A stretch of 64,000 nucleotides of DNA, taken from Bacteroidales bacterium (GTDB taxonomy: Bacteria > Bacteroidota > Bacteroidia > Bacteroidales > VadinHA17). The stretch is taken from assembly GCA_038248855.1 (NCBI GenBank), contig JBBRXA010000010.1, positions 1,315-65,314 on the forward strand, read 5' to 3'. Under the pieces are notes generated by a model that did not search any database, had not been told where the DNA came from, and saw nothing but the letters and a program-made list of their open reading frames with translations. The position numbers and the translations under genes were made by a program. The number at the start of each line of letters is the position of its first letter. Within the stretch, counting starts at the first letter, position 1. Below, piece by piece: positions 1 through 64,000 of this stretch.

Positions 1-106
1 CTCGAGATCAAGGCGGGGTTAAGGTTCTAGGAAGCCGGAATGTCCACGTCATATATTTTCTCCGGATTTTATGCCTGAATAGGTTTTTTTAGGCGATTTT
101 TGTAAG

Positions 107-214
107 ATGAAAACAAAGATCGAAACCAGGTATGCAGCGCACCCCGATGATGTAAAGCACTGGGATACCATGCGCTTACGGAAGGAACATCTCGAAGGCG
201 AATACCGCAACTGA
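107..214 (+). pseudogene. possible remnant of kduI (5-dehydro-4-deoxy-D-glucuronate isomerase), first 35 codons only
   Basis: ORF below the track cutoff (ATG 107, TGA 212-214): MKTKIETRYAAHPDDVKHWDTMRLRKEHLEGEYRN. From memory it resembles the N-terminus of Bacteroidetes KduI (about 280 aa). Far too short to be functional. Confidence 0.25.
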
Positions 215-273
215 TAAGCGAATTCGAAAGTTCGCTGCCCGATAAACCCGCCTGGAAATAAAAGCTGAAGAAG

Positions 274-1536
274 ATGTTATTTTTTGCGACAGGAGGATCT
301 GAAAAAGATCTTCAAAAAGAAGACCTGAAGAAGGCCCTGAAAGTTACACTTGATTCTTTCATTGACAGGAAGAGAATAGCTGTAATTCCGCCCGATATCA
401 CCCGTGCCCACTCCGGCGCGGGTATGATTACCGAAATACTATATAACCTGCTTCATGAAAGGATTAAGGACATTCTGCCCGCCCTTGGCACCCACACGCC
501 GATGGAAAAGGCAGAGATCTCAAAAATGTACGGTTCCACTCCCGATTCCCTGTTCAGGGAACACAATTGGCGGAGTGATATTGAGGAACTGGGAAGAGTG
601 CCTTCTTCCTTTATCAGGAAAGTAACGGGAGGAAGACTTGATTTCGACTACCCGGTACAGGTAAACAGGCTTCTTTCATCGGGGAACCATGACCTCCTGA
701 TCTCTGTCGGGCAGGTGGTGCCTCACGAGGTGACCGGGATGGCCAACTACAACAAGAACATTTTTGTCGGATGCGGAGGAAGCGAGGCAATCAATAAAAG
801 TCATTTCATTGGCGCCGTCCACGGCATTGAAAACATTCTCGGTACCATTGACAACCCTGTAAGAAAGGTACTTAACGAGGCTTCCGAAATTGCGGCCGAC
901 CGGCTGCCGCTTGTCTATATCCTTACTGTAATAGCCCCTGACGCCTCCGGGGCGCTGAAGATGAGAGGACTTTTTATTGGTGATGATATTGAGTGTTTCA
1001 CACTTGCTGCAGAACTTTCACAAAAAGTGAATTTCACCACCCTTGAGGAGAGGCTGAAGAAAGTGGTGGTATACCTTGATCCTGAAGAGTTTAAGAGCAC
1101 ATGGCTGGGCAACAAGAGCATTTACCGCACCCGAATGGCCATTGCTGACAGGGGCGAACTCATTGTGCTGGCTCCGGGAGTCAGAACTTTCGGCGAGGAT
1201 CCCGAGATTGACAGGATGATCAGAAAATACGGTTACAGGACCACCCCGGAGATACTTGACTTTGTATCAGGGAATGAAGATCTGCAGAATAATCTGAGCG
1301 CCGCCGCCCATCTGATACACGGATCTCCTGAAAACAGATTCACCGTGAGGTATGCCACAACACACCTCGCGGCTGCAGACATCGAATCGGCAGGATACAG
1401 TCACGGGAATCTTAACGAGCTCATACAAAGGTACGATCCTGAAAAGCTGAAGACAGGATTCAATACATTGCCTGACGGCGAAGAGATTTTCTATATTCCC
1501 AATCCTGCAACCGGACTCTGGAAAGCGCAAAAGTAG
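274..1536 (+). CDS. LarA-like / DUF2088 (lactate racemase N-terminal domain) family protein
   Basis: 420-aa ORF with ATG start. The core GQVVPHEVTGMANYNKNIFVGCGG resembles the LarA PH..aG.sGG.K region. Assigned from remembered family pattern only. Confidence 0.45.
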   Translation: MLFFATGGSEKDLQKEDLKKALKVTLDSFIDRKRIAVIPPDITRAHSGAGMITEILYNLLHERIKDILPALGTHTPMEKAEISKMYGSTPDSLFREHNWRSDIEELGRVPSSFIRKVTGGRLDFDYPVQVNRLLSSGNHDLLISVGQVVPHEVTGMANYNKNIFVGCGGSEAINKSHFIGAVHGIENILGTIDNPVRKVLNEASEIAADRLPLVYILTVIAPDASGALKMRGLFIGDDIECFTLAAELSQKVNFTTLEERLKKVVVYLDPEEFKSTWLGNKSIYRTRMAIADRGELIVLAPGVRTFGEDPEIDRMIRKYGYRTTPEILDFVSGNEDLQNNLSAAAHLIHGSPENRFTVRYATTHLAAADIESAGYSHGNLNELIQRYDPEKLKTGFNTLPDGEEIFYIPNPATGLWKAQK

Positions 1537-1537
1537 T

Positions 1538-2665
1538 GTGATGAAGATTGTAATCGACGACAAAATCCCTTTCATCAGGGGTGTTTTTGAACCTTACGCT
1601 GAGGTTGTTTATATTGCCGGCCGTGCCATTAACGCACAGACTGTTGCTGATGCCGATGCACTGATAATTCGGACTAGGACAAAATGCAACAGCCAGCTCC
1701 TGAAGGGCAGCACGGTAAAGATCATTGCTTCGGCCACCATAGGCTTTGACCATATTGACACGCAGTGGTGCGAATCAGAGAATATCAGGTGGGTGAACGC
1801 CCCCGGATGCAACTCCGGATCGGTGATGCAGTATATCATTGCCTCCCTTTTTTACCTCGCCGCGAAGAATTCTCTTGACCTTCGCTCCATGACACTCGGG
1901 GTGGTGGGAGTTGGAAATGTCGGAACGAAGGTTGTCAGAGCGGCAAAAGCCATTGGCATGAATGTACTTCAGAATGACCCTCCGCGGAAACGACGTGAGG
2001 GATTGAAAGACTTTATCTCTCTTGACAAACTGCTTACAGATTCAGATATCGTTACCGTTCATGTCCCGCTGAACAGAAGCGGCCAGGACAAAACATGTTA
2101 CCTGATAAACAGCAGGAACCTGGTTGAAATGAAGAATGACAGTATCCTGATAAACACCTCGAGGGGAGAGGTGGTTGACAACCGCGCACTGCGTGCCGCC
2201 ATATCAAAGGATCAGATAGGCGGTGCCGTTCTGGATGTATGGGAGGGAGAGCCTGAGGCTGACCCTGCACTGATAAAATTAGTGGACCTGGCGACTCCCC
2301 ATATTGCGGGATACTCGATTGACGGAAAGGCTAATGCAACTGTCAGAGTCGTCAGGGAAGTGGCGGAGACGCTTCACCTTCCACTCAGTGAATGGCAGCC
2401 GGAGTCATTGCCGAAACCTCAGGATCTGCTTATCGACCTGACCGATAATGCCGGAATACACACCTCTGCCGGGCTGGCCGGCATTGCAGTAAACAGAACA
2501 TATCCCGTCAGGGAAGATGATATTCTTTTTAGAAAAGAACCGCTGAAATTCGAGTATTTTCGCGATAATTACAGGATCCGCAGAGAATTCGGTTCCTATT
2601 CTGTAAAGGTGAATGATGAAGATGCCCGCGAAATGATGTCGGGACTGGGATTTAATATTGTATAA
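1538..2665 (+). CDS. pdxB: erythronate-4-phosphate dehydrogenase (D-2-hydroxyacid dehydrogenase family)
   Basis: 375 aa with NAD-binding GVVGVGNVG. The MKIVIDDKIPF N-terminus and the extra C-terminal domain are typical of PdxB. Starts 2 nt after the upstream stop. Confidence 0.75.
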   Translation: MMKIVIDDKIPFIRGVFEPYAEVVYIAGRAINAQTVADADALIIRTRTKCNSQLLKGSTVKIIASATIGFDHIDTQWCESENIRWVNAPGCNSGSVMQYIIASLFYLAAKNSLDLRSMTLGVVGVGNVGTKVVRAAKAIGMNVLQNDPPRKRREGLKDFISLDKLLTDSDIVTVHVPLNRSGQDKTCYLINSRNLVEMKNDSILINTSRGEVVDNRALRAAISKDQIGGAVLDVWEGEPEADPALIKLVDLATPHIAGYSIDGKANATVRVVREVAETLHLPLSEWQPESLPKPQDLLIDLTDNAGIHTSAGLAGIAVNRTYPVREDDILFRKEPLKFEYFRDNYRIRREFGSYSVKVNDEDAREMMSGLGFNIV

Positions 2666-2698
2666 GACTTTTTAGAAATTTAAAAACTCAATGACGAT

Positions 2699-4147
2699 AT
2701 GAAAGCTGATATAGGACTTATAGGACTCGCTGTAATGGGCGAGAATCTTGTTCTGAACATCGAAAGCAGGGGCTTTACAGTTGCCGTGTTCAACCGCTCG
2801 ACAGACAAGGTAACCGGTTTTGTCAACGGACGGGGAAAGGGGAAAAAGATCATTCCCTCCTACTCGCTTGAAGAACTGATAGGGAACCTGAGCCTTCCCA
2901 GGAAAGTGATGCTGATGGTCAAAGCCGGCCAGCCTGTGGATGATTTTATCGACAAACTGATCCCCCTTCTCGCTAAGGGTGATATAATAATCGAAGGAGG
3001 CAATTCGCATTTTCCGGATACAATACGACGGACAAAATATGTCGAAAGTAAAGGCCTGCTTTATATCGGGACAGGTGTTTCCGGCGGTGAGGAAGGCGCC
3101 CTTCTGGGCCCGTCGCTTATGCCCGGAGGATCAAAGGCAGCATGGCCGTATGTAAAGGACATCTTCCACTCAATTTCGGCAAAGACAGCCGACGGCGCTT
3201 CCTGCTGCGCATGGATCGGCGATAACGGCGCCGGACACTTCGTCAAGATGGCTCATAACGGAATCGAGTACGGTGATATGCAGCTTATATGCGAGGCGTA
3301 CCACCTTTTTCATGATATCGGCGGCTTCACCCACGACGAGATGGCTGACATTTTCACGGAGTGGAACAAGGCAGAACTCGATTCCTACCTGATCGAAATC
3401 ACCGGCGAGATATTGAGATTCAAAGACACTGACGGGTCGCCCATAGTCACGAAAATACTCGATTCAGCCGGCCAGAAGGGTACAGGCAAATGGACTGTCA
3501 TCAGTGCACTTGATCTGGGAGTGCCGCTGAGCCTTATCGGCGAGTCGGTTTTTGCCCGGATGATCTCTTCGATGAAAGACGAAAGAGTAAATGCATCAAA
3601 AATCTTCAGTGATCCGCGAAAAGAAAAGATTGCCGACAAGCAGCAGTTTATCGATGACATTCGCAAAGCACTCTATTGCTCCAAGATAGTCTCCTATGCC
3701 CAGGGCTTCAATCTGCTTAAAAATGCCGCAAAGGAGTACGGCTGGGATCTTAACTACGGTGAGATAGCAATGATCTGGAGGGGCGGCTGTATCATCAGAT
3801 CTGCATTTCTTAACAAGATATACGAGGCATTTACAAGGGATCCGAAACTTGCGAACCTGATCATAGACGGCTATTTCTCAGGCATCCTGACGGCGAATAC
3901 AGAAAGCTGGCGCAGGGTGATTTCAACCGCTGCCCTGAACGGCGTTCCTTTGCCGGCGATGAGCGCAGCACTATCATGGTTTGACAGCTACAGGTCTGCC
4001 TGGCTGCCGGCGAATCTTCTCCAGGCCCAGCGGGATTATTTCGGAGCACACACGTACAGACGCACCGACAAACCTGCGGACGAGGTTTTTCATACCAACT
4101 GGACCGGACGCGGAGGAGATACTGCTTCTTCAACATATAATGCCTGA
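2699..4147 (+). CDS. gnd: 6-phosphogluconate dehydrogenase, decarboxylating
   Basis: 482 aa. GLIGLAVMGENLVLN Rossmann motif, GNSHF, GIEYGDMQLI and the RDYFGAHTY C-terminal motif are all canonical. Confidence 0.95.
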   Translation: MKADIGLIGLAVMGENLVLNIESRGFTVAVFNRSTDKVTGFVNGRGKGKKIIPSYSLEELIGNLSLPRKVMLMVKAGQPVDDFIDKLIPLLAKGDIIIEGGNSHFPDTIRRTKYVESKGLLYIGTGVSGGEEGALLGPSLMPGGSKAAWPYVKDIFHSISAKTADGASCCAWIGDNGAGHFVKMAHNGIEYGDMQLICEAYHLFHDIGGFTHDEMADIFTEWNKAELDSYLIEITGEILRFKDTDGSPIVTKILDSAGQKGTGKWTVISALDLGVPLSLIGESVFARMISSMKDERVNASKIFSDPRKEKIADKQQFIDDIRKALYCSKIVSYAQGFNLLKNAAKEYGWDLNYGEIAMIWRGGCIIRSAFLNKIYEAFTRDPKLANLIIDGYFSGILTANTESWRRVISTAALNGVPLPAMSAALSWFDSYRSAWLPANLLQAQRDYFGAHTYRRTDKPADEVFHTNWTGRGGDTASSTYNA

Positions 4148-4175
4148 GGAACACCTCACTTTTTGCTTATTTGTC

Positions 4176-4183
4176 TAATTTTG
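4176..4183 (+). promoter_or_regulatory. Bacteroidetes sigma-A -7 box (TAATTTTG)
   Basis: Matches TAnnTTTG, 26 nt upstream of ATG 4210. It lies inside the TTG-initiated ORF extension, so it argues for the 4210 start of tkt. Confidence 0.45.
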
Positions 4184-4209
4184 GACAAACATTTAAACTG
4201 ATTGATACT

Positions 4210-6258
4210 ATGAAAAAGACCATACACATGCAGGCTGCCGATAATATGCGGATACTCTCCATGGCAATGGTGGAGAAAGCCAACTCCGGCCATCCCGGGG
4301 GAGCAATGGGCGGAGCAGACTTCATTCATATCCTCTTCTCTGAATTTATGAATTTTGATCCGGCAGATCCCAGGTGGATTAACCGCGACCGCTTCTTTCT
4401 TGACCCGGGACACATGTCCCCGATGCTTTACTCGGTGCTGACACTGACCGGCCACTTCACCCTGGAAGAGCTGCAGAGCTTCCGACAGTGGGGAAGCCCC
4501 ACACCGGGTCACCCGGAACTGGATATTGCCCGGGCAGTCGAAAACACCTCCGGCCCGTTGGGACAGGGTCATACAATGGCCGTAGGCGCTGCCATAGCGG
4601 AACGGTTTCTCGCAGCCCGCTTCGGCAACCTGTTTGAGCACAAGACATTTTCCTATATCTCCGACGGCGGCGTACAGGAAGAGATCTCACAGGGGGCGGG
4701 ACGGCTTGCCGGACATCTGGGACTGAACAACCTGATCCTCTTTTACGATTCAAATGATATTCAGCTTTCCACCGAAACTTCTGCGGTGACCTCTGAAGAC
4801 ACGGCTGCAAAATACAAGGCGTGGGGATGGCGCGTGATGTCAATTGACGGCCACAGCCACAACCAGATACGGGGTGCCTTGCGAATGGCGGTTGATGAAA
4901 AGGAAAAACCCGTAATGATCATTGGCAAGACTGCTATGGGAAAAGGTCTTGTAGATGAGAACGGAAACAGCTTCGAGGGCAAGACATCAACCCACGGTCA
5001 GCCCGTAACACATGCCGGTGCTTCGTTTAAAAAGTCTGTCGCCAACCTGGGAGGCGACCCTGAGAATCCCTTCCTTATTTTTGACGAGGTAAAAGAATTG
5101 TATACGGGTGTTCTGGCCTCCAAAACGGCCGCAGCAAAGGAATGGAGAAAGAAGAAGACCGCCTGGGATGCGAAGAATGCTGATGCTGCCCGCTTGCTCA
5201 ACGGCTTTTATTCAGGAGAAATACCGGCGATCGATTTTGGTTCAATAGCCCAGAAGGAAAACGATGCAACAAGGAATGCATCGGCAGCTGTGCTGGCCCA
5301 CCTGGCAGTGGCGGTACCAAATATGATTGTTGCATCGGCAGACCTTTCCAATTCAGACAAGACCGACGGGTTTCTCAAAAAGACCAAACCTTTTGCACGC
5401 GGAGACTTCTCCGGAGCTTTTCTCCATGCCGGCGTGTCAGAGCTTACAATGGCGGCCGTCATGAACGGAATGGCGCTGCACGGCGGCATCATACCCGTAT
5501 GCGGAACCTTCTTCGTCTTTTCTGACTACATGAAGCCCGCCGTACGCCTTGCAGCTCTGATGGAACTGCCTGTCAAATACATCTGGACGCATGATGCTTT
5601 CAGGGTCGGTGAGGATGGTCCAACCCACCAGCCGGTGGAACAGGAAGCCCAGATCCGTCTGATGGAGCATCTGAAAAACCATCACGGTAAAAACAGCATG
5701 CTTGTACTCAGGCCGGCTGATGCCATAGAGACAAATGTTGCCTGGAAACTGGCGCTGGAAAATAAGAAGTCGCCAACAGCACTCATACTCTCACGTCAGA
5801 ATATCAAAACACTGCCATCCACCGGTAAACCCAGGGCTAAGTCGGCTGAGATGGCAGCGAAAGGAGCATATACTGTCGCCGGATCTTCGGGAAAACCGGA
5901 TGTGATTATGGTAGCCAGCGGCTCCGAAGTAGCCACACTTGTCGAAGGTGCCGCACTGCTTACAGGTGAAGGGATAAAGACCAGAATAGTCTCGGCACCC
6001 TCAGAGGGACTCTTCAGGATGCAGGATAAAAAGTACCGTGAAAGCGTTCTGACGCCGGGGATACCGGTATTCTGCCTGACGGCCGGCCTGCCGGTAACGA
6101 TGATCGGTTTTGCCGGTTCAGCAGGAAGGATATGGGGGGTTGAGAGCTTCGGTTATTCGGCACCCTATAATGTGCTTGACCGGGAGTTCGGTTTCACGGG
6201 TGAAAATGTTGCAGTACAGGTCAGAAAATACCTTAAGGAACTGAACATTGTCAGGTAA
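4210..6258 (+). CDS. tkt: transketolase
   Basis: SGHPGGAMG ThDP motif and GEDGPTHQPVE motif. The track ORF opens at TTG 4171; ATG 4210 (MKKTIHMQ) is preferred. Confidence 0.95.
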   Translation: MKKTIHMQAADNMRILSMAMVEKANSGHPGGAMGGADFIHILFSEFMNFDPADPRWINRDRFFLDPGHMSPMLYSVLTLTGHFTLEELQSFRQWGSPTPGHPELDIARAVENTSGPLGQGHTMAVGAAIAERFLAARFGNLFEHKTFSYISDGGVQEEISQGAGRLAGHLGLNNLILFYDSNDIQLSTETSAVTSEDTAAKYKAWGWRVMSIDGHSHNQIRGALRMAVDEKEKPVMIIGKTAMGKGLVDENGNSFEGKTSTHGQPVTHAGASFKKSVANLGGDPENPFLIFDEVKELYTGVLASKTAAAKEWRKKKTAWDAKNADAARLLNGFYSGEIPAIDFGSIAQKENDATRNASAAVLAHLAVAVPNMIVASADLSNSDKTDGFLKKTKPFARGDFSGAFLHAGVSELTMAAVMNGMALHGGIIPVCGTFFVFSDYMKPAVRLAALMELPVKYIWTHDAFRVGEDGPTHQPVEQEAQIRLMEHLKNHHGKNSMLVLRPADAIETNVAWKLALENKKSPTALILSRQNIKTLPSTGKPRAKSAEMAAKGAYTVAGSSGKPDVIMVASGSEVATLVEGAALLTGEGIKTRIVSAPSEGLFRMQDKKYRESVLTPGIPVFCLTAGLPVTMIGFAGSAGRIWGVESFGYSAPYNVLDREFGFTGENVAVQVRKYLKELNIVR

Positions 6259-6292
6259 TTCCGGTTTAGTATACAACCTAAAACAAAAAGCC

Positions 6293-6850
6293 ATGAAAAT
6301 CTTAAAATGGATCCTGATTGTTGTGGTCGTACTGGTGGTACTCGTTACAGCCATCGGTTATATGCTTCCGCGTGAGGTGGTTGTTGTCACTTCTGAAGAG
6401 ATCAAACAACCTCCCCAGAAAGTGTTTCACTTTGTTGCCGGCTTTGTTGACCGCACTGCATGGGACCCCTGGATTAAAAGTGACACAGCCACAAAATGCA
6501 CTTTCGACCTCAGACCGGATTACACAGGCTCAAAATATATGTGGGAGGGTCCGAAAATCGGAACCGGTGTTATGGAAGTCGATTCTGTTGTCATCGGATC
6601 ATATATCCTTAACAGTGTCTCATTTATGAAGGGTACAACCATTCCGGAAGAGTGGACTTTCACACAGTCAGGTGACGGCACCCGTATGACATGGACCATT
6701 ACGATGGCTTCAGATTCACCTCTTGAACGACTGATGAACTCTATGTTCAAGGGGATGATACAGAAGACAATTGACAGCGGCAAGGCCGACCTGAAGAATT
6801 ATCTTGAAACACACGAGGTAATAATGCCGGACTCCATTCCCGGGGAGTGA
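6293..6850 (+). CDS. membrane-anchored SRPBCC (START/polyketide-cyclase-like) family protein
   Basis: The likely start is the MKILKWILIVVVVLVVLV TM anchor, inside track ORF 6248-6850. It is followed by an SRPBCC-like domain of about 160 aa. Weak, pattern-based. Confidence 0.45.
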   Translation: MKILKWILIVVVVLVVLVTAIGYMLPREVVVVTSEEIKQPPQKVFHFVAGFVDRTAWDPWIKSDTATKCTFDLRPDYTGSKYMWEGPKIGTGVMEVDSVVIGSYILNSVSFMKGTTIPEEWTFTQSGDGTRMTWTITMASDSPLERLMNSMFKGMIQKTIDSGKADLKNYLETHEVIMPDSIPGE

Positions 6851-6853
6851 TTT

Positions 6854-7456
6854 CTACTTCCAGTCGGACTGATACCACCCCCGTACGTCAGTGGCTGTCA
6901 TTCCTGCTCTCTTTGCAGCTTCGATACCCAGGTCGCCGTCTTCAAAGACCTCACAGAAATGCGGTTCAACACCCATCAGTTCAGCACATCGCAGGAAGGT
7001 TTCAGGATCGGGTTTGTGTCGCTCCACATCATTGGCGGTCACTATTATTTCGAAGTATTTCCGCAGACCGGTGATCTCGAGGGTCTTTTCAACTGCCTCC
7101 CTGTGCCCTCCCGTTCCAACAGCCATTGGCAGTATGCCGCTGTATTTGCGGGCCAGGGCCGCAACAGGCTCTATTGCAGTGACAAGATGCTGGATCGTAA
7201 AAAACTCATCCAGCTTAACCTGCATGATATCATCCACGGAAACCTTCCCTGACATCCCGTTCTGTTCAATCACGGCCTCCGCGATTGTCCATCCCGGTGC
7301 ACCGGTATAGCTCTGAAGGAAAGCCGTATCCATCTCGATCCCGAATCTTCTGCAGGCTTTCTGCCATGCCTGGAAGTGATATGGCATGGTGTCAGCAAGT
7401 GTACCGTCAAGGTCAAATATCAGGGCTTTCGTTCCCGGTGTAATGTCGTGGGTCAT
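6854..7456 (-). CDS. HAD-IA hydrolase, beta-phosphoglucomutase-like
   Basis: LIFDLDGTLADT (motif I) and EDGDLGIEAAKRAGM (motif IV), 200 aa. Confidence 0.8.
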   Translation of the reverse strand: MTHDITPGTKALIFDLDGTLADTMPYHFQAWQKACRRFGIEMDTAFLQSYTGAPGWTIAEAVIEQNGMSGKVSVDDIMQVKLDEFFTIQHLVTAIEPVAALARKYSGILPMAVGTGGHREAVEKTLEITGLRKYFEIIVTANDVERHKPDPETFLRCAELMGVEPHFCEVFEDGDLGIEAAKRAGMTATDVRGWYQSDWK

Positions 7457-7473
7457 ACTTTTAATTTGTGCCG

Positions 7474-7481
7474 CAAATGTA
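7474..7481 (-). promoter_or_regulatory. -7 box (TACATTTG on minus strand)
   Basis: TAnnTTTG match 17 nt upstream of the HAD start codon. Confidence 0.4.
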
Positions 7482-7528
7482 GGGAAATATGAATAAAGAA
7501 TTATGAACCATGGCAGACATTATGACTT

Positions 7529-7617
7529 TCAGACCCTCAGACCTCAGACCTCAGTCCGCCTGCTGGCGGATCAGACCTCAGACCTCAGACCTCAGTCCGC
7601 CTGCTGGCGGATCAGAC
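7529..7617. repeat. 41-42 nt tandem repeat (2.1 copies), each copy being 3x TCAGACC heptads plus a TCCGCC-TGCT-GGCGGA hairpin
   Basis: Read directly. Copy 1 is 7529-7570, copy 2 is 7571-7611, and a partial TCAGAC follows at 7612-7617. It sits in the divergent promoter region between the HAD and mnmD-like genes. Confidence 0.9.
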
Positions 7618-7626
7618 ATTTTGAGG

Positions 7627-7634
7627 TATCTTTG
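7627..7634 (+). promoter_or_regulatory. -7 box (TATCTTTG)
   Basis: TAnnTTTG match just upstream of the mnmD-like ORF. It is only 8 nt before ATG 7643, so the internal Met at 7661 (MADRLRL) may be the real start. Confidence 0.4.
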
Positions 7635-7642
7635 CGGATCTG

Positions 7643-8326
7643 ATGGGTAAAGTTGACAACATGGCTGACCGCTTGAGACTTCAGGTTACCGGTGACGGAT
7701 CGCATACGCTTTATGTAGAGTCCCTTGATGAGCATTACCACTCACATTTCGGGGCACTTACAGAGTCAAGGCACATATTCATCAATGCCGGCCTGGGATA
7801 CTGCCGGGGAGAGAGCATTTCCATCCTTGAGGCGGGTTTCGGCACCGGACTCAATGCACTGCTGACAGCGCTGTACGCTGAGGAAAACAGGAAGCATGTA
7901 AGTTATGTGACCCTTGAAAAATATCCGCTTCCGGATGACCTTTTAGATAAGCTTAATTATGCCGTAATGACCGGCAGCAGGGGAAAATGGATGTTTGATG
8001 CCATCCACGCGGCAGCCTGGGAAACGCCAGTGGTGCTGACCCCCAGGTTCACAATCTGTAAAAAGAAATTCGACCTTACTGCAGATACTCTTTCCGGGTC
8101 CTTCGACCTTATATATTATGACGCGTTCGGGCCTGACAAGCAGCCGGAGATGTGGACTCCCACGGTCATGGACAAAATAAATGCGGTGACCCGTGCAGGT
8201 ACTGTTTTTGTTACCTATTCTGCTAAGGGAAGCCTCAGGAGGATGCTCAAGGGTCTGGGTTTTGAGGTCTCCCTGCTTCCCGGACCTCCGGGCAAAAGGG
8301 TCATGACCAGGGCTGTGAAAAAATGA
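7643..8326 (+). CDS. mnmD: tRNA mnm5s2U34 methyltransferase, MnmC methyltransferase-domain family (DUF752)
   Basis: DGSHTLY...HYHS, SAM motif ILEAGFGTGLN, and YYDAFGPDKQPEMWT are typical of the stand-alone MnmC/MnmD methyltransferase domain. Confidence 0.7.
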   Translation: MGKVDNMADRLRLQVTGDGSHTLYVESLDEHYHSHFGALTESRHIFINAGLGYCRGESISILEAGFGTGLNALLTALYAEENRKHVSYVTLEKYPLPDDLLDKLNYAVMTGSRGKWMFDAIHAAAWETPVVLTPRFTICKKKFDLTADTLSGSFDLIYYDAFGPDKQPEMWTPTVMDKINAVTRAGTVFVTYSAKGSLRRMLKGLGFEVSLLPGPPGKRVMTRAVKK

Positions 8327-8362
8327 CGCCCTGACTGATGCTTCCTTTTAGGAAGGTATTGT

Positions 8363-8370
8363 TAACTTTG
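8363..8370 (+). promoter_or_regulatory. -7 box (TAACTTTG)
   Basis: TAnnTTTG match 21 nt upstream of ATG 8392. Confidence 0.45.
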
Positions 8371-8391
8371 CACAAAATTTGAAAACTCACT

Positions 8392-9081
8392 ATGAAACTC
8401 AAGAATGTAATAATCGCCGTTATCGCTGTCACGGTTCTGACTACAGCATCAGTCACAGCGCAGAAAGTAAAGCTGATCAGCAAGGAAGATTCGCTCTCAT
8501 ATGCTCTGGGTGTTGCGAATTTCAAATATTACCAGGCTGACAGTATCCTGATCAATACAAAACTGTTTTCAAAGGGGATGGCAGACGCGTCAAAGAATAA
8601 GGCACTGATGACCGATACAACTGCAAGTTCATTCATTGTAGGCTACATGGGAAACCGTGAAAAGGAAAGACTTCAGGCACAGTATAAAGTTCAGATTGAG
8701 GCTGGAAAGAAATTTCTTTCAGAGAATGCCCGTGAAGCCGGTGTTGTCACGCTTCCCAGCGGGTTGCAGTACAAAGCGGTGACCAAAGGCAGCGGCCCCC
8801 AACCCGGACCTGAAGAGGTTGTAAGTGTGCATTATACAGGCAAAACAATTGACGGTACGAAGTTTGACTCGTCGTATGACCGCGGTGAACCTGCCAGTTT
8901 CAGGGTAAGCAACGTCATTCGTGGATGGGTGGAAGGACTTCAGCTGATGCCGGCCGGATCAAAGTATATGCTTTACATTCCTTCAGACCTCGCCTACGGT
9001 GAAAGAGGCGCGGGCAGCATCATAAAACCCTTTGAAACACTAATCTTTGAGGTCGAACTGCTGGAGGTTATAAAAGAATAA
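8392..9081 (+). CDS. FKBP-type peptidyl-prolyl isomerase (Mip/FklB-like), secreted
   Basis: Signal peptide, then a C-terminal FKBP domain: [27 protein letters not shown]...VIRGWVEGLQLMPAGSKYMLYIPSDLAYG. Confidence 0.85.
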   Translation: MKLKNVIIAVIAVTVLTTASVTAQKVKLISKEDSLSYALGVANFKYYQADSILINTKLFSKGMADASKNKALMTDTTASSFIVGYMGNREKERLQAQYKVQIEAGKKFLSENAREAGVVTLPSGLQYKAVTKGSGPQPGPEEVVSVHYTGKTIDGTKFDSSYDRGEPASFRVSNVIRGWVEGLQLMPAGSKYMLYIPSDLAYGERGAGSIIKPFETLIFEVELLEVIKE

Positions 9082-9111
9082 TATCAGTAGCGTAGTTGAA
9101 AGTCAAAATGT

Positions 9112-9119
9112 TATCTTTG
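9112..9119 (+). promoter_or_regulatory. -7 box (TATCTTTG)
   Basis: TAnnTTTG match 26 nt upstream of ATG 9146. Confidence 0.45.
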
Positions 9120-9145
9120 CCAAAATTCAAATTAAAACATAAAAC

Positions 9146-9835
9146 ATGAAAATCAGAAGTTTAGTGATCCTCGCTGTGGCTACAGCTTTTATCGCAACAT
9201 CATGCAACCAGTCAGGCATAACCGGCACCAAGGTGAAAAGTGCCGATGACTCACTTGCATATGCACTTGGAATTGCAAGTTATTTTTACTATCAGGGTGA
9301 CAGTATTGACATAGATCCCGTTCTGTTTGCAAAAGGCATGATTGATTCAAAGAATGCCAAGAACACTCTTGATGAGACCACAGCACAGGGTTTCATTATG
9401 GGTTATATGCAGAAGAGACAGGCCGATCAGATGAAAGAAATGTACGGCAAAAATATTGATGCAGGCGAAAAATTCCTTGCAGAGAACAAGGCCCGTGAAG
9501 GTGTGACTGAAACCGCAAGCGGACTGCAGTATGAAGTTATTACAATGGGTACCGGCGAAAAACCGGCTGCTGAACAGACAGTTAAAGTTCATTATACCGG
9601 AACGCTTCTTGACGGAACCAAATTCGATTCATCAGTTGAGCGCGGCGAACCGGCTGAGTTTGGCGTAAACCAGGTTATCCCGGGCTGGCAGGAAGCTATT
9701 CAGCTTATGCCTGTAGGATCGAAGTTCAAATTCTATATTCCTTATGAACTTGCCTATGGTGAAGCCGGTACAGGCCCGATCCCTCCGTACTCAACACTCA
9801 TTTTCGAGGTTGAACTTATCGAAATCGTGAAGTAA
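9146..9835 (+). CDS. FKBP-type peptidyl-prolyl isomerase lipoprotein (paralog of the upstream gene)
   Basis: Lipobox IATSC. Same architecture and same length (229 aa) as 8392-9081. FKBP domain [18 protein letters not shown]...VIPGWQEA. Confidence 0.85.
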
Positions 9836-10296
9836 TGATATTTGCCGAGATACATACCCCCAAAGGGGTGATGAAGGCATCTCTCTATGACGATGATGCA
9901 CCCGGCACAGTAGAGAACTTTGTGACCCTGGCCAGAAAAGGTTACTATGACGGTCTGGCCTTTCACAGGGTAATTCCCGACTTTGTCATACAGGGAGGAT
10001 GTCCCTTCTCGAAGGATCTGAGTGATCCGCGTGTAGGTACAGGCGGTCCGGGCTACAAGATCAAATGTGAACTTACCGGCACCAGCCAGTACCATGACCG
10101 TGGCGTTCTCTCTATGGCCCATGCGGGAAGGGATACAGGCGGTTCACAGTTCTTCATATGTCACAGCCGCTCAAACACCAAACACCTCGACAGGCAGCAT
10201 ACCTGCTTTGGAAAAGTAACCGAAGGCGTCGAAGTGATTGATATGATAAGGGCCGGAGACAGGATCGACAGGATTGTAATAACCGAACAGGAATAA
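9835..10296 (+). CDS. cyclophilin-type peptidyl-prolyl isomerase
   Basis: FHRVIPDFVIQGG and LSMAHAGRDTGGSQFFI motifs. TAATG overlap with the upstream FKBP gene. Confidence 0.9.
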   Translation: MIFAEIHTPKGVMKASLYDDDAPGTVENFVTLARKGYYDGLAFHRVIPDFVIQGGCPFSKDLSDPRVGTGGPGYKIKCELTGTSQYHDRGVLSMAHAGRDTGGSQFFICHSRSNTKHLDRQHTCFGKVTEGVEVIDMIRAGDRIDRIVITEQE

Positions 10297-10679
10297 TGGA
10301 GTATCAGATCACAGGCAGGATTGCCGAGGTATACCAGATCATAAGGGTCAACGAGCGGTTCCGCAAACGCGAATTTGTTATCGAACACAAAGACGCGACC
10401 GGCGGACAGGCTTATGTGGACTTCATCAAGTTTCAGCTCACACAGGATAAGTGTGAGATAATTGATGAATCGTGGCTCCGTGAAGAGGTTACCGTAACAT
10501 TCAATATCAGGGGGAATAAGTGGGAAAAGAACGGGATGGTGAATTATATCACCAACCTTAACGCTCTTTCCGTTTCCCGGGGTATTTCAGCTTCCGAGAA
10601 CGGCCAGCAGGCCATTCGAAGCCCGAAGCTTGAGGATGCCCCGGCTCCGGACCCTGAACTTGACGACCTGCCGTTCTGA
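10296..10679 (+). CDS. DUF3127 family protein (OB-fold-like) with SSB-like C-terminal tail
   Basis: 127 aa. The N-terminal 100 aa match my memory of the DUF3127 pattern (..G.I......N..F.KREFVIE......). C-terminus is ...APAPDPELDDLPF. TAATG overlap with the cyclophilin gene. Confidence 0.55.
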   Translation: MEYQITGRIAEVYQIIRVNERFRKREFVIEHKDATGGQAYVDFIKFQLTQDKCEIIDESWLREEVTVTFNIRGNKWEKNGMVNYITNLNALSVSRGISASENGQQAIRSPKLEDAPAPDPELDDLPF

Positions 10680-10697
10680 ATTCATCCGATAAAAGTA

Positions 10698-10731
10698 AAA
10701 AGGCTGTCATAATCCGTTATGACGGCCTTTT
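10698..10731 (+). terminator. rho-independent terminator
   Basis: AAAAGGCTGTCATA / loop ATCCGT / TATGACGGCC hairpin followed by TTTT. Confidence 0.6.
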
Positions 10732-10736
10732 GCCTT

Positions 10737-10744
10737 TATATTTG
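10737..10744 (+). promoter_or_regulatory. -7 box (TATATTTG)
   Basis: TAnnTTTG match 19 nt upstream of ATG 10764. It supports the shorter dcp start. Confidence 0.45.
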
Positions 10745-10763
10745 TATCCAAACAGTTTCCCGG

Positions 10764-12809
10764 ATGAAAGATAAGACAAACCCGCTGTTAATTCCATGGT
10801 CGACACCTTTCGGGGTGGCGCCCTTCGGTTCAGTTAAGGCAGAACATTTCAAACCGGCAACAGAGCATGCCGTTGAAGTTGCCCTCAGAGAGATTAACGA
10901 AATAGTCTCGGGCAGTGAAGAACCTGATTTCGGGAACACAGTCGTGGCACTGGAAGATGCAGGCGAACTGCTGAACCGTATCACTCCTGTGCTCTTTAAC
11001 CTGAACAGCGCCGACACCACCCCTGAGCTCCAGGCAGCAGCACAGCAAGTCTCCCCTATCCTGACAAACTTTGCAAATGACATAACCCTTAACCCTGAAC
11101 TCTTCAGAAAAGTAAAAGCCGTTTATGATAAAAAAGAGACTCTGGGTCTGGACCCGGAACAAATGATACTTCTTGACCGTAAATACAAGGGCTTCGTCCG
11201 CGGCGGCGCCGCTCTGCCGGAAGCAGACAAGGAAGAATTTCGCACCATAACGGTGGAAATGTCAACCCTTTCACTGCAGTTTGAAGAGAATCTGCTCGCT
11301 GAAACAAACGATTTCACAATGCATCTGACAGATGCCCTGGAGCTTGCAGGACTTCCTGAGAATGTTCAGGATGCTGCCGTTATTGCCGCAAAAGAGAAAA
11401 ACCTGGAGGGGTGGCTCTTCACCCTTCACGCTCCCAGTTATATACCCTTCATGCAGTATTCTGACCGCCGTGATCTACGTGAGAAAATGTTCAGGGCATA
11501 CACAATGCGTGCCTTCCGTGGCAATGAACGTGATAACAGAAATCTCGTCTCCCGCCTGTCGGAACTGCGTCTGAGAATGGCTAAACTGCTAGGTTACCCT
11601 GACTTCGCATCTTATGCCCTCGAAGAACGGATGGCCTTCACGCCTGAGAAAGTAAAGATCTTCCTTGAAGATCTCCTGAATTCCTCCAGAGCTGCCGGAC
11701 AACGTGATGTGGCTGATATAGAATCCTTTGCACACTCCAACGGGCATCAGGGCAGGATTGAACGATGGGATTGGGCCTATTACTCCGAAAAACTGAAGAT
11801 GAAGCGGTACAGCATCGATGATGAGGCGTTGAGACCGTTCATGCCGCTTGAGAAAGTTCAGGAAGCTGTGCTTGGTCTTGCAACAAAACTGTACGGAGTA
11901 GCATTCATTGAAAATAAAGACATTCCTGTTTATCATCCTGATGTGACAGCCCATGAGGTGCATGACGGCGCCAGGGGTGTCACGGCCATCCTGATGCTCG
12001 ACTTCCATCCCCGCAAGGGCAAGGGGGGAGGCGCATGGATGACCGGCTACCGCGAACAGCGCAAAGAGGGAGGCAGGAGAATCATTCCTGTTGTTTCACT
12101 TGTAATGAACTTCACCCGTTCCACCCCTGCCAGACCGGCACTGCTTTCACACAGTGAGCTCACCACCTTCCTCCATGAATTCGGTCACGCTCTGCACGGG
12201 ATGCTTACCGACTGCACATATGAGAGCCTGTCAGGGACCAATGTGAAGCGTGACTTCGTGGAACTCCCATCGCAGATAATGGAGAACTGGGCGTGGGAAA
12301 AAGAGTGGCTTGACATGTGGGCGTCACACTATAAGACCGGGGAAAAGATCCCTGCAGACATCCTTGTAAAACTTAAGGAATCACTGACCTACAACGAGGG
12401 GTATGCAAGTATGAGACAGCTGAGTTTCGGATTTCTCGACATGGCATGGCATACATTGAAAGAGCCGTTCAGCGGTGACATTGCATCATTTGAACGTGCC
12501 GCCATGGTTGACTCCGAATTGCTTCCGCCGGTCGGGGGAGCCTGCATGAGCGTCTCCTTCGGGCATCTCTTCTCCGGAGGTTATGCAGCAGGATATTACG
12601 GTTACAAGTGGGCAGAGGTGCTTGACGCTGACGCTTTCAGCCTATTCAGGGAAAAGGGGATCTTCGACCCTGAAACCGCATCGTCATTCCGCACCCACAT
12701 ACTTGAGAAAGGCGGCAGCAGGGAACCTGATGAGCTCTTCAGGGCATTCCGTGGCAGAGAGCCGTCGATAGATGCATTGATAGAGCGGTGCGGTTTCAGC
12801 AAAGACTGA
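10764..12809 (+). CDS. dcp: M3 family peptidyl-dipeptidase
   Basis: FLHEFGHALHG zinc motif, and length and pattern typical of Dcp/oligopeptidase A. The track start at 10719 would lie inside the terminator hairpin. Confidence 0.9.
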   Translation: MKDKTNPLLIPWSTPFGVAPFGSVKAEHFKPATEHAVEVALREINEIVSGSEEPDFGNTVVALEDAGELLNRITPVLFNLNSADTTPELQAAAQQVSPILTNFANDITLNPELFRKVKAVYDKKETLGLDPEQMILLDRKYKGFVRGGAALPEADKEEFRTITVEMSTLSLQFEENLLAETNDFTMHLTDALELAGLPENVQDAAVIAAKEKNLEGWLFTLHAPSYIPFMQYSDRRDLREKMFRAYTMRAFRGNERDNRNLVSRLSELRLRMAKLLGYPDFASYALEERMAFTPEKVKIFLEDLLNSSRAAGQRDVADIESFAHSNGHQGRIERWDWAYYSEKLKMKRYSIDDEALRPFMPLEKVQEAVLGLATKLYGVAFIENKDIPVYHPDVTAHEVHDGARGVTAILMLDFHPRKGKGGGAWMTGYREQRKEGGRRIIPVVSLVMNFTRSTPARPALLSHSELTTFLHEFGHALHGMLTDCTYESLSGTNVKRDFVELPSQIMENWAWEKEWLDMWASHYKTGEKIPADILVKLKESLTYNEGYASMRQLSFGFLDMAWHTLKEPFSGDIASFERAAMVDSELLPPVGGACMSVSFGHLFSGGYAAGYYGYKWAEVLDADAFSLFREKGIFDPETASSFRTHILEKGGSREPDELFRAFRGREPSIDALIERCGFSKD

Positions 12810-12833
12810 AACAGAATAATCACGCATTAAAAA

Positions 12834-12860
12834 AGAGAGTATCCTCACCGGATACTCTCT
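12834..12860. terminator. bidirectional hairpin between convergent genes
   Basis: AGAGAGTATCC / loop TCACC / GGATACTCTCT, a perfect 11-bp stem flanked by an A-run and TT. Confidence 0.5.
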
Positions 12861-12901
12861 TAAACCAACCTAAATTCCACCCCGAAGGGCAAATAATATT
12901 A

Positions 12902-13741
12902 TCAGAGTGCCGTGAATACTCTCACCGATGAATTTGGTGAGGCTACAGCCCTGAATCCCGCCATTGTATGATGATACCTGCGGCCGATAAAAAGTGTTGA
13001 AGTAGCTGTATACGCTGCAAAGGCTCCGCCGGCACCCATAACCTGAAGGTCCCCGATGACTGTTCCGCCGTCGTCCACTTCCTTGATCTTAAAAGTGATA
13101 AGCCGCGAGCCTGATGAAATCAGGTCAGTTTTCACAACTGTGATCTTCTCCCATCCTGTGGATTCACCGAAACCAACCGGGGTACCGATGTTAACAAGTG
13201 CGCTGGTGCGCGTATTAACATACTGGTACTGCAGTTTCTTTGTAGTTGGAACACCTGCAGATTCATACAGGAAATTGTAGAATTTGACCCAGGCTGTTGA
13301 ATCGGTAACATCAGTCAAATTGGCTACATAGGGATAACCGTTGTCAAACACTTTTGGTACCTGTGCAAAGTCATGTACAAACAAATTCTGTTTGCCTGCT
13401 GTAAGCGTTACGCTCTGGTCATAGACAAGCACATCCATATCTGTCCCCTGGTACATCTTAATATTGACGGTACCCGGATTCACTGTATAGAATCTGCCTA
13501 CCCCACCGCTGGGAATGGCATTGTAGGTATTCAGAGGGGCCTTGTTGTTGGAATATAACTGATTGTTTATCTCAACCTTGGTTATATTATTGGCAGCGAC
13601 GGCAGTAACCGGCACAATGTAATGCAGCTGGAACTCAGCCACTTCCCCGATGGTTGTGGCGTCGTATGTAATCTCGTGCTTTTCGCAAGAAACCATCAGG
13701 ATCACTGCCAGAATCAGACTTAAGTATTTTATGATTTTCAT
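12902..13741 (-). CDS. PUL-associated surface lipoprotein, unknown function
   Basis: Lipobox LMVSC. It lies directly downstream of SusD, the position typical of SGBP-like accessory binding proteins. Confidence 0.55.
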   Translation of the reverse strand: MKIIKYLSLILAVILMVSCEKHEITYDATTIGEVAEFQLHYIVPVTAVAANNITKVEINNQLYSNNKAPLNTYNAIPSGGVGRFYTVNPGTVNIKMYQGTDMDVLVYDQSVTLTAGKQNLFVHDFAQVPKVFDNGYPYVANLTDVTDSTAWVKFYNFLYESAGVPTTKKLQYQYVNTRTSALVNIGTPVGFGESTGWEKITVVKTDLISSGSRLITFKIKEVDDGGTVIGDLQVMGAGGAFAAYTATSTLFIGRRYHHTMAGFRAVASPNSSVRVFTAL

Positions 13742-13764
13742 AATTGTTGATTTTTAATTTGCAA

Positions 13765-15684
13765 TTACTTGGTTGGCATATCACCCGGATAGGCAAACCA
13801 GGGTATTGAGGTCTGGTAGTTGGGGGCCATTCCGGAAATCGGCTTCAAAGCTTCAAGAGATGGTTTGTTCCACATGTACTCCGAGTTGTAGCGCGGGCGT
13901 ATCCTGTAGGAGGGTGAACCCTCGTTGAAAGTGTTGTAGGCTGATTTACGGCCCTGTACCTGTGCAGGCGCCAGGTAAAGGCCTTTGTAAACCTTGTCCG
14001 GATCTGTATCCCATTTCATGGTTACCGTGGAGAGATCCCAGCCATTACCGCTTGAAGGATAGTCACCGGTATATTCGATGTCATAGTGGTATTTCCTCAT
14101 ATCAACCCATGCTTCAGTTGCTCCCCACGGATAGAGTGCAACCCATTTCTGCATCATGATGTGTGACAGGGTGAAATCAGCTTCTGTAAGAAGGTCAACA
14201 TATGGCCCGGCTGCATATTCAGCAGCCATCGTCGTAAAGACTGCCTTCGTGAGTTTGTCGCCACCGGAAACTCCAAGGGTAGTCTGGACACCGTCAACAA
14301 TCTTACCCTGTTTCCCGGTTAATATATAGTTGCCTGTAAAATCCAGGTCCGCCTTGACTCCGTCTCTGAGGGCCTGAAGTGATTCGGTCTTACGGTCAAG
14401 CTTCCAGAGTGCTTCCGACAGGCAGAACTTGAGTTCGGCATATGTCATCAGGATATATGGAGCGTCATCACGGTAGATCCAGCGGCCTATTCCGTCATGG
14501 GCTGCATCGTTGGTGCTGGTGGCAGCCGAGATCGAGTTGCGTCCGTAGAATGATGGTGTGGTACCGATGGGGCCCGTCAGGCCTGTAAAGGAACCTCCGT
14601 AATACTTGCGTTTCTTGATTGCATAGGCATTATCAAGATTTGTATAGGCCGGATCATCAACGGTGGCAAGCTTCACAGCAACACGCGGGTCATAGTGACC
14701 AGGTACTGTTATGATTGTGTCGGTCACAATCTGCTTTGCAGCCAGCTGATACGGGTAATATGTGTTCCCTGTAACAGGGGTCTTGTTTCCTGTTGCCTGA
14801 TCATACTCCGGCACGGTGCCCGTGAATACCTGAACAGCATACTCGTGCTGCCAGTAGGAGCGCGAAAGGTTAACCCGGCTGGTGCCCCAGAAGTTGTTGT
14901 ATCCGCTCTGGGCTGCGGCCGCACTACCTCCGGCAACCCTTACAGTTGCATTGTCAGCATTCGAAGCAAACGACTTGGAAGCTGCGTCAAGGAGCTCGGT
15001 TGCATAAGCCGTGCTGAAATCACTCTTGTTCGTGAGAGAGGTCAGGTTGCGTACAATAACTCCGTAGGCAAATTTCTTCCACCTCTCAGGATCACCTCCG
15101 TAGATGAAGTCGTTGGCGCTGATTTTGGTACCGTAGTTGGTGGCATCAGTCATTGAAAGATATTCAATAGCCTTGTTTGCCCAGCCGCGAACCGCAGAAT
15201 AGATCGTGTCCTGGTAGTCATAATCGTGTGCAAGCAGTCCCGGCACAAATGCATCCTTGAGGATGAGTTCGCCGTGCAGCTTGGTAATCTGGTCCCAGGA
15301 ATAGGCCTTGATAGCATAACCTATTCCGGCAAGCGTCCAGTTTTCTGCCGCAACTGACTGGTTTATCATGTTCTCGAGGTTCATTCCGTGGAGCCAGTAG
15401 ACAACACGCCATATCTCACCGCCGGCATCACTTCCGGAATAGTAATAGTGACTTGCAAAGTTTGCATAGCCAGAGGTACCCATCATCTGGGTGAGCGGAC
15501 CGGTGGCACGGATGTCCCAGTACATGCCCTGATATTGCTGGATGATCCCTGCAAGGTACAGATAACCTTCCACCTGGTCCGGAGCATCCACGTTTTTGTT
15601 GACATCTAGATACTCTTCACAACTTGTCGTCATGAACATGAACGATGCCAGCAAAAGAACGGAAATTGATATCTTTTTTATCAT
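13765..15684 (-). CDS. SusD/RagB family nutrient-binding outer-membrane lipoprotein
   Basis: N-terminus with lipobox then ..TTSCEEYLDVNKNVDAPD, characteristic of SusD-like proteins. Sits immediately downstream of SusC. Confidence 0.9.
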   Translation of the reverse strand: MIKKISISVLLLASFMFMTTSCEEYLDVNKNVDAPDQVEGYLYLAGIIQQYQGMYWDIRATGPLTQMMGTSGYANFASHYYYSGSDAGGEIWRVVYWLHGMNLENMINQSVAAENWTLAGIGYAIKAYSWDQITKLHGELILKDAFVPGLLAHDYDYQDTIYSAVRGWANKAIEYLSMTDATNYGTKISANDFIYGGDPERWKKFAYGVIVRNLTSLTNKSDFSTAYATELLDAASKSFASNADNATVRVAGGSAAAAQSGYNNFWGTSRVNLSRSYWQHEYAVQVFTGTVPEYDQATGNKTPVTGNTYYPYQLAAKQIVTDTIITVPGHYDPRVAVKLATVDDPAYTNLDNAYAIKKRKYYGGSFTGLTGPIGTTPSFYGRNSISAATSTNDAAHDGIGRWIYRDDAPYILMTYAELKFCLSEALWKLDRKTESLQALRDGVKADLDFTGNYILTGKQGKIVDGVQTTLGVSGGDKLTKAVFTTMAAEYAAGPYVDLLTEADFTLSHIMMQKWVALYPWGATEAWVDMRKYHYDIEYTGDYPSSGNGWDLSTVTMKWDTDPDKVYKGLYLAPAQVQGRKSAYNTFNEGSPSYRIRPRYNSEYMWNKPSLEALKPISGMAPNYQTSIPWFAYPGDMPTK

Positions 15685-15709
15685 TGTTTCAGTTTTTTTG
15701 TATTATCAA

Positions 15710-18700
15710 TTATTTGAAAGTCACACTTAGACCGATCGAGTAACCTCGCGGGTTGGGCAGTGCCCAGACATCGATACCTTCACCGCCGGTACCGCCTGCA
15801 GCTGCAGACGTTGTATTTCCAACGGCATCAATGCCTGAATAGTTAGTCCAGACAGCAAGGTCATTACCTGTTACGAACAGGCTGGCCTGGGACAGGATTG
15901 CTGTCTTTGCGAGCCATTTCGAAGGCAGGTTGTATGAGAGGCGCAGCTCCTGCAGACGCAGGTAGTTAACATCCTTTTCAATCCAGTCCTCATCATTCCC
16001 TGTATATATTGAAGGGAAGAGGTTATAATCAACTGCTATATTATTTTTGGTGGGATTGGCTGTGTTTTCATTGCCATCCTGCAGTACGCCGTCAAACACC
16101 TGAGGCTGGCTTTCACGCAGATTCACCGACTCCCAACTGAGGCCCTCCTGCATCATATAACGCTTGGTACCATTTACAACTGTTGCCTTGTACCGTCCGG
16201 AAAACATTGCTGAAAGACGCAGTCCCTTGTAGCTCATTGAAGAGGTTACCCCGTAGCGGAGTTTTGGTTCACGGTCGCCCAGAACGCTCCACACACCACT
16301 GACAACCGGCAGACCCGATGTTGGACTGATGAGCACATCACCCGCCTCATTGCGAAGGAATGCGCGACCCGTAATTGTCGTTACCGGATAGCCGAGCATG
16401 ATACCGTTGCGGATGTTCCCTGAGTTCCAGGTGTAAGGGTTGTAATATTCAGTAACGTTAGTAGGAAGGTAGGTCACTTCAGACTCTGTATGTGAAGCAT
16501 TGAACCCGATGTTCCAACGCAGGCCGTTACCCATGCGAAGGACATCACCGTCAACGTGCAGTTCCCATCCCTCTGTCTTGAATGTACCTACGTTCATGTT
16601 GTTCAGAACGAACCCGGTTCCGTAGCTGAGACGGAAACCCTTCACGATCTGGTCATCACAGTGTGTCCAGAAGTAGGTGAAGTCGGCATTTAACCTGTCA
16701 TCAAGAAAACGACCTTCAAAGCCTACCTCTTTTGAGGTGGTGATCTCAGGCCTCAGGTTCCTGTTCGGACCTGTGAAACCATACTTGTAACCTCCGCCGG
16801 TAAGGTAAGTGGGCTCCAGCTGCGGGTCTATCTCTAGCGGACCGGCATCCTTACCTACCTGTGCTATCGACCCGCGAAGCTTCAGGTAGTTTACAAATTT
16901 GTTATCCTGAATGAAAGGCAGTTCGGTAACAATGAATGATCCCTCAATTGCCGGGTAGAAGTAACGATTGTTTGCAACAGGAAGCGTTGATGACCAGTCG
17001 TTCCTTGCACGCAATGTTATATATGCCATCTGGTTATACCCCAGTTCAAGCTGGCCGGACAGAGCCTGAATCCTTCTCTTGGTGTGACGCTGTGATGAGC
17101 TGATTGACAGCGGATCGCAGTTGTTAATCGACTGAAAGTCCACCACTGCAAACTTTGTACCGTATGTACTCAGGCGGGTGACACCGTTCTCAAGCTGGTG
17201 GTATCCGAACTGTGCTGATACTGACAGTTTATCATCCAGGAACTCATTGGTATATCCTGCAAGTACGTTCAGGGTCGGATCCGAGAAGTTTGACTTTGAA
17301 ATGTTGTATATCCCGGTTCCATCCTGGTAAGTGTCATAATATGGGTGCCTGGTGGCAATATATGTCTGCATACCTACGTCCCAGCCAACCTGCGCACGGA
17401 CGAACGTATGCTCAACCGGTACCAGTGTTGCTGACACGTTGGAGATGAGACGGTCAGAGTCATCAAACAGTTTGTTCTTGTAAAGACCGAAAAGAGGGTT
17501 GATCAGGTCACCGTCAAGATAGTAGTTCGGTGTGCTCATATGTGATCCGTCAGGAGCGAGCCAAACCGACATGTCGTCAACCATCGGCCAGCGCATTGCC
17601 CTGTAAAGAGGCCCGTCTGTTCCGAGGGGAACCTTGTTGTTTTCGGTGGCTACATATTGCATTGAAGATTCCACGGTAAGCCATTTCGTTACCTCAGCTT
17701 TTCCGGAGAGGGAAAGGTTAAACCTGTTATAGTCAGAAGTTTTTATTACACCCTGCTGATCCAGCGTGGATGCTGAGGCGCGGAGTGTAACCTTGTCTGA
17801 TCCGCCTTCAACCGAGATGTTGTGCCTCATGGTGATGCCGGTCTGCAGCACCGCGTCAATATTGTCGTAAAGGGTCATACCCTCTATATACTCACCGCCG
17901 AAACGTGTTAGATAATAGTAGTTTGTTGTTCCATAGTAACCGCTGGTGTATTTGTCCTGCAATTCGGGAATGCCATATGCATCATCCCACCTGAACGAAT
18001 TGCTGTAGGAGACTTTGCCTCTGCCTGGCTGGCCCTTCTTGGTAGTAATGATAATCGCTCCGTTTGAGGCATCGGAACCGTAGAGAGCTGCAGCAGCAGC
18101 GCCCTTGAGAACGGTCATTGATTCAATGTCATCCGGGTTGAAGTCGTTTCCGCGCGATGCGAAGTCGAGGTTACGTACCGAGAAGTTGACTCCGGCATCT
18201 GCCATCGACAGCGGGTCAAACGTCGAGTTGTTCATCGGAATACCGTCGACAACATAGAGCGGCTGGTTGTTGCCTGATATTGAGGTGATACTCCTCAAAA
18301 CCACGGAGGTTGAAGAACCGGGGGCACCGCTGGTGCTTCCGACGTTCATACCTGCAACGCGCCCCTGAAGGGCCGTTATGAAGTTGTCACGCCCTGACTC
18401 GATAATGTCAGTGGCCTTTATGTTCTGAACCGATGAACCGACAGCCCTTGAAACACGTTTCATTCCGAATTCTGCGGTTACAACTACATCTTCGACATTG
18501 ATGACATCCGGATTCATCCGGGCATCATAGCGGTTGGAAGTTCCAACCGTAATTTCAAGGTCGGAGTAACCGAGATAGGTAAACACCAGAACCTGACCTG
18601 CCGGAACACTGATCGAATAAAATCCGCTTCCGTCTGTGCTTGTACCGGTTGTGGTGTTCTTGATGATCACATTGACCCCCGGCAACGTTTCATTGGTGCC

Positions 18701-18802
18701 CGCGTCAGTGACGTACCCTGTTACGGTCTTGGGTTGAGCATAAGTGCTTTGGGAAAGCATCAGGCCCAAGACCGCAAACAATGTTAATAGAATTGTTCTC
18801 AT
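15710..18802 (-). CDS. SusC/RagA family TonB-dependent outer-membrane transporter
   Basis: 1030 aa. N-terminal CarboxypepD_reg-like domain (VTGYVTDAGTNETLPGVNVIIKNTTTGTSTDGSGFYSI), plug domain, C-terminal ...SIGLSVTFK barrel end. No STN domain. Confidence 0.95.
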   Translation of the reverse strand: MRTILLTLFAVLGLMLSQSTYAQPKTVTGYVTDAGTNETLPGVNVIIKNTTTGTSTDGSGFYSISVPAGQVLVFTYLGYSDLEITVGTSNRYDARMNPDVINVEDVVVTAEFGMKRVSRAVGSSVQNIKATDIIESGRDNFITALQGRVAGMNVGSTSGAPGSSTSVVLRSITSISGNNQPLYVVDGIPMNNSTFDPLSMADAGVNFSVRNLDFASRGNDFNPDDIESMTVLKGAAAAALYGSDASNGAIIITTKKGQPGRGKVSYSNSFRWDDAYGIPELQDKYTSGYYGTTNYYYLTRFGGEYIEGMTLYDNIDAVLQTGITMRHNISVEGGSDKVTLRASASTLDQQGVIKTSDYNRFNLSLSGKAEVTKWLTVESSMQYVATENNKVPLGTDGPLYRAMRWPMVDDMSVWLAPDGSHMSTPNYYLDGDLINPLFGLYKNKLFDDSDRLISNVSATLVPVEHTFVRAQVGWDVGMQTYIATRHPYYDTYQDGTGIYNISKSNFSDPTLNVLAGYTNEFLDDKLSVSAQFGYHQLENGVTRLSTYGTKFAVVDFQSINNCDPLSISSSQRHTKRRIQALSGQLELGYNQMAYITLRARNDWSSTLPVANNRYFYPAIEGSFIVTELPFIQDNKFVNYLKLRGSIAQVGKDAGPLEIDPQLEPTYLTGGGYKYGFTGPNRNLRPEITTSKEVGFEGRFLDDRLNADFTYFWTHCDDQIVKGFRLSYGTGFVLNNMNVGTFKTEGWELHVDGDVLRMGNGLRWNIGFNASHTESEVTYLPTNVTEYYNPYTWNSGNIRNGIMLGYPVTTITGRAFLRNEAGDVLISPTSGLPVVSGVWSVLGDREPKLRYGVTSSMSYKGLRLSAMFSGRYKATVVNGTKRYMMQEGLSWESVNLRESQPQVFDGVLQDGNENTANPTKNNIAVDYNLFPSIYTGNDEDWIEKDVNYLRLQELRLSYNLPSKWLAKTAILSQASLFVTGNDLAVWTNYSGIDAVGNTTSAAAGGTGGEGIDVWALPNPRGYSIGLSVTFK

Positions 18803-18914
18803 TTGATTGGTTTTAGGGTTAAATGATAGTTAGGTTATATTATTGTGGTTTTAGAAACTCGGACTTTCTTTAAGAGCAAGATAAAGACTTTTTCTGTATG
18901 ATGTATTACAACTA

Positions 18915-20060
18915 TTATATTTTTCTCTGAATAATTCCCAGTCCCGGACCGGAAGGAAGAGTCACCTTGCCGTCAATGACTGTCAATCCATCATAAAGGT
19001 CATTGCTGATCAGAAGGTTTCCGTCAAGGTCAGCCCAGTCAACGAGTGGTGAGAGCTGCGCTGCAGCTGACACTGCACAGGATGTCTCTGTCATACATCC
19101 TATCAAAATCTTCATCCCCATAGCCCTGGCAAGAGTTATCATCCTGTATGCGGCATTCATTCCCCCGCATTTCATCAGCTTGACATTTATGCCCGAGTAA
19201 ATACCCTTCATCGGGAGCAGGTCTGCTACGGTCTGAAGGGCTTCGTCAGCCAGAATCGGCAGCGGGCTTCTCTCTGTCAGCCAGGCAATATCGTCAACCC
19301 GTTCCTTGGCCATCGGCTGCTCGATAAAGACAACATTCTTCTCTTTCAGCCAGAATGCCATTTCAAGCGCCTGATCCCTGTCCTTCCACCCCTGGTTAAC
19401 GTCTACATATAAGGGTTTGTCCGTAACTGACCTGACACTCTCGATCATCTCCCTGTCATTGTCCCTTCCGAGTTTTACCTTCAGTATTTTGAACACGTCA
19501 GCCTCTCTGGTCTTCTCCTTCACAACATCAGGAGTGTCAATTCCAATTGTAAAACTCGTGTCCGGGGTCTTTGCAGGATCAAGTCCCCAGATCCTGTACC
19601 ACGGCTCACCGATGAGCTTGCCGATAAGGTCATGCAGGGCGATGTCCACCGAAGCTTTTGCGGCATAATTACCGGGCATGATGCCGTCAACATACGCAAG
19701 GATGTCTTCCTTAAGGAAAGGATCACTGAATTGCTCAAGTTTTACCTTTGAGAGAAACGCGGTCACAGAAGCCTGGCTTTCACCAAGATACGGCGGCATG
19801 GAGGCTTCTCCGAAGCCTGTAACTCCGTCATATTCAATTTCTGTGAGCACCACCGGAGTTGTTGTTCTCGAATTGGAGGCGACCGTAAAAACATGCTTCA
19901 GCTGCAGTTCATAAGGTCTGAAACTGAGCCTGAGCGTTGAAGACCCTCCTGTTTTTCCTGATCGCTTTCCCATTGATTCTTTTGCAGACGGGGTTGAACA
20001 GCCAGTGATTATGGCCCCTGCAGCCAGTCCCCCGTATTTGATGAAATCTCTTTTCTTCAT
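18915..20060 (-). CDS. dipeptide epimerase (enolase superfamily, L-Ala-D/L-Glu epimerase-like) with Tat-like lipoprotein signal
   Basis: Core pattern of mandelate racemase/muconate-lactonising family dipeptide epimerases (LKVKLG, FIEQP, DE..Q, KL.K.GG). N-terminus is MKKRDFIKYGGLAAGAIITGCS. Confidence 0.8.
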   Translation of the reverse strand: MKKRDFIKYGGLAAGAIITGCSTPSAKESMGKRSGKTGGSSTLRLSFRPYELQLKHVFTVASNSRTTTPVVLTEIEYDGVTGFGEASMPPYLGESQASVTAFLSKVKLEQFSDPFLKEDILAYVDGIMPGNYAAKASVDIALHDLIGKLIGEPWYRIWGLDPAKTPDTSFTIGIDTPDVVKEKTREADVFKILKVKLGRDNDREMIESVRSVTDKPLYVDVNQGWKDRDQALEMAFWLKEKNVVFIEQPMAKERVDDIAWLTERSPLPILADEALQTVADLLPMKGIYSGINVKLMKCGGMNAAYRMITLARAMGMKILIGCMTETSCAVSAAAQLSPLVDWADLDGNLLISNDLYDGLTVIDGKVTLPSGPGLGIIQRKI

Positions 20061-20063
20061 TTT

Positions 20064-21236
20064 TCAAAAATACCAGTTGTGCTCTGAAATGCGTTCAATG
20101 CCTTTGGAGGAAGGCTCCCCGATTATTCTCCTTGCACCCTGAAGGGTGCTCTTCAGATAATCACTGTAGTTCGCACGTGTGGAGTCCAGGCTGTTGACCC
20201 TGATTATTCCCGGCGAATGAATGACCTCGGTATCACCTATATACATACCCACATGGCCTATCATCTTCTTTCCGTTCCGTACCCTTCCGAAGAATAGCAG
20301 GTCTCCTGGTTCAAGGGCGTCTGTATTGTCAACCGGCACTTCCTTTCCGTACCTGTGCTGTGACGATGCGTCGCGTGCCAGTATGACCCCGTATGAAAAA
20401 TAAACTGTCTTTACATACCCGCTGCAGTCTATCCCCTTGGATGATGTACCTCCCCACAGATAAGGGGAACCCAGTAAAGTAAAAGCTGATTTTACAAGCT
20501 CTGCGGCAACGGGCTGCGTATTTACTGCCCACGACCTGAATTCCGTTGCGTCGGATTTGCTTATAAGACCGCTTCTTCCGTCAGGCAACATTACCCGGTA
20601 CGATCCGCCCTGCTCCCCGGTCTTTACAGCTACCGCACCGGAAACGAGATCAGAGACAACCTGACCCCCATCAGTGACCATGTCTCCGTAATTCTTCTGA
20701 AAAATAACCCTGTCTGAACTTCGCCACCCGGCCATCTCCTTTTCGTCCATCTCATACACGGCATCATCATTGGTCCACCCAAGGTATGAGTCAGGAGTCT
20801 GGATAAAGAACCAGCCGCCCCTCTTTTTCAGGATCTTCACCGGAGTGCCCATGATTGCCTGCGTTATCATCTCAGCACCGTGAGAAGGTTTGCTCCTCAT
20901 GTTGCAAACGCTGAGCGTAATTACACCCCACGACTTTTTAATGATTGCAGTGTCAGGGAGCACTGTGATACTGTCCCTGAATGCCTCTCCTGAATTCTCC
21001 ATGTAACCGATGAGCTCTTCTTTCGCCCCGGGGATGTTCGTCTCACCCTTAACGGTAATCTTCCCGTCATCTGACATTAAAAGCTCAATATCGCAAAGGG
21101 TCTCCGAGGACTGAGGCACCCATCCTGCCGCAATGGAATCAATGTCAGCAGCAATGTTGCCGGGGACCTCTGCATCCCTGCAACCTGTAAGCTGAAACAT
21201 ACTTAATAAAATAAGGAAATATCCGGTTACTTTCAT
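20064..21236 (-). CDS. NlpC/P60 family gamma-D-glutamyl-diamino-acid endopeptidase-like lipoprotein with SH3b domains (YkfC-like)
   Basis: Lipobox QLTGC. C-terminal NlpC/P60 catalytic core: GIDCSGYVKTVY (Cys), GHVGMYIG (His) and VIHSPG. Confidence 0.85.
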   Translation of the reverse strand: MKVTGYFLILLSMFQLTGCRDAEVPGNIAADIDSIAAGWVPQSSETLCDIELLMSDDGKITVKGETNIPGAKEELIGYMENSGEAFRDSITVLPDTAIIKKSWGVITLSVCNMRSKPSHGAEMITQAIMGTPVKILKKRGGWFFIQTPDSYLGWTNDDAVYEMDEKEMAGWRSSDRVIFQKNYGDMVTDGGQVVSDLVSGAVAVKTGEQGGSYRVMLPDGRSGLISKSDATEFRSWAVNTQPVAAELVKSAFTLLGSPYLWGGTSSKGIDCSGYVKTVYFSYGVILARDASSQHRYGKEVPVDNTDALEPGDLLFFGRVRNGKKMIGHVGMYIGDTEVIHSPGIIRVNSLDSTRANYSDYLKSTLQGARRIIGEPSSKGIERISEHNWYF

Positions 21237-21263
21237 GAAATGTTGTATTACATCTTACAAATC

Positions 21264-21271
21264 CAAATTTA
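21264..21271 (-). promoter_or_regulatory. -7 box (TAAATTTG on minus strand)
   Basis: TAnnTTTG match 27 nt upstream of the NlpC/P60 start. Candidate promoter of the SusCD operon. Confidence 0.4.
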
Positions 21272-21525
21272 AAAAAATTTATTTTACTGCGGCAATAGAA
21301 TTACGCTTTTAATTAAACTTTTAATAGATGGCTGATTAATTGAAGCATAGACCCTCTGAATTTGTAAATGCCGCCTTCCGGAGAGCCTGTGACTTTTCCG
21401 GTCATCAAATAATTCATATATTAGTTGCTCTTTTGCAGATTCAGATAATACAAAAACATAAGTGCCCGCGGCGGAACCCGCAGGAGAGGCGAACCGAAGG
21501 CAGGCACAACAAAGGATTAAAATAT

Positions 21526-22782
21526 ATGAAAACGACTTTCAGACTTTCAGTCAGGTCCTTGCTGGTGCTCTGCATTGCAATGACATCAGCCTGCGCCATG
21601 AAGGGGCAGACAGTTTCAACGGGTGTTGAACAGCTTGAAGAGATTGATTTTGCTCCGCTCAACGGAAAAAGGGTCGGACTTGTAACGAACCCCACGGGTG
21701 TAGACCGCAACCTGAGGTCGACAGTCGATATTCTGTTCAATGCCCCCGGTGTGAAGCTCGTTTCTCTTTTCGGGCCGGAGCACGGTGTCAGGGGTGATTT
21801 TACCGCCGGTGAATATGTAATGACTGAAACTGATCCTGTCACCAAACTGCCGGTTTACAGCCTGTACGGGAAGACCCGCAAACCGGCAAAAGAGATGTTG
21901 CAGGGAATTGATGTCATGGTATACGACATCCAGGATATCGGATCGAGATCCTATACGTTCATCAGCACCCTGGGCCTTGTGATGGAGGCTGCTGCAGAGA
22001 ACGGTATAAAGGTTATCGTGCTTGACAGGCCGAATCCCCTGGGTGGTGTACGCATGGAGGGAGCCATTACCAAACCCGGATTCATATCTTTTGTCAGCCA
22101 GTTCGAGATACCATACCTGCACGGGCTTACGGTCGGAGAACTCGCCCTGTTCCTGAACGGTGAACGGCTCCTTGCCAATGGCGTACAGTGCGATCTCGAA
22201 GTGATTGCAATGAAAGGATGGCACAGGAATATGTATTTTGAAAATACCGGTCTCCAGTGGGTCCCCTCGTCACCGCACGTACCCCATGCAGATTCTCCCC
22301 TGTTTTATCCTGCAACAGGGATCGTGGGTGAACTCTATTCAGCAACCATAGGTGTGGGCTATACCCTCCCGTTCCAGCTTTTTGCAGCCGAATGGATTGA
22401 TGCCGGCGCCCTGGCCGGAAGCCTGAACGGACTGCATCTACCCGGGGTTATCTTCAGACCCGTGCATTTTAAACCGTATTACAGCACCTCGGTGGGAAAA
22501 ATGGTTCACGGAGTCCAGATCCACTTCACGGATGTCGAAAAGGCACCGCTGTCAATCTTACAGTTTTATATTTTGCAGGAAGCCCATAAACTGTGGCCTG
22601 ACAAAAATCTGTTTGAAATGTGCGAGCCGTCAAGGCTTTCCATGTTCGATAAAGTCTGCGGAACAGACCAGATCAGGAAAGAATTCACAAAAGAATTCAA
22701 GGTCAGCGCCATAGAGGGAATGTGGACAAGGGAAATCCCGGCTTTCAGGAAGAAAGCTGAAAAGTATTTCCTGTATAATTAA
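21526..22782 (+). CDS. DUF1343 / NamZ-like exo-beta-N-acetylmuramidase (GH171), secreted
   Basis: GKRVGLVTNPTGVD...LFGPEHG is the typical DUF1343 (YbbC/NamZ) N-terminus. ATG 21526 gives a signal peptide (MKTTFRLSVRSLLVLCIAMTSACA). The 62-codon upstream extension in the track looks non-coding. Confidence 0.8.
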   Translation: MKTTFRLSVRSLLVLCIAMTSACAMKGQTVSTGVEQLEEIDFAPLNGKRVGLVTNPTGVDRNLRSTVDILFNAPGVKLVSLFGPEHGVRGDFTAGEYVMTETDPVTKLPVYSLYGKTRKPAKEMLQGIDVMVYDIQDIGSRSYTFISTLGLVMEAAAENGIKVIVLDRPNPLGGVRMEGAITKPGFISFVSQFEIPYLHGLTVGELALFLNGERLLANGVQCDLEVIAMKGWHRNMYFENTGLQWVPSSPHVPHADSPLFYPATGIVGELYSATIGVGYTLPFQLFAAEWIDAGALAGSLNGLHLPGVIFRPVHFKPYYSTSVGKMVHGVQIHFTDVEKAPLSILQFYILQEAHKLWPDKNLFEMCEPSRLSMFDKVCGTDQIRKEFTKEFKVSAIEGMWTREIPAFRKKAEKYFLYN

Positions 22783-25106
22783 ATGGCTTCCCCTTCTACG
22801 CTCTTTTCAAGTTCCCGTGCATGTTCAAGGAACTCGTTTATCTTCATTTCCCTGTGATAAACCATCCCGTGAGTACCTCTGATTTTGGGGCTCTCGTTTT
22901 CATAGAAGAAATCCTTGCCGAGGATCAGCTGTACCTGTTTGAACTGTTCCACCCAGACCTGCTGCGAGAGGTCGCTGAAGGGACCGTCATAGGCGGGACT
23001 GGGGAATGAGGCGTTTACCTGACTGACATAACAGTCTTTGAAAGACTGGTTCAGTACTGCCATAGAGTTGAGGGAAACAGGGGTAAAGACATTTGCTTCC
23101 GAGGGCATGAATCTGTACCAGACATTGCGGTAACCGATTATCCTCAGGTCTGACAGATCCTGTTCCATACTCCACTGGCGGAGGGCTTCGGCAATGGCCT
23201 GCAGTACCTTGTAATGAGTATCAGGACCGGATCCTTCAGGATCGAAAGCAAGGCTGATGACGGTTGGCTTAATTCGTCTCAGCGTCTGAAGCACAGGTTC
23301 GACGTCCCTGTTCCGGTCCGGCTGCTGGGTAAAGATGTCACCGGTATAGAATCCCAGCCTGAGATGTTCTATATTCTGAACCTTGACACCGTAATGAGCC
23401 CATACCAGTTCTTCTTCATACTCCCGCAGCATTCCTTTCAGCTGCTGTATGTCAGGCGGGTTTTTCTCGCCGCTGTAACTGCCGGTGATCAGGTCAATGT
23501 TCTGCTTCAGCCGGGTTACAAGCTCTTCATTGGATTTCAGCCTGTAAATATCAACCATGGCTCTTACAATCCTGTGACATATGCCTCTCAATTTGCCGGC
23601 CTCATCCTTGTCGGCGGTCTTGTCGAGATAATGACTTACGTCTTTGTCCCACTTGAATTTGTACCCGCTTTCATAGAAGTCAGGATAACTGAGCATCTGT
23701 ATCTTGTCGGAAGATATGAGAGACAGTGTCTCCCTCAGCAGTTTCAGGAGCATATCGTTTGTCACAGCCGTAAATCCGGATGTAAGCACCGCAAAGTGAA
23801 ACCGGTTGGTTATTTCCCTCAGCTGGGGAATAATTGCCGGAAAGATCCCGAGCATGATATCGTCGTGATGCGGCCCTGTATGGAAAAAGACCTGATTTCT
23901 GTCTCTTGTAAGTCCTGCCTCAATCTTGTCCTTTGTCGATTCTATTACCTGCTGTACGCTCTCCATGCTCAGGCCGGGTATCATCTGGCAGTACTCATCG
24001 TTCTTAAGATCCTCAATGACAAGCTTGTGCGCATACTTGTCAATCTTCTGGCAGAGATCGAAGACAGCTCTTTCAGTCTTTTCAAAAGTCCATTCTCCCT
24101 CCCTGTAATAACGCTCGATGCTGTCATGCAGCTGAACCGAAGCTCCTTCAGTGATGTAGAACCGTGCGTTTTTCTGGTTCTGAAGTACGGTAGCAGGATA
24201 AAGATTATCAGGTCCCATTTCGATGGCGTTCTTCACCACCTGAGCTTTGGCCTCACCGGCGGCAAAAATTATTGATACACCTTGCGGGTTGTAAACAATG
24301 GTGCCCAGGCCGATTGTTATTACCAGGCGTTTCCTGGAGACCTCTATTCCGCCGAGATCGCCTGCCGAAGCTGCCTGTGTCTCAAAGTTCGTGGCTGTCA
24401 GCCTCGTGGTCGAGTTATGGTCACTGCCCCGGGTATTAAATGCTATATGGCCGTCAGGACCTATTCCGCCCAGGAAGAATCCAATCCCGCCCAGCTCGCG
24501 GATCCTTTTTTCATACCCGGTACACCAGTTATCAATCCTGAAAAGCGATGCCTGCTGAAGCTTTTCTGTCGGTGTCAGCGCCTCTCTGTTCCGCAGTGTC
24601 AGATCGATGACGTTATCCGGAAACACTTCGGTAAAATGCTTTCCTTCAGCAAGTTCTATTTCATCAGAATTGATCAGAAGGGCCTTTGCAGGGTCAAGTC
24701 CGAATCCTTTGATATAATAATTTGTAACATAGTCAAAGAAGCTGTTATGCTGTTTAGGGCTAATGGGATAGAACTCGTCTATCTGCACAAAATGAAGCCC
24801 TTTCAGAGACGGTTTTTCTTTCAGGAAGAGCCCGTTATCTTCCCTGATACTCTTTGCCTGGGGCTTTTCCCAGTTGTTGAGAAGATACTGTGTCCATTTG
24901 ATAAAATACTCCGGAGTCTTGCCTGTAGGCAGGCTGATTACTCCTTCAGGATTCTCCGCAACCCATTCGAGAAACCTGAGTGATGTAAGCAGTCCGAGGT
25001 TGGGAAAATTCTTCACAACTATGTACGGCATGGCGGAGGTGACACTTTTCCTTCCGGAGCGCCCGAAGAAAGCCTGCTCAACCCTTGTAAAAACTGCAGT
25101 ATTCAT
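22779..25106 (-). CDS. nagB: long-form glucosamine-6-phosphate deaminase: NagB domain fused to an LmbE/PIG-L-like deacetylase domain
   Basis: N-terminal SLPTGKTPE...GIGPDGHIAFN (NagB/6-PGL fold). The middle has FFHTGPHHDDIMLG (cf. the PH.DD metal motif of LmbE/PIG-L). Confidence 0.75.
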   Translation of the reverse strand: MNTAVFTRVEQAFFGRSGRKSVTSAMPYIVVKNFPNLGLLTSLRFLEWVAENPEGVISLPTGKTPEYFIKWTQYLLNNWEKPQAKSIREDNGLFLKEKPSLKGLHFVQIDEFYPISPKQHNSFFDYVTNYYIKGFGLDPAKALLINSDEIELAEGKHFTEVFPDNVIDLTLRNREALTPTEKLQQASLFRIDNWCTGYEKRIRELGGIGFFLGGIGPDGHIAFNTRGSDHNSTTRLTATNFETQAASAGDLGGIEVSRKRLVITIGLGTIVYNPQGVSIIFAAGEAKAQVVKNAIEMGPDNLYPATVLQNQKNARFYITEGASVQLHDSIERYYREGEWTFEKTERAVFDLCQKIDKYAHKLVIEDLKNDEYCQMIPGLSMESVQQVIESTKDKIEAGLTRDRNQVFFHTGPHHDDIMLGIFPAIIPQLREITNRFHFAVLTSGFTAVTNDMLLKLLRETLSLISSDKIQMLSYPDFYESGYKFKWDKDVSHYLDKTADKDEAGKLRGICHRIVRAMVDIYRLKSNEELVTRLKQNIDLITGSYSGEKNPPDIQQLKGMLREYEEELVWAHYGVKVQNIEHLRLGFYTGDIFTQQPDRNRDVEPVLQTLRRIKPTVISLAFDPEGSGPDTHYKVLQAIAEALRQWSMEQDLSDLRIIGYRNVWYRFMPSEANVFTPVSLNSMAVLNQSFKDCYVSQVNASFPSPAYDGPFSDLSQQVWVEQFKQVQLILGKDFFYENESPKIRGTHGMVYHREMKINEFLEHARELEKSVEGEAI

Positions 25107-25129
25107 ATCATTGAATTTTTATGTTCATT

Positions 25130-28072
25130 TCACTTAATGAGTGCTTCATACATTACCTCAACAGGATGCAATGCCTTTTTGCCGGTCCCGTCGGCAATCT
25201 GATGCCTGCACGATGTGCCCGGAGCCACTATTACTGTGGAAGCTGCTGCTTCCCTGACGGCCGGGAAGAGGACCATCTCTCCTATCTTCATGCTCAGGTC
25301 ATAATGTTCCTTCTCGTATCCGAATGCTCCTGCCATGCCGCAACATCCGCTTGGTATTTCCTCAACACTGTAGCCGGATGGAAGGGATAGCATCCTGATA
25401 GTGGGCGTTGTAGAAGCGATGGCTTTCTGCTGGCAGTGACCGTGCAGAAGAATCTTCAGCGGTTTGCCGGTGAACATATCCGATGTAATTTTGCCCTTTT
25501 CAACTTCGCGGCAGATAAATTCCTCGAACAAAAGTGCATTCTTCCCAAGGGAGGAGGCTGCCTCTGCCAGGCTGCTGCCAACGAGTTCAGGATACTCGTC
25601 GCGGAAAGTCAGAACCGCTGAAGGTTCTATACCTACCAGGGGTAAGTCTTCACTTACAATGTCGTTCAGCATCATAACGTTTCGAACGGCAATTTTCCGG
25701 GCTGACCTCAGCAATCCCTTCGAAAGGAATGTCCGGCCGCTCTCTGCATGTTTCGGGATGACAACTTCATAACCCAGCTTCTCAAGAAGCATTATTGCTT
25801 TTATGCCAATGTCGCTCTCATTGAATTCTGTAAACTCATCGGCAAATAGGCATACCTTTCCCTTATTGTTTTGAGTCACAAAGCCTTTAGCCTTTCTTCT
25901 GCGGTCCAGGCTTCTCAGGGTGGCAGTAGATAATGCAGGCACACTCCGGCTGACTGAAAATCCGACCAGCCGCTTAAAGAGTGAGGTTCCCGTGAAAAAG
26001 TTGGTGACAGGCCTGACTGCCATACCAAATCTGCTGAGGCGGGGAAGGTATGCAATCAACAACGTCCGGAACGGCACATGATGCGAGTCGTAGTAATGCT
26101 GCAGGAACTCGGCCTTGAATTTGGTGACATCTACATTCGAGGGGCATTCCGATTTACAGGCCTTGCATGAGAGACAGAGGTCCATCACACGGTAGATCTC
26201 CTCATGGTCAAACCTGTTTTTCTTCTCTGACCTTGTAAGAAACTCCCTGAGGATGTTTGCCCTTGCACGGGTAGATTTATCCTCATCGCCGGTAGCCATG
26301 AAAGAAGGACACATGGTGCCTCCCATAAGTGAGCTCTTGCGGCAGTCTCCTGACCCGCTGCATTTTTCTACGGCGTAGAGCAAGCCCTCCTCCTCCGGGA
26401 ACTGAAAGGCGGAACCGGGTATCCGTGTCCTTTTTCCGGCCGGATACCTCAGGTTATCCACTATCGAGGGAGTATCCGTGATCTTGCCGGGATTGAATAT
26501 GTTATCCGGATCCCATATATGTTTAAGTTCCTTCAGCAGTTTATAATTGTGTTCTCCCAGCATCAGTGGTATGAACTCCCCGCGCAGTCTTCCGTCACCG
26601 TGTTCACCGCTAAGTGATCCGCGGTATTTTTTCACCAGCTGCGCTACGTCACGGGCAAGAGTGTGAAAGAGTTTTATGTCATCAGGGTCTTTAAGGTCCA
26701 GCAGCGGACTGAGATGCAGTTCTCCCGTGGCAACGTGCGCATAGTAGGCGCAGCTGAGGCCGTGCCTGCCAAGCAGCTTTTCAATTTCGGCGATGTACTC
26801 AGGGAAACGTTCTGGCAGCACGGCTGTGTCTTCGATCACCTGTACGCTTTTCTTACGCCCGGAGATGTTCAGCAGCACTCCAAGTCCTGCCCTGCGGAGC
26901 TCCCACACCCTGAAAATCTCGGCGGCGGCTGTATACAGCGGGAAATGATATCCGTAGCCTGCTTCCCTCATTTCTGACTCCATGGCGGCGGCAGCGGCGG
27001 TAATCTCTCCGACGGTATCCCTTAAAATTTCGATGATGAGTATGATTTTTGGCTCACCCCTGACAAAAAAGCGGTTTTTGTTTTGCGAGATGTTGTCCCT
27101 GGTACAGTTAAGTATATAATCATCAACCAGTTCTATTGCCGAAGGATTATTTTTCAGGGCAATAATATTCGCCTTTGCCGCATCCTGCAGGCTCGAAAAA
27201 TGGGCACACAGTAGCCCTGTCTTCTTCTGCGGAAGGTCAACCAGGTTGAGCTTCATCGAGGTTGTGAAAGCCAGTGTTCCTTCCGAACCGGCAAGCAGCC
27301 TGCAGACATTTATCTTTTCACCGTTGCCGGTAAACGGGTCTGTTTCTAGCAGCACATCAACGGCATAACCGTTATTGCGCCTTTTAAGCCCCGGATCGGG
27401 AAACTCCCTCCTTATCGTTTCTGCATTGAGTGGGTCTGACAGAATGTCCCGAAGTTTGCAGTATATCTTAGTTTCAAGCAATCCTGGGTCTTCCCCGCAT
27501 TTGAGACGGAATTCATCCGTGGTAATCTCCCTGAATGTAACTTCCGAGCCATCTGATAAAATAGCCTCCACCTCCAGGATATGGTCTCTCACGCTGCCGT
27601 GCATCAGAGAGTGGGCACCGCAAGAGTTATTGCCGAGCATTCCCCCCATGCAGCAACGGTTGGCCGTTGATGTCTCAGGACCGAACTGCAGAAGATACGG
27701 CAGGAGGTATTTATTCAGTTCACCAAGAATTACGCCGGGCTCCACCCTGACCCAGCGCTCCTCGCTGCTGAATTCAAGGATGCGGGTCATGTATTTTGAA
27801 ACATCAATGACGATTCCCGGTCCCACCACCTGCCCCGCAAGGGAGGTGCCGGCGCCTCTCGGAATGACTGAGCTGCCCTCGCTGCGCGCAAATGCAATGA
27901 TCTTCTTTATGTCGTCTTTGCTGCGAGGCCGCGTCACGGCAAGCGGGATCTCCCTGTAAGCCGAAGCATCAGTGGAATAGAGTATCCTCTGGGTGTGATC
28001 AGAGTAGAGATCCCCGTCCAGCTCATCGCGGAGGCAGTCAAATTTAAAATCCTGTTTCATCGACTGTATCAT
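25130..28072 (-). CDS. FAD-linked oxidase fused to a 4Fe-4S/CCG module (GlcD-GlcF fusion, YdiJ-like); D-lactate/D-2-hydroxyacid dehydrogenase candidate
   Basis: 980 aa. N-terminal FAD_binding_4 pattern (PRGAGTSLAGQ), CLSCKACKSECPS ferredoxin motif, C-terminal CCG domain (GCCGMAG). Confidence 0.8.
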   Translation of the reverse strand: MIQSMKQDFKFDCLRDELDGDLYSDHTQRILYSTDASAYREIPLAVTRPRSKDDIKKIIAFARSEGSSVIPRGAGTSLAGQVVGPGIVIDVSKYMTRILEFSSEERWVRVEPGVILGELNKYLLPYLLQFGPETSTANRCCMGGMLGNNSCGAHSLMHGSVRDHILEVEAILSDGSEVTFREITTDEFRLKCGEDPGLLETKIYCKLRDILSDPLNAETIRREFPDPGLKRRNNGYAVDVLLETDPFTGNGEKINVCRLLAGSEGTLAFTTSMKLNLVDLPQKKTGLLCAHFSSLQDAAKANIIALKNNPSAIELVDDYILNCTRDNISQNKNRFFVRGEPKIILIIEILRDTVGEITAAAAAMESEMREAGYGYHFPLYTAAAEIFRVWELRRAGLGVLLNISGRKKSVQVIEDTAVLPERFPEYIAEIEKLLGRHGLSCAYYAHVATGELHLSPLLDLKDPDDIKLFHTLARDVAQLVKKYRGSLSGEHGDGRLRGEFIPLMLGEHNYKLLKELKHIWDPDNIFNPGKITDTPSIVDNLRYPAGKRTRIPGSAFQFPEEEGLLYAVEKCSGSGDCRKSSLMGGTMCPSFMATGDEDKSTRARANILREFLTRSEKKNRFDHEEIYRVMDLCLSCKACKSECPSNVDVTKFKAEFLQHYYDSHHVPFRTLLIAYLPRLSRFGMAVRPVTNFFTGTSLFKRLVGFSVSRSVPALSTATLRSLDRRRKAKGFVTQNNKGKVCLFADEFTEFNESDIGIKAIMLLEKLGYEVVIPKHAESGRTFLSKGLLRSARKIAVRNVMMLNDIVSEDLPLVGIEPSAVLTFRDEYPELVGSSLAEAASSLGKNALLFEEFICREVEKGKITSDMFTGKPLKILLHGHCQQKAIASTTPTIRMLSLPSGYSVEEIPSGCCGMAGAFGYEKEHYDLSMKIGEMVLFPAVREAAASTVIVAPGTSCRHQIADGTGKKALHPVEVMYEALIK

Positions 28073-28080
28073 TTACAGTT

Positions 28081-29925
28081 CTATTTGGTGCTCTTTTTTC
28101 CGAATTCAGGGTTTATTCTGAGCAGTGACACCGCAATAAGCGGTACTATGCTGCAAATCATCACCCACAGGAAGAAGTGGTTATAACCGAGCTGCTCCTG
28201 CAGCCAGCCCGCAAATAATCCCGGCAGCATCATTCCAAGTGCCATAAAGCCGGTGCAGATGGCATAATGCGCTGTTTTGTATTTCCCATCAGAGAAATAT
28301 ATCAGGTAGAGCATATATGCGGTAAAACCGAAACCGTAGCCAAACTGTTCAACAAAAACACAGATGTTGATTATAAGCAGGTTATCTGTCTGGGTAAAAC
28401 TCAGGTACAGAAACGTTGCTGCGGTCAGCAGCATGCTCAGGGTCATAGGCCACAACCATTTCCTCAGGCCGCCGGAGGCTGCCACTACACCTCCGATAAT
28501 ACCTCCCAGCGTAAGACCGGTTATACCAATTGTTCCATAAACCAAACCGACCTCGCCGGTGGTCAGTCCCAGACCGCCTTTGTCGATGGGGTCGAGCAGG
28601 AATGGATTTATCAGTTTCAGCAACTGCGCTTCCGCAAAACGGTAGGTCAGCATGAAGAAGAGGGCTACCCCGACCTGCGGTTTCCTGAAGAAAGTCGCGA
28701 ATGTCTTCCCGAACTCCCGCAGAACATCGGAGGGTTTAAGATCTTCACGGGGTGCGTCGGAATCCGGTCTTGGCAGGATAAACCTGTGCCAGAAACTAAA
28801 AACGAAGAACAATCCGGCAAGAACAAAGAAAGTTACCGCCCACGACATCGGGATGTTCCCCGACAGCCCCTCATAATTGACTGACGTATTATTTGTAAGC
28901 TTGGAGTCTGCCTGGAATACCATGTAAGCCGGTTTATCCCAGTTCGATTCGTTGAAGACAAGATGATCTCCCTGAATGAGGGCAATGCTCTTGTCGCCCT
29001 TTTTCAGGACAGTATTCAGCACAATCCTTTTCCCGGATTCAGGCGAGCCGGACAGCCTGACAGGGACAACCGCCACGCTTCCGGTCACTGCAGCGACACT
29101 GCCTCGCTCCTCGCCGAAGTTATCCCTGATCCAGGCTCCCAGTGGTTCAGAAACCTTTGTGGCCCACCACCCCTTGCTCTTTACTTTTTTTCCCTCCGGC
29201 TGCACAAAACCGTAACCCAGGTTGGAGGCCCTGATCGAATCCAGGAGTATACTCAGGCTATCCCTGTCAACGGTTTGCGTGCTTATCTTCAGAGAATCGT
29301 GTTCAAGAAAAAAGTACGTCTCACCCCTGCTCCCGGGTGCTGCCGCAACATATGGCACCTCGAGTACTGTTTTGGAGTAACCGGGTGATGCCTCGATGAA
29401 GACCGAAACGGGCTCCCTGCCTGAAGAGCTTTCAAGAAATCCTGCAAGAATTACAAGAAGTCCCTGCCCGGTGATTGTGGCAACCCGGTAAAAGGTGCTG
29501 CGGATGCCCACATACCTGGCCTGCTGGTTGGTATTCAGCCCGAGCATGTAAAAACCGTCTGCCGCTATATCATGGGTGGCTGAGCCGAATGCCAGAAGCC
29601 AGAAGAAAGCCAGGGTGATCTTGAAAAAGAGTGACGCCGGAATGGTAAGGGCGATGCTCGCGAAACCTAATGCCAGGACAAGCTGCGTAATAACAATCCA
29701 CCATCTTTTGGTTTTGAGCATATCAACCAGCGGGCTCCATATCGGTTTAATGACCCAGGGCAGATAGAGTAAACTCGTGTACAGGGCTATGTCGGCATTG
29801 GAGATGCCCATTCGCTTGTACATGATCACAGATACTATATTAACCGCTACATAGGGTAACCCTTCAGCCAGATAGAGTGAGGGTATCCATGCCCAGGGTG
29901 AACGGGTTTTGTTTTGTGCTGTCAT
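28081..29925 (-). CDS. ampG: AmpG-family MFS muropeptide permease with a 190-aa inserted domain
   Basis: N-terminus is ..PSLYLAEGLPYVAVN..., with LYLPWVIKPIWSPLVD plus a KTKRWW motif-A-like loop. I hand-count 12 hydrophobic segments. A non-hydrophobic block spans residues ~166-358. Confidence 0.75.
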   Translation of the reverse strand: MTAQNKTRSPWAWIPSLYLAEGLPYVAVNIVSVIMYKRMGISNADIALYTSLLYLPWVIKPIWSPLVDMLKTKRWWIVITQLVLALGFASIALTIPASLFFKITLAFFWLLAFGSATHDIAADGFYMLGLNTNQQARYVGIRSTFYRVATITGQGLLVILAGFLESSSGREPVSVFIEASPGYSKTVLEVPYVAAAPGSRGETYFFLEHDSLKISTQTVDRDSLSILLDSIRASNLGYGFVQPEGKKVKSKGWWATKVSEPLGAWIRDNFGEERGSVAAVTGSVAVVPVRLSGSPESGKRIVLNTVLKKGDKSIALIQGDHLVFNESNWDKPAYMVFQADSKLTNNTSVNYEGLSGNIPMSWAVTFFVLAGLFFVFSFWHRFILPRPDSDAPREDLKPSDVLREFGKTFATFFRKPQVGVALFFMLTYRFAEAQLLKLINPFLLDPIDKGGLGLTTGEVGLVYGTIGITGLTLGGIIGGVVAASGGLRKWLWPMTLSMLLTAATFLYLSFTQTDNLLIINICVFVEQFGYGFGFTAYMLYLIYFSDGKYKTAHYAICTGFMALGMMLPGLFAGWLQEQLGYNHFFLWVMICSIVPLIAVSLLRINPEFGKKSTK

Positions 29926-29927
29926 GC

Positions 29928-32399
29928 TTAAAGCTTATTAAACTTGTATCCCTTGTTCGTGTAAAAATCAATAATCTCCTGCAGCCTGAGATATAACTTG
30001 TCACTCCTGGCCGGGTCCGTCCCCGGATGAATGAGTATCATGGCGCCATTCAGCCCCCCCGGTGCGCCCTCCTCAAATTCGGCCAGCCTCTTCACCAGAA
30101 AATCGGATGAACAGTAGTTTGCCATGTCAGGAGTCGTATAATCAGCATTGGTGCCTGTGCCCGGGGAGAAATTGATCAGGGTGAGGCCCGTCTCTTCGCT
30201 CCACCTGCTTATGGCGCTGTTGTACCACTCATACGGTGCCAGAAAATACTGAGGCTTCTGCTTCTTCAGTCCCGCCTTCTGCAGAGCTGCGAAGTTGTTC
30301 CTGAGGTCAGCATTGAATTGCTCCTTGCTTACCAGAAGCGTATCCCTGTCTTCCCAGGGCATATAAAGCAGGTGTGCATCGGAATGTGGTCCGAGATAAT
30401 GACCTTCCTTTATTATCCTGCCGGTTACCGGTGCCCACTTTTTGTTTCTAAGAAAATTTCCTGTAAGGAAGAAGGATCCTTTTATATTATTATCTTCCAA
30501 CACATTAAGAATATGCTCAAATCCCTCTCCGAATTCGTCTGCAGAAAAGATCAGGTAAATGTTTTTTTCATCCGACCCTTTTCTGATCACAGCGCCGTGG
30601 GTATCATACACATCACCCTGTGCACCTGCCCGTGCTTTCCTTCCCTCCTTCTCAAGGGTTGACAGGTAATAGCTCAGGCTTGCGGTACCGTCGAGGGTGG
30701 GCTCATTGGTACTGTAGTCCCCTATATCGTCATGGTATACCACTTTGCCTCCCTGGAAGGCAGCGTAAGGATCCGGCCTGAGCAGGGTCAGTCCCTTCAG
30801 ATTCTCATGGATTGCCTTGTTGATTGGCCCGTCAATCAGTCCTCCCGTGGTTGTCACGCCCAGGAACCGGGTGATGGGTGAGTGCGGATAAAGGGGGTAG
30901 TCGCCTCCTGCCGGCAGCCCGCATATCATGGAGGTGCCCCACGGGTTGCAGCCGAACAGCCAGTCTCTCATAGCGGCCTCCATGTGGTCATACCTGGCGT
31001 CTCCTGTAGCCTCACGGTATAGTCTGCACTGGGTCAGCGCTGCAGCTATGTAGTTATTCGAGCACCAGACAAAGGGTATCTTCACCTGGAAAACATCATT
31101 CTGATCACGCCGGTTGATAAGCTCCAGTCCCCTGCGCATGAATTCAGTGTATTTCCCCGAAAATTCAGTTTCAGACAGACCCAGACCGGCATGGCCCAGG
31201 TTAACGAATGGATAGAACTGGTAATGGCGTGCAGTGTCTTTTTCAATCCACGGAGTGTAAGGCTCCAGTGTGCCCCAGTAATCGGCCTGCACCAGGTAGT
31301 CGCTCTCCCCTGTAAGAGTGTATAACTCCCAGGCTGCAAGCTGCATGTCGTCAACATAGTTGTCCTCCTCGTAGAAATAAGGCGAGACGTTGCACGCGGT
31401 CTGGGTAGCCCCCAGGTCAGTCTGTGCAAACTCGAATGCATCGACGGATTTTGCAGCCAGTTTCTGTGCCAGTGCAGGATCACTCTTCCCGAACACCTTC
31501 GCTCCCATGGCAAAGACTGAGGCAAATTTACCTGCCGTGGAGGCTACTCCCTCAGTCCTGTTTTTGAATTCCGCAAGCCCCTGTGGCTTTCCGGTCACGA
31601 AATAGACCGGCCGGTAGGGACCGAGTCCGTAGTCAGCCTTATCATGGTTTGGTAGCCGAAAGCCGACGTGGTCACGGTCGTCAGCCACCTGGTTGTACAT
31701 CACTCCGCTGTCAGGGTTCATCTTAAGCAGCCACTCCAAACCCCATTTTACCTCGTCTAGAATATCTGGAATACCGTTACGGCCCTGAGAGCCTGCAGCA
31801 TCATGGGAGTCACCAAAAATCTCAGGAGATTTTTCGTATGCAAACATCATCTGGTAGACCGAGTTCGATGTGGTGGCCGTGTACCTTAGGTGATCGCTTG
31901 CATCATGGTAGCCGCCCCTGACGTCAATAACAGTGCCTGAGAGTGTCGGGTGATCAACGATCATGCCGTCATGTGAGTGACACGAGTCGGCCAGAAAAGG
32001 ATTATATCCGCATCGCTGCTGCCTGATATAGTTTAGTATGAAATCGGCGGTTCCGTCATAGACCCCGGCTCCGACCCGGAATGTTTCAGACCGGGTGCGG
32101 CCATATAAGATATAGTATCCTCCCGGTTCAGTAAGCTGCGAGAAGTCGAGCCTGGCTGCGGCTGCCATGCCCCATACAGAACCGTCATAAAATGTTGCAT
32201 TGCCAATGAATACCGCCTTGTCTGTCAGCGCATCACATACGGTGAATGAGGAGCCAACTCCCGGTTCCTGCGAGATATATACTGCAACCTTGACCGAGGC
32301 CGGAAGATAGCCAAGCTGGTTGATCCTGATCCATGACTGTCCGTAAATGCCAGTAAGGGAAGTACACAAAACCAGGATGAGAAGCAGTCTTTTCTTCAT
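29928..32399 (-). CDS. secreted GH9 glycoside hydrolase (Ig-like N-domain) fused to a CE4/NodB-like polysaccharide deacetylase domain
   Basis: Signal peptide, then WIRINQLGYLP (CelD_N-like). GGYHDASDHLRY and YHDDIGDYSTNEPT are GH9 signature-like. The C-terminal 230 aa carry HSDAH and LIHPG (NodB motifs). Confidence 0.7.
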   Translation of the reverse strand: MKKRLLLILVLCTSLTGIYGQSWIRINQLGYLPASVKVAVYISQEPGVGSSFTVCDALTDKAVFIGNATFYDGSVWGMAAAARLDFSQLTEPGGYYILYGRTRSETFRVGAGVYDGTADFILNYIRQQRCGYNPFLADSCHSHDGMIVDHPTLSGTVIDVRGGYHDASDHLRYTATTSNSVYQMMFAYEKSPEIFGDSHDAAGSQGRNGIPDILDEVKWGLEWLLKMNPDSGVMYNQVADDRDHVGFRLPNHDKADYGLGPYRPVYFVTGKPQGLAEFKNRTEGVASTAGKFASVFAMGAKVFGKSDPALAQKLAAKSVDAFEFAQTDLGATQTACNVSPYFYEEDNYVDDMQLAAWELYTLTGESDYLVQADYWGTLEPYTPWIEKDTARHYQFYPFVNLGHAGLGLSETEFSGKYTEFMRRGLELINRRDQNDVFQVKIPFVWCSNNYIAAALTQCRLYREATGDARYDHMEAAMRDWLFGCNPWGTSMICGLPAGGDYPLYPHSPITRFLGVTTTGGLIDGPINKAIHENLKGLTLLRPDPYAAFQGGKVVYHDDIGDYSTNEPTLDGTASLSYYLSTLEKEGRKARAGAQGDVYDTHGAVIRKGSDEKNIYLIFSADEFGEGFEHILNVLEDNNIKGSFFLTGNFLRNKKWAPVTGRIIKEGHYLGPHSDAHLLYMPWEDRDTLLVSKEQFNADLRNNFAALQKAGLKKQKPQYFLAPYEWYNSAISRWSEETGLTLINFSPGTGTNADYTTPDMANYCSSDFLVKRLAEFEEGAPGGLNGAMILIHPGTDPARSDKLYLRLQEIIDFYTNKGYKFNKL

Positions 32400-32400
32400 T

Positions 32401-33744
32401 TCAGTATTTTATTTCGAGAGTGGCATTTTTGAAATAGTGCATAAGTATTTCCCTGTATGTGTAACCTCCCGCTCCCATCACGGCCGCGCCTATCTGACAA
32501 AGACCCACACCGTGACCCCATCCGGCACCATGCAGGACGAAGGAGACCGAATCTCCGTGACTCATTTTTTCCACATAAAATGCAGAACTGTAAAGATGAG
32601 TTGCCGAAAGAGCTTTTCTTATCTCAAGCTCTTTACCGATGATAAGGGTCTTTTTGCTGCCCCTGATCTTCAGCCTGACTATTCTTCCTGATGTCCCCCT
32701 GGATAGAGGTACAAGGTCAGTGATAATTCCGAAGTCAATGCCGGTACGTTTTCTAACCAGGACACTCAGTTCTTGCTGTGTATATTCAACCTTCCAGCGG
32801 AAGAAGTCGTTTGTCTCCTGGTCATAACTGTTCAGGACCTGGGTAAGTGTCTTCTTGTCATTTGTATTACAGAAAGAATCAGGGTTGCCGGCTATCCAGT
32901 TCACTGCATTTACTTCATGTGTCAGGTCGGGCGGTAACACTGAGGGAGTGGGAGTATCGGCTAATCTCTGCAGATAGGGATGATTCACCGGCTCCCATAC
33001 ATTTTCAAAGATTTCCGTCACTCCCCCGCAGCATTTTGAATAGCGTGCGTCACATATAGCGTCAGCGTACATCAGTACTTCACCGCTCGTATCATTTATT
33101 GATTTCTCGACAATCGGGGTTGAGGCACGGGTGATTCCCTGGTAACGCTGGCAGTGATCATCAGCACACACATCGAAATTATGATGATCCTCACGGTCAT
33201 ACCAACGGGTAATTTCCCTGTCGGTCACGAAGCTCGTCCTGTATTCCGTCCTCCTCTCCCCCAGACGTTCACTCTTCTCTGTCTGAGCCAGCAGCCAGCT
33301 TCTTGAGATCACCGCATGAGCTTTCAGGAGTTCAGGGGATGAGGTGGCGCTCATCTCCGATGATATCACACTTATCAGGTAGTCTTCGATTGAGAGAATA
33401 TTGACTGCTGTCAGCCTGCCCTCTTCGGTAATAAATTTCAGCTTGCCCTTAAACGACTGGTCCTCATTGCGCTGCCAGTGAAAATTCACCCCGATTGTAA
33501 CAGCATGAAGCGTGAAATACGATCTGTCCGGGGCTTCCGGCATAAGGACAATCTCTGTCCCCACATCCACTTCCCGTTCATGACTGCGCAGTAAGATCCT
33601 GCCATTACTGTATAATGCGGTCCAGAGACCTTCAAGTCTCAATGATCCTCCTGCATCTGAAAAGGTTCCGGCAAGGGTGAATGTAAGTCCACCTCCCGAC
33701 ACTATTCCAACCCGGATTTCCGGGACATTAACTTGTCCGGTCAT
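32401..33744 (-). CDS. SpoIID/LytB domain protein, no detectable signal peptide
   Basis: YLISVISSEM, HCQRYQG and GHGVGLCQIGA motifs of SpoIID. The preferred ATG 33744 forms an ATGA overlap with the upstream stop. The track start 33789 also gives no hydrophobic N-terminus. Confidence 0.8.
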   Translation of the reverse strand: MTGQVNVPEIRVGIVSGGGLTFTLAGTFSDAGGSLRLEGLWTALYSNGRILLRSHEREVDVGTEIVLMPEAPDRSYFTLHAVTIGVNFHWQRNEDQSFKGKLKFITEEGRLTAVNILSIEDYLISVISSEMSATSSPELLKAHAVISRSWLLAQTEKSERLGERRTEYRTSFVTDREITRWYDREDHHNFDVCADDHCQRYQGITRASTPIVEKSINDTSGEVLMYADAICDARYSKCCGGVTEIFENVWEPVNHPYLQRLADTPTPSVLPPDLTHEVNAVNWIAGNPDSFCNTNDKKTLTQVLNSYDQETNDFFRWKVEYTQQELSVLVRKRTGIDFGIITDLVPLSRGTSGRIVRLKIRGSKKTLIIGKELEIRKALSATHLYSSAFYVEKMSHGDSVSFVLHGAGWGHGVGLCQIGAAVMGAGGYTYREILMHYFKNATLEIKY

Positions 33745-34676
33745 GGCAGATTTTTTATAAGGGGCGAAAGCTCTTCGTCGCTGAGACACACCTGTCCGAA
33801 GATATCAGATATGTCCTCAGCGGTGATTTTAATAAAGTCCTCTTCCCTCGGGGTTATGACAACGCCGCCCATATCCACCGAGGCGGGACTGAGAATTATT
33901 TTTTTATTATCTCCGGCAAAAAACTGCGACGGTCTGTGAAGCATCCGGGGAATGACATGTACAGTCCATATACCCTTGGAAAATGATGTCAGAATATTGA
34001 GCATAGGTTCCGGTCTGTCAGGCTGAATTAGCCTGAAACGCGAATAAAACTCTTCAAAGCAGAGGGTAAGTTCATCAGGATTGGTGCCTTCGATTGTTAC
34101 CATCCCCCTCATATAATTTTTCCACTGCCACAGTTTGATATCCCCTTTCCGGGATATCAGGGAGCAGTTGTTTTTCCCTGCAAAGTCCTTTTCTACCGGC
34201 AGAAATCCCTTATTTCCCGCCTGGAAATGAAGATGATCAGGTGCTGAGGCGCCGCATTGAGGCCCATTATAGAAGATTACAAAATCTGGTAATTCCCTCG
34301 CAAGGGAGAGCATTATTCTGAAACTGTTAAGTATCCTCTGGTCTGTGTGCAGATCAGCCACTATTGTAAGATGCCTGTTGAAGATCGGGAAGGGGTTGAC
34401 AAGCAGGGTCCAGCCTTCCCCAAAGGGGAGCCCCTGCTGCTGCAATGGCCTGTTTTTCGCGCAAAGGAAACACGGTCGGGCTTCTATGGACCTGGAATCT
34501 ACTTTCGCTACGGATGATGTTATGCGGCCGGGATTGAACTGAACCATGAGGTCATAAGTCCCGAAACCAATAATCCGGGTCCTGACGTTTTCAAGCTGTT
34601 CATAGTTTACCCGGGCCAGATCCCATTTGCTTACCTGGCTGATGAAAAGTTGGTTTACACTCTCGGAATAACTCAT
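33741..34676 (-). CDS. DUF4922 protein; GalT-branch HIT-like nucleotidyltransferase/phosphorylase
   Basis: LVNPFPIFNRHLTIV...FYNGPQCGASAPDHLHFQ parallels the Ap4A phosphorylase/GalT motif (..N.G..aGAS..H.H.Q). HLHFQ is encoded at 34221-34235. Confidence 0.6.
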   Translation of the reverse strand: MSYSESVNQLFISQVSKWDLARVNYEQLENVRTRIIGFGTYDLMVQFNPGRITSSVAKVDSRSIEARPCFLCAKNRPLQQQGLPFGEGWTLLVNPFPIFNRHLTIVADLHTDQRILNSFRIMLSLARELPDFVIFYNGPQCGASAPDHLHFQAGNKGFLPVEKDFAGKNNCSLISRKGDIKLWQWKNYMRGMVTIEGTNPDELTLCFEEFYSRFRLIQPDRPEPMLNILTSFSKGIWTVHVIPRMLHRPSQFFAGDNKKIILSPASVDMGGVVITPREEDFIKITAEDISDIFGQVCLSDEELSPLIKNLP

Positions 34677-34690
34677 TTTCCGGTCCTGGT

Positions 34691-36169
34691 TTACTGTTTT
34701 TCCGAACTGAGCATCTTTTTACGTGCCAGAAGCTCGACTGTCCTGATCTTGTCCTTATATAAATTAAAGGTATTGCTTTTATTCACATCAAGGGCTGCGT
34801 CGGAGTTCTCATCCCACCTGCGGCACAGGTAGAGAGGTTCATAGATGCGTCCAATCCGGTAATGCCTGCTGATTGCAAGTCCCACGGCATAATCCTCACC
34901 ATAACTTACATTCGGAATTTTTATGCTTCTCAGCAGAGGAGTGTAGAATGCTCTCGGAGCACCCAATCCGTTTATGCGCAGAGCATTGTTGCGTCCATTG
35001 TCAGGCGTCCACTCCCGGTGATCAATCAATCCGGGGGGTATATCCTGAAGGTCGAAATTTACCATTTTATAAGTTCCTACAACCATGGCGCACTTTTGGT
35101 TGTGGAATGCCTCTGCCACCCTGGTGATTACTGTGTCATCGATATAGAGGTCATCACTGTCAAGCTGAACGGCATATTTTCCGCACTTTTCGCTGAAGAT
35201 GGCTTCATTCCAGCACCCGCCAATGCCAAGGTCCTTCCTGTCAGGAATTATGTGTACAATCCTGGTCTCTTTTTCAGCGAATGATCTTATGACTTCTGTT
35301 GTGCCGTCAGTTGAGTAATTGTCAACTATGATCAGGTTAAAACTGTAATTTGTCTTCTGGCTCAGCACCGATTTTATTGCATCACCCACGGTTTTTACCC
35401 TGTTCTTTACAGGAATGACCACCGATACTTCAGTATCAAATTTGTCTGCATCAGGGGCAATCTCCATGAAAACCGGTTTAAGCCATGCATTTATATCCTT
35501 AAGATGTTCAGTGCAGGCATTTTCCATCTCGATCTGAACAGCCCTGTTCCTCGGGTCAACATAGTCAAACTGCTTTTCTCCCGTCTTCCGTGTGTCACTC
35601 TCTACCTCAGAATAAAGCAATTCCTGGATATGCACCAGACTGCCGTGCTGCGAAATCTTAAGCCTCAGGTCATAAAAGCCGGCATACTGGTAACCGTGTA
35701 CCATTCTCATGCATGCATTCCTGAATGCGGTGGCACGGTAAAGGATCACCGAACCGAAGTTAAAGTCATCACGAAGGCTTCCCTCCTGGTAATCTGTGAC
35801 CGGGTGAGGCGACAGCCGGCCGTCGCGGTTTTCATAATAGTCTGAATACACGAAGTCTGCATCACTATCATCGCATACCTGAATCATGCGGTCAAGGCCA
35901 AATTTTCCGAGATCCAGAGGGGAAGTCTTGCCGTAAATCAGAATGTAATCAGTATCAGCAGACACTGCCATTTTTTTTACCGCCTCCGTTGAGGCAAACC
36001 CTTTTGCCTTTATCAACCCGGTCACGCTCGCGGTATCGGCCCTGGAATGATCTTCGGGGACGACTGCAAAAATACCACTGACGATTCCGGACCCTTTCAG
36101 AGAGGCGACGGTGATGTTAAGTGATTCATTGTCTGATAAGGGGACAAAGCATGTTATCTTTCTGTTCAT
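34691..36169 (-). CDS. family 2 glycosyltransferase with two GT-A-like halves
   Basis: C-terminal half is canonical: VSVVIPVKNR...IIVDNYSTDGT...QLDSDD. The N-terminal half is degenerate GT-A-like (DYILIY...CDDSDADFVYSDY). No signal peptide or TM segment. Confidence 0.75.
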   Translation of the reverse strand: MNRKITCFVPLSDNESLNITVASLKGSGIVSGIFAVVPEDHSRADTASVTGLIKAKGFASTEAVKKMAVSADTDYILIYGKTSPLDLGKFGLDRMIQVCDDSDADFVYSDYYENRDGRLSPHPVTDYQEGSLRDDFNFGSVILYRATAFRNACMRMVHGYQYAGFYDLRLKISQHGSLVHIQELLYSEVESDTRKTGEKQFDYVDPRNRAVQIEMENACTEHLKDINAWLKPVFMEIAPDADKFDTEVSVVIPVKNRVKTVGDAIKSVLSQKTNYSFNLIIVDNYSTDGTTEVIRSFAEKETRIVHIIPDRKDLGIGGCWNEAIFSEKCGKYAVQLDSDDLYIDDTVITRVAEAFHNQKCAMVVGTYKMVNFDLQDIPPGLIDHREWTPDNGRNNALRINGLGAPRAFYTPLLRSIKIPNVSYGEDYAVGLAISRHYRIGRIYEPLYLCRRWDENSDAALDVNKSNTFNLYKDKIRTVELLARKKMLSSEKQ

Positions 36170-36178
36170 AACCTCTGT

Positions 36179-39100
36179 TTACTTTCTTATAAGGAATTCA
36201 AGGGTCTGTTTCATCAGCCTGTTCCTGTCGGTTTCGGATTTAACTGTCTCAAATGGAAAACCCAGCACCAAAGTTCTGTTTTTTCCGCGGTGTATTACGC
36301 CTGCTGAGGTATTATTCTCGGTGTACCTGAAAGCAGTGACCGATGATTTGTCAGCAGGAACAATGGCATCAGTGGCTTCTGCACCGTAAACTTCACCTGT
36401 TTGCTCAGTATTGAATTCCACCGGGCCGCTGAAGAGGGGAGCGGCAATATCAGTTGGGCTTACTGCACCTTTCTTTACAGCGTGCCCCGTCATTGCCCTG
36501 AAATGCAGATAATCGGCTGCAAAAGCCATAACAGATGTATCTGCTGAGATGCGAAGATCTGTTCCCACATAGGATCCTGACATGAAGATTGATATGCCGG
36601 CTTCGGTAATCGCTTTGATTTTACGTGTGAATTCCGGGGTGTATATCTGAAAATCAAGTTTGGTACTGTCATATGCAGCTGCCGTCGTCTTTTCTTCGCC
36701 GAAAATCAGATCTGCGACCTGATACGGAGAGATGTCAAAATCGGGACGGCTGAACACCTCATCACTGACGGAACAGAAAGAGTAACCTGCGGCCATGATG
36801 GCTTTACCGTGAACAGAGGCAAAGTCAAAAGTGTTACCCGGAATTATTTTCCCTTCCATATCAGACCAGGAGGCTCCCCAGCCGGGATTGTCATCATCGA
36901 TCCACGGCAGACTGCGCTCAAAGTCATACTGATCGCCGGTGGTGACAATGTCATAACCGTCTGCCACACCCCGGTCTCTCCACCACGCCACTCCTGCCAT
37001 TCCATTCCTGTCAAACCATTCAGGACCAGAGGTACGGTCAAAACCGTTGACAATCAGCACTCTGGTTTCCTCTCCCCTTTTCAGTCCCACAGCAAGAGTC
37101 TCTGACTCGAAGCTTTCACCCCCGTCATTGAAGGCAGTGACCCTGAAACTGTAAACAGTGTCATAGTGTGGCAGTTCTACTACTGCCGAGGTTTCAGTCA
37201 CGTCAAATCCATTATCGAATCCGTTGTCACCGGTGCGGGTGTAAATCCTGTAACCTGCAGGCTGTGCCGAAGGCTCCAGAGGGTCCTGCACAGGAGCCCA
37301 GCTGATTTTTACACTTCTGCTCTCAAGGGGAATAATTGCCAGGTCAGTGACGGGAAGCGGTTGCACAGTATAGTCTCTGGCCCGGTCAGATGACAGGTAC
37401 CTGAGTATTCCTTTATAGACAGCGCGGCTTACGTGGAATCTGAAACGGGGATCCAGGCCGTAACGCTGGTCTCCCTGGTTCTGATGCGAGAGAAGTTCCA
37501 GCAACATTGCCGGTACGGCGGGGGTCCTGGCTTCCGAGTAGGATCTGTCCCACAGCCCGCGACGGGTCCACTGAGGATTGAACAGCACTTTTACATCCCC
37601 GACTATCTGAGTCTGAATCATGTCAGTAAGATCACGGCTGGCCATCCGGCTGGTGCCGTCAGGAAACTTTCCGCCTCCCGCAGCGGTGGAATAGATGCCA
37701 AGGGTTCCTATTATGGAGTCATCAGGTGTGACCCCGGCATCAGTGTGAAAAGCGAGGGCCAGATCAATGGGAATACCAAGGCCCGATGCCTCCCCTGTGC
37801 CTGCCCCGGGTTCAGCCGGGCCTGCAAGGTAGTTGACCCAGGCACCGCGTGACATATAATCGTCATTATAGTCGTTCCTGTTTTTGTTCGGCGTATAAAC
37901 AAGAGTATCCGGCATTCCCGCATACTGCAGATAATACCTTGCACCCTCCAGGTATCGGGGTTTTCCGCTGAGTTTCCATGTATGGCTGACAGTGTCATTA
38001 TGAGCTTGCAGGGTTTCTGCCGGTGAGGTTGCATTGAGAGACCACTGGTTGGAAATCAGGTCATCAGAAGGGCGGCGCGCCACATTCCCCATGCCTCCCC
38101 CGAACCTCACGGCATCAAGGGCAGTATACCCGTTATCACCTGAAGTGACCGTGACAGCCCCTGTGGATTCGTTTTTGCCGGCGTTAAACTGAAATGTTCC
38201 AAGATAAATCCAGGTGCCTCCCCCGACAGTCTGATTGACGACAAACGAGGTGTTTCCTCCGCTGTGCCTGACGGTGTACCTGACAGCATTACTATTGTCC
38301 GCCGATTGCGGATAGGAAACATATACAGAATAATTTCCTTTTTCCGGAATGTCTGCAATGTAATCTGCAGTACCCTCGCTGAATCTCAGGGAGGTCCCCT
38401 TGCTGAAAGGATTGTCACCTGCAAACAGCGTATCAGTCAGAAGAAATCCCTCACCTGTCGCTTCCTGCTGACCGGAAATGTGTATGACAAATTCCGATTC
38501 ACCCGATGAGCGGTCGTTGTCAACAATAACTTCATTGACCTGTGTGTCTCTTTCCCTTGGCAGTAAGACAGTTGCTCCTGAGTTTTCAAGCATCCTGGTG
38601 AGGTAGGGCAGAACATAGCCCATCACCGATATGTCTTCAACAGTCCCGAACAGTTTTGCCCTCTGCCACTCCCAGCGGTCAAGGGGCTGATCAAAATAAT
38701 AACCATGACTGTGCCAGATCGCCAGGTTGGTTTCAGCCAATCCCGCAGAAGGAATAATACCGTTGATTTTCGTGATGAACACCGGTCTGTCAGCGGATCT
38801 GCGCAACAGCCTGGCGGTGTCGGCCGGAAGGGACTTCCTGTAGTAGTTCGGGATAAGGTCACGGATTAAAAATCCGTTTGTACGGATATTAATGCTGTAA
38901 TTACTGAACTTCCTTCCAAGAGCCTCTCTAAGTGAATTCTCGAAGACAGCAAGGGTTCCTTCCCTGACCGGATTATATGAAAATGCAGCAGGAAACCACA
39001 GGTCAATACTCCCGGCTTTGTCGATACTCAGGGAGTCAGGCCTGATTCTGTCGGGAAAATGCCATTCTGCAACGGGATTGGTCCAGGAATCAAGTTTTGT

Positions 39101-39208
39101 CAATGCTTTTTTTTCGAGCCTTGCCTCTCTCTGTCCTGAAAGACTGGCGCCACTGATCAACATTAAAATGATCACCGCGTATAATAACCTTCCTGATCGG
39201 GTTCTCAT
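36179..39208 (-). CDS. secreted multidomain protein: split MurNAc-L-Ala amidase-like fold, golvesin-C-like insert, FN3 and an unknown C-terminal domain
   Basis: Signal peptide. IWHSHGYY ... ALAFHTDAG ... MLLELLSHQN resembles Amidase_3 metal and catalytic positions. NYSVYVSYPQSADNSNAVRYTVRHSGGNTSFVVNQTVGGGTWIYLGTFQF matches my memory of the golvesin C-terminal-like domain. FN3-like region: SVKISWAP...YSFRVTAFNDGGES. Confidence 0.5.
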   Translation of the reverse strand: MRTRSGRLLYAVIILMLISGASLSGQREARLEKKALTKLDSWTNPVAEWHFPDRIRPDSLSIDKAGSIDLWFPAAFSYNPVREGTLAVFENSLREALGRKFSNYSINIRTNGFLIRDLIPNYYRKSLPADTARLLRRSADRPVFITKINGIIPSAGLAETNLAIWHSHGYYFDQPLDRWEWQRAKLFGTVEDISVMGYVLPYLTRMLENSGATVLLPRERDTQVNEVIVDNDRSSGESEFVIHISGQQEATGEGFLLTDTLFAGDNPFSKGTSLRFSEGTADYIADIPEKGNYSVYVSYPQSADNSNAVRYTVRHSGGNTSFVVNQTVGGGTWIYLGTFQFNAGKNESTGAVTVTSGDNGYTALDAVRFGGGMGNVARRPSDDLISNQWSLNATSPAETLQAHNDTVSHTWKLSGKPRYLEGARYYLQYAGMPDTLVYTPNKNRNDYNDDYMSRGAWVNYLAGPAEPGAGTGEASGLGIPIDLALAFHTDAGVTPDDSIIGTLGIYSTAAGGGKFPDGTSRMASRDLTDMIQTQIVGDVKVLFNPQWTRRGLWDRSYSEARTPAVPAMLLELLSHQNQGDQRYGLDPRFRFHVSRAVYKGILRYLSSDRARDYTVQPLPVTDLAIIPLESRSVKISWAPVQDPLEPSAQPAGYRIYTRTGDNGFDNGFDVTETSAVVELPHYDTVYSFRVTAFNDGGESFESETLAVGLKRGEETRVLIVNGFDRTSGPEWFDRNGMAGVAWWRDRGVADGYDIVTTGDQYDFERSLPWIDDDNPGWGASWSDMEGKIIPGNTFDFASVHGKAIMAAGYSFCSVSDEVFSRPDFDISPYQVADLIFGEEKTTAAAYDSTKLDFQIYTPEFTRKIKAITEAGISIFMSGSYVGTDLRISADTSVMAFAADYLHFRAMTGHAVKKGAVSPTDIAAPLFSGPVEFNTEQTGEVYGAEATDAIVPADKSSVTAFRYTENNTSAGVIHRGKNRTLVLGFPFETVKSETDRNRLMKQTLEFLIRK

Positions 39209-39245
39209 CCTGATATTCGTTTTGCTGAAAGTATGAAATATCTAC

Positions 39246-39253
39246 CAAAAATA
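39246..39253 (-). promoter_or_regulatory. -7 box (TATTTTTG on minus strand)
   Basis: TAnnTTTG match 37 nt upstream of ATG 39208. Candidate promoter of the eight-gene minus-strand operon. Confidence 0.4.
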
Positions 39254-39413
39254 GAAAGTTTTTTAAAATATGTCATACATCTGACAAAAACTGGTTTTGT
39301 ACAGAATAATTATTTATTTTTGTTATTGGTAAAGATTTCCAAATTGGTTCCTTTTTAATATAACAGCTGTTATAATACTAATATCTAACATAGTGCAAGT
39401 TTTATAAACGCTT

Positions 39414-40268
39414 ATGATACTCATAGCCGACAGCGGATCCACAAAGACTGAATGGAGGGAACTGACTGAGGGAACATCCGGGAAGTCATACAGATCAACG
39501 GGACTCAATCCCTTCTTTCTGAAAAGTGACGATATAGTTGCGCTCCTTCAAACAGAAATGTCAGAAGTTGAAGGTGTGCCGGTCAGTCAGATATTTTTTT
39601 ACGGTACGGGGTGCAGCAATCCTGCCAAAATTGAAATAATAAGCATTGCCCTGAAGAAGTTTTTCGGTGACGCCGAACTGTTTGTCGGCAGTGACCTCCT
39701 CGGCGCTGCCAGGTCTCTGTGTCAGAACGAGGCGGGTATAGCCTGCATAATAGGCACAGGATCAAATTCATGCTATTATGACGGCAAAAAGATTGTCTCC
39801 AATGTTTCGCCCCTCGGTTATATCCTCGGTGATGAAGGAGGCGGGGCAGTAATAGGGAGAAAACTGGTCTCCGGGGTTCTCAAAAAACAGCTTCCGGGTA
39901 TTGTAATTGAGAACTTTTTCAGGGCATATCCAATGTCACCGTCAGAAATTCTTGACAGTGTCTACAACATGCCTTTTCCGAACAGGTTTCTGGGCCAGTT
40001 TGCCAGGTTTATCGCAGAGAATATCCATGTCCCTGAATTGGAGGCAATAATCACCTCAAGTTTTGATGAGTTCCTCTTAAGGAATGTGCTCCAGTACCCC
40101 GAGGCAAGAAAATTTCCGGTACATTTTACCGGGAGCATCGCCTGGCATTTCAGGCCTTTCCTTGAAGACCTTTTGATCAGGTACAGGCTACAGCCGGGAA
40201 TATTTTCATTGACCCCTATGGAAAACCTTGTCCGGTACCACCTTCACAATCAGCAGAAAGCATTATGA
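39414..40268 (+). CDS. BadF/BadG/BcrA/BcrD-type sugar kinase (GlcNAc/MurNAc kinase, MurK-like)
   Basis: MILIADSGSTKTEW N-terminus and GTGSNSC motif of the ASKHA BadF-type kinases. 4-nt overlap with murQ. Confidence 0.7.
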   Translation: MILIADSGSTKTEWRELTEGTSGKSYRSTGLNPFFLKSDDIVALLQTEMSEVEGVPVSQIFFYGTGCSNPAKIEIISIALKKFFGDAELFVGSDLLGAARSLCQNEAGIACIIGTGSNSCYYDGKKIVSNVSPLGYILGDEGGGAVIGRKLVSGVLKKQLPGIVIENFFRAYPMSPSEILDSVYNMPFPNRFLGQFARFIAENIHVPELEAIITSSFDEFLLRNVLQYPEARKFPVHFTGSIAWHFRPFLEDLLIRYRLQPGIFSLTPMENLVRYHLHNQQKAL

Positions 40269-41104
40269 GCAGACCTTCCTCATCAAAGCCGGCAATAAGT
40301 ATCACCGAGTCGCCTTCCAACTTTGAAAACCTTGATAATATGTCTGTGCATGAATTGCTGACAAACATAAATCATGAAGATGCCAAGGTGCACCTGGCAG
40401 TCAGGGCTGCTATTCCGCAGATTGAAAATCTTGTTGACCATATACTCAGGAGGATGAATAAGGGCGGCCGTCTTTTTTATCTTGGTGCCGGAACCAGCGG
40501 AAGGCTGGGCGTGCTTGACGCTTCGGAGATACCTCCCACTTTCGGGGTCTACGATAAGGTGATCGGACTCATTGCTGGCGGTGAAGTAGCCCTCCGCAGA
40601 CCCGTTGAATCAGCTGAAGATGACCCTAATAAAGCCTGGAATGAGCTGGAGATCTTCAACATCAACACCAAGGATACAGTGATAGGAATAGCTGCATCCG
40701 GAACCACTCCGTATGTCATCGGGGGAATACAAAACGCGCGCGCGAAAGGCATACTTACCGGATGCATAACCTGCAATCCGGGCAGCGCCATTGTCAAAGT
40801 GACTGAATTCCCCATTGAGGTTGTGGTAGGTCCTGAATTTGTCACCGGCAGTACCAGGCTGAAGGCGGGCACCGCCCAGAAGATGATCCTCAACATGATA
40901 ACCACCACACTCATGATCAAGCTCGGAAGGGTCAAGGGCAACAAGATGGTCAACATGCAGCTCTCAAACAAGAAACTCATCGAACGAGGCACAAGAATGA
41001 TTGTGGAGGAGCTTAATATCCAGAGTGACGCTGCCCGGATACTTCTGCTTCAGAACGGGTCTGTCAAGAAAGCCCTTGAGGTTTACAGGGAAAACTATAA
41101 GTGA
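40265..41104 (+). CDS. murQ: N-acetylmuramic acid 6-phosphate etherase
   Basis: GRLFYLGAGTSGRLGVLDASEIPPTFG, SGTTPYVIGG and STRLKAGTAQK motifs, SIS domain, 279 aa. Confidence 0.93.
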   Translation: MSRPSSSKPAISITESPSNFENLDNMSVHELLTNINHEDAKVHLAVRAAIPQIENLVDHILRRMNKGGRLFYLGAGTSGRLGVLDASEIPPTFGVYDKVIGLIAGGEVALRRPVESAEDDPNKAWNELEIFNINTKDTVIGIAASGTTPYVIGGIQNARAKGILTGCITCNPGSAIVKVTEFPIEVVVGPEFVTGSTRLKAGTAQKMILNMITTTLMIKLGRVKGNKMVNMQLSNKKLIERGTRMIVEELNIQSDAARILLLQNGSVKKALEVYRENYK

Positions 41105-41829
41105 TTATGGAAGACATATTCAGTAAAATCGGTACCGGACTCACCCTGAGCCAGAAGATCGAAAGGAAAATCGAGGAAGCGATAAGGCAGAAAAAGCTTC
41201 TTCCGGGAGCCAAGCTGCCAACAGAAAAGGAACTCTGCGCCCAGTTCGCCGTCAGCCGCACTGCACTGAGGGAAGCCCTGCGGCGTCTGAGTGCCCGCGG
41301 ACTTATTGACATTAAAAAAGGCAGTGGAATGTACATTACCGAGCTGAAGATCGAAGACGCCATCAACTCGCTGCATCTCTTTTACGACCTCAGGTTCAAT
41401 TCCGATCTCATCCTGCAGATCATTGAGGTAAGGCGCCTCTTTGAACCTGAGGTAGCACGACTGGCGGCTCGCAACAGGACCGAAGAGGACATCAAGATCC
41501 TGCAAAAGAACCAGATAGAACTTGAAAAGTGCAACCCTGACAACACCCAGCTCGAGGTTGACCTCATAAACAGGTTTCACATGAACCTTTCCAAATCAAC
41601 AGGGAACCCAATTGTAATTATCAGTCTTGAACCCGTTTACTCACTCCTGCCGCGGATGCGAAACCTCATTTACGGAAACATAGAGGGAGAAAAGGAGTAC
41701 ACCCTCAAATACCAGAAGGAGCTCCTCAGGGCACTGAGGGAAAAAGACAGCCAGAAGGCATACGAGGTATCTGTTGCCCTTCTTGAACGCAACAAGGAGA
41801 TTTATAACAAGTATTTCAAACCCAGCTGA
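41101..41829 (+). CDS. GntR family (FadR/FCD subfamily) transcriptional regulator
   Basis: N-terminal winged HTH (LPTEKELCAQFAVSRTALREALRRLSARGLI) plus a helical FCD-like C-domain. Overlaps the murQ stop by 4 nt. Confidence 0.85.
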   Translation: MIMEDIFSKIGTGLTLSQKIERKIEEAIRQKKLLPGAKLPTEKELCAQFAVSRTALREALRRLSARGLIDIKKGSGMYITELKIEDAINSLHLFYDLRFNSDLILQIIEVRRLFEPEVARLAARNRTEEDIKILQKNQIELEKCNPDNTQLEVDLINRFHMNLSKSTGNPIVIISLEPVYSLLPRMRNLIYGNIEGEKEYTLKYQKELLRALREKDSQKAYEVSVALLERNKEIYNKYFKPS

Positions 41830-41854
41830 CCTTCCGGCAGTCATTAATTCTGCA

Positions 41855-43300
41855 ATGCTGAAAATATATCTTGCAGCTGCATTAATCTCATTCAGCGGGC
41901 TCTGTCTTCAGGCACAGGAACCTGACACATCGCGGGTTGGCATACACCAGACCGAGAGCCAGTATTACTCGCTGATAATTGATAAAGCACTTTTTGACGA
42001 TAAAATTCTAATGGCAGCTCCCTCAGTACTCAAGAGTAAAGCAGTCGTTCCTCTTACACACAAGGTCTACGGATGGCACCCTTACTGGGCTCCAGAATCA
42101 GCCTATCTCTCATATGATTACAGCGCCCTCACCCATATCGCATATTTCAGTTATGAGGTCGATACGGCAACCGGCGGGTACATGACGCTCAGGGGATGGA
42201 ACACCACCCCGGTAATCGACTACGCCCATCAGCGGGGTGTCAAAGTCACACTGACCGTAACCAATTTCGGCGCAGCAAGAAATACTGAATTACTGTCAGA
42301 CACTGTCAAACAGACGTTACTAATAACTACGGTCGTCCAGCAACTTAAGGCGCGTAACGGTGACGGAGTCAATTTCGATTTCGAAACTGTTCCGGCAGCA
42401 CAGAAAGCCAATATGGTTGATTTCTGCAGGCGGGCTGTAAGGATGATAAAGAAAGAGCTCCCTGCCGCGGAGATATCACTTGCGACACCAGCGGTCGACT
42501 GGTCTTCCGCATGGGATTACCACTCACTGGCAGGGATATGCGATTACCTGATCATTATGGGGTACAACTATTACTGGAGCGGATCCGCAACGGCCGGTCC
42601 TGTTGCTCCGCTCACAGGAGAGACTCAGAATGTGACCCGTAGCATTGACACTTATCTCAACGCAGGTGTCCCCCCGGAGAAACTTCTGCTGGGAGTTCCC
42701 TGGTACGGGTACGACTGGCCTGTTGTCAGCAACGAAAGAAAGGCTGCCACAACCGGTACCGGAACGTCACGTATTTACAGGGCAGCTGAAGTGCTTGCTG
42801 AATTGCACGGCAGGGAGTTTGATCAGACCACGGGAGTTCCCAGAGTGAGCTACATGGCAGGTACCGACTGGCGGCAGTTGTGGTACGATGACAGCCTGAG
42901 CCTCTCCCTGAAATATGACCTTGTGAAAACCAAAAGGCTGGCCGGGATCGGCATCTGGGCATTGAGCTATGAGGCTGACAGAAAGGAACTCTGGAGAAGT
43001 ATCAAAGCATCATTCTCTGAAGAGCCACCGGATAACTCCCGGATCCTGGAAATTGTCCCTAACCCCGTTTCAGAAATTTCAGTTATCAGCTTCGCCCTGT
43101 CATCACGGGGCCATGTAAAACTTATGCTTTATGATATAAGCGGCAACCTCAGGGCTATCCTTTTCAATCACGAACTTGAACCTGGCTACTATGATCAGAG
43201 CTTTAATTCTGCAGGCTTCAGCGACGGTATTTACATATGTGTATTGCAAACCCCCTCAGGCAGGTCATCGAAGAAGATAGCAGTAATTAAAAGAGAGTAA
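41855..43300 (+). CDS. GH18 family hydrolase (YaaH/SleL-like) with T9SS C-terminal sorting domain
   Basis: Signal peptide from ATG 41855. Catalytic DGVNFDFE at 42362-42385. The C-terminal ~80 aa (LEIVPNPVSE...IYICVLQT...KKIAVIK) are typical of the type A T9SS CTD. Confidence 0.75.
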   Translation: MLKIYLAAALISFSGLCLQAQEPDTSRVGIHQTESQYYSLIIDKALFDDKILMAAPSVLKSKAVVPLTHKVYGWHPYWAPESAYLSYDYSALTHIAYFSYEVDTATGGYMTLRGWNTTPVIDYAHQRGVKVTLTVTNFGAARNTELLSDTVKQTLLITTVVQQLKARNGDGVNFDFETVPAAQKANMVDFCRRAVRMIKKELPAAEISLATPAVDWSSAWDYHSLAGICDYLIIMGYNYYWSGSATAGPVAPLTGETQNVTRSIDTYLNAGVPPEKLLLGVPWYGYDWPVVSNERKAATTGTGTSRIYRAAEVLAELHGREFDQTTGVPRVSYMAGTDWRQLWYDDSLSLSLKYDLVKTKRLAGIGIWALSYEADRKELWRSIKASFSEEPPDNSRILEIVPNPVSEISVISFALSSRGHVKLMLYDISGNLRAILFNHELEPGYYDQSFNSAGFSDGIYICVLQTPSGRSSKKIAVIKRE

Positions 43301-43324
43301 TGAGTTACAAAAAACATACACTAA

Positions 43325-44575
43325 ATGAAAAAATTTGCTGTGGTTATGCTAATGCTTTCAATTCTCCCGGCATTAAAAGGTCAGATGCAGGAAGCAGTAA
43401 ATAAGATACAGGCTGATTACCAGCTTATGGGACTTTCAGTGGTCACCGTCTGCGGAGACCGTGTAACCGGGTCTTTTCACGCTGGATTAAGGGATTATGA
43501 ACGCAACCTGACGGTTAATGACAGCACCAGATTCAGGATTGCGTCCATATCAAAGCTTGTCATGACTACGGCAATGATGAGGCTGTATGACAGGGGTCTT
43601 TTCAAGCTTGATGATGATGTCAGCCGCTACCTTGGGTTCACACTCAGGAATCCGAATCATCCTCAGATACCGATAACGGTCCGGATGCTGCTCTCACATA
43701 CGGGAAGTCTCAATGAGGGGACAGGTTATGATACCTTCCTCACGGATACTTACAATAATGTCAGTAATCCGCCCGATTTTTCTCAGCTGCTGACTCCCGG
43801 AGGCAAATATTACACTGAAGATATGTGGAGGAAGGAGCTTCCCGGAACATATTTTTCATATTGCAATGCAAACTTCGGACTTGCCGGTACCCTGATTGAA
43901 AAGATAAGCGGACAGAGATTCGACAGGTTCATTGCAGAGAATCTCTTTATTCCCCTTGGTATAACAGGTGCTTACACCGTGGAAGGACTCAGTGATATAA
44001 ACAGTCTTGCGGTAATTTACCGTAACGAAGAAGGGAAATGGACTCCCCAGACAGATAACTTCAGGGGTGAGCTGACTGCACCCCGCGATTTTTCAGGATA
44101 TAAAACCGGTACCAACGCTGCGGTCTTCTCACCCCAGGGAGGGCTCAGGATATCAGCCTCTGAACTGGCAAGGGTAATGATACTGCACCTTAATAAGGGC
44201 ACCTTTGACGGAAAAAGGATTATATCAAAAAAGAGTATTAGGCTTATGCATTCACCGCAATGGAAATACAACGGAAGTAACGGTGATGATGTGGGTCAGT
44301 CTAGGTCCTGGGGACTCAGCATCCATATTCTGACCAACACCCCCTCCGGTGATGTAATCTTTAAGGATTCAAAAATGATGGGGCACACGGGTGATGCCTA
44401 CGGACTGAAATCCGGCTTCTGGTTTGACCCGGTCAACAGGTCAGGATTTATCTTCATGACAAACGGCATTTTCAAACAGCCGCCACCGGGATCCTATTCC
44501 GCTTTTGACAGCTTTCAGGAATCGGTTTATTCAGCAGTCAGGGACAACTCCGGAGTGCCCTGCAAAAAAGAATAG
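43325..44575 (+). CDS. secreted serine hydrolase of the beta-lactamase/DD-peptidase family (AmpH-like)
   Basis: Signal peptide, SxxK (ASISK), Y.N (YCN) and GHTG (KTG-equivalent). Confidence 0.8.
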   Translation: MKKFAVVMLMLSILPALKGQMQEAVNKIQADYQLMGLSVVTVCGDRVTGSFHAGLRDYERNLTVNDSTRFRIASISKLVMTTAMMRLYDRGLFKLDDDVSRYLGFTLRNPNHPQIPITVRMLLSHTGSLNEGTGYDTFLTDTYNNVSNPPDFSQLLTPGGKYYTEDMWRKELPGTYFSYCNANFGLAGTLIEKISGQRFDRFIAENLFIPLGITGAYTVEGLSDINSLAVIYRNEEGKWTPQTDNFRGELTAPRDFSGYKTGTNAAVFSPQGGLRISASELARVMILHLNKGTFDGKRIISKKSIRLMHSPQWKYNGSNGDDVGQSRSWGLSIHILTNTPSGDVIFKDSKMMGHTGDAYGLKSGFWFDPVNRSGFIFMTNGIFKQPPPGSYSAFDSFQESVYSAVRDNSGVPCKKE

Positions 44576-44644
44576 GAATATCTTTTCCAAACAGCTAGTT
44601 TTAGATTTTAATTCGGCTTATTCACTTCTCAACACCCCAAGGAG

Positions 44645-45223
44645 ATGAATATTGAACTGATCACAGCAGTGGCTATAGGTATCGGACTGAGTGCCAGCGC
44701 CGGCTTCAGGGTTTTCATACCCATGCTCGTGGCTGCCATTGCGGCACGTGCCGGCATCCTGCCACTGAATGAGAGCTTCCAATGGCTCTCGTCATGGACC
44801 GCTATAGCCTGTTTCGGTACTGCGACGGTGGTCGAGATACTGGCATACTATATTCCGTTTGTCGATAACCTGCTTGACACAGTGACAACTCCCCTGGCAG
44901 TCGGTGCCGGAACCCTCCTGCTTACATCGGTACTGCCCATTGACAACGATCTGCTTAAATGGATCACCGGGGCGGCCGTGGGAGGCGGCGCCGCGGCCAC
45001 TGTTCAGAGCGGAAGTGCAATCACACGCCTTTTCTCCACAAAGCTGACTGCCGGTATTGGTAATCCTGTAGTTGCAACCGGAGAAAACGTTGCAGCCATT
45101 GGCACTTCGCTGCTTTCACTCGTGATTCCTTTCTTTGTGGTGGCCGGAATTCTGTTATTGATGTTATTCATATTCACCCGGCTACGCATAAGAGCTGTCA
45201 GAGATGATCAGTCCCTGAAGTAG
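44645..45223 (+). CDS. DUF4126-like polytopic membrane protein
   Basis: 192 aa, glycine- and alanine-rich TM segments. Family name from memory. Confidence 0.5.
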   Translation: MNIELITAVAIGIGLSASAGFRVFIPMLVAAIAARAGILPLNESFQWLSSWTAIACFGTATVVEILAYYIPFVDNLLDTVTTPLAVGAGTLLLTSVLPIDNDLLKWITGAAVGGGAAATVQSGSAITRLFSTKLTAGIGNPVVATGENVAAIGTSLLSLVIPFFVVAGILLLMLFIFTRLRIRAVRDDQSLK

Positions 45224-45244
45224 GTCAAAAGGCAAAAAAAGCAT

Positions 45245-46342
45245 ATGCATATGAACCGTCTGACTTCTGCTTTATTATTTTTTTCCGGGCTTCTGTCCGT
45301 TGCCGGATGTAAAAATCATTTTTCCGAACTGTCTCTCCGCTTGCCTGTTGACACGGTCGGCTTCGCTCAGTACGGCTGGCAGACCGACAGCCTGCTGGCA
45401 AGAATTGAGAGATTTCAGCCTGCGCAGCTGAAGGAAGCCGGGGCCCTGTTTGCCAGCTCTGCATCTCTGAGGGTTACGATATCACCGCATGACGACTACA
45501 CATATGTTGGTTACCTCTACCCGGCCCTGCTCAGTCACGTCAGGTCCGATGTAGTGATTCTCTTCGGAGTAGGTCACAAGGCCAGGGTGTTCGGAATTGA
45601 AGATAAAATTGTCTTCGGATCCTTCAGTAAATGGAAAAGTCCCCGCGGGACCGTTGAAATCTCGGAACTGCAAAACTCAATAATAGAAAATCTGCCTGAG
45701 GATCAGTTTACTGTACACGACAGTCTGCAGGCGGCAGAACATTCCATGGAAGCCCTTGTGCCTTTCCTGGAATATTACAACGAGGATGTGAAGATCATTC
45801 CCATTATTGTGTCGGCCATGTCTTTTGAACGTATGGAGGCTGTTGCATCATCCCTTTCAGCAGCGATAATGAAGACAATGAAGGAGGCAGACCTTGCCTG
45901 GGGCACAGGGTGGTCAATTGTCATTTCCACCGATGCCGTTCACTACGGCAACGAAGACTGGGGAGGGAAAAACTATGACCGGTTCGGAGTAGATTCGGCA
46001 GGTTATTTTCAGGCTGTTGAATATGAAAAACAGATATTGAGCGGGATGCTCGGGGGTGACCTGACCCCTGAAAAGATAAGGGCATTCAGCAGCTGCACCG
46101 TGTCAGACGATGATTACCGTGAATATAAGTGGACATGGTGCGGAAGATATGCAGTTCCGCTCGGCCTGCTTACCGCTTATGACATCTCTGTAAAGACAGG
46201 TGCCCCTCTCAAGGGAAAGGTTGTCGGATATTCGACAAGCATTGCCAATCAACCCGTGCCGCTGTCCGACCTTGGCATGGGCATCACCGCCCCGGCAAAA
46301 CTGACTCACTGGGTTGGATATGCAGCAGTTGGATATGAATAA
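45245..46342 (+). CDS. Memo-like (AmmeMemoRadiSam system protein B family) lipoprotein
   Basis: Lipobox SVAGC. ISPHDDY and GVGH patterns of the Memo/dioxygenase-class-III fold. Confidence 0.6.
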   Translation: MHMNRLTSALLFFSGLLSVAGCKNHFSELSLRLPVDTVGFAQYGWQTDSLLARIERFQPAQLKEAGALFASSASLRVTISPHDDYTYVGYLYPALLSHVRSDVVILFGVGHKARVFGIEDKIVFGSFSKWKSPRGTVEISELQNSIIENLPEDQFTVHDSLQAAEHSMEALVPFLEYYNEDVKIIPIIVSAMSFERMEAVASSLSAAIMKTMKEADLAWGTGWSIVISTDAVHYGNEDWGGKNYDRFGVDSAGYFQAVEYEKQILSGMLGGDLTPEKIRAFSSCTVSDDDYREYKWTWCGRYAVPLGLLTAYDISVKTGAPLKGKVVGYSTSIANQPVPLSDLGMGITAPAKLTHWVGYAAVGYE

Positions 46343-46362
46343 CAAAACAAAAAAAATAACCG

Positions 46363-47682
46363 GTGCTGAAGAGCAATGAACCTATAGCCATTTTCTGGTT
46401 CCGCCGTGATCTCCGTGCCGAAGATAATGAAGGCCTTGCCCGTGCACTTAAGTCGGGGTACAGGGTACTTCCCCTGTTCATTTTCGACACGGGTATACTT
46501 GACAGGCTGGAAGCGCGGAAAGACCGGCGAATTGAATTCATTGCAGGAGCCCTTGGTGAACTGCAAAAGACTTTTACCGCGGCAGGCAGCTCACTTGCTG
46601 TTTATCACGCCAGCCCTGTTGATGCCTACCGTAAATTACTGACTGAATTTAATGTCAGGGCAGTTTATGCCAATCACGACTATGAACCATATGCTGTCAG
46701 TCGTGACGCCGCGGTTGGCGAACTTCTGAAGGAATCGGCAATTCCTTTCCACACGTTCAAAGACCAGGTGATCTTCGAAAAAAATGAAGTGCTAAAAAGC
46801 GACGGAACTCCCTATACTGTCTTTACCCCCTACGCAAAGGCCTGGAAAAGACTTCTGACAAAAGAACCTGTCACCCCGCATCCGTCACCGGACCTGAGAA
46901 GTAATCTTCTTAAAATAAGTCCTTTGCTCATTCCTTCCGTATCTGACCTGGGTTTCCTGAAGACCGGGTACACTTATTCAGCCCCGGAAATTGACACTGA
47001 CATCATTAAAAACTATCACAACACAAGGAACATTCCCTCGCTTGCCGGTACCAGCAGGCTCGGACCGCATCTGAGGTTCGGGACTGTATGCATAAGGAAG
47101 CTGGTTAGTACGGCCCTCACCCTGAACGAAGTATGGCTCAACGAGCTTATCTGGCGGGAGTTTTTTATGGCCATACTCTGGCACTTTCCTCATGTTGCGG
47201 AAAACTCCTTCAAACGGAAATATGACAGCATCCGATGGCTGAACAATGAAGAGGAGTTCGGCAGGTGGTGCAACGGTATGACAGGGTTTCCAATAGTCGA
47301 CGCCGGCATGAGAGAACTGAATGAGACTGGCTTTATGCATAACAGGGTGAGGATGATCACCGCGGGATTCCTCATCAAGGATCTGCTGATCGACTGGAGG
47401 TGGGGGGAGGCATATTTCGCCTCAAAACTTCTCGACTACGAGCTGTCGTCAAATAATGGTAACTGGCAGTGGGCAGCAGGATGTGGCTGTGATGCAGCTC
47501 CGTATTTCAGGGTCTTTTCGCCAGCTGAACAAACCCGGAAATTTGATCCGGACCTGTCATACATCAAAAAATGGGTGCCCGAATCAGCCTCACCTTCATA
47601 CCCAAAACCTGTTGTGGATCACAGTCTTGCCAGTGTGAGAGCCGTACTGGCATACAGAAATGCCCTTCACCAGAACAACTGA
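46363..47682 (+). CDS. cryptochrome/photolyase family protein (deoxyribodipyrimidine photolyase or Cry-DASH)
   Basis: IFWFRRDLRAEDN, TSRLGPHLRFG, WREFF and GNWQWAAG..DAAPYFRVF motifs. GTG start at 46363. Confidence 0.85.
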   Translation: MLKSNEPIAIFWFRRDLRAEDNEGLARALKSGYRVLPLFIFDTGILDRLEARKDRRIEFIAGALGELQKTFTAAGSSLAVYHASPVDAYRKLLTEFNVRAVYANHDYEPYAVSRDAAVGELLKESAIPFHTFKDQVIFEKNEVLKSDGTPYTVFTPYAKAWKRLLTKEPVTPHPSPDLRSNLLKISPLLIPSVSDLGFLKTGYTYSAPEIDTDIIKNYHNTRNIPSLAGTSRLGPHLRFGTVCIRKLVSTALTLNEVWLNELIWREFFMAILWHFPHVAENSFKRKYDSIRWLNNEEEFGRWCNGMTGFPIVDAGMRELNETGFMHNRVRMITAGFLIKDLLIDWRWGEAYFASKLLDYELSSNNGNWQWAAGCGCDAAPYFRVFSPAEQTRKFDPDLSYIKKWVPESASPSYPKPVVDHSLASVRAVLAYRNALHQNN

Positions 47683-47687
47683 TAATC

Positions 47688-48095
47688 ATGATACTGACAA
47701 GACAGGTAAGATCACTTTTTAATCCTGAGATGTACCAGGGATGGGGAAACACGAGAAAGTACTTTGAAGGCTGGTATTTTAAGGTGGTAAAACTTACCAG
47801 GTTTACAACCTATAACGGTTCAGCACTCCGGAAACTGGCCTTTACTGATTCCGCAGCAGAACTGGAGCTGGAAAACAAATACTACATCCTGAACGTAAGT
47901 GCGCCGCTTGATCAGGCAACCGGACTTGCCGCACCCGTTGCAGGGATGATGAACGGCCGGATTGAAGAAAGCATGACGTCAGTAATTACAGTCACCCTTA
48001 TCGACAAAAAAACAGGAAAGACAATTTTCAGCGGAGAAGGCCGAAATGCAAGCATCGAAAGATCAGGAGACACCTCAGTTCTGATTCCCCGCTGA
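47688..48095 (+). pseudogene. tocopherol-cyclase-family remnant (N- and C-terminal pieces fused in frame)
   Basis: 135 aa from ATG 47688. FNPEMYQGWGNTRKYFEGWYFKV is the typical start of bacterial tocopherol-cyclase-like proteins (about 320 aa, from memory). Most of the body is missing. Confidence 0.35.
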
Positions 48096-48155
48096 CACCG
48101 CGGACGGCCTGATTCCTGTTGTTCTAAAACATCTTTGGGAGTACTCTCTTTTGAA

Positions 48156-48163
48156 TATCTTTG
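48156..48163 (+). promoter_or_regulatory. -7 box (TATCTTTG)
   Basis: TAnnTTTG match 38 nt upstream of ATG 48202. Confidence 0.4.
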
Positions 48164-48201
48164 CCTCCTGTTATGAAACCAAATAGCTCCGTAATCCGGT
48201 G

Positions 48202-49482
48202 ATGAAAAAAAATATATACAGTCTGATACTTACTACACTGATACTGGCATTGTCAATAACGGTCGATGCCCAGGAACAAGCCTCCGGCCAGGACACTGTG
48301 AGAAAAAATGCAGCCAAAGTTTTCATCGACTGCCGGAGCTGTGACATGAGCTTCACACGTCAGGAGATACCCTGGGTGAACTATGTCAGGGATGTGAGGG
48401 AAGCTGAGGTTTACGTCCTTGTGACAAGCCAGAGGACCGGTAGCGGTGGCGATATGTACACCTATAAATTCCAGGGAATGAAAAGGTTCGCCGGGATGAA
48501 TGACACACTGTCATTTACCAGCAATCCTGATGAGACCGGACCACAGTTAAGAGAGTTGCGAACCAATCTCCTGAAGGCCGGACTGCTGAGGTATGCTGCC
48601 AAAACCCCGGTAATAAGGGAGATCATGATATCCCATGACAAGGAAATGGAGCAGGAGGAAATAGTCGATAAATGGAATTACTGGGTCTTCGAACTGCAGA
48701 CCAGCCCACGTTTTAACTCTGAAGAATCATACCAGAGAATCCAGCTGAACAACTCCGTCAACATATCCAAAGTCACCCCCGATGTTAAGCTTGAAATTGA
48801 AGCCGACCAGAGCTACAACAGACAGCGCTTCATCGAAGGTGATGATGACACCACATATATAAGAAGCTCAAAAAGCCTTGACAACCTGTACGTTAAGAGC
48901 CTCGGCGAGTACTGGTCAGCCGGGCTCCGGTGGAACATCAGTGCATCGACCTCCCAGAACTACATTTTCAACAATATGTTCATGCCCTCGGTGGAGTATG
49001 ACATTTTTCCCTATTCCGAAGCCACCCACCGGCAGCTCAGGTTTCTTTACAGCGTGGGATACCAGTACAGCCATTACATTGACACCACAATATACAACAA
49101 GACGTCTGAAAACCTCTTCCTGCAGCAGATACGGATTGCCTATCAGATTCAGGAGAAGTGGGGATCGGTAAATCTATCCCTGGTGGGTTCGAGCTACTTT
49201 CATGATGTGTCCAAAAGCCTGGTTCAGCTGAATGCGTCTGTCAGGGTCAGGATCATCAAAGGACTTTCCCTTTCGGTCAACGGCGGAGCAGCATATATCA
49301 ATGACCAGATGAATCTCGCCAAGGGAGAACTCTCTGAAGCCGACAGGCTGCTGAGACTCAAGGAGCAGGCTACCAGTTATAATATCCAGGGAGGACTGAG
49401 CATTACCTACACCTTCGGATCAATATACAATAATGTCGTTAATCCGAGATTCGGCAGCGGCGGTTATGATTATTACGACTGA
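48202..49482 (+). CDS. secreted protein, probable outer-membrane beta-barrel, unknown function
   Basis: Signal peptide (..SITVDAQ). The C-terminal 250 aa have alternating hydrophobic/polar strands rich in Y, S and N. Confidence 0.45.
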   Translation: MKKNIYSLILTTLILALSITVDAQEQASGQDTVRKNAAKVFIDCRSCDMSFTRQEIPWVNYVRDVREAEVYVLVTSQRTGSGGDMYTYKFQGMKRFAGMNDTLSFTSNPDETGPQLRELRTNLLKAGLLRYAAKTPVIREIMISHDKEMEQEEIVDKWNYWVFELQTSPRFNSEESYQRIQLNNSVNISKVTPDVKLEIEADQSYNRQRFIEGDDDTTYIRSSKSLDNLYVKSLGEYWSAGLRWNISASTSQNYIFNNMFMPSVEYDIFPYSEATHRQLRFLYSVGYQYSHYIDTTIYNKTSENLFLQQIRIAYQIQEKWGSVNLSLVGSSYFHDVSKSLVQLNASVRVRIIKGLSLSVNGGAAYINDQMNLAKGELSEADRLLRLKEQATSYNIQGGLSITYTFGSIYNNVVNPRFGSGGYDYYD

Positions 49483-49530
49483 TTTTCAGTCCCCGGATTG
49501 ACTGGATCAGGCGGTCACCGGCATCATGGC

Positions 49531-49620
49531 ATTCTGCAAATCACCTGCATAATGGGCGTCTGCAAGTCATCGGCAAAAAGGGATTCTGCATGGCACCTGC
49601 ATAAAGGGATTCTGCATACA
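49531..49620 (+). promoter_or_regulatory. two 38-nt direct repeats (period 52 nt) with six phased CTGCA cores upstream of purL
   Basis: Repeats are ATTCTGCAaatCACCTGCATAAtGGGcgTCTGCA and ATTCTGCAtggCACCTGCATAAaGGGatTCTGCA. CTGCA cores start at 49534, 49545, 49560, 49586, 49597 and 49612. Confidence 0.5.
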
Positions 49621-49650
49621 AAAAATGGGAAGCAGACACAGGAGATTTAT

Positions 49651-49658
49651 TATCTTTG
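49651..49658 (+). promoter_or_regulatory. -7 box (TATCTTTG)
   Basis: TAnnTTTG match 54 nt upstream of the purL ATG. Confidence 0.4.
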
Positions 49659-49712
49659 CGATTGTAAAGAGCCTACCCTTGATTATATTATAATGCTCTT
49701 TATCAATATATT

Positions 49713-53409
<3,697 letters not shown>

Positions 53410-53417
<8 letters not shown>

Positions 53418-53964
53418 CCTTCGGCTTAAATATCAGTGAATTGATAAGCGTATGCTCATCAATGTTCACTTTGGCTGCGTCTGAAGAGTGCGGTAAAACC
53501 CTGTCGCTGATAACCTGAATCTGGTATTCACCGGCCTCGCTGAAAAAGACCGAACCCATGTGGGAGTCAGCCCTGAACCAGGGAGACCTGACATTTTTAT
53601 CATCTGTTACAATCTCATCACCCACCGGCACTTTTTCAATCCTGGTATCACCTGCCGTGATTGTCACATTATCTGCATACAGCAGGTTGGAAGTATCAGA
53701 TGTAATGCTTGACAACCACACGTCATACCTTCCCGGTTTATCAACTTTAAAACTCCATTCTGCAGTATTGTACTCCGGATTCGAATCAACCTGCATCAGA
53801 TCTGCATTTTCAATCAGCAGCGTAACGCCACCGTCATGGCCTGGTATTCTGTCAATCTTTCCAACGGGCTTTGAGCCGTCGGTTCCCTTATTGTCCTTAC
53901 ACGATACTATTATAAATATGATGACAAGGACAATTCCTCCTGTCTTTCTAAGCAATTCTCTCAT
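53410..53964 (-). CDS. hypothetical lipoprotein
   Basis: The internal start gives MRELLRKTGGIVLVIIFIIVSC (lipobox). The rest looks beta-rich and CBM-like. The 3' end overlaps the purL stop by 8 nt. Confidence 0.4.
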
Positions 53965-54108
53965 TTTTTCGGATGAATTATTAGAAATGAATAACGTCAA
54001 AAACCGTTCCATAGTATTCTGGAAGTCTTTGATGGCTGCAAACAAAATTCAAAAAGGAATGACTCAAACGCCTAACCTGCTCTTTATTCAATCTTTAAAT
54101 AGTAGTTT

Positions 54109-56001
54109 TCAACTGTTGTCAACGCGGTGAAGCACTTTCTTCCTGGTGCTCCTGGCCGTTTTTTTGAACTCCGGCAATGCCTCGGCCACGAGTTCGGCAA
54201 TATCAGTCACCCTTGTTTCCGTTGCCGGACTGAAGGTTTTCCTGCAAAGCGGACAGGCAGTAATGAGTGCGTCAGGAGCACCCGAGGTAAGTATCTTTGC
54301 TGCATCCTTCGCAATCAGCATTCGCTTCTCCGACGCGATGTGCATATTAGCGAGGCTTCCGCCGCAACAGAGAGACATTGACTCTTCCTGACGGGCAGGC
54401 TGTAGATCAGCCACATAGCTGATCACCGCCCTGGGCTCCTCATAGACTCCGGACCCTCTGCCGAGATCGCAGGGGTCATGATAGACAACTTTCTTATGCA
54501 GGTACCCGGGCCTGAGAGACCCCTCTTCTATGAGCAGATTGATGAATTCTGAGTGATGCATTACCGCGGCATCAAGATAATAGCTTTCTTTAAAGACCTT
54601 GTAACATATGGGGCAGGAGGTTACAAGTATCTTTGCACCTGATTTCCAGATTATATCAGAATTGTGATTGATGAGTTCTCTCGCCTCCTTGTCTCTTCCT
54701 GCCAGCATAAGCGGCCTCCCGCAGCATACCCCTCCGGATTCATCCATAAAGTGCCATCTTACTCCGGCGCTCTCCATTATCTTCTTCATAGCCTCTATGA
54801 CAGAGGGTGTAAGATGTGTCATGCACCCGGCGAAGAACAGTATGTCAGCCTTCACGGGGTCCGGCTTCCTAAGGTAACCGTATGAATGAGTTGGTTCTTT
54901 CTCCGCAACAGCCACAGTCTTTTTGAGTGTATACCTGTCAAGGAACTTCAACGGCTCAGCTGACCGTCTTTCCTGACGCCTCTGGATCAGGCGAAGTGGC
55001 CCCAGCTCAATTCCCACCGGGCACACTTCCTCGCAACGGCCGCACATGAGACAGTTCATTGTAATGTCAGTGATGTCCCTGCCGTCACGCAGTCCCTTGA
55101 TGAAGTAGGTAGACTGTATATCGTTTATCCCTGCAGCATAGCTCATCTGGCAGGTGCCGATACAGATGCCGCATGACGAGCATGCATGTACCTGCACTTC
55201 GGCATAAGAGGAAGTCCTGTCTCCTGTTTTGATTCCTGAGTTACGCATAAAGATCAGGAACAGTTCGACGGGTATGTGAAAATAGCGTGAAGCCGGGAGG
55301 AGAAAGAAAAAAGTACCCAGGGAAAGCGAGTAGAGCCACCAGAAATAAGGTGCCGTCTCAGCTGCCGGGAGAAATGATGCGAGTGCAGCGCCTAAATTAC
55401 CTGTCAGGAAACTTCCTGTCCCGTGGGCCCCGCAGGTGAAACTCTCAGCCAGAAGTCTGGAGGGAAATATGAGCCAAAGGCTGATGAGTGCGATGCGGTC
55501 CGTCCAGGTATGCCTGGTACGTTTTTTCATCCCCACGGTCTTCGGAATGAACCGCTTGACAATAGCAATCAGCAATCCCGAAAGGATAAATGCGAGGAGG
55601 AAATCCATCCATATACCGTAGATCTTTGCGAAACCTGCCTCACCGTGTTCAGGATTAAAAAACCGGAAAAAGATGGCTTGGTCCGGCGGGTTAAGGTGCT
55701 TCTCACCGAAGAAGTCAGCCTCTATGGTGCCGAAAACGATAAGCAGGAACCAGCCGAAGGCGAGGCTCATGTGCATATAGCCAAGGACAGGGTTATCCTT
55801 GAAAATCCGTCTGTGAAGCAGGCTCTCGTTGAAAATCTCTTTAATGCTCTCCATAAAGGGTCTTCCGAAGAAACCTCTCTGAAGACGTAGCTTGTCAGGC
55901 CGCGACAGGTCGCGAAACCATATCACGCTCCTGATTACGCTGTAGATCAGGATGAAATACAGCCCCAGGTTGAACGGCAGTAAGAACAGCTCAGAGTTCA
56001 T
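54109..56001 (-). CDS. membrane-anchored Fe-S protein: NarI/DsrM/HdrE-like 5-TM domain fused to an HdrD/DsrK-like module (2x 4Fe-4S plus 2x CCG)
   Basis: The N-terminal 250 aa have ~5 TM segments with conserved His. Ferredoxin motifs CSSCGICIGTCQ and CLMCGRCEEVCPVG. CCG motifs (VCCGRP...CPICYK; LCCGGS...CPLCRK). Confidence 0.75.
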   Translation of the reverse strand: MNSELFLLPFNLGLYFILIYSVIRSVIWFRDLSRPDKLRLQRGFFGRPFMESIKEIFNESLLHRRIFKDNPVLGYMHMSLAFGWFLLIVFGTIEADFFGEKHLNPPDQAIFFRFFNPEHGEAGFAKIYGIWMDFLLAFILSGLLIAIVKRFIPKTVGMKKRTRHTWTDRIALISLWLIFPSRLLAESFTCGAHGTGSFLTGNLGAALASFLPAAETAPYFWWLYSLSLGTFFFLLPASRYFHIPVELFLIFMRNSGIKTGDRTSSYAEVQVHACSSCGICIGTCQMSYAAGINDIQSTYFIKGLRDGRDITDITMNCLMCGRCEEVCPVGIELGPLRLIQRRQERRSAEPLKFLDRYTLKKTVAVAEKEPTHSYGYLRKPDPVKADILFFAGCMTHLTPSVIEAMKKIMESAGVRWHFMDESGGVCCGRPLMLAGRDKEARELINHNSDIIWKSGAKILVTSCPICYKVFKESYYLDAAVMHHSEFINLLIEEGSLRPGYLHKKVVYHDPCDLGRGSGVYEEPRAVISYVADLQPARQEESMSLCCGGSLANMHIASEKRMLIAKDAAKILTSGAPDALITACPLCRKTFSPATETRVTDIAELVAEALPEFKKTARSTRKKVLHRVDNS

Positions 56002-56341
56002 TCCTGTCGTATTTCATTATTGCTTCGGCTGCAAGTGCCGCCACATTGCGGGTATTCACACCGCGCGGACAAATAAGCTGGCATTTACCGCATAGCATGC
56101 ACCGTGATACTTCCTCGCGCAGAGGTGCTATTTCACCGCGCCGGATGAGCGTGGTCATCCTCCTGAGATTGAAAGAGGCGTGCTGTCCCGCGGTGCAGGT
56201 TGCAGTGCACCCCCCACAGGCAAAGCAAAGCCTGAAGCTCGGCTCTCTCTCGGTAATATACTGTCTGACCTTCCTGTCCGAAGTGTCATAGTCTATGAGC
56301 CTGCTCTTGTTTATATGGAACCCGAATCTGTCCATTCTCAA
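55991..56341 (-). CDS. small 2x[4Fe-4S] ferredoxin (HdrC-like)
   Basis: 116 aa with CFACGGCTATC and CMLCGKCQLICPRG. 11-nt overlap with the downstream gene. Confidence 0.7.
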   Translation of the reverse strand: MRMDRFGFHINKSRLIDYDTSDRKVRQYITEREPSFRLCFACGGCTATCTAGQHASFNLRRMTTLIRRGEIAPLREEVSRCMLCGKCQLICPRGVNTRNVAALAAEAIMKYDRNEL

Positions 56342-56345
56342 CGGA

Positions 56346-57377
56346 TCACTTTGAGGAGAGGTATTTCACGGCTTCGACGGCTGCCGCCCTGGCATGGGAA
56401 ATTGTATCGGTGATATTCATCGGGGCAGTGCAGGTGCCGGCATAGAATACGCCCTTCATCCTGCTCATGTTGCTGCCGTAGTGATGATCTGTGCTCTCCA
56501 GAAACCTGTTGATCCCTGTGGCTAAACCCGATGCCTCTGCCAGCTTTGTGCCGGCCTTCGACATTTCCATGCCAGTCATCAGAACGAGAAGGTCGACTTC
56601 CATCTTCAGAGGTCTCCCTGCAAGTGTATCCTCCACTTTCAGAGCCACTCTCTTCTTCATAGTTCCGGAAGCTTCCGAGACCTTTCCCCTGATATAGTTC
56701 ACATTGTATTTCTCCTGTGACTCACGGTAAAGCTCCTCGTAAAACGGACCGAACATGCGCATATCCATATAAAAACAAAACACTTCGCACCCGGGCAGCT
56801 TCTCTCTCACTTCTATAGCCTGCTTAACGGCAGTGACGCAGCACACCTTCGAACAGTGTTCGTTGCATACTTTCTCGTCACGTGAGCCCACACAGTGGAC
56901 AAAACCGATGCGGTCAGGGACCCTGCCGTCAGATGTGAGGAGCCTGTCGTCACTGAACATCTGTTCGAGGTCGGCGGAGGTTATGACATTGTCATAGATT
57001 CCGTAACCGTACTCTTCCTTGCGCCGTGCGTCGAAGAGATCGAAGCCTGTTGCCACAATGACGGCATCGGCTTTCATCGTTGTGCCGCCTGAAATCAAGA
57101 CAGTAAGACCGCCGCCGTACCGCTCGATCTTCTCCACTGAAGTCCCGGCGATGAATCTGATATTTTCGTTTTCGATCCGTTTTTCAAGGTACCCTGTAAC
57201 CTCACCGGCAGGCCTTCTGTCAGGGAAGAGGGCATGCCACTTTGAAACATGTCCGCCCGGATTTCCCTCCTTCTCCAAAATACTGACCGAGTGACCCAAA
57301 TCGGCAAGGACTCCCGCCGCCTCGATCCCCGCGACGCCGCCGCCGGCAATGATTACATGCTTTGACATCACGATCAT
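56346..57377 (-). CDS. short HdrA-like FAD/Fe-S oxidoreductase
   Basis: VIIAGGGVAGIEAA dinucleotide fold. HCVGSRDEKVCNEHCSKVCC is the HdrA [4Fe-4S] signature. At 343 aa it lacks the ferredoxin and insert domains of methanogen HdrA. ATGA overlap with the upstream gene. Confidence 0.8.
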   Translation of the reverse strand: MIVMSKHVIIAGGGVAGIEAAGVLADLGHSVSILEKEGNPGGHVSKWHALFPDRRPAGEVTGYLEKRIENENIRFIAGTSVEKIERYGGGLTVLISGGTTMKADAVIVATGFDLFDARRKEEYGYGIYDNVITSADLEQMFSDDRLLTSDGRVPDRIGFVHCVGSRDEKVCNEHCSKVCCVTAVKQAIEVREKLPGCEVFCFYMDMRMFGPFYEELYRESQEKYNVNYIRGKVSEASGTMKKRVALKVEDTLAGRPLKMEVDLLVLMTGMEMSKAGTKLAEASGLATGINRFLESTDHHYGSNMSRMKGVFYAGTCTAPMNITDTISHARAAAVEAVKYLSSK

Positions 57378-58435
57378 GAATTGATAAGATTGGCAGGTTC
57401 CGGCAACATGCTGCCGTCCTTTGCCAGGAATCTCTTTTCAGGATCGGCCTTGATGCCCATTTTACGCAGCAGGGGGAGAGCCTGAACATTATGGAACTGT
57501 AACCCTGTGATCCATGGATCATAACCAAGGACCAGGGCAGCCATCTCCTCATATGTCAGAACCGGGATGCCTGCATTGTAACCTCCGTATGTCACATCGT
57601 CAATCTCTTTTATGGTATACTGCCACCGGTCCATGAACATAGCGCAACCAGGGCAGTTAGCTACTATCATATCTGGTTTGTAGGGCTCCATTGATTCGAA
57701 TTTCTTGCGCGAAGCCGAAATGGAGTAGCCCCTGTTTGCCTGCACCAGATACTGTCTGAAACCGAAGCCGCAGCAATGGCGTCGCTCTGGATAGTCGATG
57801 ACATCGCCTCCCCATGACTCGATCATCCCTACAAGCACGTGCGGGAATTCCGCTCCGCCGATCCCGTGTTTGGGGAACATTTTGGCATAATGACAGCCTA
57901 TATGCTCCACCACTTTCAAAGGTTTGCCGGTGGTAATATCACAGAGTTGATACTTCGCCTTGCGGGCTATTTCATCCCTGAATTTGTAAATAACATCGCT
58001 TGCATGAGCTATTGATTCCGGTAGGTCAAACTGACGGCCGGTTGCTTTAAACAGGTTCTCCCGGGTTTTTGCCAGCAGCTCCGGAAAATGCTTCCATGTC
58101 TCAAGTATCTCGGTATAAATGCCGAAGGAGGTGACACAGGAGATAGCGATATTCTTGTATCCTGCCTCGGTGGCAAGCGCAAAATGGCGGGCGACAACCG
58201 TGGAAATCGTCTCAAAAGGCACAATGTCACCGTGATAACCTATGCCGGTACAGGTTGTATGTCTTGGGTCCTCGAAAATATCCTTGCCGAGGTCATCGCG
58301 CATGATCTTCAGAAATATCTGCTCAGAGCCGGCAAAGAATGTCTGCCTGATACATGACCTGACATAAAAGAAATGATCATCGGGGATATTCTTCTGGTAT
58401 TCAGCCCAGATCCTCTTTTTACCTTCCAGTTGCAT
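57374..58435 (-). CDS. HdrB-like CCG-domain protein
   Basis: 353 aa. The C-terminal CCG domain is intact (HCCGFG...CPGC). The N-terminal domain is degenerate (TTCTG in place of CCG). Confidence 0.7.
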   Translation of the reverse strand: MQLEGKKRIWAEYQKNIPDDHFFYVRSCIRQTFFAGSEQIFLKIMRDDLGKDIFEDPRHTTCTGIGYHGDIVPFETISTVVARHFALATEAGYKNIAISCVTSFGIYTEILETWKHFPELLAKTRENLFKATGRQFDLPESIAHASDVIYKFRDEIARKAKYQLCDITTGKPLKVVEHIGCHYAKMFPKHGIGGAEFPHVLVGMIESWGGDVIDYPERRHCCGFGFRQYLVQANRGYSISASRKKFESMEPYKPDMIVANCPGCAMFMDRWQYTIKEIDDVTYGGYNAGIPVLTYEEMAALVLGYDPWITGLQFHNVQALPLLRKMGIKADPEKRFLAKDGSMLPEPANLINS

Positions 58436-59168
58436 GTCCTTTACTTATAACTTCCTCAATTTCAATCTGGTGCTTACCGCTGTCAGCAGTAACTACATGC
58501 CGGAAATATTCAAAATCCCGGCCTTCCCTTTTAAACTCCAGATTCATTTCCGCGGCCTTCAGTTCGGAAGCCTCCTCTATGGCGTCATAGAGATCCTGGC
58601 CGCCGGTCACTTCGAAAATATTCTTCAGTTCCTGCAATACGTCGTCGCTAATTTTGCGCGTCGGGCCTTCTTTACCGTTAAGTTCACCCCCGACGCGTGC
58701 GAGTGAGTCATCCATGTGATTAAAATAGTGTTCCCATGCCGGGCCCTGTTCAGGGTGAGAGTTCGGGTCCACATCATATGATACCACGCAGTATCCGTGT
58801 TTCAGAATGTTGTCACCTACGGTCCGTTTGATGGCAAACTGCTGCCTCCCCTTTTCTGAATCTGTAAAGTAGCCGAGCTCCTGCGAGACTTTGCGCAGTG
58901 CCATGATGACCATACCGGGGGTGTTGCCGCGCGGGCAGCGGGTCTTGCAGCTCATGCACTGACCGCAGTACCAGATTGTTTCGCTTTTCAGGAGTTGCAG
59001 GATTGTGTCGTTGTTTCTGGTCTGTACAAGATCCACTACCCTCCTGGGGTCATAGTTGTAGTACTCCGCTGCCGGGCATATGCCAGTACAAACACCGCAG
59101 TTCATACAGGCATTGAGACCCTCCTCAAACCTTACGTCCTTCATTAACCTTGTATAGAGATCTTCCAT
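58419..59168 (-). CDS. HdrC-like 2x[4Fe-4S] protein
   Basis: CMNCGVCTGICP and CGQCMSCKTRCPRG motifs. Start moved to ATG 59168 (MEDLYTRL) because the -7 box lies inside the longer ORF. Confidence 0.75.
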   Translation of the reverse strand: MEDLYTRLMKDVRFEEGLNACMNCGVCTGICPAAEYYNYDPRRVVDLVQTRNNDTILQLLKSETIWYCGQCMSCKTRCPRGNTPGMVIMALRKVSQELGYFTDSEKGRQQFAIKRTVGDNILKHGYCVVSYDVDPNSHPEQGPAWEHYFNHMDDSLARVGGELNGKEGPTRKISDDVLQELKNIFEVTGGQDLYDAIEEASELKAAEMNLEFKREGRDFEYFRHVVTADSGKHQIEIEEVISKGHATGR

Positions 59169-59192
59169 TCTTCTTCCTTTTATCCGGAAGTT

Positions 59193-59200
59193 CAAAATTA
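59193..59200 (-). promoter_or_regulatory. -7 box (TAATTTTG on minus strand)
   Basis: TAnnTTTG match 24 nt upstream of ATG 59168. Candidate promoter of the hdr-like operon. Confidence 0.45.
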
Positions 59201-59310
59201 TCCTTTGTCCGTCAGAACCGGAGCAGGATTAAAGCCTATTTTGGAAGGGGTATTTATACCTATTCAGGCAGTAGACAATAGAGGTGCGAGGGTAAAGAAA
59301 TTATCCGGTG

Positions 59311-59328
59311 GTCCGCCAGCAGGCAGAC
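59311..59328. repeat. third copy (inverted) of the palindromic element seen at 7553-7570 and 7594-7611
   Basis: The reverse complement GTCTGCCTGCTGGCGGAC matches TCCGCCTGCTGGCGGA at 15 of 16 positions. Confidence 0.7.
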
Positions 59329-59332
59329 AATT

Positions 59333-59437
59333 TTAGGGAGGAGGCAGACTGTGGGGAGAACTAATCTCATTATTTTGAGGCTTGTTGCATGATGCAACCA
59401 GGGCGATGACAGCAATGAGCAGAATAATATTTTTCAT
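59333..59437 (-). CDS. unannotated 34-aa lipoprotein candidate
   Basis: ATG 59437-59435, stop 59335-59333: MKNIILLIAVIALVASCNKPQNNEISSPHSLPPP, a textbook signal peptide plus lipobox (LVAS|C). Below the ORF-track length cutoff. Confidence 0.35.
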   Translation of the reverse strand: MKNIILLIAVIALVASCNKPQNNEISSPHSLPPP

Positions 59438-59542
59438 GAGACCCTCGGTTAACAAGTTATTGTTAAATTTATGTGTTTTGAAAAGGATAAGCCATCTTTA
59501 ATTTCCCGGTTTATTGAATTTACAGTTGCAAATTCCTGATTT

Positions 59543-61177
59543 ATGAAAGCCTCCAGACCGTTTAAGTACATCCTCATTTCCGCATTAGTCACGCTGCTTC
59601 TGAGTTCCTGCACCCGTGACAAAGTTGTTTCCTTCCGTTCCCTGCTGGTGGAAATAACGGACACTGAAGCAATCACCCGCTTTCCAGATCCCTCTTACAG
59701 GCTTATCCAGCAGAGCTCCTATGACCGGAGAACCGTTTCACCCGACAGTACCGGATGGTTTGCAAACAATGATTATACTCATTTTATCCGCGAAGAGGAG
59801 AATGAAGGCCGGCGTGAATTCGTGATGTTCGAGGCTGAAGAACCCGGGGCGATTGTAAGGTGGTGGATGACATTCGGGAATCAGGAGGCACTGGATTCAT
59901 ACATCAGGGTGTATCTTGACGGCAATCCGGTTCCGGTACTGGAGGGAATGGCTCCTGCACTTGTCGGGGGCGGACTTCTTGCTCCCGCGCCGCTGAGCGC
60001 TGCTGTCTCACCCCTGACTGAACCGCAGCGTCAGGGATACAATCTCTACCTCCCGATCCCTTTCTCAAAGAGCTGTAAGATCACACTGACAAACAGTTCG
60101 GTGGTTATAACTCCGGAAAGGCGTACCCCGTCAATATATTACAATATCTGCTCAAGATTGTATGAAAAGGGCGCCAGGGTGATCTCCTTTACCCGGGAAA
60201 TGCTTCTGGCTGACAGCCTGGCAATAGCTGAGTGCTGCAATGTGCTGAAAGGAATAACAGCGCCGGATGCCAGAGGTGAGTCTGTCAGTTCTTCTGAAGG
60301 ACGGTACCCTCCGGGGACGGCCTGCACACTTGTTTTCGATGAAAATAACAAAGCGCTTGAGAGCCTTGCTCTGCGCCTTGAAGCCGCTGATACCGCTTCC
60401 GCACTTCGCAACACACGCGTCATAATAACATTCGACGGTATCGAAAACGTGAATGTCCCTGCCGGCAATTTCTTCGGAACGGGTTATTCTGTTAATCCTT
60501 ACCGGACACTCTTCAGCAGCACTGACAGCACCGGGAAAATGACTTTCAGCCGGCGCATGCCTTTCCGTGAAGAATGCACTGTCTCTGTCGTTAACGAAAG
60601 CAGTGATACAGTCGGGATTGAGTTGGTGGCTGCCACTGTCCCTTATCGCTGGGACAAACATTCAATGTATTTCGGGGCATCATGGAATGAGTACTCCGGT
60701 ATAGAGACTGCAGGATCCGAAAATACCGGCGGCACCGGCAGGCACATCGACCTGGCTATTACCGGCCTTGAGGGAAAGGGCGTTTATGCGGGAGATGCGG
60801 TCACGGTATTCAATACCGCTGATGCCTGGTGGGGTGAAGGCGATGAGAAAATATATGTTGACAATGAGACTTTTCCTTCCTCCATAGGAACAGGCACTGA
60901 AGACTATTACGGCTATGCGTGGTGCCGGCCCGAACCCTTCTCCCATCCCTTTATCTCACAGCCTGCCGGAGAAGGCAATTTCTATCCCGGAATGACGGTA
61001 AACATGAGATACAGGGCTCTTGATGCCATTCCGTTTGAAAACGCCATCAGGGCTGACATCGAGCTGTGGCACTGGGTCAAAACAAAAATCGACTACAGTC
61101 TTACTGCTTATTATTATGTTTTCCCGGGATATGTTACTGTACCTCCCCGGACTCCAAAGTCAGTTCAGAAACCGTAG
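59543..61177 (+). CDS. DUF2961 / GH172 family lipoprotein
   Basis: Lipobox LLSSC. WWGEGDEKIYVDNETFPSSIGTGTEDYYGYAW is the hallmark DUF2961 block. Confidence 0.8.
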   Translation: MKASRPFKYILISALVTLLLSSCTRDKVVSFRSLLVEITDTEAITRFPDPSYRLIQQSSYDRRTVSPDSTGWFANNDYTHFIREEENEGRREFVMFEAEEPGAIVRWWMTFGNQEALDSYIRVYLDGNPVPVLEGMAPALVGGGLLAPAPLSAAVSPLTEPQRQGYNLYLPIPFSKSCKITLTNSSVVITPERRTPSIYYNICSRLYEKGARVISFTREMLLADSLAIAECCNVLKGITAPDARGESVSSSEGRYPPGTACTLVFDENNKALESLALRLEAADTASALRNTRVIITFDGIENVNVPAGNFFGTGYSVNPYRTLFSSTDSTGKMTFSRRMPFREECTVSVVNESSDTVGIELVAATVPYRWDKHSMYFGASWNEYSGIETAGSENTGGTGRHIDLAITGLEGKGVYAGDAVTVFNTADAWWGEGDEKIYVDNETFPSSIGTGTEDYYGYAWCRPEPFSHPFISQPAGEGNFYPGMTVNMRYRALDAIPFENAIRADIELWHWVKTKIDYSLTAYYYVFPGYVTVPPRTPKSVQKP

Positions 61178-62000
61178 CATATCTCCAAGCCTTCAGAAAG
61201 ATCCGGAGGACAAACATCGCCTGCGCTAAAATAAAGAACAGAGATATCATCAACCCCTTTTCAGGCATTGCGACGGCAGTGAATGTAAACATCAGACCAA
61301 GGAAAACCAGGTTCACAATAAAAACAATGAGCACCGCAAGGTAGGAGACTCCGAAGTTTTTCCGCAGCGAGGAGAAGCCTGCACCCAGGGCTTTGAACAC
61401 CCTGCGGATGCCGGTTGTTGCCACCCAGACACGTGCACGGTCAGCAACCAGGAACCAAAGAGGTAATCCCAGTAACCATACTACTGTCATTATCTTTGAA
61501 ACGACAAGTACCGTAAAGGGATCCTTTGCAGCAGTTCCGGTAATCCCGGCCGGAATGCCAATGATGACAAGGGTCCAGGCAAGGATCAAAAGAAGCATAA
61601 TAACCCCTATCCCCAGAAAAGTAATAAAATGATGTGCCGATGATTTTAAAAATGCTGAAACCTTGAAGCTGCCGTAAGCAGTGGTATAACAGACAAAAAG
61701 CCCTCCCGCAAAAAATGTATACAGCAGGAACCCGGCTATCAGGAGCAGAAAACCGCCGTAGGTAGCTGACCCTAGCAGGTTGCCGAATGCGGGACCCATG
61801 TCTCCTGTGAGTCCTGTGTCAAAACCGCCGAGAAGGCCGTCAGTTGCAAAGCTTTTAGTGAAAATCATCTTTAATCCGAGCTTTAGCGGCATTGCTACAA
61901 GGAGTATCATTACAAGTGTTATTACCCACATTGTAATCAGAAGCTTATATGAACCGGCTGCCCTGGCAGCGCCTTTTTTCAATACCGAAAAGAGTCTCAT
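61134..62000 (-). CDS. polytopic membrane protein, unknown function
   Basis: 288 aa with about 6 TM segments. Starts 10 nt downstream of the M1 peptidase stop. Its 3' end overlaps the convergent GH172 gene by 44 nt. Confidence 0.5.
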   Translation of the reverse strand: MRLFSVLKKGAARAAGSYKLLITMWVITLVMILLVAMPLKLGLKMIFTKSFATDGLLGGFDTGLTGDMGPAFGNLLGSATYGGFLLLIAGFLLYTFFAGGLFVCYTTAYGSFKVSAFLKSSAHHFITFLGIGVIMLLLILAWTLVIIGIPAGITGTAAKDPFTVLVVSKIMTVVWLLGLPLWFLVADRARVWVATTGIRRVFKALGAGFSSLRKNFGVSYLAVLIVFIVNLVFLGLMFTFTAVAMPEKGLMISLFFILAQAMFVLRIFLKAWRYATVSELTLESGEVQ

Positions 62001-62010
62001 CGTCTGAAAA

Positions 62011-63978
62011 TTAAATGGTGATCATTGATATAAGCAACTGAATGATTGTGATATACTTGGTCATCATTCTCCGGGAGGCCGGGAAATTATCTTCTCTGCC
62101 CCAGGAATTGTTGATACGGTTTACATCCATATCGATTTTGTTTTCCGGATCAATCACTGCCCTGACAACCTTCCGCGTACCCTCATATTCAAAATCAATG
62201 TAACGCGCTTTTCCGTCCCACTGCTCCCTCACCTCGTCGCCGTTGTCAAATCCTACCAGCACCTCAATGGGGAGCATCATATCCCCGATCCTCTCGATTC
62301 TAACTTTAGCTTTGTAGAGAGAGTCCGTTTTGCGGTCACTCCTAGCAAAGGCAACCGTGTCGCCCTCGATGATTCCGGTGTAGCCGCTGATCTTGCTGTT
62401 TGAAACGTTGATCACTTTGTAGTCGCATATCCCGCTTCCGTAAAGCACCTGGTCAAAATACCAGTCCATATCTTCGCCAAACCTGTCTCCGTGCTCCTTC
62501 TTTACCACCTCACTGACGACATTAATAAAATCGCGTCCTGAAGGATGCCTGAAAGCCCAATGCCTGTAATACTCTCTGAACACATCATCCATGGTCTCAG
62601 TCCCGATTATCCCCTCAAGTGTATGAAGCCAGGTCGAAGCTTTCATATAGGACATCATAGAGTAGGTCCCGTGCGGATACATCCACGAAGGAAGGTCATT
62701 GGTGGCTGCTGCCCTGCTGGGGGATGAGATATAAGATGACCTTCCCAGATCGGTGTCTGAGCTTTTCAGAAACGGAAGGCGTACCATCCCGTATCCGTCA
62801 CCGTAATAATTATCAACGATCCGCTGTTCCCAGTATGAGTTGACCCCCTCATCAAGCCATGGCTCCTCAAACTCATTGCTGGCAAGGATGCCCATGAAGT
62901 ATGCGTGCCCGAACTCATGAATTGTCACTGACTCAGGCATCCTGTAAAACGCGGGTACCATTGCGGCTCCGGCGGAGGTGAAAAGTGTTGTGTACTCCAT
63001 CCCGCCTGCTCCTGCACCTGCTGCCGGGGGATCCACAAACGTCAGGTGCGGCCACGGGTAGGGCCCCACCCTTGAATCAAGGTATTCAAGTGCGAATTTC
63101 ACAGCCTCCAGCTGTTTGTCCTTGATCCTGAGACCTTTCTGAAAAGTAAGAAAAGTAATGTCAACACCTCTCCACTTGTCCTTCACAATTTTGTAACCCG
63201 GCCAGGCTGTCCATGCGAAGTCGACAATATCTTCAGCCCGCCAGACTACTTTCTTCGTGCTGTCGCCGTTGTCAATTTCCTCAATCAGAATTCCCCCTGA
63301 ACCGGCAACATATTCAGAAGGCATTGTCACGGAGACATTATAGACTGAATGGTTCGAATAAAACTCAGAATTGGGATGGAACTGATGGCAGTTCCACCCG
63401 TCAGCTTCGCGTTGCCTCATCCCTGCCGTTTCATACACCCCGAACTTCGGGAACCACTGGGCGACAAAATAATAATCCTCCGCAAAGCCTGTCCTGACTA
63501 TGGGCGACGGGAGCTTCGATTCAAACTCAATGTTCAGCCTTAATGTGTCACCGGGCGCCACGGGTTTTGCCAGTAGCACCTGCAGCACGGTTTTATCGTA
63601 AACGTTTCCGTCATCAGGAGATATGTATTTCATTTTACCCGACAGGTCATTCCCCTCCCCGTCTGTTAAAGACCTGATCTTCACCCATCCCCATCCGTCA
63701 TCACCGGCTGCTATCCAGCGTCCTTCGCCGGCAAAAGATGTTTTTGTGCTGCTGAATGCATTCAGGTACATATGCAGCAAGGCATCAGGAACAGGTGATG
63801 CTGAGGTGTTGACCCACCAGGCAAGTATTTTTCCGGAAACAGTGTGATCCTTTGTGTTGAGAGAACCAATTATGTCATAGCCAGTTACTCTCGGACTTAA
63901 CGGAGTCTGAAATATGACCTGCCCATTTGTATAAATACACAGGGGTAGTATCAGAAACAGGATTGATAGTCTTTTCAT
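62011..63978 (-). CDS. M1 family metallopeptidase (aminopeptidase N-like), secreted
   Basis: Signal peptide, GGMEYT (GxMEN-like), HEFGHAYF...WLDEG zinc motif. Confidence 0.85.
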   Translation of the reverse strand: MKRLSILFLILPLCIYTNGQVIFQTPLSPRVTGYDIIGSLNTKDHTVSGKILAWWVNTSASPVPDALLHMYLNAFSSTKTSFAGEGRWIAAGDDGWGWVKIRSLTDGEGNDLSGKMKYISPDDGNVYDKTVLQVLLAKPVAPGDTLRLNIEFESKLPSPIVRTGFAEDYYFVAQWFPKFGVYETAGMRQREADGWNCHQFHPNSEFYSNHSVYNVSVTMPSEYVAGSGGILIEEIDNGDSTKKVVWRAEDIVDFAWTAWPGYKIVKDKWRGVDITFLTFQKGLRIKDKQLEAVKFALEYLDSRVGPYPWPHLTFVDPPAAGAGAGGMEYTTLFTSAGAAMVPAFYRMPESVTIHEFGHAYFMGILASNEFEEPWLDEGVNSYWEQRIVDNYYGDGYGMVRLPFLKSSDTDLGRSSYISSPSRAAATNDLPSWMYPHGTYSMMSYMKASTWLHTLEGIIGTETMDDVFREYYRHWAFRHPSGRDFINVVSEVVKKEHGDRFGEDMDWYFDQVLYGSGICDYKVINVSNSKISGYTGIIEGDTVAFARSDRKTDSLYKAKVRIERIGDMMLPIEVLVGFDNGDEVREQWDGKARYIDFEYEGTRKVVRAVIDPENKIDMDVNRINNSWGREDNFPASRRMMTKYITIIQLLISMITI

Positions 63979-64000
63979 ATTCCTTAATCAATGAAAGAAA

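Follow-up and report, generated by a model that had tools for sequence, protein, structure and literature searches.

A probable GntR-controlled locus for peptidoglycan-derived material in a Bacteroidales bacterium

We analysed a 64-kb stretch of DNA (the window) from an uncultured Bacteroidales bacterium and find that the block at 12902-44575 is probably a single GntR-controlled regulon for peptidoglycan-derived material, built on the AmpG/NamZ/MurK/MurQ salvage core of Bacteroidota. An earlier note on this DNA had read the block as a peptidoglycan/MurNAc catabolic unit, and this is supported by the retention of the key families, by synteny with Tannerella forsythia and by a shared operator.

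Extent and gene content of the locus

The ORF listing gives 19 long ORFs in about 32 kb (Table 1) instead of the 21 consecutive genes claimed earlier; the earlier member list also comes to 19 items. The listing along with homology confirmed a contiguous block with no unrelated insert between the coordinates first proposed, and the divergent gaps were found where they had been placed, at 21237-21525 (NlpC/P60 start 21236, NamZ start 21526) and 39209-39413 (giant start 39208, kinase start 39414). As housekeeping genes lie on both flanks, the locus is a discrete block. The neighbouring M3 peptidase may belong to it; this gene adjoins NlpC/P60, AmpG and NamZ in the Ignavibacterium loci L069, L079 and L081, no operator was found upstream of it, and in the source lineage it is grouped with housekeeping PPIase genes.

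Family calls were checked against Pfam, NCBIfam and PDB. Homology did not reassign the key families NamZ/GH171, AmpG, NlpC/P60 and MurQ, and it bore out the dipeptide epimerase, GH9+CE4, SpoIID, DUF4922, GT2, SusC, SusD, FAD/Fe-S dehydrogenase, GntR+FCD, GH18+Por_Secre_tail and serine hydrolase (Beta-lactamase family). Compartments and functions were assigned from homology, leader sequences and synteny, and from there we infer the pathway flow.

Table 1. Features of the locus and its border in the window
Feature	Position	Strand	Evidence or remark
Peptidase M3, oligopeptidase/Dcp-like, no signal peptide	10719..12809	+	Pfam Peptidase_M3 E 1e-129
Terminator-like hairpin, 12-bp stem then T-run	12833..12861	-	ends SusC-SusD-lipoprotein transcript
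Surface lipoprotein, 279 aa, cassette gene 3	12902..13741	-	lipobox
SusD-like lipoprotein (SusD-like_2 / SusD-like type)	13765..15684	-	Pfam E 2e-24
SusC/RagA TonB-dependent transporter	15710..18802	-	TIGR04056 E 1e-186, 623 bits vs cut-off 368
Operator-like site TTGTAATACATCATACAGAA, between epimerase stop and SusC start	18892..18911	-	22.8 bits
L-Ala-D/L-Glu-type dipeptide epimerase (YkfB/YcjG class), exported lipoprotein	18915..20060	-	PDB 3iji
YkfC-type NlpC/P60 + SH3b gamma-D-Glu-diamino-acid endopeptidase, lipoprotein	20064..21236	-	PDB and Pfam
Operator-like site TTGTATTACATCTTACAAAT, NlpC/P60-NamZ gap	21243..21262	+	19.8 bits
Bacteroidetes -7 box TAAATTTG, NlpC/P60 operon	21264-21271	-	operator-like site 21243..21262 just downstream
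NamZ (GH171) exo-beta-N-acetylmuramidase, exported	21526..22782	+	NamZ_N E 1e-83, NamZ_C E 7e-38
NagB-like deaminase fused to LmbE/PIG-L-like deacetylase, 775 aa, cytoplasmic	22779..25106	-	
FAD + Fe-S 2-hydroxyacid dehydrogenase, GlcD-like/GlpC-like fusion	25130..28072	-	FAD_binding_4, FAD-oxidase_C, Fer4
AmpG-family MFS permease	28081..29925	-	TIGR00901 E 2.5e-45, two stretches
Exported GH9 + CE4 fusion	29928..32399	-	Glyco_hydro_9 E 1e-68, Polysacc_deac_1 E 7e-13
SpoIID/LytB-domain protein, cytoplasmic	32401..33744	-	TIGR02669 E 1e-47
DUF4922 / GDPGP1-like HIT (GalT-branch), cytoplasmic	33741..34676	-	DUF4922 E 7e-60, GDPGP1_C
Soluble GT2 glycosyltransferase, extra 245-aa N-terminal domain	34691..36169	-	Glycos_transf_2 E 1e-20
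Exported 1009-aa giant: split Amidase_3-like + Golvesin_C + fn3 + unassigned C-terminal domain	36179..39208	-	
Divergent promoter core, giant vs murK operons	39246..39322	.	footprint, PWM, -7 boxes
-7 box TATTTTTG, giant operon	39246-39253	-	
Operator ATGTCATACATCTGACAAAA, giant-murK gap	39270-39289	.	PWM 32.6 bits
-7 box TATTTTTG, murK operon	39315-39322	+	
MurK-family MurNAc/GlcNAc kinase	39414..40268	+	PDB 1zbs E 3e-77
MurQ, MurNAc-6-phosphate etherase	40265..41104	+	PRK05441 E 6e-109, 364 bits vs cut-off 168
GntR/FCD-family regulator	41101..41829	+	GntR E 7e-22, FCD E 6e-16
GH18, signal peptide + T9SS C-terminal sorting domain, secreted/surface; variable accessory	41855..43300	+	
Exported serine hydrolase, beta-lactamase/AmpH/D-aminopeptidase family; variable accessory	43325..44575	+	Beta-lactamase E 4e-51

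Operator and regulator

Across 41 orthologous loci we find a conserved 20-nt operator of GntR type, and its phylogenetic footprint covers 42 intergenic regions. The top four PWM matches in the window all lie inside the locus, where 0.02 were expected (matches at >=19 bits, from random windows), and the best of them fall in its three promoter gaps, the gap upstream of SusC included. The SusC-proximal site is the second-best match in the window; it is identical in L002 and L003 and weaker in more distant relatives. The site in the NlpC/P60-NamZ gap has the same sequence in L002, L003, L006 and L009-L013 and is near-identical in the Carboxylicivirga loci.

The nearest models of the GntR/FCD regulator are NanR, PdhR, GlcC and LldR, and the protein shows 86-98% identity across 80 metagenome loci. 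MurQ lies directly upstream of it in 48 of 49 loci, and in about 40 loci murK-murQ-gntR and the giant operon are arranged divergently. The regulator is presumed to be a repressor binding the operator, which as a shared element ties the locus promoters together; the probable signal for release of the repressor is MurNAc, MurNAc-6-P or a related acid.

Predicted enzymes and their compartments

The exported set is predicted to consist of the giant, CE4-GH9, NamZ, the YkfC-type endopeptidase, the epimerase and the serine hydrolase, with AmpG in the inner membrane and MurK, MurQ, NagB-LmbE and the FAD/Fe-S hydroxyacid dehydrogenase in the cytoplasm. The endopeptidase matches PDB 3pvq/3npf (E 1e-58 to 6e-60), B. 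cereus YkfC (3h41, E 7.5e-32) and both Pfam NLPC_P60 and SH3_16, while the MR/MLE-type epimerase, with a Tat-like leader (N-terminus KKRDFIK...ITGC), matches 3iji from B. thetaiotaomicron at E 5e-156 and 1jpd from E. coli at E 9e-41. NamZ carries a signal peptide/lipobox, and its linkage with the epimerase and NlpC/P60 is kept in 25 loci; the closer clade also keeps NagB-LmbE, FAD/FeS, AmpG and GH9-CE4 together. The giant, labelled "xanthan lyase" in databases, reaches 26.8 bits for Amidase_3 against a cut-off of 27, and 33.7 bits with its inserts removed, hence the earlier "amidase-like" is a weaker call and we regard the protein as borderline Amidase_3-like.

AmpG falls under the curated TIGR00901 cut-off because an insert of about 190 aa in its central loop (residues ~165-355) splits the match; its position in the locus is that of the T. 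forsythia-type AmpG in L041. For the kinase, earlier called BadF-type, the MurK family is a better fit (PDB 8oqw/8ow9, at the level of E 1e-68; the T. forsythia MurK/K1058 entries 8oqw, 8oqk and 8ow9 give E 1e-67 to 4e-68). The FAD/Fe-S dehydrogenase matches NCBIfam YdiJ/GlcD/GlpC models and probably acts on D-lactate; other D-2-hydroxyacid dehydrogenases take its place in L022 and L025. The name NagB-LmbE is weakly backed by Pfam (E just 0.003-0.008; PIG-L E 0.003) and better by NCBIfam PRK02122 (E 1e-55) and nagB (E 4e-25), PDB NagB matches (E 2e-21) and a PHHDD motif, and in L102 the gene immediately adjoins murK-murQ-gntR.

A family search of ORFs >=120 aa in the window gave no match to nagA, nagZ (GH3), anmK, ampD or ldcA, in line with the earlier observation that the canonical genes are missing from it; this absence applies to the 64 kb alone. 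The replacements then proposed among the fusion proteins hold in part: NagB-LmbE is a plausible substitute for NagA plus NagB, but GH9-CE4 as a simple NagZ substitute is ruled out, since an exported GH3 fusion co-occurs with it in sister loci. No MurT-type MurNAc transporter was found in the window, and the locus has no identified enzyme for splitting imported GlcNAc-MurNAc or opening anhydro-MurNAc.

The SusC-SusD-lipoprotein cassette

Cell-wall fragments are no more than a candidate ligand of the cassette, because it recurs in unrelated contexts and is replaced in sister genomes. Its SusD has homologues of 67-70% identity in Chitinophagales and Cytophagales, and the same cassette is found in Mycovorax, Fulvivirgaceae and one other lineage with peptidoglycan genes absent nearby; sister genomes carry another SusCD pair instead, attached to a SusC N-terminus that is conserved. 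The 279-aa lipoprotein accompanies SusCD in all contexts compared, has no Pfam or NCBIfam match, and gives an AF2 model (pLDDT 80.7) of two beta-sandwich domains with generic fold matches only. Such a distribution and so generic a lipoprotein fold would suit a general-purpose importer, for oligopeptides or another common solute, in a recombination-prone slot beside a real catabolic core, the locus then mainly recycling the cell's own wall turnover products, which is the textbook role of AmpG, and not foreign peptidoglycan. We consider this possible, though unlikely. Most related loci keep some SusC-type gene beside the epimerase, drawn from at least three SusC lineages; of 23 loci, 15 have one within 600 bp and 20 have one within 3 kb. 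The operator-like site stands upstream of SusC solely in the peptidoglycan-locus context, cassette copies elsewhere being without it, and no terminator parts SusC from the operator-controlled NlpC/P60-epimerase genes. The reading is further opposed by the T9SS-secreted GH18 sharing an operon with murQ, and by the use that T. forsythia makes of a homologous core on exogenous peptidoglycan (PMC7670621).

GH18 and the question of chitin

The GH18 protein (E 8e-34, Por_Secre_tail, motif DGVNFDFE) directly follows GntR in 28 of 50 related loci, and the serine hydrolase (SISK motif) is present in 23 of 50; sister loci have an exported GH3+beta-lactamase fusion in place of the latter. Chitinases make up most of family GH18, and Flavobacterium chitin loci pair a T9SS-secreted GH18 with SusCD, as seen here. 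A CE4 together with a GH9 exo-glucosaminidase would also suit chito-oligosaccharides, and the SusD weakly matches a chitin-binding SusD (PDB 8j0p, E 8e-6). Still, we find it highly improbable that GH18-T9SS, GH9-CE4, NagB-LmbE and SusCD target chitin, chitosan or another GlcNAc/GlcN polymer and are merely adjacent to a MurNAc salvage operon. GH9-CE4 (motifs DASD and NEP for GH9, HSDAH for CE4) sits between SpoIID and AmpG, inside the giant-AmpG operon, in every relative having it; its CE4 part scores best against PdaA/PdaB models of the spore-cortex type (E 1e-13), and in L025 and L030 a stand-alone CE4 comes directly after the giant. GH20, GH19 and a chitin-binding module are all absent. GH18 itself is predicted to be co-transcribed with murK-murQ-gntR, and in related loci an exported GH3-serine-hydrolase fusion shares this slot or comes after it. 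The architecture of that fusion is tied to peptidoglycan turnover by the study of R. marinus RmNag3 (PMC6987092).

Predicted signal peptides fit the outside-in layout of the earlier note, but two of its steps are not established: "secreted lysis", which would depend on a putative lytic activity of the variably present GH18, and import of cell-wall fragments by SusC/SusD, given the distribution of the cassette and the lipoprotein fold.

The SpoIID, DUF4922 and GT2 proteins

The SpoIID-like protein has no leader, here or in 13 orthologues. The DUF4922 protein (motifs HLHFQ and CFLC) would be a nucleotidyl-transferase or NDP-sugar phosphorylase; the GT2 has a DSDD motif, no TM segment and chondroitin synthase K4CP as top PDB match (E 7e-12). 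The cytoplasmic placement of the three was missed in the earlier note, and none of them has a step in the pathway proposed below.

The placement would agree with a biosynthetic role of the giant-GT2-DUF4922-SpoIID part, in which salvaged sugars would go into wall remodelling or into glycosylation of the envelope or of surface proteins, and the block would mix catabolic and anabolic modules. GT2 and the GalT-branch HIT proteins are typically biosynthetic families, and the T. forsythia counterpart is described as glycosylation-related in PMC5388701, which, citing Niwa 2011, also refers to altered surface glycoproteins in a regulator mutant. We regard such a role as quite unlikely, as the trio is always predicted to be co-transcribed with AmpG under an operator common to murK-murQ, and the roughly 60 loci examined include none in which a flippase, a polyprenyl-phosphate transferase or genes for nucleotide-sugar synthesis lie alongside.

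Proposed pathway and comparison with Tannerella forsythia

For a regulon acting on peptidoglycan-derived material we propose the following route. Wall fragments would enter the periplasm, probably via the adjacent SusCD cassette, where the giant would strip stem peptides from MurNAc, YkfC would separate L-Ala-gamma-D-Glu and the diamino acid, and L-Ala-D-Glu would be turned into L-Ala-L-Glu by the epimerase. The bare glycan would be trimmed from its non-reducing end by NamZ and CE4-GH9, and GlcNAc-(anh)MurNAc imported by AmpG. MurK would then phosphorylate MurNAc, MurQ would yield GlcNAc-6-P and D-lactate, NagB-LmbE would convert GlcNAc-6-P to fructose-6-P, and the flavoprotein would oxidise D-lactate. 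One operator type at the giant/murK, NlpC/P60/NamZ and SusC promoters would be bound by the GntR/FCD repressor.

The earlier note had stated that parts of this set cluster in T. forsythia, and the core (giant-GT2-DUF4922-SpoIID-AmpG / NamZ / MurK-MurQ) indeed matches, in synteny, the peptidoglycan-salvage operon studied experimentally there (PMC5388701, PMC7670621). In L041 the order giant-GT2-DUF4922-SpoIID-AmpG-NamZ-(MurT)-MurK-MurQ matches Fig. 2 of PMC5388701. Through this operon T. forsythia can grow on both peptidoglycan and muropeptides, and peptidoglycan induces the operon's ampG (PMC7670621). The core is already known from T. forsythia, an oral bacterium, and to it the present locus adds an uptake pair at the outer membrane, further enzymes and a new regulator.

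Organisation of the gene block

The block at 12902-44575 comprises 19 long, tightly packed genes in the ORF list, not the 21 counted in an earlier note, and these fall into four units (see table). The two divergent gaps described there were recovered exactly, at 21237-21525 and 39209-39413, and its main family calls were confirmed by Pfam, NCBIfam and PDB sequence searches. As the flanking genes are housekeeping ones (pentose-phosphate enzymes, prolyl isomerases, an M3 peptidase, DUF4126, Memo, photolyase and PurL), we regard the block as discrete. G+C content is even over the whole window, and Rfam and tRNA scans gave no matches. The window stems from the MAG of an uncultured Bacteroidales bacterium. 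The nearest genome locus, L002 (loci are numbered from NamZ- or GntR-anchored scans), has a NamZ 96% identical to that of the window.

Some further observations concern the surroundings. The NamZ and NagB-LmbE genes converge with a 4-bp overlap that leaves no terminator space. The M3 peptidase gene lies among prolyl isomerase genes and lacks an operator; its orthologue (41-43% identity) stands between NlpC/P60 and AmpG in the Ignavibacterium loci L069, L079 and L081, a position that hints at a role in stem-peptide breakdown. Elsewhere in the window a Lar_N (lactate-racemase-like) protein is encoded beside a D-2-hydroxyacid dehydrogenase, and a CCG/4Fe-4S/flavoprotein gene cluster is Hdr- or Lut-like.

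Coordinates of gene units, predicted regulatory sites and related genes in the window and in other loci
Feature	Sequence	Position	Strand	Score (bits)	Remark
NlpC/P60-epimerase-SusC-SusD-lipoprotein unit	window	21236 down to 12902	-
NamZ unit	window	21526-22782	+		single gene
Eight-gene unit, giant to NagB-like gene	window	39208 down to 22779	-		gaps 1-23 bp or overlaps
Kinase-MurQ-GntR-GH18-serine hydrolase unit	window	39414-44575	+
NamZ/NagB-LmbE overlap	window	22779-22782
SpoIID-like gene	window	32401-33744
Operator-like site	window	39270-39289	+	32.6	giant/murK gap
Operator-like site	window	18892-18911	-	22.8	epimerase-SusC gap
Operator-like site	window	21243-21262	+	19.8	abuts -7 box of NlpC/P60 operon
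Operator-like site CTGTCATACATCCTATCAAA	window	19088-19107	+	19.3	within epimerase gene 3' end
-7 box TATTTTTG	window	39246-39253	-
-7 box TATTTTTG	window	39315-39322	+
Hairpin CCCGCGGCGGAACCCGCAGG	window	21465-21484			G+C-rich
M3 peptidase gene	window	10719-12809
Lar_N protein and dehydrogenase genes	window	274-2665
CCG/4Fe-4S/flavoprotein cluster	window	54109-59195
SusC	window	15710-18802
SusC, swapped cassette	L006	4057-7452
SusC, swapped cassette	L012	3878-7294
SusC, swapped cassette	L015	3845-7261
Stand-alone CE4	L025	13226-14008
Stand-alone CE4	L030	15450-16241
GH3+beta-lactamase fusion	L141	10739-13708
GH3+beta-lactamase fusion	L124	10758-13709
GH3+beta-lactamase fusion	L127	8536-11493
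GH3+beta-lactamase fusion	L102	6428-9379

Enzyme and permease families

The NamZ protein has a leader peptide and matches both GH171 domains over their full length (NamZ_N, E 1e-83, positions 1-202 of 203; NamZ_C, E 7e-38, positions 1-152 of 152). MurQ scored 364 bits against a cut-off of 168, and the 284-aa kinase belongs to the MurK family, with matches to Tannerella forsythia MurK/K1058 (8oqw, 8oqk, 8ow9; E ~1e-68) and PG1100 (1zbs, E 3e-77). A YkfC/YkfB pair was recognised in the NlpC/P60 protein, which carries an N-terminal SH3b domain and matches Bacteroides YkfC-type proteins (3pvq/3npf, E ~1e-60) and Bacillus cereus YkfC (3h41), and in the enolase-superfamily dipeptide epimerase encoded 3 bp away (B. 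thetaiotaomicron epimerase 3iji, E 5e-156).

The permease scored 154.9 bits with TIGR00901, below the curated cut-off of 350, because an insert of ~190 aa splits the match in two. Its assignment as a putative AmpG orthologue rests on the conserved operon position and on 57-60% identity to AmpG of T. forsythia-type loci. The insert (residues ~165-355) is soluble and lies in the central loop between the two MFS halves; it is found in some relatives (L027, 637 aa), is missing in others (L022, 428 aa; L041, 432 aa) and gave no family match.

In the 775-aa NagB-LmbE protein the NagB half matches PDB NagB (E 2e-21), while Pfam PIG-L matches weakly (E 0.003, 18.7 bits versus a cut-off of 28.2), with PHHDD and PDTH motifs where (A/P)HPDD is expected in LmbE/PIG-L; NCBIfam PRK02122 reached E 1e-55, yet stayed under the cut-off of that model. 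The GH9-CE4 fusion retains the GH9 catalytic motifs DASD and NEP and the CE4 His-His motif, and among the deacetylase models of NCBIfam it matches best those of the spore-cortex PdaA/PdaB type. As stated in the earlier note, nagA, nagZ (GH3), anmK, ampD and ldcA are missing: window ORFs of at least 120 aa gave no match to any of these families. We rejected GH9-CE4 as a plain NagZ substitute, since L124 and L141 encode both this protein and an exported GH3 fusion.

Leader peptides or lipoboxes were predicted for the lipoprotein, SusD, SusC, epimerase (a Tat-like KKRDFIK leader plus lipobox), NlpC/P60, NamZ, GH9-CE4, giant, GH18 (true start about M28, T9SS tail) and serine hydrolase. No leader was found for NagB-LmbE, the FAD/Fe-S dehydrogenase, MurK, MurQ, GntR, GT2, DUF4922 or the SpoIID-like protein.

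The 1009-aa amidase-like protein

The exported giant that heads the eight-gene unit gave a borderline Amidase_3 score as a full protein (26.8 bits, cut-off 27). On removal of residues 227-477, the span holding Golvesin_C, the score rose to 33.7 bits over profile positions 29-173, and all 27 homologues compared share the candidate metal or catalytic residues H166/H168, E191, H488 and E571. Databases name this protein xanthan lyase, and a profile of its alignment searched against PDB indeed retrieved only the Golvesin_C-like C-terminal domain of xanthan lyase and fn3, and no amidase; we rejected the name since it reflects this non-catalytic domain. The giant is probably a MurNAc-L-Ala amidase, judged from its sequence. 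We put it no more firmly, because no PDB amidase was retrieved and the AF2 model (27-sequence alignment; mean pLDDT 58) failed in the amidase region, with values below 50.

CE4 is tied to the giant by two Prolixibacteraceae loci, L025 and L030, in which a stand-alone CE4 with 54% identity to the CE4 half of the fusion is encoded immediately downstream of the giant. This pairing resembles CwlD with PdaA.

Operator sites and regulation

Alignment of 42 orthologous giant/murK intergenic regions revealed one common block, TCAAAAATAGAAAGTTTTTTAAAATATGTCATACATCTGACAAAAAAC, in otherwise diverged sequence. Its core, ATGTCATACAT, is kept in 41 of the 42 and forms a TGT-N3-ACA palindrome of the GntR-family type. 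Bacteroidetes -7 boxes, TATTTTTG, flank the core on both strands, so that it would cover the -33 regions of both divergent promoters. The regulator encoded in the block has the wHTH and FCD domains of the GntR/FadR type, and TNGTNNNACNA-type palindromes occur at the promoters it is predicted to regulate.

We further built a 20-nt matrix without the window's own site and scored both strands of the 64-kb window. Its four best matches are the sites at 39270, 18892, 21243 and 19088, the first three of them in promoter gaps of the block, whereas 0.02 matches of at least 19 bits are expected by chance (Markov-1 random windows). The site between NlpC and NamZ has an identical sequence in at least 10 loci and can also be recognised in Carboxylicivirga. 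Only the nearest relatives have a strong site next to SusC; in distant ones it is weak. The site CTGTCATACATCCTATCAAA, ~290 bp upstream of the SusC start codon, is kept in several relatives, which coding constraint could explain. No terminator was found between epimerase and SusC, and downstream of the lipoprotein gene lies a strong hairpin. Another hairpin, CCCGCGGCGGAACCCGCAGG, without Rfam match, lies in an A+T-rich leader ~40 bp upstream of the NamZ start codon.

The simplest reading of these predicted sites is that one GntR/FCD repressor controls the whole block. The models closest to this regulator, NanR, PdhR, GlcC and LldR, all sense acidic metabolites, hence a MurNAc-type effector seems plausible.

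The SusCD cassette

The susC and susD genes are adjacent, 25 bp apart (TIGR04056, E 1e-186; SusD-like_2, E 2e-24), and CAZymes of GH171, GH9, CE4 and GH18 are contiguous with them inside the block; these are two of the features of a PUL in the PULDB sense. In 15 of 23 informative loci the epimerase has a SusC-type gene no more than 600 bp away, and in 20 of the 23 no more than 3 kb away; these SusC genes belong to at least three lineages (75-85%, 35-40% and 25-31% identity). Uptake by some SusCD system appears to be a conserved feature of these loci.

The cassette of the window itself is a candidate importer of cell-wall fragments, and its context argues both ways. It is widely conserved, with SusD 67-70% identical in Mycovorax (Chitinophagales), Fulvivirgaceae (Cytophagales) and another lineage, and those copies have neither peptidoglycan genes nearby nor an operator-like site. 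The same slot in the sister genomes L006, L012 and L015 holds a different SusC (1131-1138 aa) and SusD. The signal peptide and N-terminal third of these SusC proteins are nearly identical to those of the window (MRT.LL.LFAVLGL.LSQS.YAQ...); as a different barrel and SusD are joined to this shared part, the sequences suggest that the transporter cassette was exchanged by recombination inside susC. SusD had only weak PDB matches (3fdh and a chitin-binding SusD, E 8e-6). The AF2 model of the lipoprotein (pLDDT 80.7), a generic double beta-sandwich, retrieved only generic tandem beta-sandwiches with Foldseek (PepT1/2 ectodomain, TM 0.45; Bacteroides adhesin-like proteins) and is uninformative as to the ligand.

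Comparative loci

A NamZ-anchored genome scan returned 80 loci. Epimerase, NlpC/P60 and NamZ are linked in 25 of them, down to ~64% NamZ identity and including Prolixibacteraceae and Carboxylicivirga, of which one strain has part of the locus; linkage of NagB-LmbE, FAD/Fe-S dehydrogenase, AmpG and GH9-CE4 was seen in a closer clade. The Dysgonomonadaceae-type locus L041 reads NamZ2-giant-GT2-DUF4922-SpoIID-AmpG-NamZ-(MurT-like)-MurK-MurQ.

In a GntR-anchored metagenome scan, also of 80 loci, the giant operon is divergent from murK-murQ-gntR essentially everywhere, and MurQ immediately precedes GntR in 48 of 49 loci. GntR identity over these loci (86-98%) is far above that of MurQ (76-83%), the kinase (50-81%) and the giant (53-62%).

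Of 50 loci, 28 have GH18 after GntR and 23 have the serine hydrolase. Where both are missing, GntR is directly followed by an exported GH3+beta-lactamase-family fusion of 983-989 aa; this fusion, found in 25 of the 80 loci, follows GH18 in some. Its architecture is that of RmNag3 from R. marinus, a characterised N-acetylglucosaminidase which the authors associate with peptidoglycan turnover (PMC6987092). From this distribution we suggest that the slot behind gntR is taken by a GlcNAc-directed glycosidase paired with a serine peptidase and that such pairs can replace one another, which supports GH18 and the serine hydrolase as members of the locus, the window having the version without GH3. GH18 as a plain GH3 substitute was rejected, since both occur together in L149, L156 and L160.

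MurT-like transporters were found in 11 loci; tblastn with three such proteins from sister loci gave no match in the window. Other recurring accessories are transglutaminase-like proteins, GNAT, GHL10 and an NAD-dependent D-2-hydroxyacid dehydrogenase. That several kinds of hydroxyacid dehydrogenase recur is in line with release of D-lactate by MurQ.

Proposed pathway and the cytoplasmic trio

The earlier note had read the block as an outside-in route for harvesting bacterial cell wall, and this interpretation is partly supported. From the gene content we infer the following steps. Wall fragments would enter via SusCD and lose their stem peptides to the giant, YkfC and the epimerase would process the peptides in the periplasm, and NamZ and CE4-GH9 would trim the denuded glycan. 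AmpG would then import disaccharides, MurK and MurQ would convert MurNAc to GlcNAc-6-P and D-lactate, and NagB-LmbE with the flavoprotein would complete catabolism.

The SpoIID-like protein, GT2 and DUF4922 are in all cases predicted to be co-transcribed with AmpG. A leaderless SpoIID/LytB protein is unexpected for the SpoIID family; as the SpoIID-like protein, with its lytic-transglycosylase-type domain, has no signal peptide or membrane anchor in the window or in 13 orthologues, it is predicted to be cytoplasmic. GT2 is a soluble two-domain protein with a DSDD motif, while DUF4922 has a GalT-branch HIT motif, HLHFQ (HxHxQ type), and a CFLC pair. In Bacteroidota this trio probably supplies the steps that are missing from the processing of disaccharide and anhydro-MurNAc.

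How the three might act is far more speculative, and we consider the following scheme improbable. The trio would process imported GlcNAc-(anh)MurNAc without hydrolysis, in place of the NagZ and AnmK missing from the window. GT2 would run in reverse, as the glycosyltransferase sucrose synthase does, converting disaccharide and UDP to UDP-GlcNAc and MurNAc; DUF4922 would act on the nucleotide sugar by phosphorolysis or exchange, and the 1,6-anhydro end would fall to the SpoIID-like enzyme. If true, this would be an energy-conserving form of cell-wall recycling that is widespread in Bacteroidota.

Comparison with known systems

In soils, sediments and guts a large amount of organic carbon and nitrogen is held in peptidoglycan, and to our knowledge the consumption of this polymer by Bacteroidota is known mainly from one oral auxotroph. 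Here a free-living Bacteroidales lineage appears to assemble the known salvage core into a PUL-like regulon, which the predicted operator and repressor make directly testable. The locus also illustrates exchange of uptake and glycosidase modules between relatives, and it singles out the conserved, uncharacterised cytoplasmic trio.

The T. forsythia operon Tanf_08345-08385, 'xanthan lyase'-gtf-gtf-lytB-ampG-ybbC/NamZ-murT-murK-murQ (PMC5388701, Fig. 2), supports growth on peptidoglycan and muropeptides via AmpG (PMC5388701, PMC7670621), and its ampG is induced by peptidoglycan (PMC7670621). Giant, GT2, DUF4922, SpoIID and AmpG are of the same families and in the same order in the window and L041, and NamZ, MurK and MurQ are shared. 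Unlike that operon, the window lacks MurT, splits the set into divergent units and adds GH9-CE4, NagB-LmbE, FAD/Fe-S dehydrogenase, YkfC, epimerase, the SusCD cassette, GH18 and the serine hydrolase. T. forsythia relies on GppX hybrid two-component control; no such gene was found in the window, which has the GntR/FCD regulator and operator instead.

In the Bacillus subtilis cluster murQ-murR-murP-amiE-nagZ-namZ(ybbC) an amidase, a GlcNAc remover and NamZ trim peptidoglycan from the non-reducing end, and MurQ then handles MurNAc-6-P (PMC8054146). The exo-lytic logic followed by MurQ is the same; the window, however, has a Gram-negative layout with outer-membrane uptake, AmpG replaces the MurP phosphotransferase system, GH3 NagZ is missing, the candidate amidase is a 1009-aa split-domain protein, and the regulator is GntR/FCD and not RpiR/MurR.

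As in the YkfA-D and YcjG-MpaA pathways of B. subtilis and E. coli, a gamma-D-Glu-diamino-acid endopeptidase adjoins an L-Ala-D/L-Glu epimerase, here with very strong matches to the Bacteroides structures. In contrast to those pathways both enzymes have export signals, each of them a lipobox and the epimerase also its Tat-like leader, which places their chemistry in the periplasm, and are linked to a SusC-type transporter and NamZ.

With a canonical PUL, such as the Flavobacterium johnsoniae chitin locus, the block shares tandem susC/susD, a surface lipoprotein, a nearby secreted T9SS glycosidase, periplasmic exo-enzymes, an inner-membrane MFS permease and a dedicated regulator. The presumed substrate differs in being a peptide-cross-linked heteropolymer, hence peptidases, amidase and epimerase are integral to the locus; the regulator is GntR/FCD and not HTCS/ECF/SusR, and the SusCD cassette is not specific to the locus type.

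Finally, AmpG import and MurQ/NagB chemistry recall the E. coli AmpG-NagZ-AmpD-LdcA-AnmK-MurQ-NagA-NagB recycling pathway. The window, in contrast, lacks the NagZ, AmpD, LdcA, AnmK and NagA families, peptide removal and trimming would be periplasmic, and an LmbE-type deacetylase is fused to NagB.

We found no description of a SusCD-linked peptidoglycan locus in the literature searched. The core was already known, from the salvage operon of T. forsythia, from NamZ/GH171 and from the YkfB/YkfC enzymes; new are the composite PUL-like regulon, the GntR operator, the CE4-GH9 fusion, the NagB-LmbE and Dld-like additions, and the modular swapping of uptake and glycosidase parts.

Follow-up and report, generated by a model that had tools for sequence, protein, structure and literature searches.

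The five-gene operon at 12902-21236 of the window (the whole 64,000-nt stretch of Bacteroidales DNA that was analysed) joins an unusually conserved SusC/SusD pair to two enzymes of murein-peptide degradation, and its context together with comparative genomics strongly supports the view that the pair serves peptidoglycan-derived material. By genomic inference alone, we favour the reading that the SusC-SusD-lipoprotein module imports muropeptides or peptidoglycan oligomers and not only free peptides, and the operon as a whole is probably an uptake-and-processing unit for peptidoglycan fragments coming from other bacteria or from the own wall. Peptidoglycan material is a substrate class which the searchable literature does not assign to SusCD systems, as the first-pass annotation had stated; that annotation had proposed import of stem peptides or muropeptides, of which the peptidoglycan origin of the substrate stands while free stem peptides turned out to be the less likely half. 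All five ORFs lie on the minus strand, and their coordinates agree with the gene order and the gaps of 3, 112, 25 and 23 nt given there. They are presumably co-transcribed: a candidate Bacteroidetes-type -7 promoter box, TAAATTTG, lies at 21264..21271 (minus strand), 28 nt upstream of the first gene, its motif count in the whole window being not above chance, and a terminator-like hairpin, its 12-bp stem leading into a T run, is situated 3' of the last gene (12833..12861, minus strand). The 112-nt gap between the epimerase and SusC genes contains neither a terminator-like hairpin nor a -7 box, and no operator common to the operon and the murK-murQ promoter was found.

The first gene (20064..21236) encodes a lipoprotein (lipobox LTGC) with two SH3b domains and an NlpC/P60 domain (Pfam NLPC_P60 2e-23, plus SH3_16), which could be identified, as previously suggested, as a YkfC-type gamma-D-Glu-diamino-acid endopeptidase. 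Its PDB matches are BtYkfC (3PVQ/4R0K, 5.7e-60), BoYkfC (3NPF, 2.5e-58) and BcYkfC (3H41, 7.5e-32), and Cys271, Tyr259, Tyr151 and Asp289 align with Cys203, Tyr191, Tyr80 and Asp221 of BoYkfC. The Tyr/Asp pair confines BtYkfC and BoYkfC to free stem peptides (PMC4600125), therefore the endopeptidase, which keeps this pair as Tyr151/Asp289, should be restricted to free stem peptides as well. The second gene (18915..20060, minus strand) encodes an L-Ala-D/L-Glu dipeptide epimerase of the enolase superfamily, MLE subgroup (MR_MLE_N/C), whose proposed specificity also holds: residues 44-377 match the B. thetaiotaomicron structures 3IJI/3IJL/3IJQ (E 5e-156), the motifs KVKLG, IEQP, ADE and DLDG are unchanged in relation to the BT1313 structure, and by sequence it is a close orthologue of BT1313. 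Its N-terminus, MKKRDFIKYGGLAAGAIITGC, carries a Tat-type lipoprotein signal with a lipobox, and the canonical RRxFLK is found in epimerase orthologues of other lineages, with RR in L057, L059, L060, L063 and L070; this conserved Tat signal points to the periplasm as the place of stem-peptide processing. The same two enzymes, specificity residues and implied periplasmic location are known from B. thetaiotaomicron, for which periplasmic stem-peptide recycling by BT1087 AmiA, BT1314 YkfC and the BT1313 epimerase has been proposed (Xu et al. 2015, PMC4600125). That pathway, however, concerns the turnover of its own wall and has no outer-membrane importer, whereas the enzyme pair of the window shares an operon with a SusCD module and its YkfC, a lipoprotein, is longer at the N-terminus by ~80 aa.

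The third gene (15710..18802, minus strand) encodes a TonB-dependent transporter of the SusC/RagA family, which has the Pfam plug and barrel and is extended N-terminally by CarboxypepD_reg (TIGR04056, 623 bits against a cut-off of 368; the TIGR04057 signature is present too); the domain scan detected no STN domain, in accordance with the earlier description. Its closest solved relative is BT2264 (5FQ6_B, 2.2e-90, full length), whose crystal structure contains an oligopeptide ligand, but at ~30% identity the two are paralogous. The SusD-like lipoprotein (13765..15684, minus strand; SusD-like_2/SusD-like domains, PF12771/PF12741 type) is modelled with a SusD fold, 3FDH being the best structural match. 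BT2263 gave no sequence match and is 33rd among structural matches, which also include chitin-binding SusDs; by sequence, the chitin-binding AqSusD is weakly matched (8e-06). The modelled fold is about as close to glycan-binding SusDs as to BT2263 and so favours no substrate over another. The last gene (12902..13741, minus strand), third of the module and in the SusE/F position, encodes a 279-aa lipoprotein modelled as two beta-sandwich domains (pLDDT 82.6), for which no Pfam family and no PDB match by sequence were found. The NlpC/P60, SusD and 279-aa proteins each have a lipobox, as claimed.

The absence of glycoside hydrolases noted in the first-pass annotation, and with it the peptide enzymes as the only ones, applies to the five genes themselves but not beyond them, because the divergent neighbour is the exo-beta-N-acetylmuramidase NamZ (GH171; 21526..22782, plus strand; NamZ_N 1.2e-83, NamZ_C 7e-38) and the 22 kb past it include GH9-CE4 and GH18 genes. 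The listed ORF of NamZ (21340-22782) begins with TTG at 21340; the real start is probably the ATG at 21526, which would yield an SPI signal peptide. On the minus strand follow a NagB-like deaminase fused to an LmbE/PIG-L-like domain (22779..25106), a YdiJ-like FAD/Fe-S 2-hydroxyacid dehydrogenase (25130..28072), which we infer to be a candidate oxidiser of the D-lactate released by MurQ, an AmpG-family muropeptide MFS permease (28081..29925; TIGR00901 2.5e-45), a GH9 and CE4 fusion with an SPI signal (29928..32399), a SpoIID/LytB-like protein (32401..33789), a DUF4922 protein and a GT2 glycosyltransferase (33741..36169; counterparts of Tanf_08355 and Tanf_08350 of Tannerella forsythia) and a 1009-aa secreted amidase-like protein (36179..39208). 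The latter has Golvesin_C, FN3 and a weak Amidase_3 domain (26.8 bits, just under the Pfam cut-off of 27), is the 44% identical counterpart of T. forsythia Tanf_08345 and carries an SPI signal ending in SGQ, which marks it as putatively soluble and periplasmic, not surface-exposed. The plus strand then encodes a MurK-family MurNAc kinase (39414-40268; PDB 8OQW/8OQK, 4e-68), a MurQ etherase (40265-41104; TIGR00274, 308.8 bits, above its cut-off) and a GntR/NanR-family regulator (41101..41829), the sole regulator found in the salvage island. Taken together, 12.9-44.6 kb is a single peptidoglycan-salvage island of ~32 kb. The SPI signals of the amidase-like protein, NamZ and GH9-CE4 all end in Q, and along with the Tat/lipobox signal of the epimerase they place the chemistry in the periplasm.

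To see how the module recurs, we compared 80 loci from 38 lineage groups, chosen as most similar to the SusD of the window, for which reason the set leans towards relatives of the window. SusC-SusD-lipoprotein is a fixed module in these loci, which span four orders (SusD 64-90%, SusC 62-92% and lipoprotein 40-76% identical), and the lipoprotein gene follows SusD in 77 loci and 37 groups. In an unbiased clustering of all genes within 10 kb of the module the commonest neighbour was NamZ (20/38 groups), followed by the epimerase (15 groups counted, ~14 with true orthologues) and the NlpC/P60 YkfC (12 groups); MurQ forms, GH3-beta-lactamase fusions, GH9-CE4, a MurT-like symporter and the amidase-like gene recurred as well. 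Peptidoglycan genes adjoin the module in 23-24 of the 38 groups, in several different gene orders between lineages, and are missing within 10 kb in ~14 (e.g. Chryseosolibacter and the B. heparinolyticus group). This linkage exceeds chance, for which ~1-2% per locus is expected against the 12-20 of 38 groups observed; for NamZ, of which a 3-Mb genome has at most three genes, the expected value is ~2% per locus. A DeoR-type regulator, a kind which usually senses sugar phosphates, lies upstream of the module in seven groups and is its only linked gene in six.

In the mechanism we propose, SusC, with SusD as its lid and the 279-aa protein as an accessory lipoprotein, would make up a TonB-dependent outer-membrane importer. 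Through it, soluble muropeptides or short oligomers of peptidoglycan would reach the periplasm with the peptide still on the sugar. There the amidase-like protein of the neighbouring operon would release stem peptides; its soluble, periplasmic nature implies that peptides enter still joined to sugar. The Tat-exported epimerase would convert L-Ala-D-Glu to L-Ala-L-Glu, digestible by ordinary peptidases, and periplasmic NamZ and GH9-CE4 would trim the glycan part, which could cross the inner membrane via AmpG to be catabolised by MurK, MurQ, NagB and the D-lactate-type dehydrogenase. With classical Sus-type PULs the locus has in common a SusC/SusD pair, an accessory lipoprotein at the SusE/F place and linked exo-glycosidases of the periplasm. 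The locus differs from them in the proposed glycopeptide substrate, in an operon encoding peptide-degrading enzymes, in having no obvious surface endo-enzyme and in regulation, since, as had been claimed, neither an HTCS nor an ECF/anti-sigma pair was found among the scanned ORFs of at least 150 aa, i.e. nearly all such ORFs of the whole window.

That the module imports another amino-sugar glycan, chito-oligosaccharides or a GlcNAc-rich polymer, with peptidoglycan genes nearby through shared catabolic end-steps, appears unlikely. The GH18, GH9-CE4 and NagB genes of the island, the AqSusD match and the chitin-binding SusDs among structural matches would fit such a substrate, as would the many Chitinophagales and Sphingobacteriales in which the module has only DeoR or no linked enzyme; however, its top neighbours are peptidoglycan-specific (NamZ and MurQ act on MurNAc, YkfC and the epimerase on D-Glu peptides), and the chitinolytic families GH18 and GH20 did not recur beside it in the unbiased clustering. 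We consider it distinctly doubtful that the module is a RagAB-like importer of free stem tri-/tetrapeptides released outside the cell and then digested by YkfC and the epimerase, the sugar genes being served otherwise. In the lineage of the window the only enzymes of the operon do act on peptides, YkfC-type enzymes require that the N-terminal L-Ala be free, and BT2264 bound an oligopeptide. The commonest partner of the module is nevertheless NamZ, and MurQ, GH9-CE4 and a MurNAc-binding kinase are linked to it too, in many cases with no peptide enzymes nearby, as in T. forsythia, which makes this import less likely, and the upstream DeoR-type regulators and the periplasmic location of the amidase-like protein argue against it too. 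RagAB of Porphyromonas gingivalis is likewise a SusCD-type system with a non-glycan substrate and an operon without a CAZyme, but it has no linked peptidoglycan enzymes, RagA is more distant than BT2264 (3e-41, chiefly in the plug region) and RagB is missing from the top 50 structural matches obtained with the modelled SusD. BT2261-2264 (PUL27) similarly has extra lipoproteins, no CAZymes in the operon and a peptide ligand, the PUL27 substrate itself being undefined, yet it differs in its paralogous SusC and in BT2263, which has no sequence match to the SusD of the window. Finally, YkfC and the epimerase could serve own wall turnover only, as Xu et al. proposed for BT1314 and BT1313 without SusCD, with the module merely downstream behind a possible internal promoter in the 112-nt gap, but the recurrence of the linkage in distant lineages and several gene orders, far above chance, and the hairpin-free gap render this highly improbable.

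Peptidoglycan-derived material as the substrate is also in accordance with the arrangement in the oral pathogen T. forsythia (ATCC 43037), where the same module (Tanf_08335-08325; SusC/SusD 66-68%, lipoprotein 50% identical to the window) lies between the kinase K1058 and the characterised ampG-namZ1-murTKQ operon, directly adjoining the salvage genes. Nearly all of Tanf_08345-08385 (amidase-like "xanthan lyase", gtf, gtf, lytB, ampG, namZ1, murT, murK, murQ) and K1058 have counterparts in the window with 42-59% identity. In T. forsythia, however, the module follows K1058 and is itself followed by a second pair and GH9-CE4 (K1058, SusC, SusD, lipoprotein, SusC2, SusD2, GH9-CE4, divergent from Tanf_08345), neither YkfC nor the epimerase lies within 10 kb, whereas the window has both in the operon of the module, and the genome of the window contains both murA and murB, so its host is, unlike T. 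forsythia, not a MurNAc auxotroph. The T. forsythia salvage model requires peptidoglycan uptake into the periplasm and names no transporter, the papers on this pathway do not list the SusCD genes among its components, and the searchable literature assigns no function to Tanf_08335-08325; the module is the best candidate gate for the uptake of cell-wall fragments in Bacteroidota, this pathogen included. Tanf_08335, 08330, 08325, 08320 and 08315 are abundant in T. forsythia outer-membrane vesicles, and the sizes of the corresponding ORFs agree with the masses listed for them.

The five ORFs on the minus strand and their spacings were found exactly as the first-pass annotation had given them: an NlpC/P60 protein (20064-21236), a dipeptide epimerase (18915-20060), SusC (15710-18802), SusD (13765-15684) and a 279-aa lipoprotein (12902-13741). 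Pfam and NCBIfam assign SH3b and NlpC/P60 domains to the first, MR_MLE_N/C to the second, SusC/RagA to the third and SusD-like_2/SusD-like to the fourth, and leave the 279-aa protein unmatched. Lipoboxes are present in the NlpC/P60, SusD and 279-aa proteins, and the signal peptide of SusC is of the ordinary type. The last gene is followed by a hairpin (12-bp stem, T tail; 12861-12833), a Bacteroidetes -7 box (TAAATTTG) is situated 28 nt 5' of the first gene, and the 112-nt gap between the epimerase and SusC genes contains neither a terminator-like hairpin nor such a box, which makes a single transcription unit of five genes likely. A sigma-70 promoter scan, uninformative for Bacteroidetes, gave 11 sites against 11.5 expected. 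Scanning of the window ORFs revealed neither an HTCS nor an ECF/anti-sigma pair among those covered. An M3 (Dcp/oligopeptidase A-like) peptidase, 10719-12809, is convergent with the operon and downstream of it; its true start is probably an internal Met (MKDKTNPLL...), and it was rejected as a member of the system on account of synteny limited to the window's own relatives and the absence of a signal peptide.

The assignment of the first enzyme as a YkfC-type endopeptidase holds for domains, catalytic residues and specificity residues alike. It matches the characterised Bacteroides orthologues BtYkfC (3PVQ/4R0K, 5.7e-60) and BoYkfC (3NPF, 2.5e-58), has two SH3b domains followed by NlpC/P60 according to Pfam, and keeps the catalytic Cys271 and the oxyanion Tyr259, which align with Cys203 and Tyr191 of BoYkfC. 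Tyr151 (PDSYLGW, in SH3b1) and Asp289 (ARDAS, in NlpC/P60) align with Tyr80 and Asp221 of BoYkfC, a pair which restricts substrates to those with a free N-terminal L-Ala and which is replaced by Ala and Asn in lysins (Xu et al., PMC4600125). With both residues conserved, the substrate should be free stem peptides (tri- and tetrapeptides) and not muropeptides. Some 80 extra N-terminal amino acids (residues 20-100, window 20937-21179) are missing from the crystallised Bacteroides YkfC and give no match in Pfam; the length of this extension is conserved in module-adjacent NlpC/P60 orthologues (median 390 aa).

That the second enzyme is an L-Ala-D/L-Glu epimerase could also be upheld, on the basis of orthology to BT1313, cited as a characterised YkfB-like epimerase of this specificity (PMC4600125), and of conserved motifs, not of equivalog scores. 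Residues 44-377 match the B. thetaiotaomicron enzyme (3IJI/3IJL/3IJQ) at 5e-156, the motifs KVKLG, DVNQGW, IEQP, ADE, KLMK and DLDG are identical or conservatively replaced in relation to 3IJI, and both MR_MLE domains (N and C), KxK, the Asp/Glu/Asp metal ligands, the second Lys and the DxD motif for the dipeptide amine are present. Scores are below the curated equivalog cut-offs of models built on proteobacterial enzymes (PRK15129, 155.7 bits vs 343; DgcA, 211 vs 400). The first 43 residues (N-terminus, window 19932-20060) form a Tat-like lipoprotein signal, KRDFIK...ITGC, with the KR variant and the lipobox found in the window's clade, and orthologues elsewhere possess canonical twin arginines (NRRNFLR, SRRTFIH, DRREFIK, NRRQFLE and NRRDFLK; loci L057:15921-17066, L059:8684-9820, L060:16594-17727 on the minus strand, L063:5710-6843 and L070:5656-6789, L numbers denoting the loci compared). 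From this signal the dipeptide epimerase is predicted to be exported by the Tat route. Its characterised bacterial homologues, YcjG and YkfB, are regarded as cytoplasmic.

The earlier remark that the locus has no glycoside hydrolase is true for the operon only. Set beside a classical glycan PUL, in which CAZymes and an HTCS, ECF or SusR-type regulator are linked to susCD, the locus gives a mixed picture, with no CAZyme in the operon itself but several nearby. The divergent neighbour of the operon is NamZ, a GH171 exo-beta-N-acetylmuramidase, and GH9-CE4 and GH18 enzymes are encoded in the same region. The true start of NamZ is probably ATG 21526 and not the listed TTG 21340; from this ATG it has a signal peptide and 417 aa, the usual length among relatives, and the divergent promoter region measures 289 nt instead of 103 nt. 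Past NamZ lie genes for NagB-LmbE, a YdiJ-like FAD/Fe-S dehydrogenase, AmpG, GH9-CE4, SpoIID, DUF4922 and GT2, and further on for a secreted protein of 1009 aa whose Amidase_3 match is borderline (36179-39208, minus strand), a MurK-family kinase, MurQ, a GntR regulator (41101-41829, 20 kb from the operon), a T9SS-tagged GH18 and a beta-lactamase-fold protein. The operon is one arm of this peptidoglycan-salvage island of about 32 kb (12.9-44.6 kb). SPI signals with a final Q were found in the amidase-like protein, NamZ and GH9-CE4, and together with an exported epimerase they would place all of this chemistry in the periplasm. A perfect 16-bp palindrome, TATAACAGCTGTTATA (window 39359-39374, 40 nt 5' of murK), is a candidate GntR operator; no convincing second copy was found in the window, and comparison of the NlpC/NamZ and amidase/murK divergent regions for a common operator gave AT-rich 8-9-mers only. 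MurNAc auxotrophy of the source organism was rejected because murA and murB are in the genome, and the system therefore serves nutrition or recycling here, not rescue of auxotrophy.

SusC scores 623 bits with TIGR04056 (cut-off 368) and 57.4 with the TIGR04057 signature (cut-off 46.2), and has the Plug and barrel of Pfam. The reported lack of STN was borne out, as PF07660 is not matched and the N-terminus is a CarboxypepD_reg extension; the STN signalling domain is confined to the trans-envelope signalling subclass of SusC/RagA transporters. The best solved relative of SusC is BT2264 (2.2e-90, full length), and glycan SusCs match less well. BT2264 was crystallised with an oligopeptide and its substrate is still undefined in the literature. 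SusD, encoded 25 nt after susC, matches PF12771 (86 bits) and PF12741 (57 bits) and has a signal ending in TTSC. Its model (pLDDT 69) shows the generic SusD fold, with Foldseek probability 1.0 to many SusD structures, the uncharacterised BT_2033 nearest and BT2263 ranked 33rd, in a search which does not separate peptide-type from glycan-type relatives. The 279-aa lipoprotein (two beta-sandwich domains, pLDDT 82.6) has no match in PDB by single sequence or by profile. Its language-model neighbours are PUL lipoproteins of the DUF1735 and DUF4397 types, and our interpretation is that of a surface-exposed accessory protein occupying the SusE/F position. The top fold match is the two-domain extracellular region of mammalian PepT1/PepT2 (Z 12.7, rmsd 3.0 A, 174 residues aligned), followed by generic Ig-like, CBM and Bacteroides "adhesin" folds; the PepT resemblance was rejected as a sign of peptide binding, a tandem beta-sandwich probably being all that is in common. 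A predicted complex of SusD (23-639) with the lipoprotein scored 0.04, which speaks neither for nor against binding.

More than 1000 database relatives of SusD were found, with the best 120 each at least 67% identical, and relatives are encoded in 390 stretches of species-representative genomes, of which the best 80 were analysed further. Among Bacteroidales these come from the window's own Rikenellaceae-labelled MAG clade, Tannerella, Proteiniphilum, Prolixibacteraceae, Draconibacterium, Maribellus and B. heparinolyticus, and other orders are represented by Sphingobacteriales, Chitinophagales and Cytophagales. SusC (62-92% identical), SusD (64-90%) and the 279-aa lipoprotein (40-76%) travel together across the 80 loci, and this module is sparse in the phylum (2 of 301 evenly drawn genomes at 1e-120). 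Such conservation of SusD across orders is unusual and would fit a chemically invariant substrate. All ORFs of the 80 loci were clustered without reference to the window and counted in 38 lineage groups (single linkage at 80% SusD identity); the loci are those nearest to the query SusD, and the relatives are not independent. After the three core genes the top neighbours were NamZ (20 of the 38 groups), the epimerase (15, one of them a 29%-identical non-orthologue) and NlpC/P60 (12). They are accompanied by a Metallophos and beta-propeller protein (12), a second SusD-like_2 (9), a DeoR regulator (7), a MurT-like sodium:solute symporter and NagB-LmbE (6 each), GH9-CE4 (5), a long MurQ-like protein and a GH3-beta-lactamase fusion (4 each), and the amidase-like protein, GT2 and MurQ (3 each). 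At least one peptidoglycan-specific gene lies within 10 kb of the module in 23-24 of the 38 groups. The gene order of the window's operon recurs in L063 and L070, Draconibacterium has the module followed by NamZ and, further on, NlpC and epimerase, and in L060 the enzyme pair is inverted. Close relatives (L020:4975-6747, L033:3795-5261) have an extra gene between epimerase and SusC, for a 590-aa MurQ-like SIS protein or a MurT-like sodium:solute symporter, and the window lacks both.

Tannerella forsythia cannot make MurNAc and lives on the cell walls of its neighbours. T. forsythia ATCC 43037 (L068) carries, in this order, a K1058-type kinase, SusC, SusD, lipoprotein, SusC2, SusD2 and GH9-CE4. 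These genes run divergently from Tanf_08345, which corresponds to the amidase-like gene of the window, and thereby from the characterised GppX-regulated operon Tanf_08345-08385, which includes ampG, namZ1 and murTKQ. ORF sizes agree with the masses of Tanf_08335 (113.7 kDa), 08330 (71.2), 08325 (32.6), 08320 (117.4) and 08315 (67.5), which fits the module being Tanf_08335-08325 and the following SusC2/SusD2 being Tanf_08320 and Tanf_08315. All five proteins were detected in outer-membrane vesicles, Tanf_08335 as second among the TonB-associated proteins, and K1058 binds MurNAc tightly with slow turnover. The window shares ampG, namZ, murK, murQ, lytB/SpoIID, two gtf genes and the Tanf_08345-like gene (21.3-41.1 kb) with this cluster, at 42-59% identity (tblastn), and differs in having no murT-like symporter; a 75%-identical homologue of the module-neighbouring symporter is present on contig C6 of the same genome. 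According to the T. forsythia model peptidoglycan is taken up, an amidase strips the peptides and NamZ1 trims in the periplasm. The salvage literature examined for this species names no outer-membrane transporter, and our literature search turned up no description of peptidoglycan import by a SusCD or other TonB-dependent system, an earlier mention still being possible.

The most economical reading, in which the ligand is one we infer throughout, is that the module would import soluble peptidoglycan fragments bearing both sugar and peptide, a periplasmic amidase would split the two, YkfC and the epimerase would process the D-Glu-containing peptide to yield an ordinary dipeptide, and NamZ, AmpG, MurK and MurQ would handle the sugar part. 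A peptide-only role of the RagAB kind would leave the sugar genes to be supplied by another route; SusC matches RagA at 3e-41, chiefly over residues 24-272, well behind BT2264, RagB is not among the 50 best Foldseek matches of the SusD model, and this role is less likely because the module is elsewhere accompanied mainly by MurNAc-specific genes. An amino-sugar not derived from peptidoglycan is a possible substrate for which little speaks. The same is true of coincidental placement beside peptidoglycan genes, chance adjacency being about 1-2% per locus, given one epimerase and at most three NamZ genes in a 3-Mb genome. Returning to fragment import, we consider it an evenly balanced proposition that the module (12902-18802; Tanf_08335-08325) provides the route, missing until now, by which peptidoglycan fragments cross the outer membrane of Bacteroidota and is the first SusCD dedicated to the bacterial cell wall, here hard-wired to a fully periplasmic route in which a Tat-exported epimerase makes D-amino-acid stem peptides into food. 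The T. forsythia salvage model leaves the crossing of the outer membrane open, and a defined, vesicle-abundant candidate of three genes makes it testable. If true, the range of SusCD systems would extend beyond glycans and oligopeptides to glycopeptides, with a bearing on how bacterial necromass is turned over in guts and sediments and on the choice of muropeptides (NOD1/NOD2 ligands) that Bacteroidota take out of their surroundings.

Two further components were observed around the module in other genomes. In 12 groups a 623-aa lipoprotein (L032:3929-5800 and relatives) that combines a calcineurin-like phosphoesterase domain with a PQQ-like beta-propeller stands between the module and NamZ, and it is speculative to propose that it cleaves phosphodiester-linked wall polymers off MurNAc. 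It is absent from the window, and a 33%-identical homologue is found near another SusC on contig C33 (8954-10747) of the same genome. A SusC paralogue (about 30% identical) paired with a SusD-like_2 protein, also absent from the window, often comes directly after the module (L068:12836-17863, L019, L028, L030, L036, L050, L074, L075 and L013), which suggests two importers for separate fragment classes. The source genome has about six SusC genes overall. Its second cluster (L102, contig C3:47000-65000) consists of three tandem SusCD pairs, one with a SusD-like_2 lid and a DUF1735-like lipoprotein, and its end adjoins another SH3b-NlpC/P60 gene, beyond which lie lolA and ftsK.

Follow-up and report, generated by a model that had tools for sequence, protein, structure and literature searches.

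Organisation of the locus

The window analysed here, a stretch of 64,000 nucleotides from a Bacteroidales bacterium (contig JBBRXA010000010.1), contains at positions 32401–36169 three minus-strand genes encoding a GT2 glycosyltransferase, a DUF4922 protein and a SpoIID/LytB protein. This trio is situated inside an 8-gene operon with gaps of 1–23 nt, surrounded by proteins with signal peptides and an AmpG permease, and a murK-murQ unit runs in the opposite direction. The features of the region are the following:

36179–39208, minus strand: exported 1009-aa protein, operon gene 1, with Golvesin_C, fn3 and weak Amidase_3 matches (Pfam)
34691–36169, minus strand: GT2 glycosyltransferase, 492 aa (Glycos_transf_2)
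33741–34676, minus strand: DUF4922 protein, 311 aa (PF16269)
32401–33744, minus strand: SpoIID/LytB protein, 447 aa from the ATG (PF08486, TIGR02669)
29928–32399, minus strand: exported fusion of GH9 and CE4 (polysaccharide deacetylase), 823 aa (Pfam)
28081–29925, minus strand: AmpG-family muropeptide MFS permease, 614 aa, multiple TM segments (TIGR00901, E=2.5e-45)
25130–28072, minus strand: cytoplasmic FAD/Fe-S oxidase (YdiJ/GlcD-like), 980 aa
22779–25106, minus strand: NagB-like glucosamine-6-P deaminase with a PIG-L-like region, 775 aa, last operon gene (NCBIfam NF002557, E=1.4e-55)
39414–40268, plus strand: BadF-type sugar kinase in the murK position, divergent unit
40265–41104, plus strand: MurNAc-6-P etherase MurQ, divergent unit (TIGR00274, 308.8 bits against a cut-off of 302)
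41101–41829, plus strand: GntR regulator, divergent unit
21526–22782, plus strand: exo-beta-N-acetylmuramidase NamZ of GH171 (NamZ_N, E=1e-83; NamZ_C, E=7e-38)

The GT2 stop codon is separated from the DUF4922 ATG by 14 nt, and SpoIID starts at an ATG that overlaps the stop codon of DUF4922 (ATGA, 33741–33744); both the coordinates and the Pfam/TIGR matches agree with the triad described in the first-pass annotation. An alternative GTG start would extend the SpoIID protein to 462 aa (32401–33789), and the same ATG start is called in an orthologous locus at 74% identity (L001, 448 aa). As also noted in that annotation, both neighbours of the trio carry signal peptides, MRTRSGRLLYAVIILMLISGASLSG in the 1009-aa protein and MKKRLLLILVLCTSLTGIYG in the GH9 and CE4 fusion, and an AmpG gene comes next, in line with hydropathy and the TIGR00901 match. 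The 1009-aa protein, which has homologues ahead of the trio in 36 of 47 loci, is likely a periplasmic muramoyl-L-alanine amidase. The permease possesses an unusually large insert of ~190 aa in its central loop. For the YdiJ/GlcD-like oxidase, D-lactate from MurQ is a plausible substrate, and in the Marinifilum homologue of the 775-aa protein the NagB-like and PIG-L-like domains are both clear. NamZ possesses a signal peptide if its start is M63. No GH3/GH20 NagZ-type enzyme is encoded within the window, and GT2 and SpoIID are its only cytoplasmic enzymes that attack glycosidic bonds; NagZ- or AnmK-type genes may sit elsewhere in these genomes.

The same arrangement is found in Tannerella forsythia, where the Tanf_08345–08385 operon is transcribed as one unit. 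Directly upstream of ampG-namZ1-murTKQ it contains Tanf_08350 (gtf), Tanf_08355 (gtf) and Tanf_08360 (lytB), none with an assigned function (PMC5388701; bioRxiv 10.1101/2021.12.02.470905). The cluster is already described in this species, but without interpretation, and the statement about it in the first-pass annotation was essentially right. Orthology is taken here from synteny and published annotation, and the 1009-aa gene is likened to the 'xanthan lyase' Tanf_08345 by the shared first-gene position.

Conservation and cellular location of the trio

Synteny was surveyed in 80 species genomes from Bacteroidota and Ignavibacteriota. GT2 is located directly upstream of DUF4922 in 68 of 73 genome loci, the median distance being 12 nt, and SpoIID directly downstream in 63 of 77, the other 14 having no adjoining SpoIID. 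The 4-nt DUF4922/SpoIID overlap seen in the window recurs at 13 of 33 measured junctions, and AmpG follows the trio in 53 of 60 loci. All four genes occur together in 40 of the 47 fully flanked genome loci (~85%), at 43–64% protein identity, and because of this recurrence the arrangement is beyond chance. A sugar kinase homologue (37/47) and MurQ (31/47) are usually found nearby, so that the co-occurrence with ampG/murQ which the first-pass annotation had proposed to check is borne out.

Hydropathy analysis revealed no signal peptide or TM segment in the three proteins of the window, with either SpoIID start. Among the orthologues, a hydrophobic N-terminus was detected in 0 of 53 SpoIID, 0 of 78 DUF4922 and 1 of 68 GT2 sequences, the single case being an artefact, in agreement with what had been noted for the trio. 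As flanking controls, 25 of 31 homologues of the 1009-aa protein and 20 of 22 GH9 and CE4 orthologues carry a hydrophobic N-terminus or signal peptide. The one marginal hydrophobic segment of GT2 (residues 19–37) has K, G and S inside and falls where the first GT-A strands would be. In addition, DUF4922 and SpoIID form continuous single-ORF fusions in L003, L022, P0175, P0205, P0207 and P0270, which derive from a MAG (L003), a Carboxylicivirga linearis isolate (L022) and four or more representatives of 50%-identity clusters. With the nucleotide-dependent DUF4922 domain N-terminal in these fusions, the SpoIID domain behind it is assigned to the cytoplasm. One GT2-DUF4922 fusion was also found (P0161). 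Altogether, the trio very probably is cytoplasmic and acts on AmpG cargo.

To our knowledge, every characterised SpoIID/LytB protein is extracytoplasmic, and a conventional annotation would place this one outside the cytoplasm too, as a lytic transglycosylase or 'amidase enhancer' with unrecognised export, GT2 and DUF4922 being unrelated envelope-glycosylation genes that happen to be in the same operon. This agrees with the T. forsythia lytB label 'amidase enhancer precursor' and with a glycosylation-related name once given to that operon (PMC5388701). However, such a reading appears very improbable in view of the missing signal peptide or anchor in all 53 orthologues, a conserved N-terminus beginning no more than ~5 residues from the first beta-strand, the fusions behind a signal-less HIT domain in several lineages, the SpoIID/DUF4922 overlaps of the translational-coupling type and the AmpG synteny.

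Family assignment of the three proteins

The DUF4922 protein matches PF16269 over the whole model length (E=7e-60), with weak Ap4A_phos_N and GalT matches, and contains the motif FYNGPQCGASAPDHLHFQ. Residues H148, H150 and Q152 are invariant across 32 homologues with identity down to 35%, and H150 within H148-L-H150-F-Q152 is the predicted nucleophile. The likewise invariant C69-x-x-C72, His102 and His110 look like the structural metal site of GalT. An AF2 model (pLDDT 86, pTM 0.88) was compared using Foldseek, which returned Apa2 (4i5t/4i5w, E ~1e-10, TM 0.55–0.62) at the top, then At5g18200 and GalT, all nucleotidyl-His phosphorylases or transferases; the fold is thus akin to Ap4A phosphorylase, ADP-glucose phosphorylase and GalT. 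A GDPGP1_C domain is on record for its homologues, and GDP-D-glucose phosphorylase GDPGP1 and the related plant GGP/VTC2 family carry the domain of DUF4922 (PMC7041677, PMC9871823). Judged by sequence and fold, the protein belongs to the GDP-hexose phosphorylase (GDPGP1/VTC2) family within the GalT branch of HIT enzymes. The three points on which the first-pass annotation had let its proposal depend were observed as absent export signals, retained co-occurrence and an intact catalytic His arrangement (HxHxQ).

The Glycos_transf_2 match of GT2 (E=1e-20) is confined to residues 249–383. A canonical GT-A domain makes up the C-terminal half, and its D283-N284, D337-S-D-D340 and E425-D426 are kept in 95% or more of 67 sequences. 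The N-terminal 235 aa constitute a second conserved domain, which is marked by the motifs YQxGSLRDDFxFG and FDYVDPxNRxxQxEME and gave no sequence match in Pfam or PDB. The best PDB match of GT2 is the chondroitin synthase K4CP, an enzyme with two GT-A domains. Of the two GT-A halves claimed earlier, the canonical one is clear, while the degenerate second one is not confirmed: a profile comparison of both halves (E=0.018, probability 2.6%), although collinear, is no more than suggestive.

The SpoIID protein matches PF08486 (E=1e-23) and TIGR02669 SpoIID_LytB (E=1e-47, above cut-off). Its catalytic Glu (E130 in SSEM), a His/Cys cluster (H187/C193/H197/C198) and GWGHGVGLCQIGA are invariant, residues 9–118 form an extra N-terminal beta-domain, and the conserved N-terminus begins within ~5 residues of the first beta-strand. 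The orthologues are 65–93% identical. Based on the family assignments, the trio is predicted to depend on nucleotide sugars.

Five loci contain DUF4922 without GT2, SpoIID or AmpG (a Golvesin-DUF4922-NamZ paralogue, e.g. L028), suggesting that DUF4922 can work without GT2 and SpoIID. Such DUF4922-only PG-peptide clusters would suit a proofreading role, in which DUF4922 removes aberrant NDP-sugar during an amino-sugar flood, or a trio that makes or destroys a cytoplasmic muropeptide-derived signal instead of carrying bulk flux. According to PMC7041677, a surveillance role over the NDP-sugar pool was proposed for animal GDPGP1 (Adler et al. 2011). However, bulk metabolism is the better fit for genes so strictly co-transcribed with a transporter and catabolic enzymes, for the high SpoIID identity and for the fusions. 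The trio is also not linked to any cytoplasmic sensor, and the GntR regulator belongs to the murK-murQ unit; the chance of such a role is slim.

Possible role in the breakdown of imported disaccharides

In T. forsythia, growth on GlcNAc-MurNAc and GlcNAc-anhMurNAc needs AmpG, an AnmK orthologue is not predicted and the route 'remains to be explored' (PMC7670621); anhMurNAc is not phosphorylated by its MurK (PMC5790795). The trio provides the best candidates for the missing steps in the Bacteroidota breakdown of imported cell-wall disaccharides. We propose a conserved cytoplasmic module coupled to AmpG that would process imported GlcNAc-MurNAc and GlcNAc-1,6-anhydroMurNAc and fill the place that NagZ and AnmK have in the E. 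coli pathway. Weighing a well-supported general role against speculative chemistry, we give this proposal slightly below an even chance as a whole; that the trio works in the catabolic direction is somewhat probable.

First, the SpoIID-like enzyme, which retains the lytic-transglycosylase catalytic Glu, would act on the 1,6-anhydro bond and open the ring of (GlcNAc-)anhMurNAc, i.e. the usual family reaction in reverse; the acceptor would be water or the hydroxyl group of a sugar. Second, the inverting GT2 would run backwards on the beta-1,4 bond of GlcNAc-MurNAc (disaccharide + NDP -> NDP-alpha-GlcNAc + MurNAc). Third, DUF4922 would, via nucleotidyl-His150, convert NDP-GlcNAc and Pi into GlcNAc-1-P and regenerate NDP. 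The net result would be an energy-conserving disaccharide phosphorolysis without a glycoside hydrolase, whose products would pass on to MurK/MurQ, the YdiJ-like oxidase and the NagB-like deaminase. The pairing of a reverse GT2 with a HIT phosphorylase as written is less probable than not, and an anhydro-ring role of the SpoIID-like enzyme equally so. Glycosyltransfer is reversible, with a catabolic precedent in sucrose synthase followed by UDP-glucose pyrophosphorylase, and phosphorolysis of disaccharides in the cytoplasm is widespread among anaerobic Bacteroidota; we know of no described reverse-acting GT2 or ring-opening SpoIID. Counted against the proposed module are the five DUF4922-only loci, the 14 without adjoining SpoIID and nine carrying a GH3 + beta-lactamase-fold gene. 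Neither phosphoacetylglucosamine mutase nor another GlcNAc-1-P user recurs in the neighbourhoods of the 80 loci, which also counts against it.

Denuded glycan is the substrate of SpoIID enzymes, and AmpG might import longer peptide-free strands, (GlcNAc-MurNAc)n, with SpoIID acting as a conventional lytic transglycosylase on MurNAc-GlcNAc bonds while GT2 and DUF4922 handle GlcNAc-MurNAc bonds. The exported amidase-like proteins of the locus would strip the peptides, and the intact catalytic Glu and the AmpG insert are also compatible with this. Nevertheless, it seems clearly improbable, since AmpG is characterised as a disaccharide transporter, T. forsythia included (PMC7670621), and further anhMurNAc ends would arise from conventional lytic transglycosylase activity in organisms without AnmK (PMC7670621, PMC5790795).

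The first-pass annotation had favoured salvage, re-activation or re-polymerisation over catabolism. Here, DUF4922 would make or interconvert nucleotide-amino-sugars, either GalT-like (UDP-GlcNAc + MurNAc-1-P <-> UDP-MurNAc + GlcNAc-1-P) or from sugar-1-P and NDP (yielding NDP-sugar + Pi), and GT2 would work forward onto a cytoplasmic acceptor, so that fragments are re-activated for the wall. Such exchanges are GalT-branch HIT chemistry, GalT is among the fold matches, and forward is the normal GT2 direction. T. forsythia, a MurNAc auxotroph, depends on scavenged MurNAc for UDP-MurNAc, but its AmgK and MurU, described without mention of this operon, already fill this need (PMC7670621). Moreover, the cluster is widespread in the non-auxotrophic Bacteroides, Dysgonomonas and Marinilabiliales; among the 80 loci, genes of the AmgK-like (anomeric kinase), MurU-like or phosphomutase-like type do not recur in the vicinity of the trio; and a GT2 working forward ahead of a SpoIID that cleaves glycan would amount to a futile cycle. 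Anabolic salvage is therefore unlikely, and because the operon context is catabolic, with a YdiJ-like FAD/FeS oxidase and a NagB-like deaminase further along and murK-murQ facing it, the earlier preference for it is not supported.

Gene content of the locus and its published counterparts

The three genes lie in a run of eight minus-strand ORFs between 39208 and 22779, which are spaced just 1-23 nt apart and whose families were assigned by Pfam and NCBIfam:

36179-39208, minus strand, Golvesin_C/fn3/weak Amidase_3 protein, 1009 aa
34691-36169, minus strand, GT2 glycosyltransferase, 492 aa
33741-34676, minus strand, DUF4922 protein, 311 aa
32401-33744 (or to 33789), minus strand, SpoIID/LytB protein, 447 aa (462 aa)
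29928-32399, minus strand, GH9+CE4 protein, 823 aa
28081-29925, minus strand, AmpG-family MFS permease, 614 aa
25130-28072, minus strand, YdiJ-like FAD/Fe-S oxidase, 980 aa
22779-25106, minus strand, NagB-like protein, 775 aa

The first-pass annotation gave both the 14-nt gap and the ATGA overlap (33741-33744) correctly, and the SpoIID gene starts at the same ATG in an orthologous contig (L001, 74% identical). From 39414, a BadF-type kinase in the murK position, MurQ (a TIGR00274 match above the cut-off) and a GntR regulator are encoded divergently, followed at 41774-44575 by a T9SS-tailed GH18 protein and a beta-lactamase-fold protein. The other flank of the operon carries NamZ, a YkfC-like NlpC/P60 protein, a YkfB-like epimerase and a SusC/SusD pair. 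Based on the gene content of the operon and both flanks, the whole region is therefore considered to serve peptidoglycan utilisation in an uncultured member of the Bacteroidales. The closest genome match to the window DUF4922 protein is 64% identical. A promoter and terminator scan of the region returned counts near shuffle expectation, using a consensus unsuited to Bacteroidota.

Several neighbours have unusual architectures. The AmpG homologue contains a soluble beta-rich insert of ~190 residues (residues ~165-355) between its two MFS halves, which is missing from the 432-aa Bacteroides AmpG (locus L079, 12298-13596). Directly after ampG, the 980-aa YdiJ/GlcD-like FAD and Fe-S oxidase is plausibly a dehydrogenase for the D-lactate released by MurQ; Bacteroides loci carry a more distant homologue (23-26% identity) at the same position. 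The product of the gene at 22779-25106 combines a long NagB-like deaminase with a PIG-L/LmbE-type deacetylase region, and both domains are clear in the Marinifilum homologue (L030, 2104-4086; E about 1e-19 each). This protein may be a bifunctional GlcNAc-6-P deacetylase and GlcN-6-P deaminase. The exported GH9 and CE4 fusion is kept in 20 of the best 80 of at least 596 loci; some GH9 members are exo-glucosaminidases, and the fusion suggests that GlcNAc-MurNAc is first deacetylated and then cleaved in the periplasm. At 18915-20060 and 20064-21236, the YkfB-type L-Ala-D/L-Glu epimerase shows a Tat/lipoprotein-like N-terminus (MKKRDFIKYGGLAAGAIITGCS) and the YkfC-like NlpC/P60 protein a signal peptide; these N-termini fit the periplasmic stem-peptide pathway postulated for B. 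thetaiotaomicron (PMC4600125). The mechanical ORF of NamZ (21340-22782) begins at TTG 21340, but M63 (21526) is the likelier start, because it results in a typical signal peptide (MKTTFRLSVRSLLVLCIAMTSACA).

The nearest published counterpart is the Tanf_08345-08385 cluster of Tannerella forsythia, with the order 'xanthan lyase', gtf, gtf, lytB, ampG, ybbC/namZ1, murT, murK and murQ, which forms a single transcript under GppX regulation (PMC5388701). Taking that order as published, the window likewise encodes an exported protein, gtf, gtf, lytB, ampG and namZ with murK/murQ adjacent. Synteny in other Bacteroidales and the published annotations suggest that the trio is probably orthologous to Tanf_08350/08355/08360. 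However, murK-murQ is divergent in the window and downstream in T. forsythia, the MurT symporter of the T. forsythia operon is not found in the window, and the GH9+CE4, FAD/Fe-S oxidase and NagB-like genes are inserted in the window operon. In T. forsythia, ampG is up-regulated on peptidoglycan (Ruscitto 2017, PMC5388701; Mayer 2020, PMC7670621; Borisova 2021 preprint). The NamZ preprint lists the functions of Tanf_08345/50/55 as unknown and Tanf_08360 as a putative lytic transglycosylase (10.1101/2021.12.02.470905). The T. forsythia papers describe the middle gene as a second glycosyltransferase and LytB as a putative (precursor) lytic transglycosylase. They mention neither the HIT identity nor the predicted cytoplasmic location or the fusions described below. 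In the literature searched, no paper was found that characterises the trio or assigns it a function. The cluster itself is thus already in the literature as 'unknown function'; the present analysis adds what the middle gene encodes, the placing of SpoIID in the cytoplasm, the fusions, the linkage throughout the phylum and a concrete hypothesis for a recognised gap.

Predicted families of the three proteins

The DUF4922 protein covers the complete PF16269 profile (E=7e-60, positions 1-146 of 146) and weakly matches the Ap4A_phos_N and GalT models. Close homologues and the L001 orthologue also carry an annotated PF26216 GDPGP1_C domain. The catalytic His arrangement reported in the first-pass annotation was borne out, as the HIT motif H148-L-H150-F-Q152 (H-phi-H-phi-Q) is invariant in 32 sequences of 35-73% identity and aligns to the motif of Apa2. 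The complete invariant set in these homologues comprises C69, C72, H102, H110, Q113, Y136-N-G-P139, G142-A-S144, P146, H148, H150, Q152, E223, N227, R244, R248 and S263-P264, in which the CxxC and His residues presumably resemble the GalT metal site. The AlphaFold2 model is confident (pLDDT 86, pTM 0.88), and Foldseek returned yeast Apa2 Ap4A phosphorylase as its best match (E=9e-11, TM up to 0.62), followed by Arabidopsis At5g18200 and E. coli and human GalT, all with probability 1.00. Profile, motif and modelled tandem-HIT fold together place the protein in the GalT branch of the HIT superfamily, as a predicted GDPGP1/VTC2-type member. GDP-D-glucose phosphorylase GDPGP1 and the related plant GGP/VTC2 family carry the DUF4922 domain themselves (PMC7041677, PMC9871823).

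The whole-length DUF4922 match, the GDPGP1_C region of homologues, the H-phi-H-phi-Q motif and the tandem-HIT fold are the features shared with VTC2/GGP, GDPGP1, Apa2 and At5g18200. In contrast to these proteins, the window protein belongs to a bacterial (Bacteroidota) clade, 10-17% identical to solved structures, in which the CxxC is invariant as in GalT, and its genomic partners are GT2, SpoIID and AmpG. Its chemistry might tentatively be predicted as Pi-dependent cleavage of an NDP-sugar via a nucleotidyl-His. One representative protein of 483 aa (P0151) combines an exosortase-EpsH-like membrane fragment with a complete DUF4922 domain, which may be a gene-calling artefact.

The C-terminal half of the glycosyltransferase is a canonical GT-A domain (PF00535, E=1e-20, residues 249-383), and D283-N284, D337-S-D-D340 and E425-D426 are kept in at least 95% of 67 sequences. 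The profile match, the nucleotide-binding Asp and the DxD motif assign it to the GT2 family at the sequence level, with the two-domain chondroitin synthase K4CP as the closest solved relative. The N-terminal region appears weakly GT-A-like, without significance: hhalign of the N-half against the C-half gave a collinear alignment with E=0.018 and a probability of 2.6%, and a sub-threshold stretch aligns to the GT-A domain of K4CP. The N-half profile gave only a spurious match against PDB sequences, Pfam returned nothing consistent on 27 N-halves, and the DxD and ED motifs were not found in this half. Conservation is nevertheless strong over the N-terminal 235 residues, which have their own motifs; residues 120-216 include the near-invariant PVIDYQxGSLRDDFNFGS and FDYVDPKNRxVQIEME. 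Matching no Pfam or PDB family, this part is regarded as a separate conserved domain of unknown function.

The SpoIID-like protein scores 163.4 bits against TIGR02669 (cut-off 83.3) and matches PF08486 with E=1e-23. Against SpoIIDs in the PDB, E values are about 1e-12, and the B. anthracis and C. difficile structures align across the Glu motif, with E130 opposite the Glu of their G-E-M motif. We take this Glu to be catalytic and the His/Cys cluster to bind metal. Across 35 orthologues of 65-93% identity, no variation occurs at E130, H187, C193, H197 and C198 or in the GWGHGVGLCQIGA motif. The overall model is of medium quality (pLDDT 68.7), and its significant fold matches are SpoIID structures only; the extra N-terminal beta-domain (residues 9-118) is confidently modelled, and the fold search of the model gave no informative match for it. 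By domain models, Glu and His/Cys cluster, the protein is a predicted SpoIID/LytB family member. With SpoIID of B. subtilis, B. anthracis (4RWR) and C. difficile (5I1T) and the LytB 'amidase enhancer' it shares the domain match, the Glu, the His/Cys metal cluster and the GHGVG-SQ-GA motif. Unlike these, it is without membrane anchor or signal peptide, carries the additional N-terminal beta-domain and an insert of ~80 residues, and has a gene that follows that of a cytoplasmic nucleotide-dependent enzyme, with the two proteins fused in some cases. Its presumed substrate is an imported disaccharide, while known SpoIID/LytB proteins act on the sacculus; depolymerisation of longer imported strands is regarded as improbable.

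Predicted location, fusions and conservation

The location of the proteins was called by a Kyte-Doolittle scan, a hydropathy heuristic and not SignalP. No signal peptide or TM helix was found in the GT2, DUF4922 or SpoIID-like protein with either start, and the same scan detects hydrophobic segments in both flanking proteins and AmpG. To extend this to orthologues, a pattern scan of one genome per species was used, which gave at least 596 encoding stretches; the best 80 examined here span Bacteroidales, Marinilabiliales, Cytophagales and Ignavibacteriota. Among these best 80, a hydrophobic N-terminus occurs in 0/53 SpoIID, 0/78 DUF4922 and 1/68 GT2 sequences, the single GT2 case being discounted for its truncated start, and in 25/31 and 20/22 members of the two flanking control families. 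The absence of signal peptides and TM anchors claimed in the first-pass annotation therefore held for trio and orthologues, with the flanking controls positive. The window protein shows neither the anchor nor the signal peptide by which SpoIID/LytB members are recognised as extracytoplasmic.

DUF4922 and SpoIID are joined in one continuous ORF of 759 aa in locus L003 and of 758 aa in the isolate Carboxylicivirga linearis FB218 (L022). At least four representatives of 50%-identity clusters (P0175, P0205, P0207 and P0270) show this fusion too; the signal-less HIT domain is always N-terminal. Because the HIT and GT2 chemistries need cytoplasmic nucleotides, the SpoIID domain must then be cytoplasmic as well. 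The conventional reading as an exported LytB, for which the family's known members speak, is thus very improbable. A GT2-DUF4922 fusion was found once, in the metagenomic protein P0161. A second candidate, at L061, was rejected, as the DNA shows a TAA stop followed directly by an ATG in the same frame.

Among the best 80 of at least 596 loci, DUF4922 is immediately preceded by GT2 in 68/73 (median gap 12 nt) and immediately followed by SpoIID in 63/77 (median gap 4 nt), and AmpG is found at most 6.5 kb downstream in 53/60. The same 4-nt overlap is present in 13 of the 33 DUF4922-SpoIID junctions measured. In the 47 loci with at least 9 kb of flank on each side, the co-occurrence predicted in the first-pass annotation was confirmed: GT2, SpoIID and AmpG all accompany DUF4922 in 40, and a murK-like kinase is found in 37, MurQ in 31, a Golvesin-like protein in 36 and NamZ in 24. 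The exceptions comprise four loci with GT2-DUF4922-AmpG without SpoIID, three with GT2-DUF4922 alone, and five (L028, L035, L045, L046 and L054) in which DUF4922 lies in a Golvesin-DUF4922-NamZ paralogue arrangement without GT2 or SpoIID. AmpG is also absent from four of these five, and the downstream flank of the fifth is too short to score. These exceptions indicate that DUF4922 is the hub of the module and can function without the other two. In L028 (9962-12719), DUF4922 stands between the Golvesin-like exported protein and the NamZ paralogue (about 33% identical) with a 163-aa membrane protein in between, and YkfC, YkfB and a further exported protein follow downstream.

A possible route for imported disaccharides

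The trio is accordingly described as a conserved, co-transcribed, predicted cytoplasmic module of three enzymes tied to AmpG, with the catalytic motifs intact in each. The use of imported muropeptides by Bacteroidota is an acknowledged gap that covers gut Bacteroides as well as the periodontal pathogen T. forsythia. The latter cannot make MurNAc, requires AmpG for growth on GlcNAc-MurNAc and GlcNAc-anhMurNAc, and has no predicted AnmK orthologue (PMC7670621); its MurK does not phosphorylate anhMurNAc (PMC5790795). For Bacteroides, periplasmic processing by AmiA and YkfC/YkfB was proposed, which would leave GlcNAc-anhMurNAc (PMC4600125). In this setting, the trio very probably processes AmpG cargo for MurK/MurQ, and a catabolic direction seems somewhat favoured. 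The first-pass annotation had read the trio as a nucleotide-sugar-dependent cytoplasmic step and preferred salvage or re-polymerisation to simple catabolism. There are good grounds for a conserved cytoplasmic step that is linked to AmpG and probably depends on nucleotide sugars; that preference is unsupported. The neighbour census of the best 80 of at least 596 loci revealed no recurrent mutase, anomeric kinase or MurU-type gene, and anabolic salvage is considered rather unlikely. Proofreading or signalling, as a further alternative, is less probable still.

For the catabolic direction, we propose a tentative three-step scheme that gives every enzyme a role and would fill both missing steps. 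First, the SpoIID-like enzyme might open the 1,6-anhydro ring, as the microscopic reversal of the lytic-transglycosylase reaction. Second, the GT2 enzyme could conceivably run in reverse (GlcNAc-beta-1,4-MurNAc + NDP -> NDP-GlcNAc + MurNAc). Third, the DUF4922 protein would possibly catalyse NDP-GlcNAc + Pi -> GlcNAc-1-P + NDP. As a whole, the proposal remains speculative: Bacteroidota would cleave imported peptidoglycan disaccharides without a glycoside hydrolase or ATP, by a reversed Leloir GT2 with catalytic NDP and a GDPGP1-type HIT phosphorylase that recycles the NDP and releases GlcNAc-1-phosphate, with a backward SpoIID opening 1,6-anhydroMurNAc in place of AnmK.

In comparison with the recycling pathways of E. 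coli and Pseudomonas (AmpG-NagZ-AmpD-AnmK-MurQ; AmgK/MurU), the start, AmpG import of GlcNAc-(anh)MurNAc, and the end, MurQ and GlcNAc-6-P catabolism, are alike. However, no NagZ-, AmpD- or AnmK-type gene, and no GH3 or GH20, was found among the scanned ORFs of at least 200 aa in the 64-kb window, peptide removal is apparently periplasmic, and the middle steps would fall to three unrelated enzyme families. The nearest mechanistic precedents are sucrose synthase followed by UDP-glucose pyrophosphorylase, and glycoside phosphorylases such as the GH94 chitobiose phosphorylase, which follow the same logic of non-hydrolytic and energy-conserving disaccharide cleavage to a sugar-1-phosphate; the sucrose synthase route also uses a reversed Leloir transferase and an NDP-sugar intermediate. 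Other enzyme families are involved in these precedents, either GT4 with a nucleotidyltransferase or one GH-type phosphorylase; the analogy is functional only.

The genes of the trio are now specific candidates for this gap, one encoding a predicted nucleotide-sugar phosphorylase and not a second glycosyltransferase. An 'exported' SpoIID/LytB enzyme is read here as cytoplasmic, in some lineages fused to the predicted phosphorylase, and the module and AmpG occur together throughout the phylum. If the scheme is true, bacterial DUF4922 proteins would gain their first function and the SpoIID family its first cytoplasmic enzyme, and disaccharide phosphorolysis would have a new mode; the scheme would also bear on the consumption of immunoactive muropeptides by gut and oral Bacteroidota and on possible targets in T. 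forsythia.

Additional genes recur near the trio, encoding an HGSNAT-like acetyltransferase, an SSF/MurT-like symporter, an exported metallophosphoesterase with a PQQ propeller, a GNAT, GHL10, and a GH3 and beta-lactamase-fold fusion. The last is a single gene in nine other loci (e.g., L018, 2408-5113) and resembles the NagZ/AmiE pair of B. subtilis. In the Marinifilum locus L030, the gene of an AmiA-like (PF07313) lipoprotein amidase separates GT2 from DUF4922, and that of a cytoplasmic GNAT acetyltransferase separates DUF4922 from SpoIID (insertions at 8820-9704 and 11011-11943). GNAT recurs in 6 and the HGSNAT-like membrane acetyltransferase in 22 of the best 80 of at least 596 loci; this recurrence is a hint that it matters whether the imported sugars are N-acetylated.
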